From Epithemia pelagica (taxonomy: Eukaryota > Protista > Bacillariophyta), in contig OX337232.1 of assembly GCA_946965045.2 (NCBI GenBank), positions 620,001 through 684,000 of the forward strand: 64,000 bases of DNA. The letters are read 5' to 3'. Positions 1 to 64,000 of the stretch are shown piece by piece. A program made the position numbers and the translations under genes. The notes under the pieces were generated by a model. It was not told the DNA's origin. It saw nothing but the letters and a program-made list of their open reading frames with translations, and did no database searches. How positions within the stretch are numbered: position 1 is the stretch's first letter; each line of letters begins with the position of its first letter.

Positions 1-436
1 TGGCCGACACCAAGCCCAACCGAAAAGCCTGGCATGCAATACGTGACAGCACGCGTCGAATCTGATTATTGGCGGCACATGATTGTTTATCTAGTTAACG
101 GCAGTGATAAATAAATTACGGACGTACCATGTGCCTCGTCCATGCCCGGCGCGTTCGCGCTGACTCGTTACTAAATCCAATTAACGAAAGTACAATACAG
201 TTGTCCGAATCTTCCGCTGATTTTGTATTAGATAGCAAAATTTTTTAATGTTGGCGACCGTTGCTCCAGTTTGGGGCTGTAAACAAGATCGAGCAACGGA
301 TACCAAACCGTATCGGATGATCCATTCTCCCTCCAACCCGTCTCCGAACCTTCATTCTCTCGAAAGAAGAGTTGCAACCATTGCGGTCTCTATTCTCTAT
401 CGAAAAGAAAATATCCTTCCTTCTGCAATATACACA

Positions 437-1940
437 ATGACTCGAAATATGGGAACGTGGATCATCTTGTTGATCCTTAGTGCTGTTAGTTCTGGTGTAT
501 CGGCCTGGGATGTCTCGGCAAAGTCCACGGCAGGACGCCGCCTCTTGAAGAACGCGCAAAAGGTCGAGTACAACGAATCCGGAGACTTGGTAGTTGCCAA
601 CAGAAGGCTAGAAGATCAACAACAAGCTGAGGATGATGATGATGACTCCTGGGTCGCCCACATGTCGTTGAAATTTGACGCCTGTTACAACACGGTCATT
701 CTTTCCGAAAATGGAGGCCAAAATGGACAAAGTCCCATTGTCAATCAAGGTGTCGTCACCTTTCGCCTGTGCCAATCCTACAACTGCGACAAATGTTCGG
801 AGGGTGGCATTTACGCCATTGATTTGGCTGAGTTTGTATCCGCCTACTCGGCTGCCAAGATGGAAGAAAACCAGTACACGTGCCAAAGTATGCTACAAAG
901 CTGTGGCTGCTACAACGCAGATGACGAAGAAACCTGTGCCTACAAATGTTGGCAAAAGAATGGCCTAGAATATTGCTTCTACGACGATAATTTCCAATTT
1001 GAAAACTATTTGGAATGTGCACGTAAGTACTGCTTGAGATCTTTTTGTGGCATGACGAACTAGCCCTCGTGGTTGGTCCAAACTAATGTCTCAATCTTGT
1101 GATATTTTATTTGTTCCTACAGAAATGGAAGTCAATAACAACCAGAACAACAATAATCAAAATGGCAACTACTATTACCAATGGCAAAACAAAAATCAGG
1201 AAAACGACCAAAATGGTGCCTACAGTGGCTATCAAATCTATCCCAACTGGAATGGAAACTACTACGTGGGTCCCTACTGTGCCGCCGATGGAGAGTCCGT
1301 CTACTTGGGTGTCTTTTACGATGAAGGATGTTCCGTCAGTGCCGGAGACGGTGCCTATGCCACCATGAATTACGCCCAACTGCCCTATTCGGCTTCTTCC
1401 AAGGATGGTCCCATGGTCCCCTTGGATACTTGCATGTACTGTACCCAACGACAACAAAATGGTGGTGGCAACAACAACAACAACAATCGAGACAATAATA
1501 ATAATCAAGCTCAAGTATCCGAATTTTGTGCCGCCGTCTATGAAGATGCCGCCAAGTGCAACGCTAATGACAGCCAGGGCTGCCATTACATTAAAAAGTT
1601 TTTGCCCAAATTGAATGGTATTCGCTACGTTCGGTACATTGGTGCGCCCAACAACAACGTTCCCTTGGTTTTTGCCATTTTGTTTCTCTTGTCAACCGTT
1701 ACCTTTGGTGGATATTCCTTTTATCTCTATGCCAAGATTAAACGCGGAGAAGTGGAAATTTACGATGAAGATGACGAAGAGCCGCAAGCACAACCAAACG
1801 ACGGTACACCGGTCGTGACGGGACAAGAAAATACATTTGTCCCTCCCACACCCGTCGAACCGGCAGCCCCAGAGGAAGCTGCTGCAGATGTGCCTCCATC
1901 CGAATCACCACAAGAAACTACTGAAGCCAAGATTGTCTAA
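437..1940 (+). CDS. Silicanin-1-like type I membrane protein, copy A (2 exons; intron 1023-1122)
   Basis: Signal peptide (MGTWIILLILSAVSSGVSA), RRL motifs, Cys-rich luminal domain with N/Q-rich inserts, TM helix (VPLVFAILFLLSTVTFGGYSFYLY) and acidic tail. The GTAAGT...TACAG intron joins ORFs 248..1063 and 1086..1940 in frame (ECAQMEV). Architecture matches the diatom silicanin family from recall. Confidence 0.75.
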
Positions 1941-3048
1941 AATGCTCCCACAAGAAGCGGACAGTCCTCGGCGTTCTCGCAGAGTATGGGATGGTGGTGA
2001 TTGGATGATTTTATCTGATGATGTAAACATGATGGATGAATATTATGATGACAAGTGGAGCGATTTTTCTATGTGATGCTGTTGTACCCTTACATAAACT
2101 AGTTTTATGAGTTAGTAGTAGTAGAACTTTTCCTGTTACCAGAATGCAATGGTGCGTTTGTAAGTCGATACCACACAACAACACGTACCTGTAGAAGAAC
2201 TTACAACAAGACAGGCGGGAACGTTCTGTGACAGTGGTACGAGAATAAATTCTCTCTTATCCGTCAAGAGCCTGGAGATAGCATTCACTGCCATGGTTGA
2301 TCAAATAATGTCGATTGTCGGTACAGTTTACTCCAAGGTACAAGTGTCTCTAGGAAGAAGGTACTGGTAGAACTACGGTAATCCTCCTACTCCCTCTAGA
2401 CTACTCCGAGGATCTGGTTTCGGGAACGGGTAGCTCTTACTCATGTCTGGCGTGACTGCACTCATTCCCGGTTGTGTCGTGTCTGGATACGCTCGCTGAA
2501 TTGGCATAGTCGTTGGATGATCGCTCGCTTCATCGGATCCTTGGGCGACGCAGCACGTGCCAGCGTCATGCCAAGTACGTAATCCCTGACGGTACAAATG
2601 AATATATTCATAGAAACAATAAATTTGAAAACTAATTTCGCGAGGGGGTTTGTATTTCATTCCATATCCCCTAAATTTAGAAAATTGGCGAGGGCTTTGG
2701 CCGGCGTGAGGAGGGTTGGATGCAATAATTCCATCGCCCCACGAACGCCAACGCCGCTACGACGTGCGCTAAAGTTTCGAAAATTCTCTAATTGTTTGTC
2801 GATAGATCCGTTAGACATCTATGTATTTATCACGGCAATAGCACCACCCAATTTTTGACGGTCCGCCGAGCGGTTGAAGGACGTCCTAACGGATACCTCT
2901 TTAAGTATCTGTTGTTTGCCAACGGATGAGCCGAGCGCATTGGATTCAACGCAAAGGCCCTCTCGGTCAAGCCTCGTTGAGTATGCTCAAAACTTTTGGA
3001 TCACGGAATTTAGTGCATCATTGTCATCTTGTAGTCATCGGTTTCACC

Positions 3049-4399
3049 ATGTTGTGCCTTTCTATCATCGGTTTGGTCATGTCGACGGCGTCTGCCATAA
3101 GCATCAGCGCCAACTCTCCTGCTGGACAACGTTTGTTGAAGAAGTCCACCTTGGTTGAGGAAGGTCGTCGTTTGGAGAACAACAACAATGTCGAGAACGC
3201 CATTGCCGGGCTCAAGCTCCGTTACGTGGGTTGCCATAACCTTCTCCAAATGGCCGAAGGTGGCGGCGGTGGTGAAGATGGCAGTCCGGTCGAAAACGGT
3301 GCCGTCATCACCTTTGAACTTGCCAGTTCCTGCAGCGGTGGCTACTACGGAAAGTACGCTTGCCCCATGCAAGACTTTATGGACTCGTACACCGAATCCA
3401 TGTTGAACGAACGTGAATGGCGCTGTGAAAACTTCCGCGAAAACTACTGCGGCTACTGCGAAGGAAACGACAACAACAATGGAAACAACAACAACAACGG
3501 TAACTACAACGGTAACGGTTACTACTCCTGTGAACAGGAATGCTTCATGAACGGCTATGACCCTGACACTAACGAAAACATGGCCAGCTGCTACCAAGAA
3601 GAACAACAAGATGGACAAGAAGAATTCGAAATCCAACGTTATTTGGAATGTGCTGGTAAGTGTTCGGATCCTTGTGCTATGTGTGCTACCTCGGTTAATC
3701 TCTCACACTATATACTCGTTCTCAGAAATGGAACAGAACAACAATAACAACAACAACAACAATGGTGGAGGAAATAACAACAACTGGAACTGGGGCGATG
3801 ACAGTGCTCCTTACGGCTGGGATGGCCAATACCGTGTGGGTGCCTACTGTGCTGACGATGGCAAGTCCATCTACTTGGGTGTCTTTTACGATGATGGATG
3901 CAGCATGCGTGGATCCACCTCTCTCTACTCCAGTATGAACTATGGTGCCAGTCTTCCCTACTCCAATGAACCTATCATCCCTCTCAGCGCCTGCATTGAC
4001 TGTAACGACCCACAAGCAGAAGCCGAAAACAACAACAATGGCAACGGAAATAATAATAACAACAACAACAATGGAAACAACCAGCAGTGGAACAACATGG
4101 AACCCCGTGAATTCTGCATCCAATCGTACGAACAAGCGGCCAAGTGCGAGAAGAACGTCAACGGATCTCCCTTTTACTACCCCTACACCAGTGGATGTAA
4201 CTTTATCGACGACTACTTGCCCCACATTTCTTCCTCCTCCTTCATGTTCTCGGCTGGATCTGGCAGCAAGGCTTCTTTGATCTTTGCCTGGCTCTTTGGT
4301 ATCACCACCATCCTCTTTGGTGCCTACGCCTACTTTTTGTACCGCAAGATCAAGCGAGGTGGTGCTGGATTGGCCAGCCAAGAGGGTTCTTTGGCCTAA
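3049..4399 (+). CDS. Silicanin-1-like type I membrane protein, copy B (2 exons; intron 3656-3725)
   Basis: Signal peptide, RRL site (GRRLENNNN), Cys-rich and NG/N-rich luminal domain, TM helix and ~20-aa tail YRKIKRGGAGLASQEGSLA. The intron is at the same codon position and phase as in copy A. Both share YLECA and YC..DG.S.YLGVFYD.GCS blocks. Confidence 0.8.
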
Positions 4400-4866
4400 G
4401 TTCCTCAAGAACAATGAAGGAATGATTCAAAAAGTTTTGGGAAGACACTTTGCAGGTACCGATGCAATGTTGTTGAGATTAGGAACTGTTTCTCACGACT
4501 GCGACGATGACAAGGCCTGGAAGTGTTTTAAGTGGAGGATGAAGGGTGAAGCTGTATGTGTTGACTGCTCATCTATTTTAAAGAACAAAAAATGCATTAA
4601 TTAGGAAAAGCGAAATTTAAGCGACAAATGTGTTCAACAAGCAGTAGTAGTAGCTCCGATATAGATCGGGGGTTGTAGCTGACTTCGATGTCGCTAGACC
4701 ACCGTTTGGACAAGAAGAGCGTTCTACAATCATACAACGAGGAAGAAGTCAACCATTCGTATTCCAAATGTCTCCTTTTACAACTACTCTAGAGAACTGT
4801 GCGTGTTTTGCGCCACTCGAATCGTTACAAAAACCTGTCATCCGCCCACCTGAACGATCCATGGTC

Positions 4867-5988
4867 TTACACGGGCATTTTCTGCGGGGTAGCAAAACGT
4901 CAGGAACAATGCGTTAGATAGGAGCCTCTGCTTCGTGGAGACCCGGCACTAATGAACCACTCTCTGTCATGCGTAAACACCACACAACAACGACTCCCAA
5001 AGACTAAACAAGCCATTCCTTTGTCAACGTACCGTAAAGGTTTGTGTTTCCACCAACGAGATACCCTCGATGGCTTCCAACTTGGCCAAAACGTCGGCTT
5101 CGGGTTTAAATTCAGCTCCTTCCCAATCCCCAAACTTTTCGGCGTCCAAGGAGGTAATCACCTGGCAGTCATAACCATTACAACAACAACAACAAAATGG
5201 ATTATTCATTTGAGTGATTCTGTCCTTCGATCCATGTAACAACAACAATAACGACAATACTATCTCTTGCTGCATCCTGCAGTACAATCCCACATTTTGT
5301 TCAAGGTAAGGTTACTTTCAATCTCTAATACATCGTCGCACGATGTATTTGAAATTCAAATACATCGTCGTACGATGTATTAGATATTGAAAGTAACCTT
5401 ACCCTTAACAAGGGAAAGAATCCATCGGCTTTGGATCGGAAACTCCGATGGGACAATTTCTGCCTTCCTTTCGTGTCCGTGGATTCCAACAACGACGTAC
5501 CTTAAAGTCCAAGCCTGTGTGCGTATATGATCGGTTCACCATTTCATTCCAGACAGGATATCGAGAAATTCCATGCAGCAAACCAAGAACCAAACAATCG
5601 GTTGAGAAACAGACACCACTGCCGAATTCACAGCAACACACCCTGGTTCGCTCTCTCTCTCCTCTCGTTACGAACTTGTGCACTGGAGGACGACCCAATC
5701 CACAGTGTTTCCCCAATGTCACGAAAAACAAACAATCCCTGCCTCGAGTCTACACTTTATTGAAATCATGCCCAACACAACACTCGACTTACATCCTCCA
5801 CAGACAATGCGTTCGACCGACTTGACACCGTCGACGGCTTTGAGATCGGCCAAGACACTGTCCAAGATTTTTTGGGCTTCGACCAAACTGGCCTTGTCAT
5901 TGTCCGGACTCCATTTGCAACGCCATTCGCGAGCAACGGTATCAAATTCCACGCCCTCGGCAATGGTCACTCCCAAGGCCGACGACAT
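4867..5988 (-). CDS. Small conserved hypothetical protein (~117 aa), 4 exons: 5988-5793, 5514-5501, 5161-5033, 4881-4867
   Basis: Canonical GT-AG junctions splice into one frame: ...EGVEFDTVAREWRCKW...VERIVCGGCLDFKVITSLDAEKFGDWEGAEFKPE...ETQTFTKMPV*. The 5' end is uncertain; a signal-peptide-like exon MKLSVLLALIWSTVAS lies near 6250-6295. Confidence 0.75.
5303..5406. mobile_element. Near-perfect ~104-bp palindrome (MITE/foldback-like) inside an intron
   Basis: Left arm AAGGTAAGGTTACTTTCAATCTCTAATACATCGT... is the near reverse complement of ...ACGATGTATTAGATATTGAAAGTAACCTTACCCTT. Each arm also holds its own AATACATCGT-nnn-ACGATGTATT hairpin. Confidence 0.6.
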
Positions 5989-7580
5989 GGATCGGGGTTG
6001 AGGAGTCACACCGACAAAGGCCTATCGAATTCATACACATGTGTGTATGGGCGATTGCCATGCCCGTATGAAATCCAGAACGTACGACAGGAGCGGGGAA
6101 AGACAGAGAAAACGTGAGAAACAGCTTGTTGCCGACAAGTTTGGAGTCGTCCCAGTCGACAAGCATCGTTTTCGACAGTATAGATCCTTCCAAGAAAGGC
6201 GGCGGAGGAGACGGACGACAAGAGACAACCACACCGATACGTACCGAAGCGACTGTGGACCAGATAAGCGCCAAGAGAACCGAAAGCTTCATTGTAGTAG
6301 TAGTACTTGTTTGTTTTTGTGGTTGGTTTCCGAACAAAAGATCACCCACTTGCAATAGATGAGGTCGTTGCTATTGTTGTGTTTGACACCTCTTGGAGAC
6401 TTGTGGAAACAAAGATTCCAGCCGACTGACGTCATAGAAATCCTTTGTGCGACCAATAATTTGGGGGCATCAAGTGTTTCGACCCTGAAACATGTGCCCC
6501 CAGAGATAAGACGCCCCCTCCTTTGATAGAAGCAGCTGCTTTTCCAAAAAAAGTGTTTTGGATGCATCTTTTTTTTCTTTCTTTTTTTTATTCGCATCGT
6601 CGCTCGTTTTGTTTCGTTCCTTTGCACCTTGGGCCGTTGCGTTTGTTGCGGTTGGCCGTAGGAGAGAGACAGAGAGTTCTCTGGTACACTGTCGATCCTC
6701 ATCCTTGCTCCTTGCTTACCCTGGTGGAACAAGAACAAGAACAAGAACAAGAAGAACGACTGCGGCTGCAGTTTGATTTTCTATTATATCGCCTCTAAGA
6801 TACGGTGTCTCGCAATTGGCAACTCCACCTTTGGAGGAGTCCTTGCACCTCTTCTTCTGTTACCCATCTCGGCGCACAAACTCTTGACCACACGACAACG
6901 ACGACAACAACGACGACGATATGTCATTGAACTAAACGCTCGACAAAACCCATTACCACCACAGCCAAACCACTACCAACAACAACATCAAGTCTTGCTT
7001 TCTTTCTGTGGTAAGTTGCAGCTGAATCCGAACAAGCCAAACCACAAACTCGACCGCAACCCACAACGATACGATACAATACGAGTTTTTGGGTTGCGTG
7101 CCAATCAATCGACGCACCGTGCTATCGAGCAGTATTGGTCTACTCCTAGAAAGAGAATCATCTCTAGTGCAACGACAAGCAAAACAAGACACAACAACAA
7201 CAACAAAAGGCTGACAAGGCAAGAAAGAATTCTCTCAACTCTTTGGTGTCTTTTGGAAAGACCGGCTTGTTCTAACTGTGGAGACTGGGTGCTCTTTGGA
7301 TCGAACCAACCACCAACACTCCCTCTACTAATACAGAACTACTACTGCGAATAGAGTTCTATCCATCATCAGTCCACAACAACACCAACAGACGACAAAG
7401 TACTAGTATCCAAGGAAAAACAGCAATTTGTTTTTCCAAACAAACGTGTGTTTGGTAAAGACGTTTGTTCTATTGTATCCTATATCGAGTGGGCGACTTC
7501 CAAACAACAACAACAACGCAACGCTGTTCAACCAACAACCCCCAATACTACTTTACTACTCCAAAGATTGATTCTTCACC

Positions 7581-10500
7581 ATGACGACGTTACAGGCGAT
7601 TGGCTTTAATTTAATGGCTGGATGTTCCTTGGGTGCCTTGGCCATGGTGGGTTTTGGTTGGGCCGTTTCGCAACGACACGAATTTGTGGCACCGCGATGT
7701 GCCGCTCGACCCAAATCTGTCATTTATCCCGGTCCCATGCATCCTGGCTTGTATTATGACAATGGAAGTCGCCGGTTCAATCCGGTCGTGGACTTTATTC
7801 CCTGGACCCTCAGTTTAACCTACGATACGCTCCTCCGGGGAGTGCCGGGAACCGGCACTCGACATCGTGGACAAGCCGGAGCCTTGTTGCAAGTCAATTT
7901 GGATGCCATTGTCTTGTTGCGATTTCATGCCCTCTGTCTCAAATTGGCCGCCGTGGCCTCGATATTGTTTTTGTTGGTCTTGCTACCCATGTATGTCACC
8001 GGGGAGGAATGTCACTTGTACGATGGTACCTCTAGCAGTACGACCACTCTATGGTCCAATAGGACGACTGCCCAACAACAACAACAACAAGAGGATGAGG
8101 AAGATATTCCTCCGTGTTCGTACAATTTGACCAATTACGAACGTACCACCATTGCCAATGTACCGGGTGGTTTTGACGAAGGTACCGGTGTCCAAGTTCG
8201 AGATCAAAATCAATCCAGTTCCGTCCGATTGTATTTTGCCGTCTTTTGTTTTTGGATACTGCAAGGCTATTTGTTACACTTGTTGCGAAGAGAATGGATT
8301 GAATTGTTGGCGCTCCGACGTGTCTATTATTTGGAAGCCAATGTCTGGCAAGATCGACAAGATGAATTGGCCGAAATTCAACCTCATCAACAAGCACAAG
8401 AAGCCCAGCGACGCAAATTTCTCAAACGACAACGACGTCGACAGCAACGACGAGCCGCGCAAATGACGTCCGTCATTAATGCCAATTATCAAACGTCCTA
8501 CATGGAGCATCGACATGCCGCTCAAGATGAAGACGACGACGAGGAAGACGGCCTCCAGGACGACAACAATGACGAGGAAGAAGAAGCCTGGGAAGAGCAA
8601 TTTATAGAAGAGGAGCAAGAAGAAGATTATCAACGGTTAAATGTCCGAGACCCGTGGATTCCGCACCCGGAACATCGCAATACAGTTCCTAACGTTCAAT
8701 TGTACAGTGTCATGGTGGGTGGCTTGCCGGCATTGCCACCTCCTCCTGAACCAACCATGGCAACCACCGATCCTTCGGGGCGAAGTGGAACCGCAGGAGC
8801 TCCCGAACTGGCACACGAATTGTCAACCGTGGCCTTGGCTGCAGCTGCCGTAGCCGTGGGAGTATCCACTTCCAATGTGGGAACGACATCCAGTCAACCA
8901 CGACCAGCACCAGCACCCCGCATGCACACGAGTAGTATTCCCGAAGAACAGGAGGAACACGAAGTTCCCACAGCCTTGGTTTCTTCCACCTCGGGACCTG
9001 GCGGATCCTCGACACCTGTTTCCGTGAGCAATCATTCACAACCGCAACAGCATCAACCACAAGAAGCACCGCCCTTGCAACGTCGCTCGGTCGATTGGCA
9101 TTTGGCCTTGACGGCCGCCTTTTTCGATCATTGTGTCCCCAATCAACCCGGTTTTTCCAGTAGTGTAGCGGCCGTGACCGTCTTGCCTTCCTCCAAGGCC
9201 ATTGCCTCGGCCTGGCGGAAATGGTACAAGGCGGCCAGTAAACATCGACGATTGCGATTCTTACGACGCGCCATGGATTTGAAATTGCAACAAGAATATC
9301 AAGAACAACAAGCCGAATTAAAACGGCAACAAAGCATGTTTCGCAAGCAATCACAACAACAACTCAAGGAAGAGGAGGAGGAAGAAGAACCACCCCCGCC
9401 GCCACCTCCTCCTCCACCAAGAGCATCCTCACCACCGCCTCCCCCTCCACCACCTTTGCCCAACACGAATGGCCCACGCATGAAGGATGGTATGGATTAC
9501 GATCCAGTGCCACCCCCACCACCCGACAGTGAAGATGAAGTTAGCAGCAACAGTCACCCAGTCGGGAAAGAAGAAGAAGAAGAAGAAGAGGATAATGAAG
9601 AAGACACGCAAGAAGAAGAAGAAGAAGAAAACGAAGGCAAGCTCAGCCGGGTGGAACCATCCCGAGATGCCCAAGACATCGTCATTCCTCACGAACTAGG
9701 TGACTCGGTCGAGGTTGTGCCATCCAGTGGCGGTGAGGGTACCAATGACCTCACCGATGTGGACATGACACCAACTAAGGGCGGAGGAGCAATGAGTGAA
9801 CCACAAGGCCATCGATCACAAGAGGAAAAAGAAGAAGAGGAAATGGATTCTAACATGAGCAGTCTCCAAGCTAGCCAGGATGGAATGGAAGAGCCCGTCT
9901 CGGCCCTTCCACCTTTTGCTTCTTCTGCTGCCAAGGAACGGCGCACCCACAAACGCATCAAGAGTCGAAGACCGGGCGACACGCAATCGGTTCAGTCGAG
10001 TCCCAACTCAGCTGTCATCCCCCATGACACTCGAAGCACGCGATCTCATCAGTTTCGTGGTGGTGGACCAGGAGTCAGCCGAATCATGGTGCCTGGCACA
10101 CCCTCCACCATTCAGTTTAATTACGAAGAAGATGTGGTGGTACCGGAGCCCATTCTTTCCGAAAAGAGCCATGACGAAACCACCATCAAGACTCCCTATT
10201 CGGTCAAGGACAATATCACCACCGCCGGGGCCGGTTCGCAAACGACCGACGACGACCCAGATCATTCCAATAGCAACAACAACAATACGAACCGTCCCAG
10301 CCGTAGGAGCAGCAGTGTACGGGAGGACAGGGCCAACCGAAGAGACAGCAACAAAGGTCATGCATTTGGTCCAGAACAATATGCCATTTACTCACGTGAA
10401 TACGCCCAAGCAGCTGCACCCTGTTGTCCCAATGGATGTTGCGAAAATGCTATTTTGAATCACTGTACCTTGGAGGAATTAAAACTGCTGGAATTTGAGG

Positions 10501-13273
10501 CTATAATGGAAGTTCGGAAGGCCAACGAAGAGTTGTTTCTGGAACAACAAAAGGCCAAAGAGATTTACCAACAAATGTACTACCCCAACGTTGAAGTCAA
10601 CCCTACTCCAACTGACTCCGCACCACGAGGTGGTGGTGGTACAACAGCGCCGCCTCGTCGTGCACCAGAACCAAACGTACAACCGAAACATGTACGAGGC
10701 AAGCCCAAAACACGATCCGATCCGCTCTTGGATGACGAACCGACGACGCGAGAGTTGTCCATCGCTACGCCTTCGACCTATGTCCGCTCGTCGCTTCGGG
10801 AACGAAGAAAAACAAAGCGACAATCGAGCTCGCAAGAAATGGGTCTTGAAGAACGACTCTACCGGACCACAGATTTGTACCGCAAAGACAATCGCCAGCA
10901 CAATAGCGAGTCGGAAGATGATCGGGATGGATCCAGTTCGGCTCTGAATTCCACCATGCGATCATCCAGTCGGAGTGTGGCCAAGACGCACTGGGACAAG
11001 GTCAAATATATTGTCTCCTCCATGCATCATGAACTCAATGGTAGTCGCAGCAAGCAGAAAAAGAAGAATGGAAAGTCAACAGATCATTTACCGGCAATCA
11101 CAGGAGCGTGGGAATGGCCCAAGTTGGGCGATGTTTGGGGTGGAACCAAGGATACAGCCGGTGCTACAACCTTGAATGCGGCTGGTTTGGTGGAGGGCTT
11201 GATTGACATGTCCCGAGAGTCCACATACGCTGTTGTCACCTTTACGTCTCGACAAGCTGCCGTGGCGGCCCGCCAATGTTTGGCCGATGGCCGTGCGACA
11301 GGCCGATGGAGGACGGGACATGAGTTGCCCATTCCGCCTCTGGCCGATGCCGCCGCCTGTGATCTATTCATGTTTCGGAATTGTTGTCGTCCCGTCACCT
11401 TGTCCATTGATGAACGACAAAAAACGCAACGACATTATACGTACGTATTTAGGGTTGTTATGATGTCAAAATTTCGCATACTCGAGTTCTAATTCCAATG
11501 TACTTTTTCACAGTGTCGTTCTTCTTCTGGTCGCCTTTTATGTCATGTCACCCTTTGCCCTTTCGCTGTTTACCTCACTGCTCAATCCACAGGCTTTGGA
11601 AGAGACAATGCCCAAGTTGTTTCGATGGCTCGAGGTATGAAAATGAAAAACGAGTGCGCCAATTGTTTCGGGAGCAACATGTATCTAAACGTTTTCTCTC
11701 GTTCTTGTTTGAAGTCCCGCTTTGGGAATGGGATATCCGAAACTATCGCAGGGTTTATTCAATCGTCACTATACACGCTTTTCTTTGCATTGTGCCCCGT
11801 GTTCTTCAAGGCGTTGGCCAACTTTGGTTCCAGTTCCGCCAGTGTGGCAAATGCTGAACTAAAAGCCTTGCAGTACTTTTGGTGGTTCATGGTACTGTCC
11901 GCTTTTTGGGGTACCCTTATTGCACAAATGATTCTCTCTGGTGTGAATGGGGGACTGGGAGGGGGTGAAGTACGAACGATCCTGCTGGAAATGGCAAGGG
12001 CCATTCCATCAGCAACTGGTACGTTGAGGGCTTCTCTAGTTTGGTGCTTTCAAACTTTTCTAACCCTTCTTGGTTCACATTCAGCTGCTACTTGGTTAAA
12101 TTGGATCAACTTGCGAACCACATTTGTGATAACGGCACAGTATCTCTTACAGATGCCAACGTTCTTGTACTCGTTTGCCGGTATGAAGTGTTGTTCCAGA
12201 CTCACTCGAGGAGGAGGTACGTCGACGAGGTTGTAGTCCCTGGCCTCTTGCTGCACCAGTCTTGCTGATTTGCATTGCGTCCCCGCTGATTTTCATCTCT
12301 AGGTGCTGGTCCACCAACGCCCTACCGTCTGTTTGTCGATTCTGGAATGGTGCTTCTTTCGTTGGTGGCGCTGGGTCCTTCTTCCCCGTTGATTGGACCC
12401 GCGTCATTCCTTTACTTTCTGTGGACTCAGCCCGTCCTTCGGCGCTGTGCCATTTATGTGTACCGGCCAAAGTTTGATGGAGGAGGCTTGCGATGGCCCT
12501 TTGTCTATGACATGTCCATTTCGGCCTTGTTGGTGGGTCACATTCTGTTGACGCTCCAAATGATTTTGAAGGAAGCCACGGGTCCCGCCATTTTGGCGTC
12601 GCTTCCCATGATTGTGACCTTGCTTTCCTACCGCAACAATCGCAAACAGTTTCTTGGATCCTTCAATGACGCGGCGCTCTTGCAAACGGCCTTGTTGGAT
12701 GGGTGGGATGCAGCGGAAGAATCGAGCATGGAGAAACGAGAAGATTTCCGTCGTTTCTTGGTGGATGCTCACAAGGCGGCCTATGTTCCAGTGTGTTTGG
12801 CTGGACCCGAAAAAGCCTCCTTGACATCGGAACCTGCCGTGGTGGTGCCTCTCGAGACGGATTTAGGAGCAGCCGAACACGATGTTGCATTAGAGCCACA
12901 CGATGAAGAGGAGGAGGAAGATGATGATGACAATGACGAAATGACACCTCTTTCTCCAGACCGAGCATCCAACGACGCGGCAGAGAATAACAATAACAAC
13001 AACAGTACTGCCATGGCAGAACAGCAAGTGTTGGAGAATAGCAAGAAGCAGTATGGAGCCATGCTGCGACGAGCCGTCAAAACGATTCAAGTGTTGCAAT
13101 CCAAAGCCAACGAAGCCAAACACACAGTCAATAGTCAACAACCACCTTCAGGGACCGAAGCAGCTTCAGCCACTGTCGCTGCTGCTGCTGTAGATGAAGA
13201 AACTGGAACCATTGCAAGCAAAGAATCATCCACTGCTCCTTGGCCATTGGATTCCCTCAAGGAAGAACCTTGA
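7581..13273 (+). CDS. OSCA/TMEM63 (CSC1-like) mechanosensitive channel with very large low-complexity insertions; several 3' introns (e.g. 11441-11514)
   Basis: N-terminal TM helices with an LDAIVLLRF-type block, cytosolic-domain islands (LYSVMVGGLP; YAVVTFTSRQAA), and C-terminal multi-TM blocks (LCPVFFKALA, AELKALQYFWWF, YVYRPKFDGGGLRWP, MILKEATGPA). Confidence 0.85.
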
Positions 13274-13764
13274 GAGAAGACTCCATGTGTATGTTTTGAG
13301 AGAAGTAACGTACCTCGTTCGGGATCGACATGTTCATAATTTTCTGTGTAGACCAGCCATTACATTCCTTTAAGAGTCCTCTCCATGATTCGATGCTTCC
13401 AATGATTGATATCGCCCCACACAACTGCACATAGGAGTACAAAAGCCATGGTTCCGAGTTTCGAGCACTGCACTAGAGCTAGGTAGGTAGGTAGGGGAGA
13501 GGTAATGTGCGACTGGGAACAGTGACGTGTCCAGCTCGTGACGAATTGGGTTGAACACGCACGCGCGGAGAACAATATAATTGGTGCAAACGTCAAACAT
13601 GCGTCCCATCAGTCTCGATTCTCGATCTCACTTTTTTGAAGCGACGACCCTCCTTTTGATCCGGATCCGTTGTTGTTGTCAGATCTCATCTCTCCTCCTC
13701 TCTTGTCGTTTCGGACCGATTGTTTCCAACTGTTAACATTGACCTAATTAACGACAGGAAACGA

Positions 13765-15231
13765 ATGATGAAGATTCTTTCATCAATCTTGCTTTTGGAA
13801 ACAAGCGCATGGCTGGTCCATGCCTTTGGGACGACCCTGCCGTCGCACCGTCTGTCATCACCCTTTGGTGTGACCACAACACCAACAAGGACCATAACGA
13901 CAACAACAACAAGACCAGACACTACCTTGTTTGCCTTGGGGGAAACTTGGCAAAAGGATTTCACCAGTTTGTTGGACAATTTGGATAAAGTGACGGAAAA
14001 GACGGAATTGGCCAATTTGGTCGAAAAGTTGGATCGAGCCGGAGAATTGGTCAAGGAGGCCGTCGAAGAACGGGTGGAACTATTGCGAGAACAGGGAGGT
14101 TTGTCCTCGCTGGGAGTACCACCCATTGGAGCTCCCAAATTTCCCTCCTTATCCCCGCTGTCCTCCTTTCCCTCCAAAGTAACCGCTCCTCCTTCTCCTA
14201 CTGCGTCGTCTTCTTCTTCCAAGACAACAACAGCAACAACAGCGACCAGTCCTCCAGCGAGTTCCACACCTCCCGCATCCTCCCCACCAGCGCCACCAGC
14301 CACAACCACACCAACACCTCCCAAACCACCCGCCGCCGCCGATATCACAGCATCCTCATCGACCACTTCCACGGACGCCGCCACAACAGGCAATTCGCCA
14401 GACGCATTGGAAACCGCCGTCGAACAAGTCAAGGAAACAGTTTTGGAAATTGAACAAAAAGTCGGTGTCACATCCGCCACAACGTCGTCGTCGTCATCAT
14501 CATCCTCTGCTGGCACTTCCAAATTAGCCACAGCCGTGAATGAATTGGAAGAAGCCATTGCCGATTTGGAACAAGCCGAAGTGGCCAGCAAAGAAGCTAC
14601 CAGTAATTCAAGTCCAGCGGCAGCAGAAGCCGCCAGTCAAAAAGTCGAAGCCTTGCTCAATAAGGGAGAAACCGAATTGGAAAAGGGCATTGCCGATATT
14701 GAAGAAGCTCTCAAAACAACGCCAACAGTGCCGGCATCTCCTCCTCCGGCGGCGGCGGCACTTTCATCGGTTGCCGCACCACCACCCAGTCCTCCTGCCG
14801 CATCCGTTCCGGCAAGTCCACCACCTTCAGCACCAGCCGAAGTTGTCGGGTCGAGCACCGCCACCAGTAGTAGCACGACTACTACCACGGCTGTCACCGA
14901 AAAGGTTGCCTTGGCACACGATTCGGGGACAACGACGACGAACACTGTCCTAGTGTCGACCAAGACCAGTGCCAGCACGGACACGGTCTGGACCATCCTA
15001 GAGGAACCCCATACTACAGCATCCACTATGGATTCGGGAGCCAGCACCGGCATGGTTTGGGAACACGTACCATCTTCGTCGGCATTCCTGACGTTGGACC
15101 CTGACACCACTGCCGTTTTGGATTCCAGTTTCGTCGTGTCAGAGGGTGTCATGCCCCCCGATGCCACCATCTCGGGGGTGGTCGAGGCAGCCACCGCGCT
15201 CTACAATGACCTCCTGGCGCACTACTTGTAG
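13765..15231 (+). CDS. Hypothetical S/T/P/A-rich protein with signal peptide and plastid-type bipartite leader, plus coiled-coil segments
   Basis: MMKILSSILLLETSAWLVHA-F (Phe at +1 after the predicted cleavage), an S/T/R-rich transit-like stretch, then alternating helical E/K/L and low-complexity segments. Confidence 0.65.
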   Translation: MMKILSSILLLETSAWLVHAFGTTLPSHRLSSPFGVTTTPTRTITTTTTRPDTTLFALGETWQKDFTSLLDNLDKVTEKTELANLVEKLDRAGELVKEAVEERVELLREQGGLSSLGVPPIGAPKFPSLSPLSSFPSKVTAPPSPTASSSSSKTTTATTATSPPASSTPPASSPPAPPATTTPTPPKPPAAADITASSSTTSTDAATTGNSPDALETAVEQVKETVLEIEQKVGVTSATTSSSSSSSSAGTSKLATAVNELEEAIADLEQAEVASKEATSNSSPAAAEAASQKVEALLNKGETELEKGIADIEEALKTTPTVPASPPPAAAALSSVAAPPPSPPAASVPASPPPSAPAEVVGSSTATSSSTTTTTAVTEKVALAHDSGTTTTNTVLVSTKTSASTDTVWTILEEPHTTASTMDSGASTGMVWEHVPSSSAFLTLDPDTTAVLDSSFVVSEGVMPPDATISGVVEAATALYNDLLAHYL

Positions 15232-15558
15232 TTTCATACGATGCACATGTCCCCTCGACGGTCGTCGCCTTTTGTTTCAAAACTGTCTATACTACTTTAG
15301 CAATCCCTCCTTCTTGTTTGCCCAATAGTAGAGATAGTATACTGAAGGATTGTCTTCTAGAGGAATGATTTTGATCGTAGAGAGTTACTTCTACATCGAA
15401 TCGCTTGCAGCGCAATCTATGGGTGTAGTGTTCAACAGACAGAAAAGTTTGACTTTTTCCTGCCAATCAAGCTTGCTAGCATCAAACACGACCGCCGTAT
15501 CAACGAGCCTCCATCACGTGTCGTTCACCAAGATAGAACATGTGAGACGCACTATGAT

Positions 15559-16932
15559 CTACCTGCAGAGTTTTCGAAGAATTGACTTCTTCGTTGCAAC
15601 CAAATGCCTGGTCAAAGCGTTACCTTGAGGTATTTTCGCCTTCAAGTCGTCAAGCAAGGAGTCAAGGAACGGCTCAACGACTTGTCTTCGCGTTTGCTCA
15701 TCTTCAAATGTACCTCCTTTAGGCACTTGAAGGGCCGGGATTTCTGCCGGAGCCCATGATTGAATTTGACCAGAGAGTTTTTCCTGCTCGGCGACTTTTT
15801 GCTCGTCGTCAATCTCGTTTTCGCTATCGAATGGACCATGAACAGCATGAAGGAAGTTGCCATCATGAACTACTGTGTTTCGGTCTGGTGGCCAACTCAG
15901 CAGCGTGCTCGATGGGACTGTTTGGACAAAAAAGCTCAGTCCCGATAAAATTCTGCAAATGGCTTCAGTTCGAAGCTCTTGCGAGTAATGATTGCTGTTG
16001 TTCTTTCCACCAAAAAGATCCCGTTCCCAATGTACATTCCATTTTCGGCTATTGACGACGAGCAATTCATTAAGCACCTTCATCCCAACTTGGGACCAGC
16101 GATACTGAAGTCCCTCTTGGCCATTACTGATGCTCATGCCTTTTGAGATCAAAAGGGCAGTGAGTCCCTCCGCTTGCTTATAAATGCAAGTTTCGGCCAT
16201 TGACTGGAAAGTTGCAGGTGTCAAAGCAACACGTATGCCGTTGACGTTATTGGTGAGAACCGCTATAGATTTGTTCTGGGCCGTGACGTTATTGGTGAGA
16301 ACCGCAATATATTTGTTCTGGGCCGTGACGTTATTGGTGAGAACCGCAATATATTTGTTCTGGGCCGTGACGTTATTGGTGAGAACCGCAATAGAGTTGT
16401 TCTGGGCTTCCAGTTGAGCTTCGAACGACATCGCAATAGATTTGTTCTGGGCTTCCAGTTGAGCTTCGAACGACATCTTCAGAGCTTCGTAGTCTGCCTT
16501 CCGCGATTTTTCGTTCTCCATCTTCTGGGCTTCGAGCTTCGTAACGCTACTGTTGAGAGCTTGCTCGAGAGCCGCAATAGATTTAACGCTACTGTTGAGA
16601 GCTTGCTCGAGAGCCGCAATAGAATTGCGCAGAGCTTCGTTTTCAGTCTTCAACGACGTGTTCATCTCATCGAGTATCTGAGCCATTGTCTCGTAAAGCA
16701 CGGGGCGTTCGCAATTGCGAAGTGATTTGCAAGGTTCAATGTCGCTCGCATTCTTGTACATCAGTACGCTGCTTGACATGGCAAAAAGTGGTCGTGGTGA
16801 GGAGTGGAAGAACCTTGGCGATGTGAACGGTACGTTAGTTGAAGCCCATGGAGAATGCAGAGCAAAACAGGATGGAGCCAGAAGAGCAACCAAGGAAAGA
16901 AGAAAAGGCACAAGAAATGATGGAAGCTTCAT
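15559..16932 (-). CDS. Uncharacterised coiled-coil + helical-domain family, copy 1 (signal/plastid-like leader; RNTVVH motif)
   Basis: Intact ORF from MKLPSFLVPFLLSLVALLAPSCFA. The C-terminal domain (MAETCIYKQAEGLT...EAICRILSGLSFFVQTVPSS.LLSWPPDRNTVVHDG...LCR) is clearly homologous to 44757-45734 and 50501-51330. Confidence 0.8.
   Translation of the reverse strand: MKLPSFLVPFLLSLVALLAPSCFALHSPWASTNVPFTSPRFFHSSPRPLFAMSSSVLMYKNASDIEPCKSLRNCERPVLYETMAQILDEMNTSLKTENEALRNSIAALEQALNSSVKSIAALEQALNSSVTKLEAQKMENEKSRKADYEALKMSFEAQLEAQNKSIAMSFEAQLEAQNNSIAVLTNNVTAQNKYIAVLTNNVTAQNKYIAVLTNNVTAQNKSIAVLTNNVNGIRVALTPATFQSMAETCIYKQAEGLTALLISKGMSISNGQEGLQYRWSQVGMKVLNELLVVNSRKWNVHWERDLFGGKNNSNHYSQELRTEAICRILSGLSFFVQTVPSSTLLSWPPDRNTVVHDGNFLHAVHGPFDSENEIDDEQKVAEQEKLSGQIQSWAPAEIPALQVPKGGTFEDEQTRRQVVEPFLDSLLDDLKAKIPQGNALTRHLVATKKSILRKLCR
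16242..16623. repeat. Intragenic 42- and 45-bp tandem repeats encoding 14/15-aa coiled-coil units
   Basis: AQNK[SY]IAVLTNNVT ~x4, SFEAQLEAQN[KN]SIA x2 and SIAALEQALNSSV[KT] x2, all visible as nucleotide repeats. Confidence 0.9.
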
Positions 16933-17399
16933 GGCTTTGCTTTCGAACGGTGTAGCTACTTGCGGAAATCCCGCCAGAACAATTCTATCAAGAGTCAAGA
17001 GCCAAGGGATGAAGTTGTGAGTTGTGAGAGTTCTGTTGTGCGAGCATCGAGCATTCGACTTTCGACGACCCCGATGAATTTTCACGGTGAGCTGTTCTGC
17101 CGTAGGGACACTACTGGGACTGAGTAGTAGTATTACGTTGTATGTTGTACGTGTATGTTGTATGTTGTATGTGCAGTGTCACTGTGGACTATATTGTATG
17201 GTATGAGATGAAGACGGCCACACTCACACTCTACCCTCTACCTTGGACCTTGGCAGGAAAGAGAGCCTCCTAGTCTACTCTCTGTAGCTTGAAGAGTACG
17301 AGTATCCATTGGGATGTGCTCCTTGAGGCTTGAGGGAGGCGGAGCTACCGGTGATTTTACATTCACAGGAAATCGGGGAATGGTGCAAAGTAGCGCACT

Positions 17400-18110
17400 C
17401 TACAATACACAATACACAATACGTAGCGCCCAAATGAACATAAGCACTTTTGAGGCTCACTTGCGCTCTAAGTTTCTCCATGAGCCTTGTCCCTCCCCTC
17501 CGGCAATGACACTTCATTACTACTCATATCTCGTATGTGTATAGGGTTTAGGAGTAGGTACTTCCTTCGTTCACTCAGAAGTTCCATGAGCCTCGTCTAT
17601 GGCAATTGGCAATAAACGCTTCAGCTTCAGTCTTCAGTCGTCTTACTGCGTCTACCTCTAAAGTCTAAAGAGCAGTTATTAGCAGTGCCTCTTCTCCTTA
17701 CCATACTATTAGAGCTCTCTACTACTCCTACTACTCCTTTTGTAGCTCTAGTAGTCGAAGGCGGATATGCGGGATATGCGATTTGCAAAAAGACTACTGT
17801 CCGATCCGGTGGGTGGTATAAGGCCATTCCTTCAAAGATCGGTCATGTTAAAGACTCGTAATCATAAAGAGTGACTATTAGGATCCTCTAGCCTAGAGGT
17901 CTATGTCTCGCTAAATCCTCGCTCACAAACGCGACCATTTCTCGGTCCCCTCGCGAATCCATAGTCCGATTATTAGGGTATTCGTGCTTCATCTCCTATT
18001 CTCGTTCAGTTAGCTCCAAAACCTGCTTATAGCTCATCTTCAATCGAGTGTATCCTAGAACTCCGAACGTCTCTCAAAAAGCTATCCGAAAGTCTTTCAT
18101 TTGACTTTTT
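17400..18110 (-). pseudogene. Decayed ORF with multiple in-frame stops in TpA-rich sequence
   Basis: One minus-strand frame reads protein-like (ETFGVLGYTRLKMSYKQVLELTERE*EMKHEYP...HRPLG*RILIVTLYDYESLT*PIFEGMALYHPPD...) but is broken by TAG/TGA. Its origin is unidentified and its boundaries are approximate. Confidence 0.45.
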
Positions 18111-18730
18111 CAGGCCTTCATAGCGAAATGAGAGACATTCGGGGAAACTTTCGTTTTTAGGGATAGGGTCAAACTTGGGAATGCAGTTGAAGTGGCACTG
18201 ACAAGACAGCTAGGGTCATTTTCTTTAAGAAGAGTCAATATGGAAGAGTAATGGAGACATCGACGGTCACTGGATGGTCTGTCCGGATGTCAGTCTAATT
18301 TTTGAAAGTTTCTCCGAACGTCTGTCATGAAAGTCCCTCATTTCACTCCTCTCGAGCAGAACCCAGAGGGTTTTTTGTGTTCCAAAGGATGAAAAGTTGT
18401 TGTCGGGCATTTTCAGTGCGGAGCCAAGTCACGAAAAACCAGGACTCACTGCACCCTCCGCACCGATGAAAAGCATTCTCTCTCAACAACGAGGAGAAGT
18501 GAGAAGAAGGGAAATGGTATACTAGACGAAACAGGAAGTGTTTACAACAAGTAATGAATGAAACGGGGGTTCAGTATTCAGTACCCCACTGAAGCACTTC
18601 AACACACAGTTTTGCTAATTTAGGAGTGTAACGAGGAGAGCAAAAGAGAGCATTTACAATCCTACAATCCTACCGTTGACAAACATTAAAGCCACGTTGT
18701 AAGCCACGGCCGAACAAGAGTCGTTGTACC

Positions 18731-20413
18731 ATGCCGCACATGTTTGTGAACCGTACCCGGTATCATACGGGCGTCGTGATGCCCTACTCTTCTGCGTACG
18801 AGGACTACAGGCAACACCGTCGTCAACGACGACGACAAGAACGTCCTCGGCCTTTATTGCTCGACTTGCGACGGTTTCCATCGTGGCCTCCTCCTGGAAA
18901 ATGGAAAAGTCAACGGAAACTGCATCATCAACAGCAACAACAACAACAGCAAGATTGGCTGTCCACGGAAGAACAAGAGTCGCAAGCAGAACCGCAACCA
19001 GACGAGGCGCTGCTGGCTCTCCTCCCACTCGGCTCACCTTCACCAGTCGATGAAGAGTGGTCATTGTCGTTGTTGCACCCTCTTCTCTTGACGGAGCACT
19101 TCTTTTGGGAAACCTTCAATACGGCGGCCTACGAGTTGGGAGGCATCATCTTTATTCTCGGCTCGGTGGCTTTTTTACCGGCCTTTCACGCCTATCTGCC
19201 GGTCGGCGTCTATCTCTTTATCATTGGGAGCCTCCTCTATTTGATTGTTGCAGCACATGATACCTTTGAAGTCCTACAAGCGGCCGAAGAAGCCGAGGAT
19301 GACGACGACGATGATGATGAGGACGACAAGAGTAACGACAAAGATTCATCGGCACAAGACGACGACGACGATGCGGCATCAGCAAGCACGAGCAAACGTA
19401 CCAGTGGCCACAACGATGGCAAGCACTTTAGTCGCCGGACGCGATATCGATTGGATCTTGCAGCCGCTTTGATCTACGTCGCTGGCTCAATTCTCTTTAT
19501 ACTAGGAAGTCTGGTCTTTTTACCATCGATCGAACAGGCCAAACTCGGGGCCGTATTGTTCATTGTTGGAAGCCTTTTGTTTGCGGTCGGCGCGCTCATC
19601 AACATGGTGCAAATCTTTGAATCACACGACCGCGCGGCTGCCTCGTTACTGACGGCGCTCTTGGCCAATTTGACGGCCGCCTTTTATTTGATTGGATCGA
19701 CCATGTTTGGGGTCGCCTCGGTCCCCTACCTGTTTGACTTTGAAGCGACCGCAGACGCCAATCTGATTTTTACCTTTTTGGGATGGAATTACATTGTGGG
19801 AAGTATCGCCTTTACCGTGGGAGGGACCATGAATTATATGCGGGCACGCATTGTCTTGCGCGAGCAACTGGCCCTCTATGAGGCACGGGCCAAGGCCCAA
19901 GAAGAGAAGCATCTCCGTCATGTCCACAAGCAACAGCAGCAACAACAATATGCCTACAACAATACCTGGTCGGCGGAAACGTCGTCCACTCTCTTGTATC
20001 ACCGACCCGAGTCACAGGCCCCTAGTACAAAGATCGAATCGACCCCCAACAATAACACGGCAGGGTCGGACGACGCTCATCACGCGACATGCACTCGTGT
20101 CCTGTGGAAGGACGACTTGGTGCCAGCGCAAGCATCCGTGCACGGAGCGGCAGCAAGTGGGAAGCAGCAACCGAGTCTTTTGCAAACAAGCGCAACGACT
20201 GCACCATTGATGGAGATTTTTCAGGTGGATCCAACAGTGCGGACGACGACGACAACAACAACAACGACGGATGCTTCCAGCCCCGATGAAACAACGAGTT
20301 TGTTATCCAATCCAACAAGTAGGCAATCGAGCAACACAAGGCTCAATTACAGTTGGGATGACAAGCGTTCGAGCAACCTGACAAGCGCCACCTCAAGCAA
20401 AGACAAAAGATAG
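18731..20413 (+). CDS. YrhK-like repeat multi-pass membrane protein
   Basis: Repeated G(G/S)IxF(I/V)xGS helices (YELGGIIFILGSVAFLP, YVAGSILFILGSLVFLP, LFIVGSLLFAVG, YIVGSIAFTVGG) with acidic and Q/T-rich linkers. Confidence 0.75.
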   Translation: MPHMFVNRTRYHTGVVMPYSSAYEDYRQHRRQRRRQERPRPLLLDLRRFPSWPPPGKWKSQRKLHHQQQQQQQQDWLSTEEQESQAEPQPDEALLALLPLGSPSPVDEEWSLSLLHPLLLTEHFFWETFNTAAYELGGIIFILGSVAFLPAFHAYLPVGVYLFIIGSLLYLIVAAHDTFEVLQAAEEAEDDDDDDDEDDKSNDKDSSAQDDDDDAASASTSKRTSGHNDGKHFSRRTRYRLDLAAALIYVAGSILFILGSLVFLPSIEQAKLGAVLFIVGSLLFAVGALINMVQIFESHDRAAASLLTALLANLTAAFYLIGSTMFGVASVPYLFDFEATADANLIFTFLGWNYIVGSIAFTVGGTMNYMRARIVLREQLALYEARAKAQEEKHLRHVHKQQQQQQYAYNNTWSAETSSTLLYHRPESQAPSTKIESTPNNNTAGSDDAHHATCTRVLWKDDLVPAQASVHGAAASGKQQPSLLQTSATTAPLMEIFQVDPTVRTTTTTTTTTDASSPDETTSLLSNPTSRQSSNTRLNYSWDDKRSSNLTSATSSKDKR

Positions 20414-20924
20414 TGGAAGCACGTGCGGTTGATGTGTAAGGCAACGGAGTGACACTAACAAGACCTTGTAGCCATCCAATGACGTTGATTGTGCCAACAG
20501 TATGAGTCAGCTTGTGGTTACTAACGCTTGTAGCTGGCTAGCTGAGGATCATAGGTGGTAGAGATCCCAAACAGCGACGCCTGTAATAGAATAGATCTCT
20601 CATCAGTCTACAAATCTTGCACATTCCTGCTGTCGTTTGGGTGAGAGTACTTCCGACTAAGTTGTGGTGCACTTTCAGCTCAAACATGACGCCTACTATA
20701 AATCAAACCAAAAGAGCACTCATATCACATCTAACAAAATGCGTCAAAGGCAAAGTGTTTTCTACATGGGGACAAATGCATGAGCACTGTACGATTTGAT
20801 CTGAATACATCCGCCCCAGCGTGAGCTCCCAAAGACTATGCCACAAGTTGTGGATACTATTAGTCTATAAAGCCATCCGTTAAGACTAAATCCTTGCTAT
20901 CCTGGGACGGGAACGTGGAAGCAA

Positions 20925-21043
20925 ATTCCTCCCATTGATCAGAGTTTCGTAGACCGTGGCTGGACAGGTCGTCTTTTACTTGGCAAGTGCTGTCAAGGAA
21001 TTGGTCGATAATACGTTGGATGCCAACAGCCAATCTATCAACA
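20925..21043 (+). pseudogene. Frameshifted 5' fragment of a MutL-family (PMS2/PMS1-like) gene
   Basis: IPPIDQSFVDR, then a frameshift, then VAGQVVFYLASAVKELVDNTLDANSQSIN. This matches the MutL N-terminal GHKL motif (GQVV...AVKELxxNxLDA). It ends at a GTACGT donor and no continuation is recognisable. Confidence 0.7.
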
Positions 21044-21593
21044 GTACGTACCGGAGAGAGAGCACGTGTGCCTGTGTTTTGTTGAGCCTCTGGTGCCACT
21101 GGCTCTTATCAGTGGCAACTCTTTTGAATCGTGGGGAAGTAGAATGGGATATGGGTCGATTTCCTCTTTCTCTGACGGAAGAGAATCGGGATGAATTAAG
21201 AGAAAGAATTGATAAAAGGCGCAATGCAGCTGTTCGAATCATCCGTGAATTTGCTAGTCAGGAAACTGATTGGCTGTCCTGGGCCAAGCTTGATGAATTG
21301 AAGAACGATGAACCGAAGACAAGAAAGGAAGAGAACTCAAAACCGAGACATTTTGATTTCTCTTTTTTCTTTCCTTCGGTTCAACTTTATCTGTTTTGGT
21401 GTGGGTATCTCGTCACGAACTTTTTAGGCGCCTACACTACGGTCGTTGTTAGAGAAACGATTGGAAGGATATCGCTCCTCGCACGCCCGCCTGTTCCAAC
21501 CCATGGCATGATTGCGATATGAGCGGCCGCCGTTCAGCGACAACGAACAAGATGCCAATGTCGACGAACAAGAGGAAGTGGCCCTGGCACCAC

Positions 21594-21720
21594 CCCCCAT
21601 TGCAATGGCCAATCCCCCCCCCCATTGCAATGGCCAATCCATCCTTAATTTCTTCTGTCTCACTCCGATGACAACCAGCTAGATGCTGTTCTTCTGTCTC
21701 ACTCCGATGACAACCAGCAA
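21594..21720. repeat. Two short tandem duplications
   Basis: CCCCCATTGCAATGGCCAATCC x2, then TTCTTCTGTCTCACTCCGATGACAACCAGC x2. Confidence 0.85.
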
Positions 21721-21803
21721 GGTGCTGTCGGGATCAGAGGGATCTGATATAAACATGTCTTCGAACACGCATTCAGTATATAGATTCTCTTTTGTCGCAT
21801 TTG

Positions 21804-22148
21804 TCAAAATATGAGACCGGATGATTCACCGACGGACACACATGCCGATCATTTTTTTTCATTCGCACTTGCATGGACCACACTAGAGCAAAGAGTACCC
21901 GTACCATTGAGTCGCCGAACATATTGAAGCTCTTCTTGACCATTATTATTGATCTCCGTGCCTTTAGAGCTCAAAAGGGACGTGAGTCCTTCCGCTTGTT
22001 TGTAGATGCAAGCTTCAGTCATTGCCTGGGTTGTTGCAGGCGAAAAAGCAACACGTATGCGGTTGATCTCTTTTCCGAGCCTCGTTACGTTTTGCTGGAG
22101 AACCGCAATCGATTTGTTAGCTGGAAGCGCAGAAGACGGAGAACGAAG
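21804..22148 (-). pseudogene. Truncated remnant (copy 4) of the coiled-coil + helical-domain family
   Basis: Open frame NKSIAVLQQNVT...IRVAFSPATTQAMTEACIYKQAEGLTSLLSSKG...GQEELQY, after which similarity is lost. There is no RxxxxH region and no upstream ATG in frame. Confidence 0.75.
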
Positions 22149-25080
22149 CTAAGACGACAGACCATGACGAGAATGACGGGAGTGACGGGAATCTTTGGGT
22201 TGGATCTTTCTTGTCGTCGAACTGGCGAGAACCGGCATCCCACAAAGTGATACAAGGAGTGGCAAGACACTAAGCCATGAATGATCATGCACAATCATAA
22301 CCAACACAAGTTCCCTCAAGGAGCCCAAGCCGCTCCCATGGAAGGGCCACGACAGACCGAAATGACGTGAGCCCGCAAAAGCCGAACAAGAGGATGGAGA
22401 AGATGACGACGGAGGACAACACCAAAACCAACAAGAAGAGACGACTGGTACATTGGCAGGTGTTGACGGTAATTGGACGAGGAACAAGTCAAGTCGTGCT
22501 GTGCACACTAGACCAACCAATAGCTCTACGACCACTTCAGAGACGGCGGTCCAGAAGGAACCACAAGAGACCATACACCAACTTCTTATTTGTTTCAACG
22601 ACATGTGGAAGCACCCTACAACTTGTTCTCTGATCCAATGTTGCATCATGGCGAATCCTTCCGGCACGTTCTGACTATAACGGAAGTACTTATTAGTCGT
22701 TCTGACTTGATCCCAGGAGGGAGTAGTCACAGCACCGACTGGGGTGGCTGATCCATTTCGTAAACTCTTTACCACGTTTTTGACATGGCTACCGAAATGG
22801 CAGTCTCTTCGCAATCAATGTACTAATACCTTGGTGGTGTTCGCCGGTCGGATCATCTCGGTAGGTAGTACACGAATCCGTGCCGCCTTTTCTATGGACG
22901 TCTGCAGCAGTCACTGCATTGTCCATTGCACAAGACAATATTGTTGGGCAACATTCTGCTACTGAAACTGTTTGGGGTAGACTTTGGATACAACCCGTCA
23001 TCATCCAGCACGACGGGGTATAGCTGTGCTCCAGCGAAAGGTCGATAGCGACGTGACGATCCATCATGTGTCGTAGACCAATGTCCACACGGCTCGCATC
23101 AACATGGCTGAGCAAAGTCTTCTCCCTTTGCCCGGGAGTGTATAGAGTGTTCCCCAACCCTAGAAATAATACATGTCTCGCACAGATGGAAGTGTTCCCC
23201 AACATTGGGATCCAGCAGCGCCCATCTTTGATGACAGGGATTCACATGTGAGAATGACCAAGGTCTTGAGTGCGTTTTGCCGTGCATCGACTCACGAACT
23301 TTGATCGCGGATAGTTACATTCCCATTTCAACTCGTCCAGCATGTACTCGAACATGCGTGAAGATGACTGCTCAACCATGCCGCTGACAGTGGCGTATCT
23401 CAATAGCGAGAGAAAGATTGGATTGGGAAAGCTGGGCCTCCCATGCAGCTAAATTATGGTTCCCATGACTAATGTCGAAGCGCCATTGAAACTCTCCGGG
23501 TAGATCACCCGGTTTTCACTTTTTAGCTATAGCTTCTCCACTGTAGCTTGGTTCCTTCAACCACGAACTGAAACCAGACCCTTTCTTTCGGCACCACAGA
23601 CACACACCAAAGTATGGTTTCGTACCGTTCTCGACCTTGTACTCATCCTTGCTCACGGTGTCCATCTAGAGAATGTTGATGATTCTTTCATGCGTCCCTT
23701 TTTCCAAAGAGGATATCTCGGCGCTGTGGCGTCGACCACTTATGTATATTTATTTTTGTCGCGTTTTCAGAAAAGCTCCGTGTTCCTTGTCTGACTTGAC
23801 GGACATGGCGCCATTTCACGGAGCCATCGGACCCAGACGTGTGTTCAAAAAGGAGGATGAGAGGAGGAGTCCCGTACCACTCTGTATCTCTGCGGTACTA
23901 GAAACTCACAGAATCACCCCGCTAGGGCGTGCCACAAGCCAGATCCTTCGCAAAGACAACAACCACCTTGTCAAAAAAATCAGGAACTGTTGCCAATGCC
24001 ATGAGGTCCTCCCACGAAAACACCACCACCACTCCGAACGCGTCGTCATCGGACGTGCAAAAACTACAGGTATGTCATTCATGAAAAGGAAACTGACAAA
24101 TGGTTCTATCCTGCGTCGGTGGAAGGTGAAAGCGGATTCAGTCCCTTCTTCCTGCAGAACCTGGCGGAAATTGAAAAAAGGAAGCCGCAGCCGCGAGAAC
24201 TTGACAATCATAGGGAATGGATCTTCACCTTGCTGTCCAACACCTTTCCCAAGCTTTCTCTCTGACCAGACCTTTGTCTTGCTGCATTTGATACAGAATG
24301 AAATGTTCAAATGCATGGCCAAATCAAAACAGTCCACGAAGGCCGGCAAAGAGGCTCACCATTCCATCGACAAGTCCATGAAAGCGGGTGCAGACGCTCA
24401 CCAATCGGTCGCCACGGCGTTCGTGCTGTCATCAGCATTTTTCGGGGCCTCCATTGTCTTAGGTCGCCGCTAAGTATCTACAAGTGAGAGACGGGACTGG
24501 AGATTCCACATGGATTCGGGAATGTCGTCGGCTGGATTGGAAACAGTCGACGTTCACAAACCCATGTACAACATGATTGGTCACACCGGCAACTACTCTA
24601 TCGGCATTGGACAACAGAGGAAACTCTGATCCCTTTGATGATAGTGGGAATGTTTGTATTCGACTGAGTTGGACTCCGTCGACGTACACACAGTTTGCTT
24701 CAAGAAGATGTGATTTGCAATACTTCTCCAGCTGGTTGGAACCTTGTAGAATATAAGCCCTCCAGTGTAGGATATCTTCTATCATGTGTCTGTAGGAGTG
24801 ATCAAAATGGATGACAGATTGTTGGTAAACAAGTTCTATCGATGCCATTACCCTCGTCGCGTCGTCCTCCAGGAACAACTCTTAACCATTGTGGACTACA
24901 TGCTGATATGGGCCACATGATGGATTGCTTCCGGTCAATCGTTTTATTGTGCTCGTCGATGACAGGAGGCCACTGTGGTGCGCAAGGAATCCGTTCCATC
25001 TGTTGACGCTTGCTGTGATTAAATTGTGGAATTGCGTTGATGGGCTGTTCACGGAGTGTCGACAACGACATGGAACGTGA

Positions 25081-26433
25081 CTATCGGACAGATTTCGGTG
25101 ACTCTTTTCCATGATGGGGCCTCTTTCGAACTCGACCTGTGGTAGAATTGTTGGTTTTGCGTTTCGTATCATGCGTTTGATGAAATAATGAATATGACCA
25201 TTCTAGCACTTCAATAGAATCTTGTCCGTCTCCTCCCACCACCATAGCAAGCTCCTTGTTGCTGTTGTTGTTGCTGCTGTTGGCCGAGTCGTCGTTATTT
25301 GCTCCTTTCCCAGTTCTTGTTACAACCGACAGAGTGGGACGCCATCGGGCCATGTTTAGACCAGCCACACGAACCACACCCTGTCCCATTCCACGGGTTT
25401 GGATGAGTTCGACGGATGGCAAATCGTTGTAATATGCATCCCATCCACCCACCACAAGAATACATCCATCTCCCACAGCTGCGACAGCATGTCCTTCTCG
25501 TCCCACACGGAGCGATAGATTGGGGTGAAGCGTCCATACGGAGTTGGGGGCAAAGAAGGACGACGTGGCGGCCATGTTGGTGGTGGTGTCGTCTCGTCCA
25601 AGGCGGGGACGAGGAGGAGACTGTTTGTTTGGCACAACCAGAAGTCTAGGATTTTTGTGCAAGTCAATGGATTCCACCGAATACAGTGTAATGTCTGTTC
25701 CATGGTAACAATCCGTTCCACCCACCACCCAGAGGGTTGTCTCATTGACCAGACAGGCTCCACAAATTCGTCGTGCGACCTTCATGGAGGGTCCGGCATT
25801 CGTGACCACGACCGAGTGCACAGTGTCGATAATATCCAGAGTGGCCAGCGCCTTGACATCTGGTGTTTCATAAACCGTATCGTCACGACCTCCCAAAAGA
25901 ACCAGAAACCGATTGCGTACCATCACTGAGGCCGATCCACTGCGTCCATGTGACAATTGATAAGGCATGGTTTGCCATGTTGCCCTTGTTGATGCTTTTG
26001 TTCTTGTTCTTGTTGTTGTTCTTGTTGTTGATGATGCTGCTGATAGCGCACGAGGATTGGTCTGCTGAGCCGAAAAGGCGGTAATGGGAATCCGTTCCAC
26101 GGATCGAGTGTCTTCCCCTCCCATGGCATAGACAAAGCCATTACAAACTTGCGCACAATGATCGGCTCGTGCCATGGTCATGATGGGTCCTTCCCACCAT
26201 TCTCCAGAATGATTCTTGGAATGGGATGAATGATAAACGAGAACAGATGCTTGACGAGCGCTGTTCGCGTCGTACCCTCCCAACACCACCAGAGTGCCAT
26301 CAAACAAGGAGACAGTCGCATGCGAGTATCGTGGTCCCTGAGGCAACTTGCGGGGATGGCTGTCCAGCAGTTGCCAGGTGGCAGACGCCAAGGATGATGC
26401 TGATAGGCCATTGTTCTTGGTGTTCTTGTTCAT
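25081..26433 (-). CDS. Kelch-repeat beta-propeller protein
   Basis: About six repeats of the form R..H....../VVLGG.../S.E.../W (RYSHATV..LVVLGGYD; ARADHCAQVCNGFVYAMGG; GREGHAVA..ILVVGGWD). Confidence 0.85.
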   Translation of the reverse strand: MNKNTKNNGLSASSLASATWQLLDSHPRKLPQGPRYSHATVSLFDGTLVVLGGYDANSARQASVLVYHSSHSKNHSGEWWEGPIMTMARADHCAQVCNGFVYAMGGEDTRSVERIPITAFSAQQTNPRALSAASSTTRTTTRTRTKASTRATWQTMPYQLSHGRSGSASVMVRNRFLVLLGGRDDTVYETPDVKALATLDIIDTVHSVVVTNAGPSMKVARRICGACLVNETTLWVVGGTDCYHGTDITLYSVESIDLHKNPRLLVVPNKQSPPRPRLGRDDTTTNMAATSSFFAPNSVWTLHPNLSLRVGREGHAVAAVGDGCILVVGGWDAYYNDLPSVELIQTRGMGQGVVRVAGLNMARWRPTLSVVTRTGKGANNDDSANSSNNNSNKELAMVVGGDGQDSIEVLEWSYSLFHQTHDTKRKTNNSTTGRVRKRPHHGKESPKSVR

Positions 26434-26923
26434 GTTTCTGCTCTTGTGGTTTCAAACAAGAGCTCTCTCTCTCTCTCTCTCTCTCTCGGGGAACAGCACG
26501 GTCGTTCGAGTCTCCCAGTCGCGCACCTCGCTCGTGGTGTCCTGTCCGGAAGCGCGACCGTGGACCAACGAGGTATTTCGAATTTCGATCCATGACATAT
26601 GCTATGCCAAGACAAGGATGTCATGGTTTGAAACCATCAGGCAGGCACTTCCCTGCTGCCACGCAGGAGAACAGCACGCCAGAGGAATTATCGCAACAAG
26701 CTGTTCGTTTGGCCACGACTGGGTCCATGTATTTCTTTGTCTGGAATGGTGTACCCTCTTGGCATGGACTCACTTCTCTCTTTCTCCGTAGATTGATCAG
26801 ATGGCATTATTCATTGTCGACCTCACTATGTTTCGGGTCAGATGGTGGCTTGGTATACTATGATGAAGGAAGCCTGACTTCTTTTGGGGGTCGTAGAGTA
26901 CGGATGCAAGGAAGGAACCATGG

Positions 26924-27760
26924 TTAACGAGGCGGTCGTTTCCGACGCGGTTGCTGTTTTTTGTGGGGAGTACTCGCCGTGCCGGATCTCGTCGCAATGG
27001 TAGTAGTTTGATTCGTGTGCATGGCTGCCGAGTCTCCGCCGCCGGCTGTCAACCAAGCAGTCGTAGTACTGCTACTACGCAAGACCGGTGCCAATCCTCC
27101 ATGCAAGTCCAAAAAGGTATTCCACAATTGAGCCGCATCCGTGTTGCCCGCAAGCCATTGCAAAAAGAGAGGATTGCCCTTGCATTCTTCCACCAATTCC
27201 CCCGATAAGCCCAATTGCGTTTCACAGGCTCGGCAAAACTCCTCTTCCACAGACGACGACGACGACGACGACGAACCATCAGTTCGGTCCTTGCAAGTCC
27301 ACCACGAATCATTTTCCAGTTCCGTCACGTGTTGTTGCAAGAGTTCATAGGCCTCCACCAATTCCACAAACTTTTGATTGGTAGTCTTGTTGTCGTTGGG
27401 CGTGGTGCTCTTGTTGGTGTTGTTACTATTTGGATTGGCATGTCGTTGTGCATCGGGATGGCATGTTTTGGCGGCTTGGTAATAGGCATAGCGCAACTCT
27501 TTGAACGAAGTGGGAGGCTGTGTCAAGCCCAACAACCGGTGAGCCGCTGTCATGCTACTGTTGCTGTTGCTGGACGTGCTCCCGGTGGCAATGCCTCGTG
27601 AAATGGCCATGGTGGTGGGGGTAGTAGGACCGTGTTGGAACCAGCAGCACCCGCCACTCCCGTGGTTGGTGGATACCAAGACCATGGGAGGAATGGCAAG
27701 GCTGTGAAGCTTGCATCCAACATGACATGCCATGACACTGGATCGTCCCAGGAGCGACAT
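26924..27760 (-). CDS. DnaJ (J-domain) protein, possible organellar leader
   Basis: AHRLLGL...ELRYAYYQAAKTCHPD...FVELVEAYELL, with the HPD motif. Confidence 0.85.
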   Translation of the reverse strand: MSLLGRSSVMACHVGCKLHSLAIPPMVLVSTNHGSGGCCWFQHGPTTPTTMAISRGIATGSTSSNSNSSMTAAHRLLGLTQPPTSFKELRYAYYQAAKTCHPDAQRHANPNSNNTNKSTTPNDNKTTNQKFVELVEAYELLQQHVTELENDSWWTCKDRTDGSSSSSSSSVEEEFCRACETQLGLSGELVEECKGNPLFLQWLAGNTDAAQLWNTFLDLHGGLAPVLRSSSTTTAWLTAGGGDSAAMHTNQTTTIATRSGTASTPHKKQQPRRKRPPR

Positions 27761-29056
27761 GGTCAAAGTGTCGTATCTGGATTGGAATGGATGCCGATCG
27801 AACGCAACGGACTGTTGTATTAGTGCTCTAGTGAAGTTAAAAATCGGCAATGCTCTCGAAACAAACAACAGAACCAACAATCGGTTGAATCAAGGCAGTC
27901 CACTTCTTATCGCGTCATGGTCGATCTATATTTAAGTGGCTGTCAGAAGATCGAGACCATGGTGTCGCGGTGTGAGTCACACGCACTGTCATCCCCAATA
28001 TTTGGGTCCTTAGCGGATGTATCAGTATCAAAGCTATAATGTCTCAACAGTTTGAAAATATGGCGCTAGGACGTAGATACTACCCCCTCATTTTTCTGCA
28101 TTCTGGGCAGACAACTCCATCCTCCACCTCCATGCCCCTTCTGACCCATACTGTCACTTCTCGCTTGTTGGTTCTGTGTATGTTCTCTGCAACACACAAA
28201 GTTTGGGCACAGGACGAACCATAAGAACGACGACACTCTCCCCAAACAATCCATCAGGATCTGCAGTCCCAGGCCTGTTTCTGTGTGACGGGTCGTTATT
28301 GTTGTGGATGAGTGCTACTCCTGGCAAAACTTGTCGTGATCGTCGTCGTTGTCGTTTTTTCCTGGTGGTTGGTGCACGGTCTCAGTGATTGTTCGTCAAC
28401 AACCATGCACCACATAATATTTCTTCTCCTGTTTGGTTTTGTCCGTCGTAGATGTTTTGAAGTCGAGTCGGTACCAATGATTTATTTCAGTGACTTTTGG
28501 TGGGATCAATGTCGCATCAAAGGGATTCCCAAACTCAAACAGAGTACAGTCGGCACGCTGGGACCTGAAGTCTTGGCCGACCGTTCATCCCTACCATTGT
28601 CGGGAACACAAGCTTTCGAGCGGGAGGAGTACCTACTTAACTACTAGGAGTACTAGAGGAATCCTACAATACGGCTAGGTAGAGCTTTCCAAAGGTAGCT
28701 CACCCAATGTGCGACTGAAACGCAACGCCGGGTGCACTCCGACTTGCCGTTGGTCAGACGGTTTGAATGAATCTGTGTACTGTAAATACACATAAGCTAC
28801 CTACTCGTAACCGGTCAAGACCAAACTGGTGTATATTACATTGAGTGATAACAACCCCCATATAGCGTCCTTATGAGCCGTTGGTTTGTTACTTATGATG
28901 CGCTGCAAGCAGGCCTGCCCACTACTCCGATTCAAATACTTCAAACTTCAAACCCGCGTTCCGCATTCAATCCACACATTGACACGCGGGGATCGACCCA
29001 GCGAACACATCCTGCAGGTTGGAGCGGTCTGTGTTATCGCGAGGTCGTCACAGTAG

Positions 29057-29746
29057 CTAGTAGGAGAGAGTGCTAGGATGTAGACACGCACTTTTGCCGA
29101 AAGGCCCAGAAGGAACCAAGATGCAAATGTTGCCTATCGTCAGCAACTTCGTTTTTCCACGTTGTTTTACTGTGGAGTACTCGCAACTCCGCATCGCAAA
29201 AAAATATCCGGCGAGGGCGAGGTCAGCAATGCAAGCCTCAAAGGTTGACAGGTCAATGTCGCCATGGGTTCTTGTGGCGTACTCCCACATGAATCGAAGG
29301 TGGCGTGGAGTGATCGCTTTTTGTCGTTTCTCGTCAGGGTCGATTTGAGCCCAAGCTTTTTTAAGGGACTCGATTATGGGGTGATACCGGTTGCATCCCG
29401 GGACGTGGCAGGGGCTTGGCCGGTCGTTATACCGGAAGCGCGATGCCACGTCGCTAAGGGCCTTCTCGAGAGTTGACGCTCGAAGAGGGTCCGTAGCCCC
29501 TCTTGTGAAAGCTCCATCTCGGAGTCTCTGCAAGAAGGTGCCGACGATCTGCGATCTCGTTCGAACGGTCTTGATGCCGTCCAAAAAGGGGTCGTCTCGA
29601 AGTCGGAAGAGGTCGAGGTGTTGGAGCCATCGACGCCAAGTCCTGTCGATGGCTTCGTTGGACGATTCGACGCGTCCAAAGAAAATTCTTGCAGCAGCGG
29701 TGCGACGGATGAGATCCATGACTGCACTTCGCTGGGTAGGGGGCAA
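29057..29746 (-). pseudogene. Tyrosine recombinase ORF, apparently 3'-truncated
   Basis: LAGYFFAMRSCEYS contains the first catalytic Arg box. The ORF stops ~40 aa later with no HxxR or catalytic Tyr. It overlaps the RT-RH ORF by 373 nt in another frame. Confidence 0.7.
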
Positions 29747-32700
29747 ATCCGGAAGTTCTTCGGAATCTGTGAAGTATATAAATCGTGGATACGCTGGGTT
29801 AGAGTTTCATCACAACAATCAAACGTTCGCGATAAAAGGTCAGTAACCACGTTTGTTGTCCCTGGTATGTGCTCAGGATGGAGCAGAAAGTTGTACTCCA
29901 GCACTAACTCTGTCAGTTTTGCTGATACCCTTTGGTGGTTGGGTTTGTTGGACCCGAAGGATGACTTGTGCATCCATCCAGTCGCTGAGCTGCTGTCCGA
30001 AAGTCCCAGGACACATGATTCGGATGTGATGGCGCCGTCGCAACAATCAACCCAGATCGTGACGACCTGGCAAACGAACTCGAATAGGTTGTTCGAGAGT
30101 TTCAGGTCTGGGTCTTGGCCCAGTTCGTCTTGTTCCATTTCGGATTGGTTGGCCGCGAGGGCGTAGATCTCGGGGTCTAATGGCACGTGCCAAGCTTTCC
30201 CGGTACGTACAGAGAATCCGCCCATGCCGTATGGGCAAGAGTCCGCTAGCACGACATTTGTTGGGCAGCGACATGTGAGAAGGTTCAGACTCACTCCTTT
30301 GTGTGCTTTTTCTAAAAGTTTGGACCAAATGCGAAGGTCTTGTTTGATAGCTTTTGGGATCTTGTATCGGAACCAAGGTTTCGGGCGGTCTTGGTTCTGA
30401 GCCGAAGGAGTATCACGAGTTTCTTTGTTCTGCCGTCGTGCTTGGCCGTGTTTAGCTCGGTGTTTCTTGAGGATGTGTTCTTTCAGCTCCTGTGTTCGCT
30501 TCGTGTGGTAAAGAGCCAAGGGGATGCCTTTACAGGCATGAATCATCTTCCCCAACATCGACTCAAGTTCTTTAAACGTGACATAAACCCGTTTCGGGTC
30601 AATCCACTCTCCGATTTCTCGCGACCAGCATGTAAACTTGTCGAATGGAAGTCGCATCAACAATCTACGAGTGTCGATTATCCATCCGAGGACTCGCATT
30701 TCTTCGGATGGGGCTCCTTCCGCTTTCATTTTGTCTTCGGCCAAAATATCATTGCGGTCGATCGGTTCGTCTGGTCTTGATGGTCGGACAAGAAGGTGAA
30801 GGACCAGTGGGACAATTCCCGGTGCTCGATTGATGTGCTCCGGACAATCCACAAACAATTGAATCATATCATCGATATACACGTCGTGGTATCCTTGTGG
30901 TCGTGGTTCTACATCCACCGCCATCGGTTGGCCGGCGTGGAACGGAATAGAGTCGTCAAGTCGTTGGACGTCACCCATCATGTCCTGGAGTGGTGAACGA
31001 ACTTTCGAAGGCTCCCACTCGTCCAAATCCGCAACATCGTTGCAGAGGTCGCAGGATGCCTCCGAAAAAACGCTGAACATCGCAGGATGTGGGCGGCCGC
31101 CGAAGGTGAGTCGAGTGAGGAGATTTGCAAATTCTCCACTCACATCCGTTGTGATTGTGTTTGCCACCAGGATACCGTCGCCGTTGATGCGACGGTATGC
31201 GGATCCCCAGTCGAACTTGCAAACAAGGATGCGCTTGTCTGGAAATTTTAGTCTCAACGCGACAATCTGGTGGATGATCCTATCGAGACACCACCCGAAA
31301 ACCAAATCAATCAACTCATCGACTAAGTCGTTGAGAGACGGTGCAAAGCCGAGGGAGAAGGACTGATCATGGGCTAAGCGGTCCTTGATCACAATGTTGC
31401 CATGCTCATCAATACCGGCGTGTTGAGCAACACCGAGTGGTCCGGCTCGGCCTTGTTGGATCTGGCGAGCGCAGTCGAAGGAAATGGGAAAGGAGTATCC
31501 AAATTTTGTATCCTTTTTACACACCTTGATCAAAGCTTCCGGACGTTTTCGGGCTGAAGCGTGATTGCCGTATGCGAGAATCGCATCATTCTCGAACTGA
31601 CGATTTATATCTGGGGGTAGTGGCTTGAAATCATAGCTGGCTCCATCGCGTAAGGTATCTCGAATCCGATTCCAGAATGGGTGATGACGAAGGAGCCGGG
31701 CGATGGAACTCAATGGACGAAATTCGGAACCGGGGCTGATTGTCGTGCCTGGGTAGGCATCAAAAAGTTTCTGGAGGTCGAAGTCGAATTGTTTGATCAA
31801 GTCCGAATTAAACTTCGCAGCTTTGGCAGATGTCTGGTGTTGGAATGGCGAAGGGAGTGGTGCTGGGACAACCTCCTCGCTGATGGCCAGAATAGTTTCG
31901 ATCTTGTGGGTATGGGTCGGTGTAGCTAGTGGTGGGCGCCGTATCTTATTCGTAAAGATTAGCGATGGGTCATTTGGTAGATAGTGGTTGTCTCCTTGAA
32001 AGTCAACAAGGGAGGGATTGTTGTGGTTGTTGGTAGAAAGATTTTGGGGGCAAACAGGGTCGGACTCACCTAACATAGATTCTCCGAGTTCGATCTCAGA
32101 TTCAAGTCTGGAAAGGTTCCTTTGGAGGGATTTCCCAGTCAAATCGGATGAGATGATGGGAGAAGGCGAGCCAAACGATCGCGGTTTACCAAAAGGAATT
32201 AGTTGGTCAGGCTTGGGGGTCAAGAGAACATCGCCTTGCTCGTGGTTCCGAATGGAAGCTTCTTCAATGTTCCGAATAAAATCTGCAGTTGCTGGTACGG
32301 TAGAAGGGTTCGTAGACGGAGCCAAGGATTGAGAACTCCGAGATTTATCCTGGGGGGAACGTAAGATTGGTTGGGTCGTGCAGTCAATCTTGGGGGAATG
32401 AGAATTCGCAACTGTCGATGCGGGCTTATATCGATCGAAAATTTTGGTCTTGAAACTCTTCTGGAAACGGACTGTCGGTTCAGAGGGGGCTGGCGACGGT
32501 CGTAAGATCTTTTCCTTCACATCAGAAGAAGAGATTCGGCGTTCATCAGAAAAGACTTGGGGAATCAACGGAGTCGGTGCTTTTGGAACTTGAAAAGGAA
32601 TATCACTCGGATCTGGAGGGATTGTAATTGGTTGTCTTCGTGTGATTGGTGGTGATGGAGGGTAGAGAGATGAGAAGTAAGAGGAACCGTTTTTTCTAGA

Positions 32701-32748
32701 AGAAGGAGATACGCTGTTACCAGAATCATCAATCCACCCAACACTCTG
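29374..32748 (-). CDS. Reverse transcriptase - RNase H (pol-like ORF2)
   Basis: CKFDWGSAYRRI, RLTFGGRPHP and DVYIDDM (YxDD) for RT. VLADSCPYGMGG, NLFEF, LSDSSSA and HIPGTTNVVTDLLSR for RNase H. The frame stays open back to the ORF1 stop. Confidence 0.9.
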   Translation of the reverse strand, partial: QSVGWIDDSGNSVSPSSRKNGSSYFSSLYPPSPPITRRQPITIPPDPSDIPFQVPKAPTPLIPQVFSDERRISSSDVKEKILRPSPAPSEPTVRFQKSFKTKIFDRYKPASTVANSHSPKIDCTTQPILRSPQDKSRSSQSLAPSTNPSTVPATADFIRNIEEASIRNHEQGDVLLTPKPDQLIPFGKPRSFGSPSPIISSDLTGKSLQRNLSRLESEIELGESMLGESDPVCPQNLSTNNHNNPSLVDFQGDNHYLPNDPSLIFTNKIRRPPLATPTHTHKIETILAISEEVVPAPLPSPFQHQTSAKAAKFNSDLIKQFDFDLQKLFDAYPGTTISPGSEFRPLSSIARLLRHHPFWNRIRDTLRDGASYDFKPLPPDINRQFENDAILAYGNHASARKRPEALIKVCKKDTKFGYSFPISFDCARQIQQGRAGPLGVAQHAGIDEHGNIVIKDRLAHDQSFSLGFAPSLNDLVDELIDLVFGWCLDRIIHQIVALRLKFPDKRILVCKFDWGSAYRRINGDGILVANTITTDVSGEFANLLTRLTFGGRPHPAMFSVFSEASCDLCNDVADLDEWEPSKVRSPLQDMMGDVQRLDDSIPFHAGQPMAVDVEPRPQGYHDVYIDDMIQLFVDCPEHINRAPGIVPLVLHLLVRPSRPDEPIDRNDILAEDKMKAEGAPSEEMRVLGWIIDTRRLLMRLPFDKFTCWSREIGEWIDPKRVYVTFKELESMLGKMIHACKGIPLALYHTKRTQELKEHILKKHRAKHGQARRQNKETRDTPSAQNQDRPKPWFRYKIPKAIKQDLRIWSKLLEKAHKGVSLNLLTCRCPTNVVLADSCPYGMGGFSVRTGKAWHVPLDPEIYALAANQSEMEQDELGQDPDLKLSNNLFEFVCQVVTIWVDCCDGAITSESCVLGLSDSSSATGWMHKSSFGSNKPNHQRVSAKLTELVLEYNFLLHPEHIPGTTNVVTDLLSRTFDCCDETLTQRIHDLYTSQIPKNFRICPLPSEVQSWISSVAPLLQEFSLDASNRPTKPSTGLGVDGSNTSTSSDFETTPFWTASRPFERDRRSSAPSCRDSEMELSQEGLRTLFERQLSRRPLATWHRASGITTGQAPATSRDATGITP

Positions 32749-35574
32749 TCAGGTGTTGCTCTTCTTCGCATCCGCAAAAGCTTTCTTGTAAAAGGAAGAC
32801 ATTGCTGCACCTTTTCCATGCTCTCGAGGATCCGCGTGGCTAAAGGGGCATTGGTTTCCGTTTCGGCAGTATTTCAAGGTGAAGAGTTTGTTGCAAAATG
32901 GACGGTCTACACCTTCTGCCGTCATGTGTGGGATCTTCGCAAGGACGGAACGTGAAAAGACTCGAGAATACTGGAGTTCCGTCGGGATGCACCAATCAGA
33001 CGGGGAGTCAAAGCGCACAATGGTGGGTGGAGAAGAACTGGGATCAGCAGAAGCCTTGCGCTTCTGCGAGTTTGAGGAAGAATTGGTCGAAGAGTTCTTG
33101 GGGGGGTCGTTCTGTCCTCGTGCTTTGGCTCTAATAGCCGACTCGATGAATTTTGGAAGCATCTTGCAGATGTCTTCTTTGGATTCAATCTTGTCGCATA
33201 ACTTGTTTATGTGGAAGTCCAGACGGTCGTTGCGAATGTCTTCGACGCACTTGGCGTCCTCAAGGTATGTATCGATAAAGCGTTGGATGGCGAAATCGAT
33301 CGAGAAAAGGACGCGGCATAAAAATGTCGGGTCCACGGCTTGACTGCTTCGGTAGATGTATCGATTAGAGAGTAAGTGCTCTACCATCTTGTGGAGCTGC
33401 AACGCAACAAAACACTCGTTGTTCCAGATTGCACAGGCAAAAAGGTAGAAGGAACGAAGTTGTGTCTGATATTCGTCGCAGGTAAGTGGGCAAAACAGCT
33501 TTTCATTGACAAAGATGTCTCTCATATCTTTTGTTGACAGTCCGTTATCACTTCGTAAGGAACTCTCATAGATTGCATGCTGGATGTCGTGATCGAGGGC
33601 AAGGTGCGAATCCGGTCCAGAGCAGCAATAAGGGTCAAAGGAGAAAGGAGAAAAACCACTGGGGTGGTCGTTTCCTCGCCAACGCAAGCCAAACTTTTGC
33701 AATACGCCACATTGACCGAAAAGGATGTAGCAAGCATTGTCTGACTTTCGGAAAACTCGAGCATGAATCGTCGAGTATAAAGTGTGTGTACTCTTTTGGT
33801 GAAACAATTCAGTCGCAATCTCGGACGGAGAGGAAGGCAATTCGGCAGTCGAGGGACCGACTTGGCCAAAAACAATCGCATTACGAAGGTGAGTTGTATG
33901 CTTGAAGATTTCTTTCTTTTCGTCTTCCTTCTCACGGGTGATCTTCGAGGTATGCTTTGCGATTGCGTCGGAGAAATTCTCGGACAACTTCTCAGTCATA
34001 TAAATGGTATCGGCCGAAACTCCGCCACCCGAATTTTGCTGCTGGATAGGAGAAAAATTCGGAGGTTGACCAGTAGGAGGAGCAACTGGGACGTTGGGGT
34101 TGATCGGTGGCAAGGGGACCTGAGATGGACTATGAGGAGCTTTCGCCTTCAAGGAAGGAAAAATTTTCGTCGAGTAAGCTTCAAAGGCTGTCGAAGCTTC
34201 GACAGAGTTGGGTGGGACTTCGATAGCAATTGGTTCAGTGCGGGAACGCATATGATGGGCGAACCAAAGGAAACGAAACAGATCGTGGCTGAATTTGATC
34301 AGCTCATGGTACATCGGAAAAGAGGTGCATTTCATCTGAAGCTCTTGTGGGGTGGAAGTCATCCATCGTTGATTGAGGAACTTGAAGATGAGGGAGGCCA
34401 GAAAAGGTGCAGTGCAACGAGAAGAGCTCAGATCTTGGGAACCAAAGTGATCCAACAATAAACCCGAGATGGAAGGATGAAGAGGGAACAAGCCTTTCAA
34501 AGAAAAGGTAGTCGCAGCCTCATCCTTATCAGTCGTCGGTTTCTTGAGGTTACCGAAACGCAACAAATCGAACTTGAAAGATGGGAGAACGTTCTTGGAA
34601 CGGGACTTGGATGTCGAAGACGCGTTCTCGTCAATGCAACAAGACTTAATGATTTCCTGGGCTGTTGGTACATCGGGATATTCGACTGTCAAAAGGAGTT
34701 CGTCGACATCTTCGGGGTCGATCCAAATCGGGGGAGAACCAAATTCTCGCTGCGAAAGCCCAAGGAAAATCGGATCGGGATTGACAAAGTTTCCAGTGTT
34801 CGGCGCAACAATCATATTGTGGACAATACGGATCTTGCCTCGACGATCAACTCCCAAAAAGGCAAGGGGAGTATAGCCTAGGTCGCATGTGAGGAAGCGT
34901 TGAAGTTTCTCAGCCGAAGAAACAGTTTCAAACTTATCACAAAACTCGGTCCACGAGTTGGGGAACTTGTCCAAAGAGCGGTGAAAAGGGGATACAAAGG
35001 CATCGGACCAATCCACAGGTTCCATAGAGTCAACCAAATCAAGATGTTCCTGAGAGAACGGGATAGGGAGGCGAAAAAGGTCTGAAGGACGGGACAGGGC
35101 AGTCGGCGTCTTGGAGTTGTCATCAGATCCGCGCTGGGGTTGCTGGCGAATGGAAGAGACCAAATCCTTCTTCGAAATCTTCTTCTGGGTCAAAGTGGAC
35201 ATAGAAGATTTCTTGGAAGTATAATTCGCTGGGGTAGTACCTTCATCGTCCTGATCGGGATTCGACGAGGCTTTTGTCGTTGTCTTCGACAGCTTCGTAC
35301 TCTTAGACGAACGGGACTCATGACTTCCGGAACTGTTCGAACGAGTGCGACGACGATCGTGGCCAGAGTCTTCGACAGAAGGAGGGTTACCATCAAGACT
35401 CAACAAATCATCATCATCGTTCGTACCGTAATGAGATTCGGGCTGGGAAGGCTGCGAGATAAACTGAGCCAAAGTGGCAGTCCCGTTGCCTTCAGTACCG
35501 CCAGAATCGGAAGGAGAAGCCGTGTCTTCCATGTTGGAAAACATCTCGTCGTCAAAGGCAGTAGTAACAGTCAT
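32749..35574 (-). CDS. Retroelement ORF1 (gag-like, 941 aa) with C-terminal CCCH zinc finger
   Basis: Long intronless ORF directly upstream of RT, with C-terminal FCNKLFTLKYCRNGNQCPFSH. Confidence 0.8.
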   Translation of the reverse strand: MTVTTAFDDEMFSNMEDTASPSDSGGTEGNGTATLAQFISQPSQPESHYGTNDDDDLLSLDGNPPSVEDSGHDRRRTRSNSSGSHESRSSKSTKLSKTTTKASSNPDQDDEGTTPANYTSKKSSMSTLTQKKISKKDLVSSIRQQPQRGSDDNSKTPTALSRPSDLFRLPIPFSQEHLDLVDSMEPVDWSDAFVSPFHRSLDKFPNSWTEFCDKFETVSSAEKLQRFLTCDLGYTPLAFLGVDRRGKIRIVHNMIVAPNTGNFVNPDPIFLGLSQREFGSPPIWIDPEDVDELLLTVEYPDVPTAQEIIKSCCIDENASSTSKSRSKNVLPSFKFDLLRFGNLKKPTTDKDEAATTFSLKGLFPLHPSISGLLLDHFGSQDLSSSRCTAPFLASLIFKFLNQRWMTSTPQELQMKCTSFPMYHELIKFSHDLFRFLWFAHHMRSRTEPIAIEVPPNSVEASTAFEAYSTKIFPSLKAKAPHSPSQVPLPPINPNVPVAPPTGQPPNFSPIQQQNSGGGVSADTIYMTEKLSENFSDAIAKHTSKITREKEDEKKEIFKHTTHLRNAIVFGQVGPSTAELPSSPSEIATELFHQKSTHTLYSTIHARVFRKSDNACYILFGQCGVLQKFGLRWRGNDHPSGFSPFSFDPYCCSGPDSHLALDHDIQHAIYESSLRSDNGLSTKDMRDIFVNEKLFCPLTCDEYQTQLRSFYLFACAIWNNECFVALQLHKMVEHLLSNRYIYRSSQAVDPTFLCRVLFSIDFAIQRFIDTYLEDAKCVEDIRNDRLDFHINKLCDKIESKEDICKMLPKFIESAIRAKARGQNDPPKNSSTNSSSNSQKRKASADPSSSPPTIVRFDSPSDWCIPTELQYSRVFSRSVLAKIPHMTAEGVDRPFCNKLFTLKYCRNGNQCPFSHADPREHGKGAAMSSFYKKAFADAKKSNT

Positions 35575-35843
35575 CGTAGATCCAAAGTTGTTTTTGATTG
35601 TCTTAGTCTATCTATCTCTGTGTAGACCTCTCAAGATGGCAGTTGCGATGCTCGCAATCTCAAGAATTGTGAGCATGGACATCGCATCAGAGATGTCCAA
35701 GTCCAGTGGGGCTTGTCGTAGTCTATGTGCGATCAACTGCCCCGCTCCAACGTACGCACGACAGACACACCTCCACTCTGTTCTCACAATTTCCGGTTTC
35801 ATCCCAACTCCAAACCATCACAAAACAACACAACACCAACACC

Positions 35844-36707
35844 ATGAAGTACTCGATTGCCTCCGTCGCCTTCATGCTTGCCCTAAGCAGCTGCAGCAGC
35901 AGTGTATTGGCCGATTCGACGACTGACTTGAACGTACGTGATCTCAAGGCGCATCCCCAATTTCCCACTCCCGCACCGGCCAAGGGTAAAGGAAAAGGCA
36001 AGGGAGATGAACCTCCGGCCAAGGGCAAAGGTAAGGGATACACCGAACCACCTACCAAGGGCAAGCGCTACGAGATGGAGCCTCCTGCCAAGGGCAAGGG
36101 ATACGATGATAGCAGCAGCCGAGGAAAGAAGGAATCTGGCAAGATGATGATGAAGGGCAAGGGATACGAGATGGAAGAACCTCCTGCCAAGGGTAAGGGC
36201 AAGGGATACGAGCCAGAACCACCAGCAAAGGGTAAAGGCAAGGGATACGAGACTGAAGCTCCTGCCAAGGGAAAAGGAAAAGGATATGAAACCGAGGCTC
36301 CTGCAAAGGGCAAAGGAAAAGGAAAGGGATACACCGAACCTCCAACAAAGGGCAAGGGTAAAGGATATGAAACCGAGGCTCCAGCCAAGGGCAAAGGAAA
36401 AGGATACACTGAGCCACCCACCAAAGGCAAAGGAAAGGGCTACGAACCCCCTGCCAAGGGCAAAGGAAAAGGTTACACTGAGCCTCCTACCAAGGGCAAA
36501 GGAAAGGGATACGAACCTGAACCTCCTGCCAAGGGTAAGGGCAAGGGATACGAACCGGAACCACCTTCCAAGGGTAAGGGCAAGGGATACGATGATAGCG
36601 ACTACAGCGACAAGAAGGACAAGAAGTCGGGCAAGAAGGAGAAGGGCGACAAGGACGATAGCGGCAAGAAGGACAGCGGCAAGAAGGACGACGACTATTA
36701 CCGATAA
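35844..36707 (+). CDS. Secreted Lys/Gly/Pro/Tyr-rich repeat protein (silaffin/cingulin-like composition)
   Basis: Signal peptide MKYSIASVAFMLALSSCSSSVLA, RDL (RXL) motif, more than 12 repeats of (P/A)P(A/T)KGKGKGY(E/T)E, and a D/K/S-rich tail with KSGK/SGKK. Confidence 0.8.
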   Translation: MKYSIASVAFMLALSSCSSSVLADSTTDLNVRDLKAHPQFPTPAPAKGKGKGKGDEPPAKGKGKGYTEPPTKGKRYEMEPPAKGKGYDDSSSRGKKESGKMMMKGKGYEMEEPPAKGKGKGYEPEPPAKGKGKGYETEAPAKGKGKGYETEAPAKGKGKGKGYTEPPTKGKGKGYETEAPAKGKGKGYTEPPTKGKGKGYEPPAKGKGKGYTEPPTKGKGKGYEPEPPAKGKGKGYEPEPPSKGKGKGYDDSDYSDKKDKKSGKKEKGDKDDSGKKDSGKKDDDYYR

Positions 36708-37819
36708 ACTCTTGGTCTGTCCGTGAAAGAGGGCTGACGTGACTGTGGATGGGTGGATACCAGCTGTATGAAACCTGAGGATCGGTTGCTGGCGTGCGTT
36801 CTGGAAGAGTGTTGGAACGATTGATGCGACAAGTCGACGTTGTTGTAGGACCAAGTTTTGTTCCACAACGTTGCAGTTGTTATTATGAATCCGTGGACCC
36901 ATGTGTGCTACGGCACTGGGATCTGCTTTTTGCCCACTGGATGGCTCTTGGCACTGAAGTATAGTCTTGTAATAGTAGATCAATTTTCTTGAAAGCGGTT
37001 ACTCTTAGCATTTTTTGGCTGATTAGTTTCCCGTCGCTTGGGTATGCAAGTCGTCGAGTCTTTTCTATGTATTTCCTATATAATTTCTCAGTGACTACCT
37101 GCCTAGGGTATCGCTCAGAATTTTATCACATTCTGTAGCCCAGACAGAAAGATCCAGACGCAGAAACAACGCCAAGTCCAGTGTTTGTGCGACTCCTCCC
37201 GCCTCGACAACCCCAGATGAAAGCTGCTGGGGATGAGATCTACCGTAACAGCTCCATGCTCTGTAGCTGTAGGCTTCTCGTGAGCGATAAGAGTCGGTAC
37301 AGAAACATCTGTTTGCTGTTTGCTGTTTGCTGCTGCTTCAACAGTTGCTGTCGCCAGCGGCCAATGGGCAGCCATTTTTGTCGCCTTCGAATCACGACGA
37401 GAACAGAAGCTGCCACCCGGCGCAGCAGTCCCATGGAAAAGGAATCTTTCCAATCCTTTGTTGAATCTTTGTAAGTACGCAGAATTTGGAGCTTGGCTTA
37501 CGCGTTTGTCGGACTGCGTTTAGTCTTGATCCTATGGATCTCGCCGTACTTAACTCTGTATTGGCTTGCGATCGAGAGGTTGCAATAATTCATTCTTTGT
37601 AGTAGAGTATCGTCCCGTGAGAGAGACACGTGCTACTATCGATCCTAGAGTGTAGAAGAATCTTTGCCACTCACAGAATTTGGCCAGGATCCTCACAAAA
37701 AGAGGTGTCGGCGTCCCAAAAACGAGACACAGGGAGGAGCAGATGGATACAACACAACTCCATCGGCGCTCATAGATTGCCGATTCCATTCATACAAGTG
37801 TTTGCTGAGTGAGACAACC

Positions 37820-40529
37820 ATGAAGGTTTCATCATTGACGGCAAGTTCTTTGCTGGCTTTCTTGGGAACGGAACAGGCTTGGGGGTCCTTTTTGCCCCTG
37901 CAGGATGCGGATCGTCAATTGACCACCACGACAACGTGTGAGGATTTGGTATGCCAGTACGTAAGATACGGTTGTTTGTGCTAGTTGTATCTTGCTGTGT
38001 ATTCTCTCACCCTACACGTCTTGTTCAGAAACCATGGTACCTGTATTCAAGGTCAGAATTACCACACGGAGGGCGCCGTGTGCGATTGTACCAACACGGC
38101 GCAATCGGTCGGCGGTGAATATCCGCAAGATGTAAAGCATTACATTGGCCGAACCTGTGAAATTGAAGTGACAAAGGACGACTATTGCCAGGAATTTCCG
38201 TTCATGTTTTGTGTCAATGGAGGGACCTGTCGCACGGCGGAAAATAACTTTAGGGATCAGCCCTGTGAGTGTCCGGCGGGCAAGGCGGGCCGCTTTTGCG
38301 AATACAATGCGGCCGATGTTCGATCCGACTGTACCCTCACCTGCAATGGACGCGGTCGCTGTGAACATGGGGCCAATCCGTGGGCCGACATTGGGCCCAA
38401 CAAGGTCTTGAATTTGCACAATGGAGGAACGATTCACTTTATGCATTGTGTTTGCGAACAGGGATGGGCCGGAATCAATTGCGAAGTGCCCTACTCCCAA
38501 TGCGACGAAGGATCACGTCCGTACTGCTTTAATGGAGCAACATGCAGTGGACCTGGATCGGATGTTTGCGAGTGTAACACGGATACATCAGAGGAAACCC
38601 GTACGTACTATATTTCCACGACAACCTGCCTTGCCATGGATGAGGTCCAAGCGCCATCTCATTCATTCTTGTTGACATTACCTTGTATGTACACAGTTGC
38701 TGGTGAATTCTGTCAATTCAAGGTATCCAATGACTGTGCGGTTCCGGTCGACATTGACGCCGACTCTGCCTTGGCCGTCTTTGATCCCGAGAATGCCATG
38801 GCGAAGGAGGAGGATCCTCATTGTGTCCATGGTGTTTGTTACCGTGTCGACGACAATAACTATTACTGCGATTGTGCAGCCGACGCGGTGGGTCATTGGA
38901 AGGGACAACGATGCGATGTGCCCGACGTTCCTCTCCATGATACCAGTCGTCCACCCACAGTGTCCCAAGTCTGGCCTCCCAGTCTGGCCAATGATGAATG
39001 GCATGTCATTTCCGCCTCTCCGTCCTACGCCGATCAGACCCCGGAACCGTCGGCATCGGGAATCTATGAACAATGTGGCGACTTGGAATGCCGGTAAGAC
39101 ACACAACAAGGATGACATGTGTGCACTTTGAAACAAGTCTCACAAATTATACCATCATTTGCGGTCTACGCATTTCTTCGTTTTTCGTTACAGAAACTTT
39201 GGTAGATGCGCTGATGGACAGAACTACGAAGTCGATGGTGCCCTGTGTGATTGTTCCCAGTCTGGATTTTACCAAAAGGGCGAATTTTACAAATTTGTCG
39301 GCCCCACCTGTGAACTCTTGGTACAAGACAATGAGTATTGTCCGGAAGCCCATGGCGATGACAACTTGTTTTGTGTCAATGGCGGTACGTGCCAAAACGG
39401 GTCCAATGATTTCAGGGAGAAACCATGCCGCTGTCTCCCCGGTTATACTGGCGTCTATTGCGAATATGCCTTTGCCGACGTTCAAGAATCCTGCTCGCTG
39501 ACGTGCTCGGATCACGGAACCTGTCACCATGGTGTGAAACCCAAGCCGGCCGATGGACCCAATTTTTTGTTGGATTTGCCCAATGATGGAACGAGTAACT
39601 TTATGTATTGCAATTGCGAGAATGGATTTGCTGGACTCAACTGCGAATATGAAGTCATGAGATGCGGACAACACGAGCACTACTGCTTTCATGGTTCGGA
39701 ATGTGTTTTCCAGGATGACGGGCAGCAGGTTTGTGAGTGTAGCAATACGGACGGAGAAAAAAGTAAGTAATACCATCCAGTGTCTACTAGAAGGAGACTG
39801 TGGCACTGTCGATATACTCACAATGTTGTCTTTTTTTCTCTGCATTGTGTGCCAGTGATGGGAGATTATTGTGAATTCAAAGTGACGGATTATTGTACGG
39901 ATCCAATCGATATTGATGAGCATACGGCATCCAAAAGTTTTGATACTCCCAGTCAAATGACCATGGAGGAAGATCCTTATTGCGTCAACAATGGACGATG
40001 CTATCGTGTGTTGGGCTTTCCGGGACAATTCTTTTATTGCTCATGCATGCCCGGTTGGACCGGAACTCGATGTGAAACCAAGGTTCAGGCCGTCCATGAA
40101 ACAGAACCGGCCTCTGCGTCCAGCAACAACAACAACAACAGCAGCAGTAGTAGTGATGGATTGTCGAGTGGTGGGAAATTCGGCATTGTGGTGGTAGTGT
40201 TTGTGGTCATTGGTGCCATGGCTGTCGTGGGAATGTATTTCCAACGACGTGCCCGAATGCTAAAGTCGGCCACGCACCAAGAAAATCAAAAGGATGGCGT
40301 CTTTCGGGACAGCCATTTGGATTCGGCTCCCTTTGAAGATCCAAGTGACGATGTCATGCCTACCGAGAATAGTGGCGAAGACAGTGGGAGTGACAATTTG
40401 AATGAGAGCTCGGAAAGCAGCGACAGCATTAGCGGCAGCGAGACGGAAGCGGCGTCACCAGAGAACAGTATGATTCCCGAGTCCGATTACCCTGAGATAC
40501 CAAAAGAATCCACAAAAGAGGTTGTCTAG
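37820..40529 (+). CDS. Multi-EGF type I membrane protein A (two EGF modules, several introns; first intron 37957-38028)
   Basis: Signal peptide with RQL, repeated CVNGGTC...C.C..G..G..CE motifs across spliced ORFs, TM helix KFGIVVVVFVVIGAMAVVGMYF and an acidic tail. Confidence 0.85.
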
Positions 40530-41108
40530 GGACTGGGCTGACCATCCGCTCACAAAACGTTGAGGACAGAGCGAAGGATCCGCAGCGTTATACATGATAG
40601 ATACGAGTGCATATATTTCCGGGAGTTAAAAGACATTAGGATCTAGCGATATTATACCGATCTATTCTAGGTTGTGTGGATCACTCCGGCCTTTGTCCTG
40701 AACTGTCAGCGTTGTAGGAGCAGGCTCGTCCTCTTTTTGGTTCGTTGATTTTTTTCGGGTTGAGAATTGCTTGTCCCATAATATTTGTGAGAATTCGAGT
40801 CGCAGTAAATTCATGTCGAGCTCGCCAGTCTCTATAGTGGCACGCGTTTGCGCGCATACCGACACACTGCTTCTCGCAAATGGATTGGCATCGCTCAAAA
40901 CGACCGAAGGAGCACCTTGACACACACTAATTCTACAATAACAACAATCAACAACCACTCGCAAGATACCCCACGATTCGAACGAGCACAAGGGGTTCTA
41001 TTTGGGCTCACTCAGGGTCCAAAGAGAACTGATAGCGTGTATTCATCTCGCAGATTGATCACAACGTTCCTTCGTATCATTTTTTGTGAAAATCAGAAGC
41101 ACTTGGCC

Positions 41109-43138
41109 ATGACGGCAAGGGATTCTCTTCGATCGTGTTCGACAATATGGAGGTTTTGCTGCTGTTTGAATGCAATTTACTGGGGCAGTGCTCTATATGG
41201 AGTAGATTCCTTTTCGATCGAAGTGCCTCGTCATTCGTTTCCCAAACAACAACAGTCCAACAGTGACACTTTATTGTTAAGGACACGGAAATCCAACAAG
41301 ACCAATACCACCAAGGACAAGGAATCGACCAGAGTCATACCTCATGGAGCAAGAACTATTGAGGAATCACATTGTCCTTTGGCCTGTCAGAATGGATCCA
41401 TATGTGTCCGCAGGGAGAAACAGACGAAAGATAACAGCATGAGTAAATCTAGCAACAACAAGACACAACAACACTATGATGATGAAGCAATAGCCTGGAA
41501 GTGCACTTGTCCCCCAGGGTTTGAGGGAACTCTTTGTGAGCTTTCTCAAAACAGTCGGCCCCGACAACGCGTGGTAACCTTGTTCGTCCCGTGTGGAAAC
41601 CTCATTTGCCTGTACGATTTCAAGAATATTTGATAGCGTTGTCTCTTTGGTCTTTTATCCTCACACAATCTTCTTGTTTATATGAAAACACCTTCCAGCA
41701 ATGGAGGACAATGCTTTGGAGGGCCAGACTTTGTGCCCCATCAAGAGGGCCACGGAAGTAGTACCGGTGTGGAATTGTGTGATTGTTCGTCTGCTGTGGT
41801 TCAAAATGCCACTTCGGAAACAGGCTTGACCCGTCATGTCGGCCAAACCTGTCAATACCAAGTCCAAGAACGAGAATATTGCCATCGAAACAGTGATGAA
41901 TATTGTGTCAATGGCGGTCAATGCCGGAACATGGCCCATGACTTTGATCAACAACCTTGCGATTGTCCGAGCGGATATGAAGGACGGTCCTGTCAATACA
42001 CGACCGAACAAGTCCATGCCGATTGTTCCCTCTCTTGTAACAATCATGGCGCCTGCGAGCATGGCATTAGTCCCTATGGCAGTAGCTTTGACGACCACAT
42101 GACGGAAATCAAGGGACCGCACGACTTGTTGAATTTGCCTCAAGAACAACTCACTCGCAATTTTATGCACTGCGCCTGCAATCATGGATATGCTGGAGGT
42201 CAGTGTGAATTCGAGGCTGTTCAGTGCGGAGATACGAGTACCCATTATTGCTTTCATGGATCATCGTGTGTCGTAGACGAGAAGGGACATGATGCCTGTG
42301 ACTGTTCCAATCCACAGGGCAAAAAACGTAAGTCGAAACGTCCAGGCAATGTGTGGCATGTGAATTTCTTGAACTTACAATCTTTCCTCCACTTGGCAAT
42401 TTGTTCACATACCATGAGACACACACAGTGGGAGGAAAACATTGCGAATTCGAGGCAACCGATCATTGTCAAGATCCGGTGCGAGTCGATTCCTATACAG
42501 CCGCCCGTATTTTCAATGTTCACCACAAACTAGGGGGTGCATCGACTGGCAACAGTGACAATAAGAACAGTCCCTTTTGTGTCAACAACGGTGCCTGTTA
42601 TGTTGTGGAGGGGACGGAGGATTACTATTGTCAATGTGATGAAACCAAGTGGGAAGGTAAGAGATGTTCTCACCGCGTCCCCAAGGCGGCGCCCACCGCG
42701 GCTCCATCCTCTGAACCCACCAACAACACGAGCAGCAGCAGCAGCCCAAAGGATTCGCAGAATCGCAATGACATGTCCGGATATGGAAAATTCAGTGTGA
42801 TTCTGGTTGTAGGCATTGCCTTTATTTTTGTTGTGGTCATTTATTTCCGCCATCGATTGCAACGACAACGATTGCGACGGCGGATGCAGCAATCCCATGC
42901 CATGATTTACCCAGCGCGCGGGGGGTCCAATTTCAACAGTCCCACTTCCTTTCGAGATCGGAATTTGCATTCGACGGGAGGGCATGGTGGGGACAACTTC
43001 TTTGATCGGTACCTCGGCAACACGTCAGATGACGACGGTGGTGTACCCAGTGGGTCGAGTAGTAGCAAAGATGAAACCATTGAATTTTACTCCGAAACAG
43101 AACAGCATGAAGGTATGACAGACGTAGAGATATTATAG
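41109..43138 (+). CDS. Multi-EGF type I membrane protein B (one module plus an extra N-terminal EGF)
   Basis: Same EGF module and intron positions as A; TM helix KFSVILVVGIAFIFVVVIYF. Confidence 0.8.
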
Positions 43139-43387
43139 CAAAGGGGACGCCGCAAACGTATGATTTGTGGAGATGAGGACTTGCATGGGTGGTTCATGGA
43201 GCTCCAACGTGAAGATCAAGGTGCTAGATATACAACATTGCCTGAAAACGTCCTAGAGAAGAACCTTGTATCTTCGGCAACATACATAATCTCATTACTT
43301 AATGCATTAATATGTCTGCTAAGGAGAACTAGCTTTATCATGGTTGTGTCAACTCATGAAAGAGAAAGGTTGACTTAAGTCGCTCGG

Positions 43388-44449
43388 TTACAAATCGCGA
43401 CGGCCCGAACCCGGGACTTGCTTCATGGTAAACAAGAGAAGGTGTGCCACGTCGGTTCCTGTTTCGTTTGTTTCCGTTTTGGTTGCCTGAATTCTAATGG
43501 TAGTGGGAGAATCAGCAGTTCCTTGGATTTCACAAGCGTCGTGTCGTTCCAAAGCCTTGCCATTGACCTTGATGCCGCCTTCAATACACAACAAATAGGC
43601 TTGTTCACCGGCAGGTAATTCATGAACCACTGTTTGATTCAGATCGAGTTCGGAGGCAAAGGCATTGACACTTTGATTGACTTGTACGGGTGCCACCAAA
43701 GCGTCATTCTTGTTGTTGGGTTTGTGGCTCACGCTCGATACGAGGTGTCGCAATTGATTGTGACGACCGGCCCTTGCATCTGGTGTATCACCTCGATAGG
43801 AACCATAATTGGGTGAAAGACCTCGTTTCGTTGGTGTAATCCAAGTTTGAATGAACCGAAGGGGTGTATCGCCATGATTGAATTCGGAATGTCGCACTCC
43901 AGTGCCGGCCGTCATGAATTGAATACTGCCACGACCCAAGGTTTCCTTGGTTCCCATGGAATCTTGATGGGTCAATTGACCTTGGACAACATAAGTGATG
44001 ATTTCCATGTTGGAATGGGGATGTGTGCCAAAGCCGCGGTGAGGTTGGACCAAATCATCATTCATGACACGCATGACACCAAAGTCGGCATTACGGTAGT
44101 TGTTGTACTCCGCAAAGGAGAAATGAAATCGAGATTTGAGCCAGTTGTCGTTAGTCCAGGACGGATCGTTCTTGGGATTTTGCTTGTTGCCAAACCAACG
44201 AGGATCAGGTTCCGAGACATAGAGTTTTTGGTTGGGTACCACGCGAACGGTTGCCTCTGAAATGGTAGAACTTGTCGTCATGGTAAAAGTCGTTGTGGAT
44301 GTAGCTGTCATGGACATGGTTGTTTTTATCGTTCTAGTTCGTGTTCTTTGTTTGTGTGATGTTGTCTTTGTCTTGCGTTGTCGACTGTTTTGGTTTTTAT
44401 GAGACCACATGGAGGGGGTCCTGACTGGAGTTTTTTTTGCAAACGCCAT
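43388..44449 (-). CDS. Pirin-family (cupin) protein
   Basis: SRFHFSFAEY, GVMRVMNDD, GFGTHPHSNMEIITYV and QFMTAGTGVRHSE, with the metal-binding His/His/His/Glu pattern. The exact start is uncertain. Confidence 0.92.
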   Translation of the reverse strand: MAFAKKTPVRTPSMWSHKNQNSRQRKTKTTSHKQRTRTRTIKTTMSMTATSTTTFTMTTSSTISEATVRVVPNQKLYVSEPDPRWFGNKQNPKNDPSWTNDNWLKSRFHFSFAEYNNYRNADFGVMRVMNDDLVQPHRGFGTHPHSNMEIITYVVQGQLTHQDSMGTKETLGRGSIQFMTAGTGVRHSEFNHGDTPLRFIQTWITPTKRGLSPNYGSYRGDTPDARAGRHNQLRHLVSSVSHKPNNKNDALVAPVQVNQSVNAFASELDLNQTVVHELPAGEQAYLLCIEGGIKVNGKALERHDACEIQGTADSPTTIRIQATKTETNETGTDVAHLLLFTMKQVPGSGRRDL

Positions 44450-44756
44450 TTTGTGAAGAAGCTGGTTCACTCCCGAGCGACGGAATTTCGAGGATCAAGC
44501 TTGAGTACTCTAAAAGTCACAGTGAGATTCAAAGATTTCGATCGGTATCTTTCCTAAACCAGCAGGAGGAAGTTCTTCGAAGTGCTTCGGAAATCAGCTC
44601 GTGACGATCAGTCGCCCTTTTCGAGGCAGTCGTCCACCACATCGTGTTGCTCGCTGACAGATATCTCGCACCCGTTGTTTCTGAAGTCTGAAGCCTCAAT
44701 CGTACCTTGTCCATTGTCTTTCCTTTCTTTCGTATAGTGATGCATTCTATTGAGTA

Positions 44757-45734
44757 ATGTATTCTCGATTGGTATTGAAGAACGTGCCTTTGGCATCGCC
44801 AAGGTTTTGTCCTCCACCACGACCACTCCTTTCGCGGCAAAGCAGCCAAACCATGTTGTTCTCTTCTGCGTCCGAGAACGAGAGCGACTCTCTGGTCAAA
44901 CGTGAGCGCCCCAGTCTTTCAGAGAAATTCTCAAGTCTTTCAGAGAAACTGAATGAGATTAAGAAGTCCCAGCAAGATTTACGTGCTGAGATTACAAAGC
45001 AACAGGATGAGATTGCAAAGCTCCAGCAAAACCATACAAAGCTCCGAGAAGGGATCAATGGCCTTCGATGTGTTCTTGCGCCCGCAACTACCCAGGCCAT
45101 GGCCGAAACATGCATCTACAAGCAAGCGGAGGGACTCACTTCCCGTTTGATCTCACAAGGCATGGTTATCTGGAATGGCCAAGAAGGGCTTCAATATAGT
45201 TGGTCCCAAGTTGGGACGAAGGTGCTTGATGAACTTCTCTTGGCAAATGAGGACGACCAAGCATTGGAAATAAGTTGGGAACAGGAGCTTTTTGGTGGAA
45301 AGGATAATACTGCATTTCATACACAAGAGCTTCGAGTTGAAGCGATCTGTGCCATTTTATCCGGACTGACCTATTTTGTTAAAACAGTCCCATCGAGCAC
45401 ACTGCTGAGTTGGCCACGAGACCAAAACACTTTTTCGAATGATGGTGCCTATCTGAATGCGTTTCTCGGTTCAGTGGAGAGCAAAAGTGAGATCCAAGAT
45501 ACAAAGAAAGTCGCTGGTGTAATTCAGTCGTGGGTGCCCTCCGAAATCCCTTTCCAAAAGGTCCCCGAAGAAGGAGGCGACTACAACAACGAGCAAACGC
45601 GAAGAGAAATCGTTGGGCCGTTTCTTGAATCCTTGGTTAACGAGCTGAAGAAAAAATTACCAGAAGACAACATTGTCATCAGTCGTTTGGATACCACCAA
45701 GCAGTCTGTTCTTACAGAACTCTGCAGGAATTAA
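44757..45734 (+). CDS. Coiled-coil + helical-domain family, copy 2 (mitochondrial-type leader; motif degenerate QNTFSN)
   Basis: R/S/P/L-rich, acid-free N-terminus MYSRLVLKNVPLASPRF..., a coiled coil, then the same domain as 15559-16932. Confidence 0.8.
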   Translation: MYSRLVLKNVPLASPRFCPPPRPLLSRQSSQTMLFSSASENESDSLVKRERPSLSEKFSSLSEKLNEIKKSQQDLRAEITKQQDEIAKLQQNHTKLREGINGLRCVLAPATTQAMAETCIYKQAEGLTSRLISQGMVIWNGQEGLQYSWSQVGTKVLDELLLANEDDQALEISWEQELFGGKDNTAFHTQELRVEAICAILSGLTYFVKTVPSSTLLSWPRDQNTFSNDGAYLNAFLGSVESKSEIQDTKKVAGVIQSWVPSEIPFQKVPEEGGDYNNEQTRREIVGPFLESLVNELKKKLPEDNIVISRLDTTKQSVLTELCRN

Positions 45735-46761
45735 GACTTCGTTGCTCCGAATCCGGCAACTTGCTGTCACCTACAGTCGGATTGATGGGAGGAATTCGCT
45801 TTCACGTTCGCATCCCATAAACGTTCCCATCCCAAGACAACAAGGATTTAGCCTTGAGGAGGAGGAGGCGGCGGCTGTGGCGGCACATTCTGGATGGAGG
45901 ACGGAATGGATGGATCTTGTCTTTTTTTTCTTGAGGCGGAAATACGGCCATGACACACCCAGTCAAGTCTCGGGAAACGAGAAAATTCGGTTCCTCCAGG
46001 GCCTGATGCTATAAACTGCTGCACCGGACAATCTCGGCGTAGTTCCAGGCAAATCACATTTCATTGTAAATCTTTGTTGGAATGCAGTGTCGAAATCTAC
46101 TTCTCCTAGAGAGCGGCTGGGCCACGATAGTTGTGTCTCATGGTCGATCACGATACCTACTCCTAGTAGCCATGGTAGGGTTCGGTGGTTGCGAGAAGCC
46201 CAGCGAACTCAAGTAGGACATTGGTTTCAAATTTTTTTATCGGCACGAGTACTCGCCCCACAAAGACGCCTACACGCCTCCGCGCTTGAGCGTATATTTC
46301 GGCTCCCCCCACTGGTCCCCAAGGCATTTTGTGGAACGCGACCACCATGACGTGACCATGGGTGTCTCTCGGAATAACTACATCCTATCGGATAGAATCT
46401 GAACTTTTTTATTATGTATCATTCCATTTCGATCCTTTGACCGCTCCGGTTTTGAAACAGAGCGATCCCACCACGTATCCAAAAAGTGTCCCAGCAAAAA
46501 CAAGCATTTTGGAATTTGGAACCAACCAACCTTACAAGATCCACAAAGACTCTCTCATCCCTCTCATCACACACGATTTCATCTTCATTGGGGGGATTAC
46601 CAGTGGAACTGTCATCCCAGCTTGGAGAATTGTTGTCTTGTTGTTCTTGTCTTTAGCAATCCTACAAACACACACACCCGTCTCTGGGATCGAGAACCGA
46701 AAAGCCACCAACCGGAGTGAAAGAGTGAACCAAAACAAATAACACCACGACACTGACAATC

Positions 46762-49700
46762 ATGCCGTCGTCCTGCCATCGAATGCTCTTGTGGTCGACC
46801 CTTCTTCTTCCCGGTTTTGTCCAGTCCTCCTTTGTTGACGTACCACCACAATTGTCTTCCACAACAAGCAGCAACAACAACAACAACAGCAACACTCTCA
46901 ACCAGGATGCTCGCTCCTTGACCACCTCGTCGCAAGTTTGCGACGGAGGGTTGATCTGTCTGTAAGTGTCTTTTGAATGGTTTATTTGCGAACATACGAC
47001 AAACTCTGCAGTGCAGCAGCACGTTCTTGAGTGATTCTGCGGTTGTGGTTCTTGTTACCGAATCGTTCCTCTCAATTGTTGGTTTTGTTTGTCCTTTTTG
47101 TTGCGCTGCTCTTGTTCTTGTTGTTGCTCTTTGTTTCATCTTGGTTGACATGCTCTTTTCGTATTGCTGTTTTTAGCAACAATGGCCATTGCGCGGAGGG
47201 TCACAATTATCACCAAGACGGTGCCGTGTGCGATTGTACGACGGCCGTGCAAATTTTGGGGACCGGTCAAGGCGAAGAGGGCTATGAACAATGGGTGGGT
47301 CGATCGTGTCAAATTCGGGTTACCAACAATGATTATTGCAACAACAACAATCAATTTTCCTATTGTGTCAATGGTGGCACGTGTCGTAACCAGGCCAAGG
47401 ACTTTGCCGATCGTCCCTGCAAGTGTTTGGATGGCTTTTCCGGACGGCATTGCGAATACGATCGTAGCGCGGGTGGACCCGACCCCTCGGCATGTTCCCT
47501 CACCTGCAATGGCAAGGGGACTTGTCATTTTGGCTTTAATCCTCATGCCGATCAAGGGGCCAACAAGGCCTTGCCATCGACCAACAGTCATGATTTCATG
47601 TATTGTATTTGTGAGGATGGACACGCGGGAACCAATTGCGAATTTGATTTTACCGAATGCCGTGATCCGCAGGGACAAGTGTCCAAACACTTTTGCTATC
47701 ATGGTGCCACGTGTTTGCCAGGCACGGGCATTTGCCAATGTCAAAATGATCAAGGAGTCCAATGTACGTAGTAGTTGCGATTGAATTGCTCAACCATGTG
47801 GTTTCTCACGTGTCACTCACTGCCTTTGCTTCGTATTGTCATTTTGACAATTGTTAAATAAACCATTGATTGCCCTCTGTATTATATCTCTATACAGTTG
47901 CCGGTGATTACTGTCAATTCAAGGAATCGGATACCTGTGCGACTCCTATTGTGATTGATGCTGCCGCGGCAGCTCTTCAATTTGACGAAGCCAACAAGTT
48001 GACCTACGATCCGGCCGTCCAAGTCAATGACCCACCGCCCTTTTGCGTCAATGGAGGAGCTTGCTTCCAGGTGGAAACTACCAATGATTACTATTGCTTG
48101 TGTGCCGCCGATGACCATGGTGGACTGTGGACCGGTCCGCAATGTACCATTCCCTACATGGCCGCCCATCTCACACAAGCACCGACTGCGGCTGGAACCG
48201 ATACGTGGGGACCCACTATTGATGGCAGTTGGACAACGTGGCCCAGTTCCGATGGACCCAGTTCCGAGGCTCCCACCGATGCACCCATTCCCACGGTGCC
48301 CTTTGTCCAATGTGGAAATTTGCATTGTCTGTACGTATTTCTTTATGTGAAGCGAGGGTTTAGAGACGGTTTTTCTTTATCGTAAGGGCAATTGTGGTAC
48401 GGGTCCCATTCTTACTGTCTCCCCTTCTCTCTCCCGTTATTTTGTCTCTTTTGGCGGCGTGATCTGTTTGGTCCTTGTCTCATGTGTGTCGTACAGAAAT
48501 GGTGGTTTTTGTGCCTCGGGTCATAATTACCAGTCCAAACATGCCGTATGCGACTGTCGAACCGCCATTAAGGATGAGGGTGAAGACAGATTTACGGCAT
48601 ATGCCGGACGAGAATGTGAAATTGAAGTCTTGGATCCGCAATTTTGTCCGGGCACCGAGCAGACTGAATTTTGCATCAATGGTGGCACTTGTCGAGGAAA
48701 TGCCAATAACTTTGATCAAAAACCCTGCACTTGTCCCAATGGTTTCAAAGGTCGTAATTGCGAAATCCCCGCCGAACATGCACCCGAGTCCTGTGGCCTC
48801 ACTTGTTCCAATAATGGGAGATGCGAACATGGGCTCAATCCCACCGAGAAAAAGGGTGCCAATGGCCTTTTGAATTTGGACAATGAAGGTTCTAGTAACT
48901 TTATGCATTGCATTTGTGACGAAGGCTTTGCGGGAATAAATTGCGAATATGAGGTTACCAAATGTGCCGGACGCCAACGATATTGCTTTCATGGATCCAC
49001 CTGTATCGATGTGGCCGGGGGACCGGATTTGGGCGGAGAACAAGTATGTGAATGCGATGGTGATGATGGCAAGAAATGTACGTACCTAACCAAAGCGGGC
49101 ATGATATATATCACGTGTGGAAGCATGTAGTCTTCTCGTCCAAAATCTAACCAATCTGTGGGCGGATCAATCGGGTTACACAGTGACAGGACCCTATTGT
49201 GAATTTGAAGCGACCGATTATTGCAATAATCCTGTCCTCATTGACGAGACCAATGCCGTGCAATCCTTTAGTCCAACAAAGCAATTGAATACTGATGAAG
49301 TATCGCCCTTTTGTGTCAATGATGGTATTTGTTACATGGTGGAATCCTTGAATCACTATTATTGTCAATGTGATGAAATTTTGTTTACCGGAAACCGATG
49401 CGAAACCCAAAAACAGTCGCTGCATTTGACTGCGGCTCCTACGGCCGCATGGACCGACACTTGGCCTCCCACTGTGGAAGCCAGTTTGACCGACATGCCC
49501 GTCGCACCCACTCGGCCTCCCACCACTCCACCCTATGCATTGCCTACCCCACCGACGACACCCACTCTTTTGTCCCAAAACAGTAGCACCGATGACGACA
49601 ACATATCAGGTGGGGGCAAATTTGGTATTGTCTTGGTGGTGGCCGTCGGTTTGGCGTGCATTGCCTTTGTCATGCTCTATTTCCGTCGTCGGGCGCGGTA

Positions 49701-49974
49701 CTTGAAACGCATGGTCTATCAAGATGGCGATCCGCATACCGGACCTGACAGCATTTTCCGTGCCGATGATAACAAACATTTGGATATCGCACCCTTTGAA
49801 GAAGAAGAACATGTTGTGGAACTGTCTGCCACTCGTAGTATGGACAGTGACGAAGTTCCAGGTGGAGACCAGGGCAAGTTTAACAACACAAGTGGTGGTG
49901 CACAAGCACCGGAGCAACCATCGCCTGAAAATCCTTCGGAGAACAAGGAAATGAGCCAAGTGGAGCTTGTGTAA
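46762..49974 (+). CDS. Multi-EGF type I membrane protein C (two modules, several introns)
   Basis: Signal peptide with RSL, the same module and introns as A and B, and TM helix KFGIVLVVAVGLACIAFVMLYF. Confidence 0.85.
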
Positions 49975-50500
49975 TTGTTGACATACCAGAAAAGTTTATA
50001 GATTTGCCGTACTAATAATATGAGAGATTGAACGAATGTTTTCTGTAAATTGGCAAACGAGAGTCCACAGAGAACGGAGTTACTAAGGTTGCATCAGAGT
50101 GTCTTAACATTGGACTTTTGAGTGCAGCAATTGCGTCCCTGCACATATTTGCAAGTGTAGAGCATCATGATTGAGTCCTCTGCTCTTGCGCCGCTTTCCG
50201 AGTTTCTGTCATTCCCCTAGCATCTACCAAAGAACCAAGTTGTGGACAACAGAGTTAAAGTCTTAAAGCCAACAGTCTAGAGGGATGAATGAGTCATGAT
50301 GTGCTCATACATCAATTCCATTGATGCAAAACAAATCAGTGGCTTGACGTCATATTCGCACCTTCAAGACTGGTCCGAAAGGGAAAAGTGGCCAATAAAC
50401 GAACAAAAGGCCAGTGTTCTTGTCCCCAAGTGAGAGCGTTTCACATGAATCTTCGGATTGACGAGCGACAAGACGACCACATGTCAGATATTATCAAGTC

Positions 50501-52963
50501 TCAATTCCTGCAGAGTTTTGTAAGAACAAACTGCTTTGTTGTCTGCAAACGATTGATACAAATGTCATGTCCCCGAAATTTCCCCACCAATTCGTTTACC
50601 AGGGAATCTAGAAAAGGCTCAACCATTTGCCTTCGTGTGTTTTCCGTTTCATAACTACCACCATTCGGGACCTGAAGAGCGGGGAGTTTTGGAGGCACCC
50701 ACGATTGAATCTGACCGACGACTTTCTGAACGTCGTCAATCTCATTTTTGCTCTCATATGGACCATGAAGAGCATGAAGGAAGTTGCCATCATGAACTAC
50801 TATATTTCGCGCTGGTGGCCAATTCAGCAGCACGCTCGATGGGACTGTTTTGACAAAAAAGCTCAGTCCCGATAAAATGGCACAGATCGCTTCAGTTCGA
50901 TGTTCTTGAGTTTGCAATGCAGCATCCATTTTACCCAAAAGCATCCCTCTCCAACGTTTGTTCTGAGCTCGTTTACCTTGGATAAGTTCATCAAGCACCT
51001 GCATCCCAACTTTGGACCATAGATACTGCAGGCCTTCTTGGTCAATGCTGATTTCCTCGCTGATTTCCTTGTCTTGCGAGATGAGGCGGAAAGTGAGTTC
51101 CTCCACTTGTTTATATACACAAGTTTCGGCCATGGCAAAGGTTGTTGCAGGTTCCAAAGCCGATCTTATACCGTTCAATTCTTGCTGGCGCTTCTTATCA
51201 TTTTCTTGGAGTTTCGTAATCTGACGGGCCTGAGCTTCTTGATTCTCTCGCAGAGCTTTGTTGTCCGTCCGGAGAGCTTTCATCTCATTGGACAGAAAGT
51301 CCATTTTCTTGGAGAGGTCAAAGGCTTCGCGGGGATCCGGTTTGTCGGCACCCCACAAGGTGGCAGCCGTTTCGTTGGGTTGGACCGGACCGACATTTTC
51401 TATACACAAACACGTCCAAAGACAAACACCATGGTGAGAGAGTGAGGAGAGAAGTCTGGTTCTCCATGGTCCGTGCCACACATAAAGAGGACTTCTTCTA
51501 CTACTAGAACACGTACCATCCAAGAGAGAAAAGGAGGGAAGCAATTGTGTGGCATCGTAGGGTTTCCAGGCCACGGCATCCCCATCGGCACTGCATTTCA
51601 AGGCGCGGAGCCAGGTAAAGGTGACGAGGGCACCCGAGGGATCGCACACGTACGTGCCTTCGCCGACAATGGCCGTTTGCAAACAAATGCCGGCATAGCC
51701 CCCCTGTCCCAATTTGATGCGGGCATGGGGCGCCAAGGCCACATCAATTGTGGTACGATTGCCCAAGACAATGCCCTTGTTGGAAATTTGCGTCCGCAAG
51801 TCTTCACTAAAGTGCGAATGAAAGGGCGGTTCTCGCGGTGTAGTACTGTTGTTACTTGTGGCTCCTCCTTCGCCGGCGGTCCCTTCACCTCCTCCTTCCG
51901 TATTGGTTCGTCGATTGCCTCCATTGGTGCGTCGATTGTTGTTGCCGCCGCCGGGTCCACCGCGTGAGGAACGCCCCCGTCCTCGTCCCCCATTCTTGGT
52001 ATCTGTTGGGGCCGTGCCTCCTTCGGGTTCGGCGGCCGCCGCGGCCGCATCGTCAGTGGCGTCACCCTCACCCGACGTTGGTCGATTGCGTCGTGGTTGA
52101 CGAGGCGGCGGCACAATGGGACTTCCATCCCGATTGGTCACATTGACCGCCTTGAGACGACCGGAATCGGCTTCTTTTTCCACATCAAATTTCACTTCGG
52201 AATCGCCCTGGAAACAATGAGCGAACGAACCAAACAAAAAACACAGAGGTGAGTACTTCTAGCCTGGAGAAAGCACAGTGTTGCTGTTGCTGTTTCATGG
52301 GGCATCACAGAACGACACAATCCACGAACGACGCCACACAATTTACAATCGAGCCATGGTCAACACGAAACCAAGCAGGCCGTTGCATCGAGCATAATTT
52401 AACGGTACTGCTTCCAGAAACCAAAGAAATTGTAGTTTCTTGGTCGCTTCCAACTTGATAGGCAGATATATTTCTTCCTTATTCCATTACGAAGATTTCT
52501 TTTTTTCTCCTTTCCCCATTGCTTCATTCATCCACACACATGAGCAATTTGGCAGGTCTTGATTTGTCGCTTGTCGTCGAAACGATTTGGAAGGTACAAA
52601 AACCATGTTCCTTGGTATCTTTCTTTGATTCGTTCTTGACAAATTATACAGTCTCTTGCCTTGGCCGACGAACTGCGTTCCGGAATGGTTCTCACGCTCC
52701 CAGGATCAACGACACACTCAAAGACATTGACTCTTCTCTCTTGCGCGCGAGACAAATACACACACACTACAACAAACACTACTCACCGCCAAGGTTCGAA
52801 ATTGTCCATTGGTGACAATGCCCGTTTGATGGACAAAAATTTCTTCCGTCAAGGTCGAATTCACCGGTGTCAAGAATCCAAAGCCTTTGCGATTGGAAAA
52901 CCACTTGACCGTCCCTTCGACACCCGTCATGTGAATCGTATTAGTATTGTTGGAATCGGTCAT
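50501..52963 (-). CDS. Cold-shock-domain/RGG protein fused in frame to family copy 3 (RNIVVH motif); introns 52786-52208 and 51516-51400
   Basis: GTVKWFSNRKGFGFL (RNP1) and IFVHQTGI (RNP2). GT-AG splicing continues into GDSEVKFDVE...AVNVT and an RG/GG-rich linker. No stop occurs before the coiled coil and the MAETCVYKQ...LCRN domain. Confidence 0.75.
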
Positions 52964-53108
52964 GATTGCAAAAAATGACTAAAAATGACTACCAACCAAA
53001 AATCCAAAACAATGTAGATTGAGGAACAAGGGTGCCGGTAGAGACGAGACTGGAGCAAACAAGAAGTAAGACAACAGGAACAAGAGAGAGGAACCAAAAC
53101 TTGTGTTG

Positions 53109-53141
<33 letters not shown>

Positions 53142-53446
53142 ACAAACGACTCACTTCTTGGAAGAACGCCACCAGAAGGAAAAAAAGATCGTTTGCCGAA
53201 GAAAAGGTGTGCGGGGAAAGCAGTCCCGGTTCTGGCCCCGAACTCCACAGAGGACGACCTATCTGCGACCATTCAATGGTTTACGAACGTCCGCTACCCC
53301 TTCCTACCGGCAGGCATAGGCATAGGTATCGTTCCATCTGCCGTGTGAGACCGCAATCTCTGTGTCATCCACCCAATATCATGGAATGAACAACGCCGTT
53401 CTAGCAGGGGCTCTATGAGTATTATGTACAAATGTCTATGGAACGA

Positions 53447-54310
53447 TTAGGAACTGTCGGGCACAGTCGTTGTCGTTGGTGGATCGGTTGTTCCAAAAAA
53501 GTCTTGTTTCCACGCCGCTGGATTGCGCGACTGCCATTGCCGACAGGCATGGCGTCGCACCGTTTTGCTGGCGGTCGTTTCGACCAATCGTCCATAGCGT
53601 TGGTCGGGCGACAAGCGCAATTCTTGTAGGGATCGACGATGACGATGACGTTCATACTCGTGCACCGTGACGCAGGGGCCCTGACAATAGGTCCAGCCCA
53701 AACTCAAGCAATAGCCGCCCACCAAACAAGCCGGTGCATCGCCCACCACGACCGGATAGGACCGAATTTGCAAGGTCGAAAAGGAAACCTGACGACGATT
53801 CCGATTTTGTAAAGGGCGATTGGAAGTAGAAGCCAGGCAACTGCGACGACGACAAGTTGAATCGGAAACCGAACAAGGAACGTACGGTATTCTGTGTGGT
53901 TCCCCAGCTGGACAAGACGCAGCAAGAGATTCGGAGCAAGGCGCAACGGGTGTCGTTGCCGTCCCACCAGAGGCAGAATCTTGTGGTGGTGGTTTTTGTG
54001 GTTATTCCTGGCCCTCCCTTTGTGTGGATCCAAGAGAAGCATGCTGCGCCCCCGACTCGGATTCCGTGGTTGGGTCCGGTTCGGGTTCGTCGTCCACGAA
54101 TTGGTTAGTGCCAACTTCCTCACTGTGTTCCACCATTACCGGACAGGGAGGATCGGAAGAGGGAATCTTTTTCTCCTTCTGGAAGTCCTTTTGGTCACGG
54201 CTGTTGTTGCTGTGGGTTCGGAGCAAACACCGATGGACGAGCATGCTTCCTCGACGACGTCCCATGATAATGAGAATGCTACAAACAATTCCGAGGGATG
54301 TATGATATCG
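53447..54310 (-). pseudogene. Possible interrupted hypothetical gene
   Basis: ORFs 54002..54457 and 53447..53773 are in the same frame with a TAA at 54002-54004. The translation is low-complexity but protein-like, with no recognisable domain. Confidence 0.3.
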
Positions 54311-55050
54311 TCGTGTGACCTGGCGTGCATGAGCTTGTTGTTGTTGTTGTTGTTCGTGGGACGACGGACGCACAAACCAAACGACAAGGAACCACAACCA
54401 ACCACAACCACAACCACAACCAACCCAAACCAACCAACAAGGAAACGACCCAACCAAACAAGGAAACCACCAAGCTCAAACAAACAGCCAAGGATGGGAA
54501 GCCCGCTTTGTGTGGTTCTTTGGATGGGTGGTGTCGCTCTTCCAAGGACACACACGAAACGCAACAATCGTTGGCGTTGAGAGGAGGTTTGCGCCTTGTG
54601 TTCCAAAATGACCACACAACGAACAAAACGAATGGAAGGAAGGAAGGAAGGATGAATAGTTTTGGATGCGTCGTCTGTCCTCGCTGGTGGCACGCCGAGC
54701 TGCTCTAAGTGGAAGGAGTATTCCACATACAACTAGAGACCAGACGAATTTGGCCGGCGCTCTCCTCATCCGTTGAGGCCGGATCGTAGATTCGATTCCC
54801 TAAGTACTCTTGCAATATGATGTATCTACAGAATACATTATTCCATTATTCGACAGAGGAGGAGCGTCCGTTGCATCCGGGATCAAACTGCCGGCGGCAC
54901 ACAACGAACCTGAATGGAACTGCAAAAAGTGTCAATGGTCATTCTCCCCCAATAAATACCCGTAGACAGACAGACCGACAGCAGCTTGTGCCCATGACGT
55001 GCTTCCGAGTTTTAACGCGACCACATACATTGGTCGTGGAAGCACGACTC

Positions 55051-55346
55051 ACTCCTCACACACAAGGCCTCGTCAAGAACATGGTCGAGTGGTCCGAATC
55101 GGTCCTCTGTCTAGAGATGTTGAAAATTCTATATCGGCAAGGCATGACTTGTGGATTGATTCCTTCTCGTTGGGTGGTGTTGGACAAGAGCGCACTGTCA
55201 GAATGACACTCCAAACGACGACCCAACCGAACCAAGGGTGGTGCTGTTTGTCTTCGAGCAGCCGTCGTCGTTGTCGTCGTGTCGGGACGGGCGGCGCGTG
55301 GCTGGTAATTGCCGTGTTGGTTCTGGTACAGTGGTGGAGTCCGGTA
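55051..55346 (+). repeat. Diverged direct duplicate of the sulfotransferase upstream region plus first ~48 codons (partner 57318-57633)
   Basis: Colinear blocks ACTCCTCACACACAAGGCCTCGTCAAGAA, GATTCCTTCTCGTTGGGTGGTGTTGGACAA, AGAATGACACTCCAAACGACGACCCAACCGAACCA and ATTGCCGTGTTGGTTCTGGT occur in both places. Confidence 0.9.
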
Positions 55347-55945
55347 AGATTCCCACAACCTGACCAAACGATTCTTCTGTGAGGACCCCGGGAGGATGGA
55401 CGACGCATCCTCGTCCTCGTATCATTGTTCGCCTTTGATCCGGGCCGTCCATTCTGTTACAAACAACCACAACAACGACACTAGGGTGCGGTTCCCCCCA
55501 GCCACCACCACCAATTTGGTTTCTTTCAATTTCCGACACTGTTCAACCTCGCTGGTTCTTGGTCGCATCTGTTCCCCTCGAGTAGTAGTTTGGAATACCA
55601 ACCGGCAGTGCATTCGTCTTGTCCCCGTCGGGGAACGCTCCTCCACAAGCCCCCAACGATACTTCATTCCCTTCCAAAGACTATGGATTCGACAAATTTC
55701 CGGCAAGCGCAACGCTGCCATTGTATTTCACATCTTTCTTCTTCGACGCTCTTGATCTTTCTAGTAGCAGCTTGTATGCGTTCCTGAAGCAGAAGCGACG
55801 AGACTCGAGAATCGGGTTTCCGAAGGATGGTCGTGACTGCGGAACCGTGTTGGGGGTACCATATACTCGGCCAAACTGGTACTACTGTCGTACGGAACCT
55901 ACGGTGGATTCGACCGAGTCCATCCCGCACTGCCAGGACCGTCCC

Positions 55946-57178
55946 TTATTCTTCCGAGCGGAACAGTTCGACCAGCCGGCGATTGGGATTTTGGAAGGAT
56001 CTGGCGACCGCCAAAAAATCACGTTCGCTGCTGGTTCCAGCCATGCGGTGGTCGTCGTCCTGGCCCTGCAACGTGTTGACTTGGTCATTCGACGAGGTTT
56101 CCGATGCTGCGGGCGGGCCGGATGGAAGAAGGGCCATGCCATGATACGACGAGTAGTTGATCGCTGCTTTGACCGCCATACAAAACGGATCTGGCAGACT
56201 GCTGGTGAGGCCGGCCCTGCCAATGGCAATCTTTATGTTGCTCCAATCCACGTCCTTTTTTGGCTCCGGCACGTGGATCGATTGCGGACTTTTGGGATTC
56301 CGGAGTTCCGCCAAAAGTCGTCGCCATTGCTGATAGGGTTGATGGGTTCGGCCCTCGTCAGGTCCAAAATTCTCCTCGACGGGGTGCTGCAAATCGGAGG
56401 AAGCGAGTCCCTTGAGGAATGCCTCTAGCAGGTGCCGCCCTTGTTCAACCTGCGCCTGGACTGGGCCATTGCTACCGGAAATCGCATCGGCCATGGACAA
56501 AACTTGCCCTTGACAGAAAGGAGCATCCTCTCCGAACGTAATTGCCATGACATTGTATTTGTCTGTACCATTCCAACCCAAAACATCTTCCAGGTCGAGG
56601 AGGGGAATCGTGAGCATGGACGGCGGTTGGGAGTCATAGTGAAGCCCCTGCCAAAACAGGTAGAACTTGTTGTACTTGTGGTGTGTTAGGCCGCTGTGAC
56701 GTATCTTTTTGGAGGAACTGGTAGGTTGGACACCATGTAAGAGCTTGAATCGAGTTTCTTTCGTGCCGTCTACGTTTCCGGTGGCTGCACCTGCCATGTA
56801 CCCAAAGGCTTTGGAACACAACTTGTCGTCGTTGGACAGTAAATGTGCCGTTTCCGCCCCAAAGTTCCGAAACAAATCAAACCGCGTGTTGTTGGACTGA
56901 CTTGTCGTGTTGGTGGCATCGGATGTCGTCTCTGTCGTCGGAGCCATTGGGTCGTTGTGGAAATTCGAATCGTTCACAGTTTCCGGGTACAACGCCCGTG
57001 CTTGACTCCGAGTCCGGACCATGGCATGGTACCAACGACGGTCAATGACGGTTGCCACTGGTTCCCATAGTTCCTCCAGGTTGGAAAAGAAGATTCCTTT
57101 GTTTCTCGCATCTTTCTCTTCCGGGGAAAGACCATGAAGGAAGGCGTGGATCTCTTGAAGCCTCGCTGCCTTGGTCAT
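55946..57178 (-). CDS. Putative HNH-type (HNH_2/Crinkler-associated-like) endonuclease-domain protein
   Basis: Intronless. DLF...ETAHLL....C...Y...A.G...LLHG...SGL...NKF.L..Q..YD..P....IP...W.G...PDPF...KAA.N.S...LLP resembles, from recall, eukaryotic HNH_2-type proteins. Confidence 0.55.
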   Translation of the reverse strand: MTKAARLQEIHAFLHGLSPEEKDARNKGIFFSNLEELWEPVATVIDRRWYHAMVRTRSQARALYPETVNDSNFHNDPMAPTTETTSDATNTTSQSNNTRFDLFRNFGAETAHLLSNDDKLCSKAFGYMAGAATGNVDGTKETRFKLLHGVQPTSSSKKIRHSGLTHHKYNKFYLFWQGLHYDSQPPSMLTIPLLDLEDVLGWNGTDKYNVMAITFGEDAPFCQGQVLSMADAISGSNGPVQAQVEQGRHLLEAFLKGLASSDLQHPVEENFGPDEGRTHQPYQQWRRLLAELRNPKSPQSIHVPEPKKDVDWSNIKIAIGRAGLTSSLPDPFCMAVKAAINYSSYHGMALLPSGPPAASETSSNDQVNTLQGQDDDHRMAGTSSERDFLAVARSFQNPNRRLVELFRSEE

Positions 57179-57483
57179 GGTGGTGGTTTGGGTGCTGTTT
57201 TGTATGGCAGTTTGCAAGTGCGTCCTTTGTGGAGCAGCGGAGGGCCGCCCGCATCGCGACCGAATAATTGGTCGCGTCAGCGCGCACGTCGGTCGACTCA
57301 ATTTTCCAGTCCAACGGACTCCTCACACACAAGGCCTCGTCAAGAATAACATGGTATGGTCCGACTCAAACTCGGTCCTCTGTCTACCTAGATCTTGAAT
57401 TGTATATCAGCAAGAGACACTTGTGAATTGATTCCTTCTCGTTGGGTGGTGTTGGACAAAAGTGCACTGTCCCTTTTTCCAGA

Positions 57484-59049
57484 ATGACACTCCAAACGAC
57501 GACCCAACCGAACCAACAAGGGTGGTGCTTCTTGTCTTCTTGCAGCAGCCGTCGTCATTGTCGTCGTGTCGTGACGGGCGGCTCGTGGCTGGCCATTGCC
57601 GTGTTGGTTCTGGTCCAGTGGACGAGTCCGGTAGTATGGAGAAATGGGACTCCATACAACAACAACAACCACCACAACACTGCAAGACTCTTGCCAGTGG
57701 CACCCTCGTTCTCCACCCGCGTCTGGATTCCACCAAGCGAAACGGTCCCTACATCCAACCACAACTCCAACTCCAACCACAACCACAAGCGCAACCACAC
57801 AACTGGTGGGGTGGTCCGTCACGGCCGCTGGAGCGACACCCGGATTCCACCCCCGATCCCCGATCCGCAACGCTGGGGACCTCATGCCAAACAACTCGAA
57901 TGTCTGGTCGACCACGACGACAACCACGACAAGTCACCCACCAATGCATCCCAATCATCTCAACCATTGGTGCCCCACGCCATTTTACTGGGGGTCATGA
58001 AGGGGGGAACCCAAGCCCTGACCATGTACTTGTCGGAACATGCAAACGTCGCCACGGCCCGTGGCTTTGTCGAACCCCATTACTTTGATCGACGCTTGAT
58101 TCAAACGGCCCAGGGCATTCCCCAAGGCCTCAATCGACACGTGTATCAACAACAGTTGGAACAGCGCTATCAGGATAGTTTCTCCAACAACAAGAATCGC
58201 CACAACAAAATTGTCATTGACGATACTCCCTACTTGTTGGCCGGGGGCGATCGCATGGCGCGAGCCATTTTGTGCATTGCGCCCTGGACGAAATGGATTG
58301 TCCTGTTGCGGAATCCCATGGACCGCATCGAATCGCAATATCGCTATTACATTCAAGGACAATACAATCAACGACAACGAGCGCAAAAACGACAACAACG
58401 AGAACGACAAGAACAAGGTCGCCCCGAGACTCGTTCTACCCAGCACAACTCTACGACATGGACCCAAGCCGTGTCCCAAGCTGGAACAACCACAACCACA
58501 AAAGCAACCATGACGCAGGACTTTGTCGATTGGGAAACGTGGATCGAAGCCGATTTGCAACTCTTGTACGAAACAGGTGTCTTGCGACATTCGTGGACGA
58601 ACCAAGCCGAATTTGACGCCTTTGCCGGATCGCCCGCCGAGCGCAGGGCCTGGCGAAAGTATATTTTGCATCCCCGGGGCTGTCAATTGATTGTCGGCAA
58701 ATCCCTCTATGCCATTCAGTTGGACGTGTATTGGGCCGCCATGGATCAGGCCGGCAAACCGCGCTCCGACTTGTTGATTCTCCAATCCGAAACGCTCAAA
58801 ACCAATACGCAAGCCGTCTACCATCAAGTCTTACAGCATTTGCACTTGGCGCCGCATACCCTCCACAATCCCCAACCGCGCCATGTCACGCGATCGCCCG
58901 TATTCATACCACCCATGCCACGAGCATTACGAGACAAGCTCGAGGCCATTCTCCAACCCTACCAGGATCGATTGCTTCGACAGCTAGGGTGGAATTCCAC
59001 TGTGTGGACGACAACAACGATAACGACAAACACAACAACAACGACATGA
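57484..59049 (+). CDS. Golgi-type sulfotransferase (heparan-sulfate 3-O-/N-sulfotransferase-like)
   Basis: Type II TM anchor, 5'-PSB loop ILLGVMKGGTQAL, EPHYFD, DDTP and 3'-PB VLLRNPMDRIESQY. Confidence 0.88.
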   Translation: MTLQTTTQPNQQGWCFLSSCSSRRHCRRVVTGGSWLAIAVLVLVQWTSPVVWRNGTPYNNNNHHNTARLLPVAPSFSTRVWIPPSETVPTSNHNSNSNHNHKRNHTTGGVVRHGRWSDTRIPPPIPDPQRWGPHAKQLECLVDHDDNHDKSPTNASQSSQPLVPHAILLGVMKGGTQALTMYLSEHANVATARGFVEPHYFDRRLIQTAQGIPQGLNRHVYQQQLEQRYQDSFSNNKNRHNKIVIDDTPYLLAGGDRMARAILCIAPWTKWIVLLRNPMDRIESQYRYYIQGQYNQRQRAQKRQQRERQEQGRPETRSTQHNSTTWTQAVSQAGTTTTTKATMTQDFVDWETWIEADLQLLYETGVLRHSWTNQAEFDAFAGSPAERRAWRKYILHPRGCQLIVGKSLYAIQLDVYWAAMDQAGKPRSDLLILQSETLKTNTQAVYHQVLQHLHLAPHTLHNPQPRHVTRSPVFIPPMPRALRDKLEAILQPYQDRLLRQLGWNSTVWTTTTITTNTTTTT

Positions 59050-59313
59050 ATGCATCGCAAGGAGAAACAACCATATTCGAACGACCAGGCAGAACACGCG
59101 CAAGCAAGAGTCTTGTCGTGTTCCACAGAAAGCCATGTAACATTTTATAATACTATTATAGTCTTGTGGAAGAAACTGATTCTTGACAGTTCCAACCACG
59201 ATGCATTAAAAATGGTTGATCCGTGCTTGGATCTCTAGTGTCCCACAAGTTGACTACCCAAAAGACCATGCAATCTTCTTTCGTGCAACACCATGCTGTT
59301 CCTTTTTGAGAGC

Positions 59314-61857
59314 TTAGAGAATGATACGGCGACGCCGTTGTGTTCGATCGACGCGTCGTTTCGTCAATGGTTCTTCTTCGCGTTTGTCTAGAACGAATCC
59401 ACGAAACCCCGGTTTTTTCTTGTTCTTGTGGTTGTTGGTGAGGTTGTCTTTGGACAGGCTCTGGGTAAATTTTTGGTTCACTTTGTCGTGTTCCTGTTTC
59501 GCACGTTGCTGCTTCTGTTCGGTTTCCAGCCGTTGCACTTGTTGACGAAGGTGTTCCACTTGTTTTTCGTGTTGCGATTCGAGTCGTTGACGTTCCTGTT
59601 CCCATTCCGTTCGTTCCGCGTCCCATTTCGTTTGTCGACGGTCCCATTCCAATTGGTGTTGTTGTTCCTGCTCCTCCCAAATCAAGGACAAGTTATGCAA
59701 TTGCAGTTCCCGGTACAATTCGGACGTGGAGTACTGCAGGTCGGTGGAAAAACAGGCGTGTCCACACGCCTCGTACAATGCCTTGGCCGACAGCGAGACC
59801 AGACTGGTTGTCGTCGTGCATTCTCCATCTTCCTCGTTGTCGTCGTCCTGGTTGCTCGTGGCTGGGACCAGTCCACAGTCTTCCCATTCGGGATCCTGGA
59901 CGGCATGGGCAATACAAGTCAAGCTTTCGACGACTCCCTCTAGGAGTTGGTCCAGTTCAGAATCGTTGAGAATGGTTTCGAGCGGCGAACCATTGGATTC
60001 CAAGACTCGTTTCATCAGTTTCATCATCATGACTGTACTGCTATCCTCCTCCTCATCGTCGTGCTCCATGTCGTCCTCACCATCGTCCGCCTTTTCGGGA
60101 CAACGGTCGGCAATGCGTTGTGTCAAGGCCGATACCAACTGTCGTTTTATATCCAGGGTGGCATTCAATCGTGCTTCCAATCCATTCCTGCGGTCGTCCA
60201 ATGGTCCAGCAGTTTCCAACACGGGCAACCGGAAAAGATTGGTACAGTGTCCCACCGCCAAGGCGGCGGGTAGAATGTGCAACCTAAACACCATGGCCGG
60301 ACCCAACGTCTCGATCCAATCCTCGTCGTCGGATGATAGTTCCAGTTGATGATTCGACAGGGGCGTTCCTTCGTGGTCCACCGCCACGGTGAGTGTGACG
60401 GGACAAAGGTAATAAATGTGAACCGTTCCGGGGGAAGACGAATGGCACAGTCCATCCCACCAACTCATCGCAGTACTTGTACCCAGTGACTGCGGCACAA
60501 AGATGCAATAGTACGGTAGTGCTCCAGAAAAGGGAACCATGGTTTGAACCATTTTGGAATGAAACAAGAGCTGGTGAGCCAAAAACTCGAGGGTCGTGTC
60601 CATGGCTGCGGCACACATTTGGTACGACGACGTGTTTTTCGAGTGCTGTGTGGTGCACTCTTGTCGTTGGCTGTCCTTGTGGGTGTCCTTGTCGCTTGTT
60701 TCTCCTTCATGTTGTTGTTGGTGGTGGTTTCGTGGGATATGTTCCATGGCATCACTGTCACTAGTACTAGTGGTCCCCGTTGCCGTCCTTGGGCGAATGG
60801 CGTTTTCCATGGCTTGTTTCAAGCATGGCGGTGCCACCTGCAGAGCCGTTTCTCCTTGATTGTTTTGAGCATGGACCAAAGTATGGATCATTGAAGAATT
60901 CAATCTCACCGTGTTGTCATTGTCATTGCTGGGACAAAACAAGGCCACCAAACGTTGCACCAGTTTGTGCTGTACCGTGTCACGGGCCGCTGCCGCGACA
61001 TATTCTTGTGGTTCCTGCAATTGCTGGACAAAGTGAACCCAGACCTGTTGCTGAGCCACGGAAAAGGACAATTCTTGGTTCTGCTGGGCCAGGGAGACTC
61101 GAAGCGTGTCCAAATACCCATGGGCCAATTGACCCAACACGTGTTGTCGTCGTTGTTGCTGGGATGTGGTCGTTCGTTTTGTTCTTGTTGTTGTCGACGC
61201 GGTACTGGTGCTGCCAGTCGAACCAACGTTGGTGGGCGTCGATTCCGTGCTGGTTCGGTTCTGGTTGTGGTTGTCCTTGCTGCTCCTTGTACTGGTTTTG
61301 ACACGAGTTTGGTTCTTGTTGTTGTTCTTGCTGCTAGGTCGTGCGTTGTCCCATTTGGGCTGCTTTTTCTGTGGTCCCGTGTCTCGTTTGGGTTGCTTAA
61401 TATTCTTTGGTTGTACAGTCCTTTTGGTGGTCGTTGTTGTCGTCGTTGGGCGCGATGGTGGCGGCGGCGGCTGGTTCTTGTCGTTGTCGTCATGGTTCGT
61501 GTCGTGGGGCACGACGGGATGGTAGTGGTACAACCATTGCAGCAAGTCCCACCAAGACGACACTGATGACGACGACGACCGGGGATCCCGGGAGGATGCT
61601 GCGGCTGTTGTTGCTGTGAGTGATGATGATGATGATGGTGGTTGTTGTTGATGCAGGTATTGTTCCAAAACGAGATCCAAGGGCAATTGTCCATGAGCAT
61701 CCCGCATACTCATGGCCGTGGTCCTGCCACCAGCACCACCACCACGATGAATCGTCGTCGTTGACTCGTCGTCCGCTCCGGCCAAACGTTGGATCCACTC
61801 CATTCGCGTCGTATTAGTACTCGTACGATTCGTCGTGTGCTCAGTTCCCTCCATCAT
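59314..61857 (-). CDS. Large hypothetical protein with degenerate ankyrin-like repeats and C-terminal coiled coil
   Basis: RDAHGQLPLDLVL and AQNNQGETALQVA ankyrin-like motifs; E/Q/R-rich heptad C-terminus; intact 847-aa ORF. Confidence 0.6.
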   Translation of the reverse strand: MMEGTEHTTNRTSTNTTRMEWIQRLAGADDESTTTIHRGGGAGGRTTAMSMRDAHGQLPLDLVLEQYLHQQQPPSSSSSLTATTAAASSRDPRSSSSSVSSWWDLLQWLYHYHPVVPHDTNHDDNDKNQPPPPPSRPTTTTTTTKRTVQPKNIKQPKRDTGPQKKQPKWDNARPSSKNNNKNQTRVKTSTRSSKDNHNQNRTSTESTPTNVGSTGSTSTASTTTRTKRTTTSQQQRRQHVLGQLAHGYLDTLRVSLAQQNQELSFSVAQQQVWVHFVQQLQEPQEYVAAAARDTVQHKLVQRLVALFCPSNDNDNTVRLNSSMIHTLVHAQNNQGETALQVAPPCLKQAMENAIRPRTATGTTSTSDSDAMEHIPRNHHQQQHEGETSDKDTHKDSQRQECTTQHSKNTSSYQMCAAAMDTTLEFLAHQLLFHSKMVQTMVPFSGALPYYCIFVPQSLGTSTAMSWWDGLCHSSSPGTVHIYYLCPVTLTVAVDHEGTPLSNHQLELSSDDEDWIETLGPAMVFRLHILPAALAVGHCTNLFRLPVLETAGPLDDRRNGLEARLNATLDIKRQLVSALTQRIADRCPEKADDGEDDMEHDDEEEDSSTVMMMKLMKRVLESNGSPLETILNDSELDQLLEGVVESLTCIAHAVQDPEWEDCGLVPATSNQDDDNEEDGECTTTTSLVSLSAKALYEACGHACFSTDLQYSTSELYRELQLHNLSLIWEEQEQQHQLEWDRRQTKWDAERTEWEQERQRLESQHEKQVEHLRQQVQRLETEQKQQRAKQEHDKVNQKFTQSLSKDNLTNNHKNKKKPGFRGFVLDKREEEPLTKRRVDRTQRRRRIIL

Positions 61858-62149
61858 GCTCCACCACAGGGCCGGATTGACGCAGGCATAATGAAATTGC
61901 CTTAAAAGCTTGTTCCGTCTCGGATTGCACTACAGATAGATTATCAACAAGCTAGCCTTTCGTCCTAGAGAGGTCGCGTCAATGTCCCAAAAGGCTAGGT
62001 CGTTCGTCCAAACATCATCCAAGATTTCGGGGAGGCAACGTGTTCTCGTAGGACAGAATTCAGGTCTCAGCGTATATCTACAACCGATTAAGCGTAAGAA
62101 AGTGCGCCGGTCAGTTGGATGGCACGTGTCTTTAATTAATTTTGGTCCT

Positions 62150-62375
62150 GATGTCGGAAATCTGGTCCCGATCTCGGAATTCGGGTCGATCTCGGAATTC
62201 GGGCCAGATCTCGGAATTCGGGTCGATCTCGGAATTCGGGCCAGATCTCGGAATTCGGGTGTTTACTCTGAAATAAAGTATACTTTTGTCGGAATTCGGG
62301 TCGATCTCGGAATTCGGGCCAGATCTCGGAATTCGGGTCGATCTCGGAATTCGGGCCAGATCTCGGAATTTGGTC
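62150..62375. repeat. Bipartite array of alternating 18/19-bp quasi-palindromic units around an AT-rich core
   Basis: GATCTCGGAATTCGGGTC and GATCTCGGAATTCGGGCCA alternate, about 5 units each side of a 28-nt spacer (62261-62288). Nine GAATTC sites. Confidence 0.9.
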
Positions 62376-62718
62376 TTTCCGTTGAACGGTTTTCAAGTTG
62401 CCGTGCCTGCTCGCAATATCCTGTTTGACAGGTCAACTCGTCTCTCTATTGACTAGATAGCTAGGAGTACTATTAGCCATTATCGAAATTCGGGGTTTTA
62501 GCTATGGAATGGGAACACTATCTACTTCAAGGAATGATTAACTAGGATAGGTTGTGCTATGGCTTTTGTCTGACTTCTCGTCCGGACTCGACAGGTCATA
62601 GCAAATCTCTTGGCAGCCTCTCGTCCGAGACGGAACCAGCTTTTAAGGCAATTTCAATGCAAGGGAGTCCGACCCCATACATCGGGGTGGGTGGTCTATA
62701 CTGGTGGTGGACCAGTTT

Positions 62719-62778
62719 GGGGGGTGGTGCCCTGCAAGGCCCAAACAGGGGGGGATGGTGCCCTGCAAGGCCCAAACA
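62719..62778. repeat. ~30-bp tandem duplication
   Basis: GGGGG(A)TGGTGCCCTGCAAGGCCCAAACA x2. Confidence 0.85.
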
Positions 62779-63067
62779 TGCCACGGATTGCGTCCCGTGA
62801 CGGGGTCAATGGGCGAATGCTGGTCGTCGTCGTTTTCGTCCTTGTCATTCTTGTTGTTACGCTTAATACTAACTATATACCTAGCTATGCAGGTAGTTCG
62901 TCTCACATTTTTATTTTACAGTAGAATTTTATTGTAGAGCCGGGAAGTAGTGATCGTGCGAATCGCGCGACATCATGGGTGAACCGCGAAAGGAACATTA
63001 TGTCCCTGCGACATCCCATCTCATAATAAAACCGGGCGGTAGTCACTACCTACATATCTAGATATAA

Positions 63068-63260
63068 AGTAAGCAGATTACTCCCCTGTGATTTCTCATT
63101 CCTTCCTCGTCGGGCGCCCGGCTTGTCGGGAGAATGACTCGACGGGCATATGTCTTGTCGGGCATGCGCCCTCCTCGAACATATGCCCTTCTCGTAATTC
63201 TACCCTCCGCGCCGGGCGACCCTCCTCTAAAGGAATGAATCACCGTGAAGTAGTCTTACT
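63068..63260 (-). ncRNA. Putative structured RNA element: rod-like hairpin with four periodic 5x5 internal loops
   Basis: Arms are reverse-complementary in blocks separated by regularly spaced symmetric loops (see findings). It lies in the 3' UTR position of the LRR gene. Confidence 0.5.
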
Positions 63261-64000
63261 ACTACCATTCGGATTCCAGGGACACGTCCAATGGGATTGC
63301 TGCTGCACGACAAAGTCCACCAGATTTTGGTCCGTGGGTGGTGGTCGCTCGGGACGAATTGTTGTGGTGGTGGTGGTGGTGGTGGTGGTTTGGTGGACGA
63401 AGCGTTGATACAAAAAGTGCAAGGCCGTACACTGATCCAAGACGTGGGGTCCTTCCAGCAAGACACGACTGCTTTGGGTCGTCAATAAGGACAGGGAATG
63501 ACAGCCTTGCAAGGCTTGTGTGTGCAACGTCACTGATCTGGTGTTGGCTGCTGTTGGTCCATGGTCGGGTAGGACCAAGGACAAGAGGGAGGCACATCCG
63601 GCAAAGGCGGATGGACCAATCACAAACGACGACGACGAGGATGGTGCAGTGTTGTGATTGTTGTGGTTGTTAGTGGTAGTAGTGGTCGTCGATTTTTGGG
63701 ACGACGACGACGACGACAGGTCGATCGTGAGCAAGGCGCGACACTGGGCAAAGGTGGAGGCGGGAATGCCCCCAGTACGACAACACGACGGCCACCCGCG
63801 CACATGGACCAATCGCGTACACCCTTGAAAGAGGCCCGGTCCCACTTCCAATGGTACCGTGGTCGTGGCATCCAGAAAGGAGACCCCGGACAAGCGAGTA
63901 CAGTGTGCAAAGGCCCGCGCTCCCAGGCGTGTCACGGTTGGTGGTAGAATCAAGGGACCCGTGCAGGCGGTGCAATGCACAAAACATTCCTCGCCAATCT
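63240..64000 (-). CDS. BspA-type leucine-rich repeat (LRR_5) protein, 5' end beyond window
   Basis: IGEECFVHCT, LPPTVTRLGARAFAHCTRL, VGPGLFQGCTRL, IPASTFAQCRAL and IGPSAFAGCASL repeats. Confidence 0.85.
   Translation of the reverse strand, partial: IGEECFVHCTACTGPLILPPTVTRLGARAFAHCTRLSGVSFLDATTTVPLEVGPGLFQGCTRLVHVRGWPSCCRTGGIPASTFAQCRALLTIDLSSSSSSQKSTTTTTTNNHNNHNTAPSSSSSFVIGPSAFAGCASLLSLVLPDHGPTAANTRSVTLHTQALQGCHSLSLLTTQSSRVLLEGPHVLDQCTALHFLYQRFVHQTTTTTTTTTTIRPERPPPTDQNLVDFVVQQQSHWTCPWNPNGSSKTTSR

What the first reader, a model, noticed from the sequence alone, without database searches (positions are those of the whole stretch)
15559..51330. Dispersed four-copy protein family with an RNxxxH (HEPN-like) motif and different N-terminal modules
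Seen: one ~250-aa helical domain preceded by a coiled coil occurs at 15559-16932(-), 44757-45734(+) and 50501-51330(-), with a remnant at 21804-22148(-). The copies are in unrelated gene contexts, in both orientations, and have no introns in the domain. Copy 1 has RNTVVH (15865-15882) and copy 3 has RNIVVH (50792-50809); copy 2 has QNTFSN at the aligned site (45423-45440). The N-termini are unrelated: signal + transit-like (copy 1), mitochondrial-like (copy 2) and cold-shock/RGG (copy 3). Established: R-x4-6-H, often with Asn second, is the catalytic signature of all-helical HEPN RNases, which act as dimers. Inference: an undescribed, mobile or shuffled RNase family sent to different compartments, with copy 2 a possible inactive partner. 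This could be a defence or cell-death system.
Basis: partly seen in the sequence, partly recalled or inferred. Interest (0 to 1): 0.78.

Follow-up and report, generated by a model that had tools for sequence, protein, structure and literature searches.

The report
Diatom coiled-coil RNxxxH protein family
A probable diatom carries an undescribed gene family (three full copies and a fragment in this window) whose helical end domain keeps an R-N-x-x-x-H motif like that of HEPN RNA-cutting enzymes, but neither sequence profiles nor predicted structure tie it to that enzyme family, so RNase activity remains a hypothesis.

Summary
Three intact paralogs and one roughly 70-aa fragment share a roughly 225-aa all-helical C-terminal domain behind a coiled coil (57-62% aa identity, dN/dS 0.33-0.51). 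All three motif coordinates are exact. One detail is wrong: the N-termini of copies 1 and 2 are homologous.

The family is larger than four copies, with at least 15 loci in this assembly. About 30 distant relatives (19-29% identity) occur in other assemblies and metagenome or metatranscriptome contigs. All are unannotated and none has a Pfam domain.

In the distant relatives W-P-P-x-R-N-x3-H-[ND]-G is the best-conserved polar block, so RNxxxH is ancestral. R or H was lost independently at least five times, and the whole copy-2 clade lacks H.

An AlphaFold2 model (pLDDT 77, pTM 0.82) places the motif in a loop after the third core helix, as in HEPN. Foldseek and VIA searches (best Z 5.4) and Pfam, PADLOC, NCBIfam and PDB profile searches find no HEPN or any other known family.

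Contigs of one run that look like RNA show two GT-AG introns joining a cold-shock/RGG exon to copy 3.

Best reading (0.4): a coiled-coil-dimerised, HEPN-like RNase family with inactive paralogs. HEPN membership is not established. There is no evidence for mobility or for defence.

The scan had noted only the copy-3 fusion before, in this same window.

The parts
15559..16932 (-). Copy 1: single-exon gene with signal peptide, transit-like stretch, long coiled coil and C-terminal RNxxxH domain (stop codon at 15559-15561)
   Evidence: ORF; P0007 is the database model of this gene; domain alignment
16867..16932 (-). Copy 1 predicted signal peptide MKLPSFLVPFLLSLVALLAPSC, followed by F at +1 (a diatom plastid-type ASAFAP-like site; inferred, no predictor was run)
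   Evidence: Translation; similar SAF/CAF sites in the distant relatives P0018 and P0035
16237..16623 (-). In-frame 42- and 45-nt tandem repeats that lengthen the coiled coil of copy 1
   Evidence: TRF, 96-100% matches; repeat family D6; paralogs P0006, P0007 and P0008 differ in repeat number
15865..15882 (-). RNTVVH motif of copy 1
21918..22118 (-). Truncated remnant covering only the first ~70 aa of the domain; ORF 21849-22022 is the database protein P0017
   Evidence: tblastn at 46-65% identity; ORF; repeat family D4 at 80% DNA identity
44757..45734 (+). Copy 2: presequence homologous to the transit-like part of copy 1 but without a signal peptide, then a short coiled coil and the domain with a degenerate motif
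   Evidence: an in-frame stop codon upstream of the ATG
45423..45440 (+). QNTFSN at the motif site of copy 2 (R changed to Q, H changed to N)
   Evidence: clade relatives carry RDTFSN or RGIFSN
52787..52963 (-). Copy 3 exon 1: N-terminal part of a cold-shock domain
   Evidence: Pfam CSD E=3.3e-11, 43.3 bits against a cut-off of 27
52208..52786 (-). Copy 3 intron 1 (579 nt, GTGAGT..CAG)
   Evidence: Joint in run X2 contigs; intron ends; X2 depth is 319 in the intron against 1,500-10,000 in the adjacent exons
51517..52207 (-). Copy 3 exon 2: rest of the cold-shock domain, an RGG/Gly-Arg-rich stretch and a 100-aa region with no match
   Evidence: ORF; no Pfam hit
51400..51516 (-). Copy 3 intron 2 (117 nt, GTACGT..TAG; in frame and without a stop codon)
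   Evidence: Joint in run X2, depth 3081
50501..51399 (-). Copy 3 exon 3: linker, coiled coil and RNxxxH domain all in one exon (stop codon at 50501-50503); similarity to copies 1 and 2 begins about 70 nt inside this exon
50792..50809 (-). RNIVVH motif of copy 3 (R126, N127 and H131 in model m41a884472217)

Best explanation
Shown: these are paralogs of an orphan multigene family, apparently restricted to diatoms. The architecture is a variable N-terminal address (plastid-type signal plus transit peptide, transit or mitochondrial-like peptide, NLS-like basic stretch, or a CSD/RGG RNA-binding module), then a coiled coil of variable length, then a roughly 225-aa all-helical domain. The invariant polar residues of that domain are E20, T21 and Y24 (helix 1), S57 (helix 2), W-P-P-x-R-N-x3-H-[ND]-G (the loop after helix 3), and K202 and K217. 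Inferred: the domain is a metal-independent endoribonuclease of the HEPN type. The parallel coiled coil, which runs straight into helix 1, would bring two domains together so that the two RNxxxH loops form one composite active site. Paralogs that lost R or H (the copy-2 clade, P0005, P0006 and P0010) would be inactive and would act as regulators or heterodimer partners. The different N-termini would send the same RNase module to different compartments or, in copy 3, tether it to RNA. Membership in the HEPN superfamily is not established. The claim is that it works like HEPN.
For: The family and its motif are real. 25 of 38 sequences covering the site carry R-N-x3-H, and the counts in the 28-row alignment are R 24, N 25, H 21 and G 26. 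The motif sits in the most conserved block of relatives at 19-29% identity. The tree shows RNxxxH in every major clade, so it is ancestral, and the losses are independent. The spacing (R-x4-H) and the polar N after R match the HEPN signature described in PMC3710099. AF2 model m41a884472217 (pLDDT 77.4, pTM 0.82, all five models 70-77) is all-helical. It has an insert between core helices 2 and 3, and the motif lies in a flexible loop just after helix 3. That is the position and the non-helical character the same paper describes for HEPN. The coiled coil is continuous with helix 1. Copy 3 is spliced in frame to a CSD plus RGG module. CSD, coiled coil and HEPN co-occur in the prokaryotic CoCoNuT systems (PMC11090510). 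dN/dS of 0.33-0.51 shows that the proteins, including the H-less ones, are maintained by selection.
Against: No HEPN structure appears among the top 50 rows of Foldseek PDB, VIA wide or VIA second look for either model. The best Z is 5.0-5.4, to designed proteins, Spt6 and RsbR, which is noise level for helical bundles. No HEPN family appears in Pfam, PADLOC or NCBIfam at E<=10 for 24 domain sequences. The single 12-bit Csx1 hit maps outside that model's HEPN part. No PDB sequence matches the profile. The motif region is the least confident part of both models (pLDDT below 50 at residues 127-129). The HEPN helix-2 Ex3[KR] motif is not matched. The family has [ED]-x2-[QKR] at the start of helix 2 and an invariant E in helix 1 instead. 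One third of members lack R or H. The flanking W-P-P and [ND]-G are not HEPN features.
Confidence: 0.4

Rival explanations
1. The domain is a non-catalytic helical module, such as a scaffold, adaptor or ligand/partner-binding domain held on a coiled-coil stalk. The W-P-P-x-R-N-x3-H-N-G loop would be a binding or structural element and its likeness to the HEPN signature a coincidence.
For: There is no fold or profile link to any enzyme family. R or H is replaced in 13 of 38 sequences, and these paralogs still evolve under purifying selection (omega 0.33 for copy 2 against P0001). Coiled-coil stalk length varies freely through tandem duplication, as in structural proteins.
Against: Seven or more polar residues (E20, T21, Y24, S57, R126, N127, H131, K202, K217) are kept at 19-29% overall identity. 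That pattern is more typical of an active or ligand site than of a scaffold. The exact R-N-x3-H spacing is ancestral. The fusion to a CSD/RGG module points to RNA.
Confidence: 0.33
2. The domain is an enzyme or cofactor-binding protein of another kind. Possibilities are a globin-like or haem-binding helical sensor that uses the conserved His as a ligand, or a PAP2-like phosphoesterase.
For: Globin-fold sensors (RsbR N-domain, globin-coupled sensors, phycobiliproteins) and class-A acid phosphatases recur weakly in the VIA lists at Z 3.5-5.0, with about 110 aligned residues at rmsd about 4. A single conserved His sits in an all-helical domain.
Against: All these rows are at the noise level the tool itself describes for helical bundles. 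No PAP2 motifs (KxxxxxxRP, PSGH) are present, and there is no conserved haem-pocket pattern. No profile hits were found.
Confidence: 0.1
3. The module is cargo of, or derived from, a mobile element or virus and spreads by transposition.
For: The copies are dispersed, lie in both orientations and have no introns in the domain. Family loci L001 and L002 lie among Copia-type (RVT_2) and piggyBac-like (DDE_Tnp_1_7) genes. A truncated remnant exists.
Against: DNA similarity is confined to the coding region and ends at the stop codon. No terminal repeats or shared flanks were found. Neighbouring genes are ordinary and differ between copies. Copy 2 and P0001 were duplicated together with the adjacent pirin gene, which is a segmental duplication. 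dS of 0.56-0.80 between copies shows old paralogs. No viral structure or sequence hit was found.
Confidence: 0.05

Closest known systems
HEPN superfamily RNases (Ire1/RNase L KEN domain, Las1, Swt1, Cas13, Csm6/Csx1, HepT, RnlA; Anantharaman et al. 2013, PMC3710099)
   Same: All-helical domain. R-x4-H motif with Asn after Arg. The motif lies after the third core helix in a non-helical, flexible stretch. There is an insert between helices 2 and 3. Paralogs that lost the motif are frequent. An N-terminal coiled coil makes dimerisation plausible.
   Different: No detectable profile or structural similarity. The predicted domain has about nine helices rather than a four-helix core. About 45 residues separate the motif from the next long helix. 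The W-P-P and [ND]-G flanks and the invariant E-T-x-x-Y in helix 1 are family-specific. There is no Ex3[KR] motif in helix 2. The family is known only from (probable) diatoms.
CoCoNuT (coiled-coil nuclease tandem) Type IV restriction systems of prokaryotes (PMC11090510)
   Same: They combine cold-shock domains, long coiled coils and HEPN-type nucleases and are predicted to act on RNA. Copy 3 has CSD, coiled coil and an RNxxxH domain in one polypeptide.
   Different: CoCoNuTs are multi-gene McrBC operons with GTPases and helicases. Here the genes are single eukaryotic nuclear genes with no McrBC partner. This is an analogy of architecture only, with no homology shown.
Lineage-specific orphan multigene families of diatoms with variable coiled-coil stalks
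   Same: Species-level expansion, in-frame tandem duplications that change stalk length, and gain or loss of signal peptides among paralogs.
   Different: This family has a distinct, deeply conserved C-terminal domain with a catalytic-looking motif, and it has relatives in other organisms.

Membership tests
HEPN superfamily | Rx4-6H motif with a polar residue (N, D or H) right after R | tested here: met
   R-N-x3-H is present in 25 of 38 sequences covering the site. It is ancestral on the tree and is the best-conserved polar block. Definition taken from PMC3710099.
HEPN superfamily | Profile-level sequence similarity to a known HEPN family | tested here: not met
   Pfam, PADLOC and NCBIfam hmmscan of 24 domain sequences at E<=10 gave no HEPN family. 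The PDB profile search found nothing. A profile-profile search (HHpred) was not available.
HEPN superfamily | Four-helix up-down bundle superposable on solved HEPN domains | tested here: inconclusive
   Two AF2 models (pTM 0.74 and 0.82) gave no HEPN chain among the top rows of Foldseek PDB, VIA wide or VIA second look, with best Z 5.4. The tool states that a missing match does not show the folds differ, and the motif loop is poorly modelled.
HEPN superfamily | Motif at the end of helix 3 or the start of the loop to helix 4, often non-helical; insert between helices 2 and 3 | tested here: met
   In the model, helices 11-38, 49-69 and 93-120 are followed by the loop with R126-H131. An insert at 70-92 lies between helices 2 and 3 (description). 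This rests on a predicted structure only.
HEPN superfamily | Conserved acidic residue in helix 2 (Ex3[KR]) | tested here: inconclusive
   E or D is present at position 50, the start of helix 2, in 20 of 24 filled rows, but Q/K/R follows at +3 rather than +4. The invariant acidic residue E20 is in helix 1.
HEPN superfamily | Dimer with a composite active site; metal-independent RNA cleavage | not testable with these tools
   No multimer prediction or biochemistry was available. The coiled coil is only suggestive.
Cold-shock domain (N-terminal module of copy 3) | Match to Pfam CSD (PF00313) above the gathering score | tested here: met
   Exon 52787-52963(-): E=3.3e-11, 43.3 bits against a cut-off of 27. 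Exon 2 continues the domain. The exons were searched separately and were not joined.

The most novel reading that the evidence does not exclude
This is a previously unrecognised, diatom-specific clade of HEPN-like endoribonucleases. It would be dimerised by a coiled coil of adjustable length and sent by swapped presequences to plastid, mitochondrion, nucleus and cytosol. Catalytically dead paralogs would act as built-in inhibitors or partners, and one member would be tethered to RNA through a cold-shock/RGG module. It would be a eukaryotic RNA-degradation toolkit for organelle RNA control, stress, antiviral or cell-death responses.
Probability: 0.25. Interest if true: 0.7.

Novelty: new variant of a known kind. 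Interest (0 to 1): 0.5.

Why it matters
Diatoms are major primary producers, and much of their gene content is orphan. This family has a deeply conserved, catalytic-looking motif and about 50 members in all public data. It has clear paralog diversification in targeting signals and motif state, and one RNA-supported fusion to an RNA-binding module. If the RNase reading is right, it would add a eukaryotic branch to the HEPN world. It would also offer a tractable system, with active and inactive paralogs and a stalk of variable length, for studying RNA decay in complex plastids or in diatom stress and virus responses. If it is wrong, the domain is a new helical fold family whose conserved pocket still needs a function.

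Tried and rejected
- **Pfam on the three full ORFs and on 11 full-length relatives:** only coiled-coil noise.
- **Pfam, PADLOC and NCBIfam on 24 domain-only sequences at E<=10:** nothing relevant. I traced the one Csx1 hit (E 0.023, 12 bits) to P0018 residues 113-160 against model positions 97-143 of 332. That is outside the C-terminal HEPN part of Csx1, so I rejected it as noise.
- **PDB sequence and profile search:** nothing.
- **ESM Atlas by features (two calls) and by structure:** no usable hit.
- **Foldseek PDB twice, BFVD, VIA wide twice and VIA second look:** no match above noise. Weak globin-like and PAP2 rows were considered and rejected, because Z is at most 5 and the defining motifs are absent.
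- **Transposon reading:** rejected, because DNA similarity ends at the coding sequence and there are no terminal repeats.
- **Literature:** no paper holds the motif strings, and no paper links HEPN to diatoms.
- **RNA runs:** no run is on record as RNA. Run X2 is taken as RNA only because its contigs skip two GT-AG introns and intron depth is low.
- **Not done:**
  - No profile-profile comparison with HEPN alignments was made, because no HEPN reference sequences could be obtained from the tools.
  - Expression of copies 1 and 2 was not examined, because the single read-laying run was used on copy 3.
Full report
**1. Observation.**

The window holds three long ORFs at the stated places:
- 15559-17085(-), with a probable ATG at 16932;
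- 44757-45734(+);
- 50501-52237(-).

A 57-aa ORF lies at 21849-22022(-). The last roughly 225 residues of the three long ORFs align at 57-62% identity.

A tblastn of the three proteins against the window finds exactly four sites. The fourth, at 21918-22118(-), covers only the first ~70 residues of the domain at 46-65% identity, so it is a truncated remnant.

At the DNA level the copies are 74-86% alike. The similarity is confined to the coding region and ends within a few bases of the stop codons.

Pairwise dN/dS over the domain is 0.33-0.51, with dS 0.56-0.80 between the three copies. They are old paralogs under moderate purifying selection.

The N-termini of copies 1 and 2 are homologous (BLASTP E=4e-9, 37% over 68 aa; shared NVP[LF][AT]SPRF..PRPL..ERP.L). 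Copy 1 has an additional hydrophobic signal peptide, MKLPSFLVPFLLSLVALLAPSC, followed by Phe. Copy 2 has an in-frame stop upstream of its ATG.

**2. Size and range of the family.**

A word-indexed search with copy 2 found ten proteins, all from ENA assembly contigs of 1,147,593, 916,022, 487,552 and 36,311 bases. The only sample looked up, that of P0001, is ERZ21939226. P0007 and P0009 are the database models of copies 1 and 3. Fragments P0011, P0013, P0014 and P0017 add further loci. I count at least 15 loci.

P0001 (89% identical to copy 2, dS 0.11) sits next to a pirin gene, exactly as copy 2 does. That pair arose by segmental duplication.

An exhaustive HMMER search of 1.84 billion representatives with the in-genome profile gave only 13 hits. 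Six of them are distant relatives: P0012, P0015, P0016, P0018, P0019 and P0020.

Two further profile searches raised the family to about 50 proteins (P0022-P0050). They come from a second large assembly (ERZ25042306), a third (ERZ25039508) and many 1-7 kb JGI and ENA contigs.

None has a name other than 'hypothetical protein', apart from one automatic coiled-coil label. None has a precomputed Pfam domain.

Follow-up reports of this scan on other parts of the same genome call the organism a diatom or probable diatom. I did not test that myself. The SAF and CAF signal-peptide junctions of P0018, P0035 and copy 1 fit the diatom plastid-import rule, which I cite from my own knowledge.

**3. What is conserved.**

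In the broad alignment (A5 plus four more sequences, 28 rows, 19-29% identity between clades) the most conserved columns, in copy-3 domain numbering, are:
- E20 (27 of 27), T21 and Y24 in helix 1;
- S57 (26 of 27) in helix 2;
- L107 and F110 in helix 3;
- W122, P123, R126 (24 of 28), N127 (25), H131 (21), [ND]132 and G133 (26);
- K202 and K217.

Among all 38 sequences that cover the site, 25 have the full R-N-x3-H.

A maximum-likelihood tree puts all copies from this genome in one clade (support 100/99). RNxxxH occurs in every major clade, so it is the ancestral state.

The losses are independent:
- H lost in the copy-2 and P0005 clade;
- R to Q in copy 2;
- R to Q in P0006 and P0010;
- H to Q in P0037;
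- H to R in P0022 and in P0045;
- the whole motif lost in P0038.

The motif is the family signature, though a third of members have lost part of it.

**4. Fold.**

With the ten in-genome sequences, AF2 gave a marginal model (pLDDT 70, with only one of five models good).

With 24 diverse sequences the copy-3 domain gave pLDDT 77.4 and pTM 0.82, and all five models scored 70-77. Its helices are 2-38, 49-69, 78-83, 93-113, 116-120, 133-140, 151-161, 181-202 and 207-225.

The first helix continues the coiled coil. The motif (R126-H131) lies in a loop after the third core helix. This is the least confident part of the model (pLDDT below 50 at 127-129).

No search gave a match above noise. The best rows were Z 5.0-5.4, to designed helical proteins, Spt6 and the RsbR N-domain:
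- Foldseek against PDB;
- VIA-align against 48,161 representative chains;
- the VIA second look;
- BFVD;
- the ESM Atlas.

No HEPN chain appears in any list. The tool's own notes say such Z values are common for helical bundles, and that a missing match does not prove a different fold.

**5. Profile searches.**

Pfam on full proteins gives only coiled-coil noise.

On 24 domain-only sequences at E<=10, Pfam, PADLOC and NCBIfam give no HEPN or other informative family. The lone Csx1 hit (12 bits) maps outside the HEPN part of that model.

PDB sequence profiles give nothing.

**6. Comparison with the HEPN definition.**

The definition comes from PMC3710099.

Features met:
- Rx4-6H with N after R.
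- The motif lies after helix 3 in a non-helical stretch.
- There is an insert between helices 2 and 3.
- Family members that lost the motif are frequent.

Features not met or inconclusive:
- There is no profile link.
- No structural superposition was found.
- Ex3[KR] in helix 2 is replaced by [ED]-x2-[QKR] at the start of helix 2, plus an invariant Glu in helix 1.

I therefore do not file the family as HEPN. I keep 'works like a HEPN RNase' as the leading mechanism at 0.4.

**7. N-terminal modules and expression.**

Copy 3 is a three-exon gene. Contigs of run X2 skip 52208-52786 (579 nt, GTGAGT..CAG) and 51400-51516 (117 nt, GTACGT..TAG) on the minus strand. X2 depth in the first intron is 319, against 1,500-10,000 in the adjacent exons.

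The kind of run X2 is not on record. I read it as RNA from these joints.

- Exon 1 (52787-52963) matches Pfam CSD at E=3.3e-11.
- Exon 2 carries the rest of the cold-shock domain, an RGG-rich stretch and an unmatched region.
- Exon 3 (50504-51399) carries the linker, the coiled coil and the domain.

Similarity to the other copies begins about 70 nt inside exon 3. The module was therefore joined to a cold-shock gene at the level of an exon.

I searched the exons separately and did not build or search the joined protein.

No single contig spans the whole transcript. The fusion rests on the two in-frame splices and the open frame.

Distant members carry plastid-type presequences (P0018, P0028, P0035), transit or mitochondrial-like ones (P0005, P0022), or basic NLS-like stretches (P0016, P0019, P0020, P0042, P0043, P0047, P0048). 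No targeting predictor was available, so these readings are inference.

**8. Context.**

The neighbours are ordinary, unrelated nuclear genes: an OSCA/RSN1-type channel, YrhK-like, kelch and pirin.

Nothing indicates a transposon. L001 and L002 do show family members lying in regions rich in Copia and piggyBac genes.

The coiled coil of copy 1 contains in-frame 42- and 45-nt tandem repeats at 96-100% identity. Paralogs differ in repeat number.

**9. Verdict.**

This is a real, undescribed, lineage-restricted family with an ancestral RNxxxH signature. A HEPN-like, coiled-coil-dimerised RNase with inactive paralogs is the best-supported mechanism, but it is unproven. A non-catalytic binding module is nearly as likely. 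There is no evidence for mobility, defence or cell death.

CSD, coiled coil and HEPN also co-occur in the prokaryotic CoCoNuT systems (PMC11090510). That is an architectural analogy only.

Noticed in passing
window 16237-16623: In-frame 42- and 45-nt tandem repeats (96-100% identical units) build the coiled coil of copy 1. Paralogs P0006, P0007 and P0008 differ in unit number, so stalk length changes by recent tandem duplication.
   Followed up: partly
window 43388-44470(-) and L001 4549-5442: A pirin gene (Pfam Pirin 1.5e-28 plus Pirin_C_2) lies head-to-head with copy 2. The same pirin and family-gene pair recurs on the 916-kb contig, which indicates a segmental duplication. In L001 the pirin is called as two genes.
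   Followed up: partly
window 51400-51516: Intron 2 of the copy-3 gene is 117 nt, in frame and free of stop codons. Retention would add about 39 residues, and ORF-based gene callers (model P0009) read straight through it.
   Followed up: partly
window 35706-36707: An ORF made of degenerate 39/75-nt repeats encodes Lys/Gly-rich units (KGKGKGYEP.. type; repeat families D2 and D3).
   Followed up: no
window 29374-35574(-): Two very long minus-strand ORFs (1064 and 941 aa) lie back to back. I did not check it.
   Followed up: no
window 7581-13270(+): An OSCA/TMEM63-type channel gene (Pfam RSN1_TM, RSN1_7TM) is spread over several ORFs and is presumably interrupted by introns.
   Followed up: no
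window 62137-62410: A 37-41-nt tandem array (TCGGAATTCGGG.. units) lies near the window end, next to the element another report of this scan assigned to a Crypton-type transposon.
   Followed up: no
L003 283-1439: The distant family member P0048 is called as two adjacent ORFs (265 and 127 aa) on a 9.6-kb contig beside ammonium-transporter and AIM24 genes. It is probably one gene split by an intron or a frameshift.
   Followed up: no

Follow-up and report, generated by a model that had tools for sequence, protein, structure and literature searches.

A probable young chimeric gene of the diatom Epithemia pelagica joins a cold-shock protein to a domain of an unannotated pennate-diatom family

The locus lies in a 64,000-nucleotide stretch of Epithemia pelagica DNA, called the window below, whose numbering we use throughout (Table 1). 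The minus strand from 52963 to 50501 is an open frame of three exons and 588 codons, which runs from a cold-shock domain (CSD) through an RGG linker, a conserved globular domain and a coiled coil into a 224-residue family domain that has an intact RNIVVH motif. A previous sequence-only reading had assembled this frame by removal of two GT-AG introns, and its order of domains, its intact motif and the lack of a stop are all as read there. At the joint the protein letters are PDPREAF followed by DLSKKMDFLSNEM, the break falling at 51318/51317. Intron 2, if retained, would be in frame and free of stops.

Table 1 Features of the chimeric locus (window coordinates)
Feature	Position	Strand	Basis or remark
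5' UTR/transcript start region of the chimeric gene	52964..53043	-	depth drop and contig end in X2
Exon 1, start codon and first two thirds of the CSD	52787..52963	-	59 codons; Pfam PF00313
Intron 1	52208..52786	-	GT..AG, 579 nt, phase 0
Exon 2, whole	51517..52207	-	translation
Exon 2, first part: rest of the CSD (GDSEVKFDVEKE...AVNVTN), then a low-complexity linker rich in RG/GG	51836..52207	-	
Exon 2, second part: diatom globular domain (REPPFHSHF...SFSLLD)	51517..51835	-	50 homologs
Intron 2	51400..51516	-	GT..AG, 117 nt, phase 1
Exon 3, coding	51399-50504	-	
Exon 3, part from the parental CSD gene: end of the globular domain (ENVGPVQPNETAATLWGADKPDPREAF)	51318..51399	-	identical to C6a
Chimeric junction, segmental-duplication breakpoint inside both coding sequences	51317..51318	-	end of homology
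Part from the family gene: remainder of the ..LSKK motif, and coiled coil (DLSKKMDFLSNEMKALRTDNKALRENQEAQARQITKLQENDKKRQQEL)	51176..51317	-	paralog comparison
Family domain, 224 aa, all-alpha, unannotated pennate-diatom family	50504..51175	-	profile search and model
RNIVVH, hallmark motif of the family (R123..H128 of the domain)	50792..50809	-	intact
Stop codon TGA	50501..50503	-	

Expression was followed in a public run, X2, which is RNA-like; we took its RNA nature from splicing and intron depth rather than from its record. In X2 both introns showed up as joints that skip them, bounded by CT..AC on the plus strand. The joint of intron 1 (52206 to 52786, 579 nucleotides skipped) was present at a depth of 954 in the form with the letter of the chimera and at 1575 in the contig 6 form. 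That of intron 2 (51399 to 51517, 117 nucleotides skipped) had a depth of 3081, and the bin 51401-51491 within the intron had a depth of 0. Thus, both introns are spliced as the sequence-only reading had them. At the 5' end the depth fell from 358.6 (52948-53038) to 28.9 (53039-53100), and contig record 16 ends at 53043. Record 12 (51974-52123, depth 1319) carries nine letters unique to the chimeric copy, and record 11 (51606-51748, depth 2151) has the letters of the chimera at 51623, 51662 and 51701. The 5' half of the chimeric copy is transcribed and correctly spliced.

The cold-shock part was readily assigned. Exon 1 alone matched the Pfam CSD profile (E 3.3e-11; 43.3 bits against a cut-off of 27; profile positions 2-41 of 66), and direct reading finds in it the nucleic-acid-binding motifs RNP1 (KGFGFL) and RNP2 (IFVHQ). 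The remainder of the CSD, in exon 2, aligns with ortholog P0002, the whole CSD of which scores E 3.2e-17. In orthologs P0002, P0005 and P0014 the first part of exon 2 aligns with the C-terminal end of the CSD and with the RGG stretch. The globular domain (PPFH...GQGGYAG...WG.DKPDP.EAF) has homologs with E values from 1e-138 to 8e-18, was aligned by eye to the orthologs and matched no Pfam family in a Pfam scan, and its continuation in exon 3, ENVGPVQPNETAATLWGADKPDPREAF, is kept in all orthologs compared.

It is at the end of this domain that the chimera departs from its relatives. In seven diatom orthologs and in the E. pelagica paralog C6a on contig 6, PDPREAF is followed by EANGFQMRRVVLTRPPN and then by an RGG tail; beyond the break C6a reads ...PDPREAFEANGFQMRRVVLTRPPNSHNHRFRRGGGG... 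to its stop. The EANGFQMRRVVLTRPP segment and the RGG tail are present in C6a, P0002 (Epithemia clementina), P0005, P0006, P0008 and P0014 (both Entomoneis paludosa), P0024 and P0012 and absent from the chimera, which has other sequence from 51317 on. The earlier reading had diatom cold-shock proteins ending soon after the WG..DP motif, which the orthologs contradict by going on for about 45-60 residues. Its larger claim, that the family domain replaced the native C-terminus, is upheld by the same comparison. The fusion is lineage-specific, the native tail being found in C6a, Epithemia clementina, Entomoneis paludosa and five other diatom sequences. Among proteins of 318-1011 aa, none besides the chimera joined both parts in a search with a 578-aa query, the natural open frame 50504-52237, in which intron 2 is read through with no stop; the spliced model was otherwise searched exon by exon.

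Comparison with contig 6 places the break to the base. Positions 51318 to 53219 are 93.9% identical to C6a (C6:670063-671962; a 94-95% paralog), and 51754-53219 is 94.5% identical to a second copy, C6b, the segment taking in the 5' UTR region. The homology of the chimera and C6a ends exactly at 51318, and its last 82 nucleotides, 51318-51399, are identical in all 82 positions. Upstream, the duplicated stretch extends at least to window position 63431 at about 90% identity. On the other side of the break, the paralogs of the family gene have N-terminal presequences of their own, then ERP(T/S)LSKK and the coiled coil. The chimera begins DLSKK at that place; hence, its family half is 5'-truncated. 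As the homology stops at 51318 and the native tail is found elsewhere, the breakpoint swapped the last 48 residues of the cold-shock protein for 272 residues of a resident family gene.

We consider it likely that segmental duplication has given rise here to a young, expressed chimeric gene. The comparisons show how it was made. More than 12 kb was copied between contig 6 and contig 5, a segment that holds the promoter of a conserved diatom CSD-RGG-globular-domain gene together with its first 316 codons, and the end of this segment fell within the coding region of a resident gene of the diatom-specific family. The break took away the conserved last 48 residues of the CSD protein (EANGFQMRRVVLTRPPN plus the RGG tail) and, from the family gene, its own promoter, start codon and N-terminal presequence, and the two halves came together in frame to give the 588-codon chimera. 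More tentatively, the resulting protein would tether the coiled-coil family domain to a module that binds single-stranded RNA; it would be driven by the cold-shock promoter and act where the cold-shock protein does, rather than at the sites of the presequence-bearing paralogs.

Whether such a protein is of use to the cell bears on the alternative that we take most seriously, a functionless by-product: a transcribed and tolerated accident of a duplication-prone region that is heading to decay. We regard this as possible, although somewhat doubtful. The parental gene does have a second broken copy, C6b, the frame of which runs into a multicopy ORF, and many paralogs of the family have lost the R/H motif. 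The globular domain of the chimera may be damaged, since the EANGFQMRRVVLTRPP segment that it has lost is highly conserved. Moreover, dS is only about 0.09, so the 272-codon open frame could persist by chance. Against decay, neither half has a frame disruption, the hallmark motif is intact, and in X2 the chimera and the native paralogs have RNA depths of the same order. With whole exon codons strung together by script, the globular domain differs from that of C6a by six synonymous and no non-synonymous codons. The dN/dS of the chimera versus C6a is 0.23, a ratio based on few substitutions that are impossible to assign to a branch.

The part acquired at the break belongs to a family with 8 intact copies in this genome, where its gene cluster is expanded and partly decaying. 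A profile search among 1.84 billion representatives gave 45 relatives at E<=0.001. The domain of the chimera has the family pattern, a coiled coil and then a helical domain of about 200 residues with PAT..ETA.Y and RNxxxH[ND]G; the coiled coil precedes the domain in all family members, and a Pfam search of 51176..51317 gave only weak coiled-coil matches. The chimera has the coiled coil and domain in common with three pennate-diatom relatives, Seminavis robusta CAB9514326.1 ('expressed unknown protein'), Nitzschia sp. RCC80 MMETSP0014 and Bacillariaceae MAG KAL3917200.1, as well as two motifs, P-A-T..E-T-A.Y (in helix 1) and R-N-x-x-x-H-[ND]-G. The pennate-diatom relatives were matched at profile E-values from 1e-12 to 1e-4. 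Typical members are 270-340 aa long and begin with a Lys-rich or presequence-like leader, and no Pfam domain, the CSD included, is found in any of them. The leader is retained in paralogs and distant relatives, whereas in the chimera the CSD protein stands in its place. In 37 distant relatives the best-conserved positions are the R and H of the motif (95% and 100%) plus a Glu in helix 1, with N kept in 78% and the following G in 95%. R or H was lost in 7 of the 11 other copies from the same organism in alignment A1, whereas the motif of the chimera is intact. A first structure prediction from 12 close paralogs was discarded (pLDDT 43.5). Redone with 49 sequences, AF2 gave a model of eight to ten helices (pLDDT 83.9, pTM 0.86), in which RNIVVH lies in a loop (118-129) before an eight-residue helix (130-137). 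The conserved Glu, Arg and His suggest a site for catalysis or ligand binding, and the coiled coil probably makes the domain oligomerise.

The sequence-only reading had called this domain HEPN-like and a putative RNase, and the chimera a possible stress-activated enzyme. The HEPN superfamily is characterized by an Rx4-6H motif with a polar residue after the R, a four-helix up-down bundle and a motif that starts a long helix; its RNases are metal-independent endoribonucleases that depend on the R and the H, and the Pfam clan KNTase_C includes DUF4145 and HEPN_RiboL-PSP. RNIVVH fits the HEPN motif, polar residue included, and the likeness extends to an all-alpha domain, a dominant R-N-x-x-x-H motif and an adjoining oligomerising element. 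The label had been drawn from the motif only, and no HEPN relative came from profile or fold searches. Pfam and PADLOC scans of 12 or 35 family members gave no HEPN family even at E<=10, the HEPN Pfam models PF13643 and PF18735 found nothing in the genome, and PDB profile searches with the domain gave only chance rows. Although the model is a confident one, Foldseek-PDB listed no HEPN chain with it, a shape search of the ESM Atlas gave no HEPN relative, and VIA-align against 48,161 chains had no HEPN protein among the 50 rows listed (best Z 5.3). The sensor-globin-like bundles found instead (3pmc, 3zta, 2bnl, 7b0u and 2w31; Z 3.7-5.3) are below the noise level of helical proteins and are a weak lead only. 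Language-model features in the ESM Atlas placed clusters of DUF4145 and RiboL-PSP-HEPN proteins as neighbours at 0.87-0.90, with a recognition value of the query below the reliable range; a second family member had no HEPN neighbour and did not reproduce these matches. The family domain also differs in size, with about 190-220 residues and eight to ten helices as opposed to a four-helix core, and its motif is modelled in a loop and followed by H-[ND]-G, unlike the start of the long HEPN motif helix. Literature searches turned up no relevant work on diatom chimeras with HEPN or cold-shock parts.

Given these results, we think it unlikely that the chimera works as an RNA-targeting nuclease, in which the family domain would be a divergent HEPN RNase held as a dimer by the coiled coil and directed to RNA by the CSD-RGG part, despite the fit of its motif, the conservation of R, H and the helix 1 Glu, the constant coiled coil, the feature neighbours and the survival of the motif where other copies have lost it. 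An RNase function is speculative. Distinctly unlikely, in our judgement, is a related reading in which the RNxxxH[ND]G domain would be a new divergent nuclease or RNA-modifying fold (Glu/Arg/His), recently wired to the cold-shock module as a protein-guided RNA effector, with the paralogs acting in organelles or the nucleus.

On the side of the message, RNA contigs extend without a gap from the 3' UTR over the family domain and past the junction. The contig of the family part (50772-51346) had a depth of 2343 and the 3' end one of 1236, and record 10 extends 29 nucleotides past the junction, the bridging threshold being 31 nucleotides. The junction is crossed in RNA from the family side; formal phasing to exon 2 is blocked by the identity of the 82 nucleotides to C6a, a stretch longer than the 31-mers of the contigs, so no single RNA record ties a diagnostic exon 2 letter to the family domain. 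Neither a stop nor a further splice nor a native 3' end intervenes between the two halves, and from this we infer that one mRNA spans both; it would be translated from the start codon of the CSD. The alternative is two messages, with the CSD part on a truncated or non-stop RNA and the family domain made from a new internal promoter and the ATG of MDFLSNEM (51304-51302). This ATG is in frame 14 nucleotides past the junction, and contigs that cannot phase over the identical stretch cannot show transcript starts either. The native 5' end of the family gene is gone, however, the paralogs starting 60-170 codons earlier, and the family-part contig goes at least 42 nucleotides upstream of the ATG without a drop in depth. 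The chimeric exon 2, at a similar depth, has transcripts that cannot end before the 3' end of the family gene, and no joint beyond those of the two introns was reported in X2. We consider two messages very unlikely.

An assembly chimera, that is, a junction absent from the organism, is extremely improbable: the junction does lie at the edge of a 94-95% paralog repeat, a typical place for a misjoin, but the DNA-type contig X1 record 2 (50772-51416) spans it without a mismatch, with 546 and 99 nucleotides on either side, the read-derived contigs of X2, X3 and X4 reach 51346-51347, and in the graph at 51318 both branches were seen, each matching one assembled copy. The second branch is the loose end of X3 and X4 exactly at 51318, the letters of which match C6:670033-670062 with one mismatch. 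An ENA contig (ERZ21939226:ctg1340l) holds the same sequence, but over 7.7 kb it does not differ from the window (100% identity), so that contig-level assembly is not independent support.

If our preferred reading of a young chimeric gene is correct, the locus is a datable gene birth by segmental duplication in a diatom, with an intact parent, a base-level breakpoint, a truncated recipient and evidence of expression. Such cases are, to our knowledge, well documented in animals and plants and rarely in stramenopiles. The locus also brings out an unannotated pennate-diatom family in which strong conservation is confined to a Glu and the R-N-x-x-x-H-[ND]-G motif. Should the chimera be functional, it would be a natural experiment in which the family domain is retargeted to the RNA bound by the cold-shock module.

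The closest known proteins are the diatom CSD-RGG-globular proteins of E. clementina (ACA910_004723) and Entomoneis paludosa (A0A7S2VCA4), which the chimera matches up to ...WGADKPDPREAF (70% identity with E. clementina across the 56% of the query that aligned; the identity with its own paralog is 96%); in contrast to these, it lacks the EANGFQMRRVVLTRPPN segment and C-terminal RGG tail and has 272 unrelated residues. Among young chimeric genes formed by duplication and fusion, Drosophila jingwei and Sdic are the textbook cases. The diatom gene differs from genes of this type in its host and in being a DNA-level segmental duplication that kept its introns, with no retroposition; both of its parents were cut inside coding sequences, and its function and selection are putative. 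It resembles them in that the duplicated 5' part of one gene, promoter included, has been fused in frame with a portion of a second gene, an intact parent is retained elsewhere and the new gene is expressed.

The frame described in the sequence-only reading, which runs from a cold-shock domain (CSD) to the family domain without an internal stop once two GT-AG introns are removed, was confirmed and comprises 588 codons (Table). The host genome (G000) is eukaryotic, with 60.5 Mb in 23 contigs, and the window is positions 620001-684000 of contig 5. We searched the chimera one exon at a time, as separate queries. Exon 1 matched the Pfam CSD model (E 3.3e-11), and the globular domain of exon 2 matched no Pfam family. 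The chimera belongs to the CSD family and, in truncated form, to a diatom CSD-RGG-globular orthogroup; it is also a member of an unnamed diatom family, truncated at the 5' end.

Table. Features of the chimeric gene and loci of family paralogs
Feature	Position	Strand	Remarks
Exon 1	52963-52787	-	59 codons; encodes MTDSNNTNTIHMTGVEGTVKWFSNRKGFGFL...IFVHQ...TLA
Intron 1	52786-52208	-	GT..AG, 579 nt
Exon 2	52207-51517	-	Rest of CSD, Arg/Gly-rich linker, then conserved globular domain
Intron 2	51516-51400	-	GT..AG, 117 nt; in frame, stop-free
Exon 3	51399-50504	-	Reads ENVGPVQPNETAATLWGADKPDPREAF|DLSKKMDFLSNEMKALR..., coiled coil, then 224-aa domain
RNIVVH motif	50809-50792	-	Inside 224-aa family domain
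Stop codon TGA	50503-50501	-	Ends exon 3 frame
Family paralog cluster	15559-17085	-	
Family paralog cluster	44757-45734	+	
Family paralog cluster	G000 C5:699214, 706222, 708508; C6:3784168; C10:794207		

Two other copies of the CSD half lie on contig 6. One of these, C6a (C6:670063-671962), shares 94-95% identity with window 51318-53219; homology ends exactly at 51318, beyond which C6a reads EANGFQMRRVVLTRPPNSHNHRFRRGGGGRGGGGRRSNSNTEGAAGGQ-stop. The loose end at 51318 in sequencing runs X3 and X4 is this C6a sequence. An EANGFQMRR(V/I)VLTRPPN segment and an RGG tail were present in all orthologs compared (Epithemia clementina P0002; Entomoneis paludosa P0008 and P0014; MMETSP transcript P0005; Logan transcript P0006; others P0012 and P0024). 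Hence, the native C-terminus is 48 residues longer than had been supposed, and the claim that diatom cold-shock proteins end soon after the WG..DP motif was mistaken. The proposed replacement of that C-terminus by the family domain holds, as C6a and the orthologs retain the tail and the chimera carries 272 foreign residues in its place. The fusion is not universal: among 5.8 billion proteins no second one of 318-1011 aa joins the two halves.

Upstream of the gene the duplicated block reaches window 63431 or further, giving a segmental duplication of >12 kb (window 51318-63431) with ~90% identity to C6:688806-700000. Within it window 55541-57229 matches C6:693882-692222 in reverse, and the CSD gene (94-95%) is better matched between copies than the flank upstream of it. 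C6a and C6b, the third copy, are the closest pair (dS 0.026 vs 0.087-0.089 for the window copy against either). C6b (C6:687745-690036; L014, L039) corresponds to window 51754-52963. It is broken at the position matching 51754, and its frame continues stop-free into a 354-aa ORF starting MGNTQASVQFEDG to give an open frame of 522 aa. This ORF matched no Pfam family. Copies of 97-98% identity lie at C4:2117350-2118411 and C6:3568077-3569138, and about ten others are more distant; the ORF may be part of an element that is mobile or was amplified recently. The C6b junction letters are those of a loose end at 51754 in run X2.

The recipient gene was already resident and belonged to a family that has eight intact copies, of which six lie on contig 5. 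Its paralogs have presequence-like N-termini followed by an ERP(T/S)LSKK motif before the coiled coil. The family half of the chimera begins at DLSKK and therefore lacks its own start and promoter; the paralogs' N-termini and the upstream motif rule out MDFLSNEM as a native family-gene start.

Comparison of the chimera with C6a over 315 codons of the CSD half gave dS 0.087, dN 0.020 and dN/dS 0.23. Amino-acid differences were confined to the edges of the CSD and to the low-complexity linker, and the 132 codons of the globular domain had no non-synonymous and six synonymous differences. These values suggest continued purifying selection on the CSD half, the changes being few and assignable to neither branch.

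Four public runs of one study, none recorded as RNA, cover the stretch and were placed on 50400-53100. X1, X3 and X4 are DNA-like, because exons and introns are covered equally. An X1 contig (50772-51416) spans the junction (51318/51317) with no mismatches, which disposes of the possibility of an assembly chimera. Run X2 behaves as RNA, judged by its skipped introns and depth pattern: both introns are skipped with joint ends CT..AC on the + strand, depth is 0 in intron 2 and ~320 in intron 1 vs 1,300-9,700 in exons, and it declines to 29 upstream of 53039. Positions 53103-53140, just upstream of the transcript start, form a CAG/CAA microsatellite of the polyglutamine-coding type; there X4 carries seven inserted nucleotides at 53063 and has a loose end at 53090, and thus the repeat length appears variable between copies or reads. 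At the other end, a 1,136-nt X2 contig covering the 3' end of the chimera extends ~735 nt below 50400 into a convergent 285-aa ORF (49117-49974, +), which raises the possibility of a 3' overlap between the two transcripts. This ORF combines a Cys-rich EGF-like stretch with a Pro/Thr-rich region and a transmembrane segment.

Letters that differ among the three CSD-gene copies were used to assign the X2 RNA contigs. Contig 11 (51606-51748, depth 2151) has the chimera-copy letters at 51623, 51662 and 51701, contig 12 (51974-52123, depth 1319) has nine letters found in the chimera copy alone, and the exon 1-exon 2 joint occurs in the chimera-copy form (C at 52206) at depth 954 vs 1575 for the contig-6 form. 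Hence, the 5' half of the chimeric copy is expressed and spliced. Expression of the 3' half has a depth of the same order (contig 10, 50772-51346, depth 2343; contig 9, reaching past 50400, depth 1236). The RNA sequence is unbroken across the junction up to the k-mer limit: contig 10 extends 29 nt past it, one or two short of the bridging rule, and 31-mer contigs cannot phase through 51318-51399 because the chimera copy and C6a are identical there (82/82). Over 50400-53100 X2 gave no joints other than those of the two introns. A single fused mRNA covering both halves is very probable, because transcripts from the chimera promoter meet no stop, alternative splice or native 3' end before the family-gene terminator. 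An additional internal start may operate beside this fused mRNA.

Word-based searches with the family domain found no matches outside this organism's own assembly. An exhaustive profile search gave 45 proteins at E<=0.001, the named sources being Seminavis robusta ('expressed unknown protein'), Nitzschia sp. RCC80 and a Bacillariaceae MAG, and the others short metatranscriptome contigs. Typical members (270-340 aa) have a Lys-rich N-terminus, a coiled coil and the domain, and none contained a Pfam domain. The family motifs are P-A-T..E-T-A.Y in helix 1 and R-N-x-x-x-H-[ND]-G, and conservation in 37 distant members was 100% for H128, 95% for R123 and G130, 92% for P9 and 89% for E17. The chimeric copy retains both R and H of the motif, one or other of which is replaced (Q, N) in 7 of the 11 other copies from this organism (alignment A1). 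Among the cluster paralogs coiled-coil repeat number differs and N-termini vary (one signal-peptide-like leader, MKLPSFLVPFLLSLVALLAPSCFALHSP..., others Arg-rich and presequence-like). Family fragments with stops lie at C10:790390-792866 and C16:812367-827691. Two distant paralogs (C4:3347297-3347746 and C8:354784-355230; L035, L036; 27-28% identity) encode ~375-aa proteins starting MDRNSSKKRPFEH with a coiled coil and ARNVVVHNG, or ARNVVVQNG in one of the two, and bridge the local cluster and the wider diatom family.

Although RNIVVH fits the Rx4-6H motif, we rejected a HEPN assignment. HEPN profiles matched none of the scanned family members, HEPN Pfam models found nothing in the genome, and PDB profile searches gave chance rows with no HEPN relative. 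The AlphaFold model (49 sequences) was confident (pLDDT 83.9, pTM 0.86) and places the motif in a loop (118-129) ahead of a short helix rather than at a long-helix start. Foldseek against the PDB gave no match at E<=0.001, VIA-align against 48,161 chains gave sensor-globin-like bundles (best Z 5.3) with no HEPN chain among the best 50 rows, and all Atlas shape matches were below TM 0.4. Language-model neighbours (DUF4145, RiboL-PSP-HEPN; scores 0.87-0.90) were weak and not reproduced with another family member. A HEPN-type RNase is thus unlikely, and of the proposed fusion of an RNA-binding protein to a putative HEPN RNase the fusion and the C-terminus replacement stand and the RNase is not supported. 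The conserved Glu, Arg and His argue for some putative catalytic or ligand-binding site.

The chimera follows the pattern of the classic young chimeric genes that arise by duplication and fusion, and is a new instance, in a diatom, of that known kind of gene. The case is a clean one, with a transparent mechanism and evidence of expression.

What the first reader, a model, noticed from the sequence alone, without database searches (positions are those of the whole stretch)
63068..63260. Rod-like hairpin with four evenly spaced, sequence-conserved 5x5 purine-rich internal loops, starting at the LRR gene stop codon
Seen: the minus strand folds as tcattcctt..[GAGGA]gggtcgcccggc[GCGGA]gggtagaattac[GAGAA]gggcatatgttc[GAGGA]gggc-gcat-gccc[GACAA]gacatatgccc[GTCGA]gtcattctccc[GACAA]gccgggcgccc[GACGA]..aaggaatga. 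The loops keep a consensus of 5'-GNGRA-3' opposite 5'-GWCRA-3', each next to a GGG/CCC clamp, with a 16/17-nt period. The stems between loops differ in sequence yet keep their pairing, so structure rather than sequence appears to be conserved. The fold starts at the TGA of the minus-strand LRR ORF, so it would be in that mRNA's 3' UTR. Established: symmetric loops closed by G.A pairs are typical protein-binding RNA motifs. Inference: a multivalent RNA element (localisation, stability or recoding) or an independent ncRNA that I cannot assign to a known family. A simple MITE would be expected to have perfect arms or randomly placed mismatches.
Basis: partly seen in the sequence, partly recalled or inferred. 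Interest (0 to 1): 0.8.

Follow-up and report, generated by a model that had tools for sequence, protein, structure and literature searches.

The report
Purine-zipped hairpin of Crypton transposon
The hairpin is real, but it is not a signal of the LRR gene: it is the conserved end-piece of a young jumping-gene family (a short non-coding derivative of a tyrosine-recombinase "Crypton"-type transposon) that recently landed inside that gene, and its regular purine-purine mismatches appear to be kept by selection on the transposon itself.

Summary
Observation confirmed: window 63068-63260 folds into a rod with four evenly spaced 5x5 loops. Each loop is two tandem purine-purine pairs either side of one G-C pair, and only the minus strand can form them. 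The 3'UTR reading does not hold. The hairpin is the first half of a 390-bp dispersed repeat (62870-63259). About 150 copies lie in this 60.5-Mb genome, in five subfamilies, and are 0-3% from their consensus. A 90% paralogue without the element shows that it landed inside the LRR coding sequence, so the TGA is supplied by the insert. Three empty sites show insertion after GTA without a regular target duplication. TAGT-like repeats span both junctions, and head-to-tail dimers are common. Across subfamilies the loops and three stems barely change, while stem 3 and the basal stems change on both arms. Longer relatives begin with the same hairpin. A complete 4.1-kb relative from a related assembly has the same ends and encodes a tyrosine-recombinase-like protein. 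When the ends are joined, the rod extends across the junction. Best reading: a non-autonomous Crypton-type element whose purine-zipped rod is its cis-acting site. What the rod does is untested, and no RNA data were available. Earlier agents of this scan reported the same hairpin on other DNA of this genome.

The parts
62870..63259 (-). Whole 390-bp non-autonomous element (subfamily S1a). On the minus strand it begins GTAAGAC and ends ATAGTTA.
   Evidence: Homology with about 25 other copies ends at these points. It is bounded by the empty site in paralogue L065 and is 0.3% from the subfamily consensus.
63068..63260 (-). Rod hairpin: the most conserved module of the element and the subject of the finding.
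   Evidence: Folds; arm-to-arm display; consensus fold over 19 copies of five subfamilies.
63223..63227 (-). Loop 1, 5' side (GAGGA); its partner is 63107-63111 (GACGA).
   Evidence: purine-purine pairs either side of a central G-C.
63206..63210 (-). Loop 2, 5' side (GCGGA); its partner is 63123-63127 (GACAA).
63189..63193 (-). Loop 3, 5' side (GAGAA here, GAGGA in most copies); its partner is 63139-63143 (GTCGA).
63172..63176 (-). Loop 4, 5' side (GAGGA); its partner is 63155-63159 (GACAA).
63164..63167 (-). Apical tetraloop. It is a recurrent breakpoint, and the 4348-bp tandem duplication starts at 63168.
   Evidence: Window 63168-64000 recurs at 100% identity 4348 bp downstream. Half-hairpins ending at the tip occur in L047, L051 and L054.
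63045..63073 (.). Inner 29-nt inverted repeat, directly after the hairpin. It pairs with 62869-62897.
   Evidence: Repeat I1, 83% complementary. In head-to-tail copies it extends the rod across the unit junction.
62869..62897 (.). Outer 29-nt inverted repeat at the far end of the element.
62870..62969 (-). Conserved 3' module (last ~100 nt), shared with subfamily S3 and with the 3' end of the 4.1-kb recombinase-encoding relative.
   Evidence: 82% identity between S1 and S3; alignment A3 with L232.
63260..64000 (-). BspA-type LRR gene (it runs off the window), upstream part of the interrupted ORF.
   Evidence: PF13306 LRR_5, E 7e-18; ORF list.
63240..63242 (-). TGA that ends the ORF. It lies inside the inserted element.
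   Evidence: the last 6 codons (SKTTSR) and the stop come from the insert.
62656..62869 (-). Continuation of the disrupted LRR-gene coding sequence beyond the insert.
   Evidence: Matches paralogue L065 across the insertion point.

Best explanation
The hairpin is the conserved terminal cis-module of a young, active family of tyrosine-recombinase (Crypton-type) transposons. The window copy is a 390-bp non-coding deletion derivative: the first ~220 nt (rod plus a 29-nt repeat) joined to the last ~170 nt of the long element. It inserted very recently, in sense orientation, into the coding sequence of an LRR-gene paralogue. That is why an ORF appears to stop at the foot of the fold.

Shown:
- the element is dispersed and young;
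- it inserts cleanly after (R)GTA, with TAGT-like short repeats across both junctions and no regular target duplication;
- head-to-tail dimers of mixed variants are common;
- long relatives start with the same rod;
- a complete relative with the same two ends encodes a tyrosine-recombinase-like catalytic domain;
- joining the two ends extends the rod to about 250 nt, with the junction inside one arm;
- across subfamilies the loops and the clamp stems are the most conserved part, while other stems change on both arms.

Inferred: the element is excised as a circle and re-integrated by the recombinase of the long elements at TAGT-like sites. The rod, with its G.A/A.G - G:C - G.A/A.G modules, would be the site that the recombinase or its accessory proteins recognise, probably as an extruded single-strand fold. 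Only the minus strand can stack the purine pairs, and that asymmetry would give the site a polarity.

My odds are about 0.97 that this is a mobile-element module and not a gene-specific RNA signal. They are about 0.75 that the family is moved by a tyrosine recombinase, and about 0.4 for the specific role proposed for the purine loops.
For: Copy number: at least 44 full-length matches at 82-100% identity. A 22-mer from the rod occurs 154 times, and the three-module loop pattern 144 times; both have 0 hits in reversed controls.

Unit and age: the repeat unit is 375-393 bp, and copies are 0-3% from their subfamily consensus.

Empty sites: paralogue L065 for the window copy; a 99% identical copia copy, L224, against L035; a related-assembly Kelch gene, L231, against L011, which shows a clean insertion.

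Flank logo (n=44): G 33, T 38, A 40 before the element and G 41, T 31, A 25 after it.

Dimers: they are mixed combinations of the 375- and 386-bp variants at distinct loci, plus one S3+S1 heterodimer.

Structure conservation: 95.8% of cells are paired against 33-42% when partners are slid. Four pairs show changes on both sides (22 cells; 0 of 500 shuffles reach this). RNAalifold predicts the same structure independently. Stem 3 takes four different sequences with pairing kept, and the basal stems are replaced on both arms in S3 and S5. The purine-purine loop pattern holds in nearly all of 49 copies. Core identity between S1 and S3 is about 87%, against 45-62% for the basal stems and the inner part.

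Long elements: homology in S2, S4 and S5 starts at the outer end of the rod and runs at least 1.6 kb.

Complete relative: L232:9459-13594 has the same start and end, and its 3' end aligns with the window element.

Recombinase: the ORF L232:12040-12426 and its 65% relative P0123 have PF00589-type clusters, including eukaryotic DUF3504/integrase ones, as nearest clusters (22-25 of 30, score 0.96). In addition, phmmer relatives P0168 and P0138 carry PF00589 exactly on the aligned stretch (E 1.4e-17 and 0.003).

Joined ends: the DNA fold of a head-to-tail junction gives one rod, z -8.4.

Literature: Cryptons have short terminal direct repeats, no TIRs, a proposed circular intermediate, and occur in a diatom (PMC3212892).
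Against: I never saw a recombinase gene inside a copy in this genome. Direct Pfam, PHROGs and PDB sequence searches with that ORF were blank. The single-sequence structure model was unusable, with pLDDT 41. Scans of this genome with PF12012 and PF00589 gave nothing over the cut-off, which is expected if the gene is divergent and split by introns but does not help.

One of the three empty sites shows an extra GTA, so the insert there is unit+3. Many copies lack matching flank triplets, so the exact crossover rule is not settled.

The layout also resembles Helitron2/HINE ends, and intact Helitron Rep genes exist in this genome.

Nothing here shows circles, protein binding or any phenotype of the loops. 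Arm-to-arm templated repair could produce some of the two-sided stem changes without selection.
Confidence: 0.72

Rival explanations
1. Non-autonomous rolling-circle (Helitron2/HINE-like) or other HUH single-strand transposon. The imperfect strand-specific hairpin would be the end signal read on single-stranded DNA. Insertion would occur 3' of a short target without duplication, and tandem copies would arise from read-through.
For: On the plus strand the layout is a terminal 29-nt repeat, its inverted copy directly before a 3' palindrome, and variable central repeats. This is the layout described for Helitron2 and HINE/DINE-1. There is no TSD in two empty sites. The target is orientation-specific. 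Head-to-tail arrays and a unit+3 insert occur. About 20 Helitron Rep matches with long open frames exist in the genome.
Against: No sequence similarity to the Helitron ends I could read. No Rep domain lies within about 15 kb of any listed hairpin copy. The long elements that carry the hairpin have other genes, and the complete relative encodes a tyrosine-recombinase-like protein, not RepHel. Dimers are mixed variants, which fits re-integration at a resident end better than read-through. The conserved target lies on the side of the hairpin end, the opposite of the Helitron2 convention.
Confidence: 0.1
2. Ordinary cut-and-paste foldback element or MITE moved by a DDE transposase, with the periodic 8-mers acting as subterminal transposase-binding sites.
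For: Long inverted arms built of 16/17-nt modules resemble foldback-type arms made of sub-repeats (my recollection of FB elements). The element is short, non-coding and present in high copy number.
Against: There is no fixed-length TSD in three empty sites. The two ends of the 390-bp unit are not inverted repeats of each other. Insertion is orientation-specific next to GTA. The 5-mers are in direct, not inverted, orientation on the two arms, so a symmetric binding site is not present. Head-to-tail dimers abut without spacer.
Confidence: 0.04
3. Intron-generating element (introner-like). In sense orientation the insert starts GTAAG and has TATAG three bases before its end. It could therefore be spliced out, leaving 3 nt in frame, with the rod bringing the splice sites together. 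This would not exclude the transposon reading.
For: Removal of the element restores long ORFs in four sense-oriented genic copies: the window LRR gene, the L011 Kelch gene (302+174 codons, Kelch_1 on both sides), L008, and the L035 copia RT. No antisense case had long ORFs on both sides. Introners derived from Cryptons and from unknown elements are on record, diatoms included (PMC12130899).
Against: Most copies are not in ORFs and show no sense bias overall. The 5' splice-site-like letters are not conserved in S3 and S5 (GTATTA, GTGATA). Copies are so young that intact flanking ORFs prove little. One of the four cases is a retrotransposon gene and one has no recognisable family. The only gene call on record stops at the junction (P0001). 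There are no RNA data. I searched exons apart and did not search or fold any joined model.
Confidence: 0.12
4. One reading: a host RNA element (3'UTR localisation, stability or recoding signal) or an independent structured ncRNA gene.
For: The fold is more stable on the gene's sense strand, and the tandem G.A motifs are RNA-like. The loops are conserved.
Against: About 150 near-identical copies lie at unrelated places in both orientations. The copy interrupts the coding sequence, and the paralogue lacks it. The copy is 0.3% from consensus, so it is very recent. The same gene copy carries a second transposon insertion in its coding sequence. There is no Rfam match.
Confidence: 0.03

Closest known systems
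Crypton DNA transposons, in particular CryptonS of oomycetes and a diatom (Kojima and Jurka 2011, PMC3212892)
   Same: Tyrosine-recombinase-like gene in the full-length relative. [quoted passage not shown] Non-autonomous derivatives that keep both ends. The host group is stramenopile/diatom-like.
   Different: Cryptons are described there as lacking structured ends. Here a conserved 190-nt rod starts at the end and grows to about 250 nt when the ends are joined. The termini are not the TATGG reported for most CryptonS. The long elements carry extra small ORFs.
Helitron2 and Helentron-associated HINE/DINE-1 elements (PMC3627910, PMC4067079)
   Same: A terminal short repeat whose inverted copy sits just before a 3' palindrome, variable central tandem repeats, no TSD, insertion beside a short preferred sequence, and compensatory changes that keep the terminal structures.
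   Different: The palindrome here is about ten times longer and periodic. No Rep/helicase is linked to it. The target is GTA/TAC rather than T-runs. The conserved target lies on the hairpin side.
Foldback-type transposons with arms made of tandem sub-repeats (from my own knowledge, not checked here)
   Same: Long inverted arms with a short internal period.
   Different: In those, the arms are simple inverted copies. Here a 5-mer per module is in direct orientation on both arms, giving strand-specific purine pairs. The unit also has a non-palindromic half and no TSD.
Hairpin telomeres of parvoviruses with a mismatched purine bubble, and the imperfect sub-terminal hairpins of IS200/IS605 (from my own knowledge; resemblance of principle only)
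   Same: Conserved mismatches in a long hairpin make the two arms or strands unequal, and so give polarity to a site-specific DNA enzyme.
   Different: The enzymes (HUH nucleases), replicons and scale are unrelated. No homology is claimed.
Introner elements (PMC12130899)
   Same: A dispersed near-identical element with GT...AG-like limits, found inside coding sequence in sense orientation in a few genes.
   Different: Splicing is unproven. Most copies are not genic. The splice-site-like ends are not conserved between subfamilies.

Membership tests
Crypton (tyrosine-recombinase DNA transposon) | Autonomous members encode a tyrosine recombinase as their only transposition enzyme | tested here: inconclusive
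   The complete 4.1-kb relative in L232 has an ORF with an RTGR..GRH..Y-type stretch. Its nearest feature clusters are PF00589/DUF3504. Its phmmer relatives carry PF00589 on the aligned stretch. However, direct Pfam hits are absent, the gene model is split, and no copy in this genome could be read that far.
Crypton (tyrosine-recombinase DNA transposon) | No TIRs or LTRs of the unit; short (4-6 bp) direct repeats at both termini | tested here: met
   The unit ends GTAAGAC... and ...AGTTA are not inverted copies. TA|GT spans the left junction in 35 of 44 copies and the right junction in about 31 of 44.
Crypton (tyrosine-recombinase DNA transposon) | Integration without a staggered-cut target duplication | tested here: met
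   The L011/L231 pair is clean, and the window/L065 pair is consistent with a clean insertion. L035/L224 has an extra GTA, so there are exceptions of 3 nt.
Crypton (tyrosine-recombinase DNA transposon) | Circular excised intermediate | not testable with these tools
   There is only indirect support: head-to-tail dimers, and a rod that is completed across joined ends.
MITE / foldback element (DDE cut-and-paste) | Terminal inverted repeats at the two ends of the unit, plus a fixed-length TSD | tested here: not met
Helitron2 / HINE | 5' terminal repeat, with its inverted copy directly upstream of a 3' hairpin; no TSD | tested here: met
   Repeats at 62869-62897 and 63045-63073, followed by the palindrome.
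Helitron2 / HINE | Ends shared with an autonomous Rep/helicase element | tested here: not met
   No similarity to the Helitron ends read. No Rep lies near the listed copies. The long relatives carry other genes.
Any Rfam RNA family (including hammerhead/retrozyme, snoRNA, miRNA precursors) | Match to a covariance model at or near the gathering score | tested here: not met
   The best overlapping hit is snoU49, 17 bits against a gathering score of 35, E 4.
Introner | Copies are removed as spliceosomal introns from host transcripts | not testable with these tools
   No run on record as RNA holds the stretch, and the runs served are contigs. Only ORF continuity could be tested.

The most novel reading that the evidence does not exclude
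The purine-zipped rod is a structure-specific recombination site of a eukaryotic tyrosine-recombinase transposon. The joined ends would extrude a ~250-nt fold that only one strand can stabilise through stacked G.A pairs. The recombinase or the element's small accessory proteins would read that fold, through its eight evenly spaced GA(G/C)GA modules, to choose strand, polarity and cutting point. This would be a kind of attachment site not described for Cryptons or other eukaryotic DNA transposons.
Probability: 0.3. Interest if true: 0.7.

Novelty: new variant of a known kind. Interest (0 to 1): 0.5.

Why it matters
For the gene, the apparent stop codon and "3'UTR structure" are the scar of a very recent transposon hit, in a gene copy that also carries a second transposon and a tip-of-palindrome duplication. 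It should be annotated as a disrupted paralogue.

For transposon biology, Cryptons are poorly understood and are described as having no structured ends. A family whose most conserved part is a long, strand-asymmetric, periodically mismatched rod at the joining point offers a concrete, testable cis-element for tyrosine-recombinase transposition in eukaryotes. The family is young, abundant and has natural loop variants.

The recurrent breaks and flips at the hairpin tip also make these copies natural markers of palindrome fragility in this genome.

Tried and rejected
- **Rfam** at E up to 10: nothing.
- **TSD hunt:** done by eye and by script over about 44 copies. Apparent 6-10-bp matches in L004, L009 and L015 were not general.
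- **"Short form" of the element:** rejected. L003 is split by a nested 2-kb element with a 10-bp TSD. The S2 copies are the ends of long elements.
- **SINE/retroposon reading:** rejected. There is no tail, no variable TSD, and copies form head-to-tail dimers.
- **Helitron link:** I fetched eight Rep loci. There was no similarity to our ends, and the Rep ORF has only PIF1 and Helitron_like_N.
- **Relatives elsewhere:** Exact conserved words in viral and GTDB genome contigs gave 0 hits.
- **Expression:** no run on record as RNA holds the stretch. The four runs served are contigs of one study. Three of them look like DNA, with about 30-fold extra depth on the element. The fourth is patchy and covers the non-hairpin half but not the hairpin. 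No conclusion on transcription is possible.
- **PF12012 and PF00589 scans** of the genome: nothing usable.
- **Exact-protein look-ups** of four ORFs of the long elements: not on record.
- **Single-sequence AlphaFold** of the recombinase-like ORF: pLDDT 41. I did not use it for a fold search.
- **Spliced models:** I searched exons separately by reference, and neither built nor searched a joined protein.

Full report
**1.

It folds into one rod. As RNA, the minus strand gives -107.4 kcal/mol (z -8.8) and the plus strand -91.2 (z -7.1). As DNA the values are -48.0 and -43.2.

Laying the two arms against each other shows a repeated module. The 5' arm reads GAGGA-GGG-T-N8 and the 3' arm reads N8-CCC-GACRA. 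The middle base of each "loop" forms a G-C pair. The two positions on either side are purine-purine, in G.A/A.G order. One T is bulged per module, which explains the 17/16-nt period.

The 5-mers are therefore in direct, not inverted, orientation on the two arms. All eight lie on the minus strand, and the plus strand has pyrimidine-pyrimidine mismatches instead. No Rfam family matches.

**2. It is a dispersed repeat, and the hairpin is only half of the unit**

- The genome (60.5 Mb, 23 contigs) holds at least 44 full-length matches at 82-100% identity.
- A 22-mer of the rod occurs 154 times and the three-module pattern 144 times. Reversed controls give 0 for both.
- Homology between copies runs over window 62870-63259, which is 390 bp.
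- The unit consists of the rod, a 29-nt segment (63045-63073), a variable middle, and a conserved last ~100 nt. That last part ends with the inverted copy of the 29-mer (62869-62897).
- Copies are 0-3% from their subfamily consensus. The window copy is 0.3% away.
- I distinguish subfamilies S1a/b, S2, S3, S4 and S5.

**3. It sits inside the gene, not behind it**

The ORF is a BspA-type LRR protein (PF13306). A 90% identical paralogue on another contig (L065) lacks the element, and its frame continues through the insertion point for more than 100 codons. In the window copy the last six codons (SKTTSR) and the TGA come from the insert. The remainder of the coding sequence follows at 62656-62869.

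The same gene copy carries a second transposon in its coding sequence (61893-62655, 3-bp ATT duplication). So the "stop codon plus 3'UTR fold" is an insertion scar.

**4. How it inserts**

Three empty sites could be compared:
- Window against L065: consistent with a clean insertion between GTA and GTA in a short (GTA)n run.
- L011 against an uninterrupted Kelch gene of a related assembly (P0002/L231): exactly the 390 nt were added after ...GGAGTA, with nothing duplicated or lost.
- L035 against a 99% identical copia copy (L224): unit plus an extra GTA.

Over 44 loci, the flank before the element reads R-G(33)-T(38)-A(40), and the flank after it reads G(41)-T(31)-A(25). TA|GT therefore spans both junctions in most copies. 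There is no fixed-length duplication, and many copies have unlike triplets on the two sides.

Head-to-tail dimers without spacer are common in S3. They are mixed combinations of a 375-bp and a 386-bp variant at different loci. One locus holds an S3 unit followed by an S1 unit. This fits repeated integration at the end of a resident copy, because that end recreates the preferred site.

**5. What is conserved**

I aligned 19 copies from the five subfamilies and counted pairs on the structure I named.
- 95.8% of cells are paired, against 33-42% when the partners are slid.
- Four pairs show changes on both sides (22 cells). No shuffle out of 500 reaches the observed covariation.
- RNAalifold predicts the same structure, including the lone G-C pairs in the loops.

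All the covariation in the core lies in stem 3. That stem exists as CATATG/CATATG, CACGTG/CACGTG, CAAT.G/CAATTG and AACACG/CGTGTT. The basal stems outside loop 1 are replaced on both arms in S2, S3 and S5. Stems 1, 2 and 4, the clamps and the loops hardly vary.

The purine-purine pattern is present in nearly all of 49 parsed copies. The core is the most conserved part of the element: about 87% identity between S1 and S3, against 45-62% for the basal stems and the inner part.

Single copies do show what unconstrained palindromes do. The apical part is flipped in L024. Two loops are made perfectly complementary in L232. Half-hairpins end at the tip in L047, L051 and L054. A 4348-bp tandem duplication starts 2 nt from the centre of symmetry at 63168.

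None of the five subfamily consensuses has all its loops zipped; only S2's loop 2 has shifted into a paired register. That argues for selection in the propagating lineages, but templated arm-to-arm repair may explain part of the two-sided stem changes.

**6. Which kind of element**

I first favoured a Helitron-like single-strand mechanism. The layout resembles Helitron2/HINE ends, and the genome has about 20 Rep matches. However, the Helitron ends I could read are unrelated, and no Rep lies near a listed copy.

Notes of earlier agents of this scan then said that the same G.A-studded hairpin is the end of Crypton elements with TAGT repeats. I tested that lead as far as the tools allowed.
- **(a) Long relatives.** The S2, S4 and S5 hairpins are the first ~200 nt of long elements. 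Homology between copies starts at the outer end of the rod and runs at least 1.6 kb to the edge of the loci. These elements share small conserved ORFs.
- **(b) A complete relative.** Through a 56% relative of one such ORF (P0121) I fetched 20 kb of a related assembly (L232). It holds a complete 4.1-kb homologue that starts with the rod and ends ...TATGGAGTTA. Its last 110 nt align with the window element.
- **(c) A recombinase-like ORF.** The ORF L232:12040-12426 contains an RTGR...GRH...Y-type stretch. Of its 30 nearest named Atlas clusters, 25 are PF00589. For its 65% relative P0123 the figure is 22, including eukaryotic DUF3504/integrase clusters. An exhaustive phmmer search found 65 relatives. 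Two of ten scanned carry PF00589 on exactly the aligned stretch (P0168, E 1.4e-17; P0138, E 0.003).
- **(d) Joined ends.** The DNA fold of a natural head-to-tail junction gives one ~250-nt rod running across the unit junction. The palindrome is therefore completed when the ends are joined, and the joining point lies inside one arm.

Together with the short terminal repeats and the lack of a TSD, this matches the published description of Cryptons, except for the structured end (PMC3212892).

**7. Limits**

- Direct family searches of the ORF are blank, and the structure model failed.
- There are no RNA data, so transcription, splicing and small RNAs are open.
- The intron-like ends (GTAAG...TATAG + 3 nt) and four sense-oriented genic copies with ORFs restored on removal are recorded as a side-reading only.
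- No relatives were found in the metagenome, viral or prokaryote collections.

**8. Verdict**

The interpretation as a gene-specific RNA element is not. The fold is the cis-module of a young Crypton-type transposon family, and the window holds a non-autonomous copy that has just disrupted an LRR-gene paralogue. The conserved, strand-specific purine zipper at the joining point is unusual for this transposon class and worth an experiment. The same feature has already been reported by this scan on other DNA of this genome.

Noticed in passing
window 63168-64000 and G000:C5:687516-688348 (L064:1501-2333): A 4348-bp tandem duplication of the LRR-gene region begins 2 nt from the centre of the palindrome. 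The second copy keeps only the arm next to the gene, at 100% identity. This points to breakage at the hairpin tip.
   Followed up: yes
window 61893-62655: A second transposon lies in the same coding sequence: 763 bp, terminal inverted repeats starting GAAATTGCCTTAAAAGC, and a 3-bp ATT duplication (61890-61892 and 62656-62658). It is absent from paralogue L065 and splits a TPLH|YAC motif. Depth in the DNA runs suggests it is multi-copy.
   Followed up: partly
L065 (G000:C6:698329-702075): An uninterrupted 87-90% paralogue of the LRR gene. It serves as the empty site for both insertions.
   Followed up: yes
L041:2073-4107 (G000:C5, inside copy L003): A nested ~2-kb element with ~87-nt inverted ends and a 10-bp target duplication splits one copy between the hairpin and the rest. 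It looks Mutator-like and has no long ORF.
   Followed up: partly
L024:1501-1693; L232:9459-9660; L047, L051, L054: Variant copies: the apical part of the hairpin is inverted (L024); loops 2 and 3 are converted to perfect complements (L232); half-hairpins are truncated exactly at the tip (L047, L051, L054); L073:1811-1935 is an S3/S5 recombinant.
   Followed up: partly
L074:1942-2562, L069:1882-2489, L026:500-1230: The long elements share two small conserved ORFs. One has a VIDLV + serine/acid run + FEDDNMWNW motif, which looks like a SUMO-interaction motif. The other is basic and has a (D/E)KEN motif. Their function is unknown.
   Followed up: no
L011:594-2414 (G000:C10:3392910-3396102): A Kelch-repeat gene is interrupted in sense orientation by an S1b copy. 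Both halves are still open (302 + 174 codons). The related assembly has the intact 412-aa gene (P0002). The junction creates TA|G TAA stops if it is not spliced.
   Followed up: partly
L055:2198, L056:2191, L057:2810 (5' ends); L061:4779, L062:4993 (3' ends): Helitron copies with long Rep/PIF1 ORFs. The 5' terminal sequence (TTCGACTGAGTTCA...) recurs inverted just before a small 3' hairpin, which is the Helitron2-type layout. They are unrelated to the finding.
   Followed up: partly
window 62719-62778: A 29-31-bp direct repeat (two copies, 97% alike) lies within the downstream part of the disrupted coding sequence.
   Followed up: no
window 62844-63095 versus 63096-63263 in run X4: One run of unknown kind covers the non-hairpin half of the element (contig depth 110-300) but essentially none of the hairpin. 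This could be an assembly effect on palindromes or a real difference. It cannot be interpreted from contigs.
   Followed up: no
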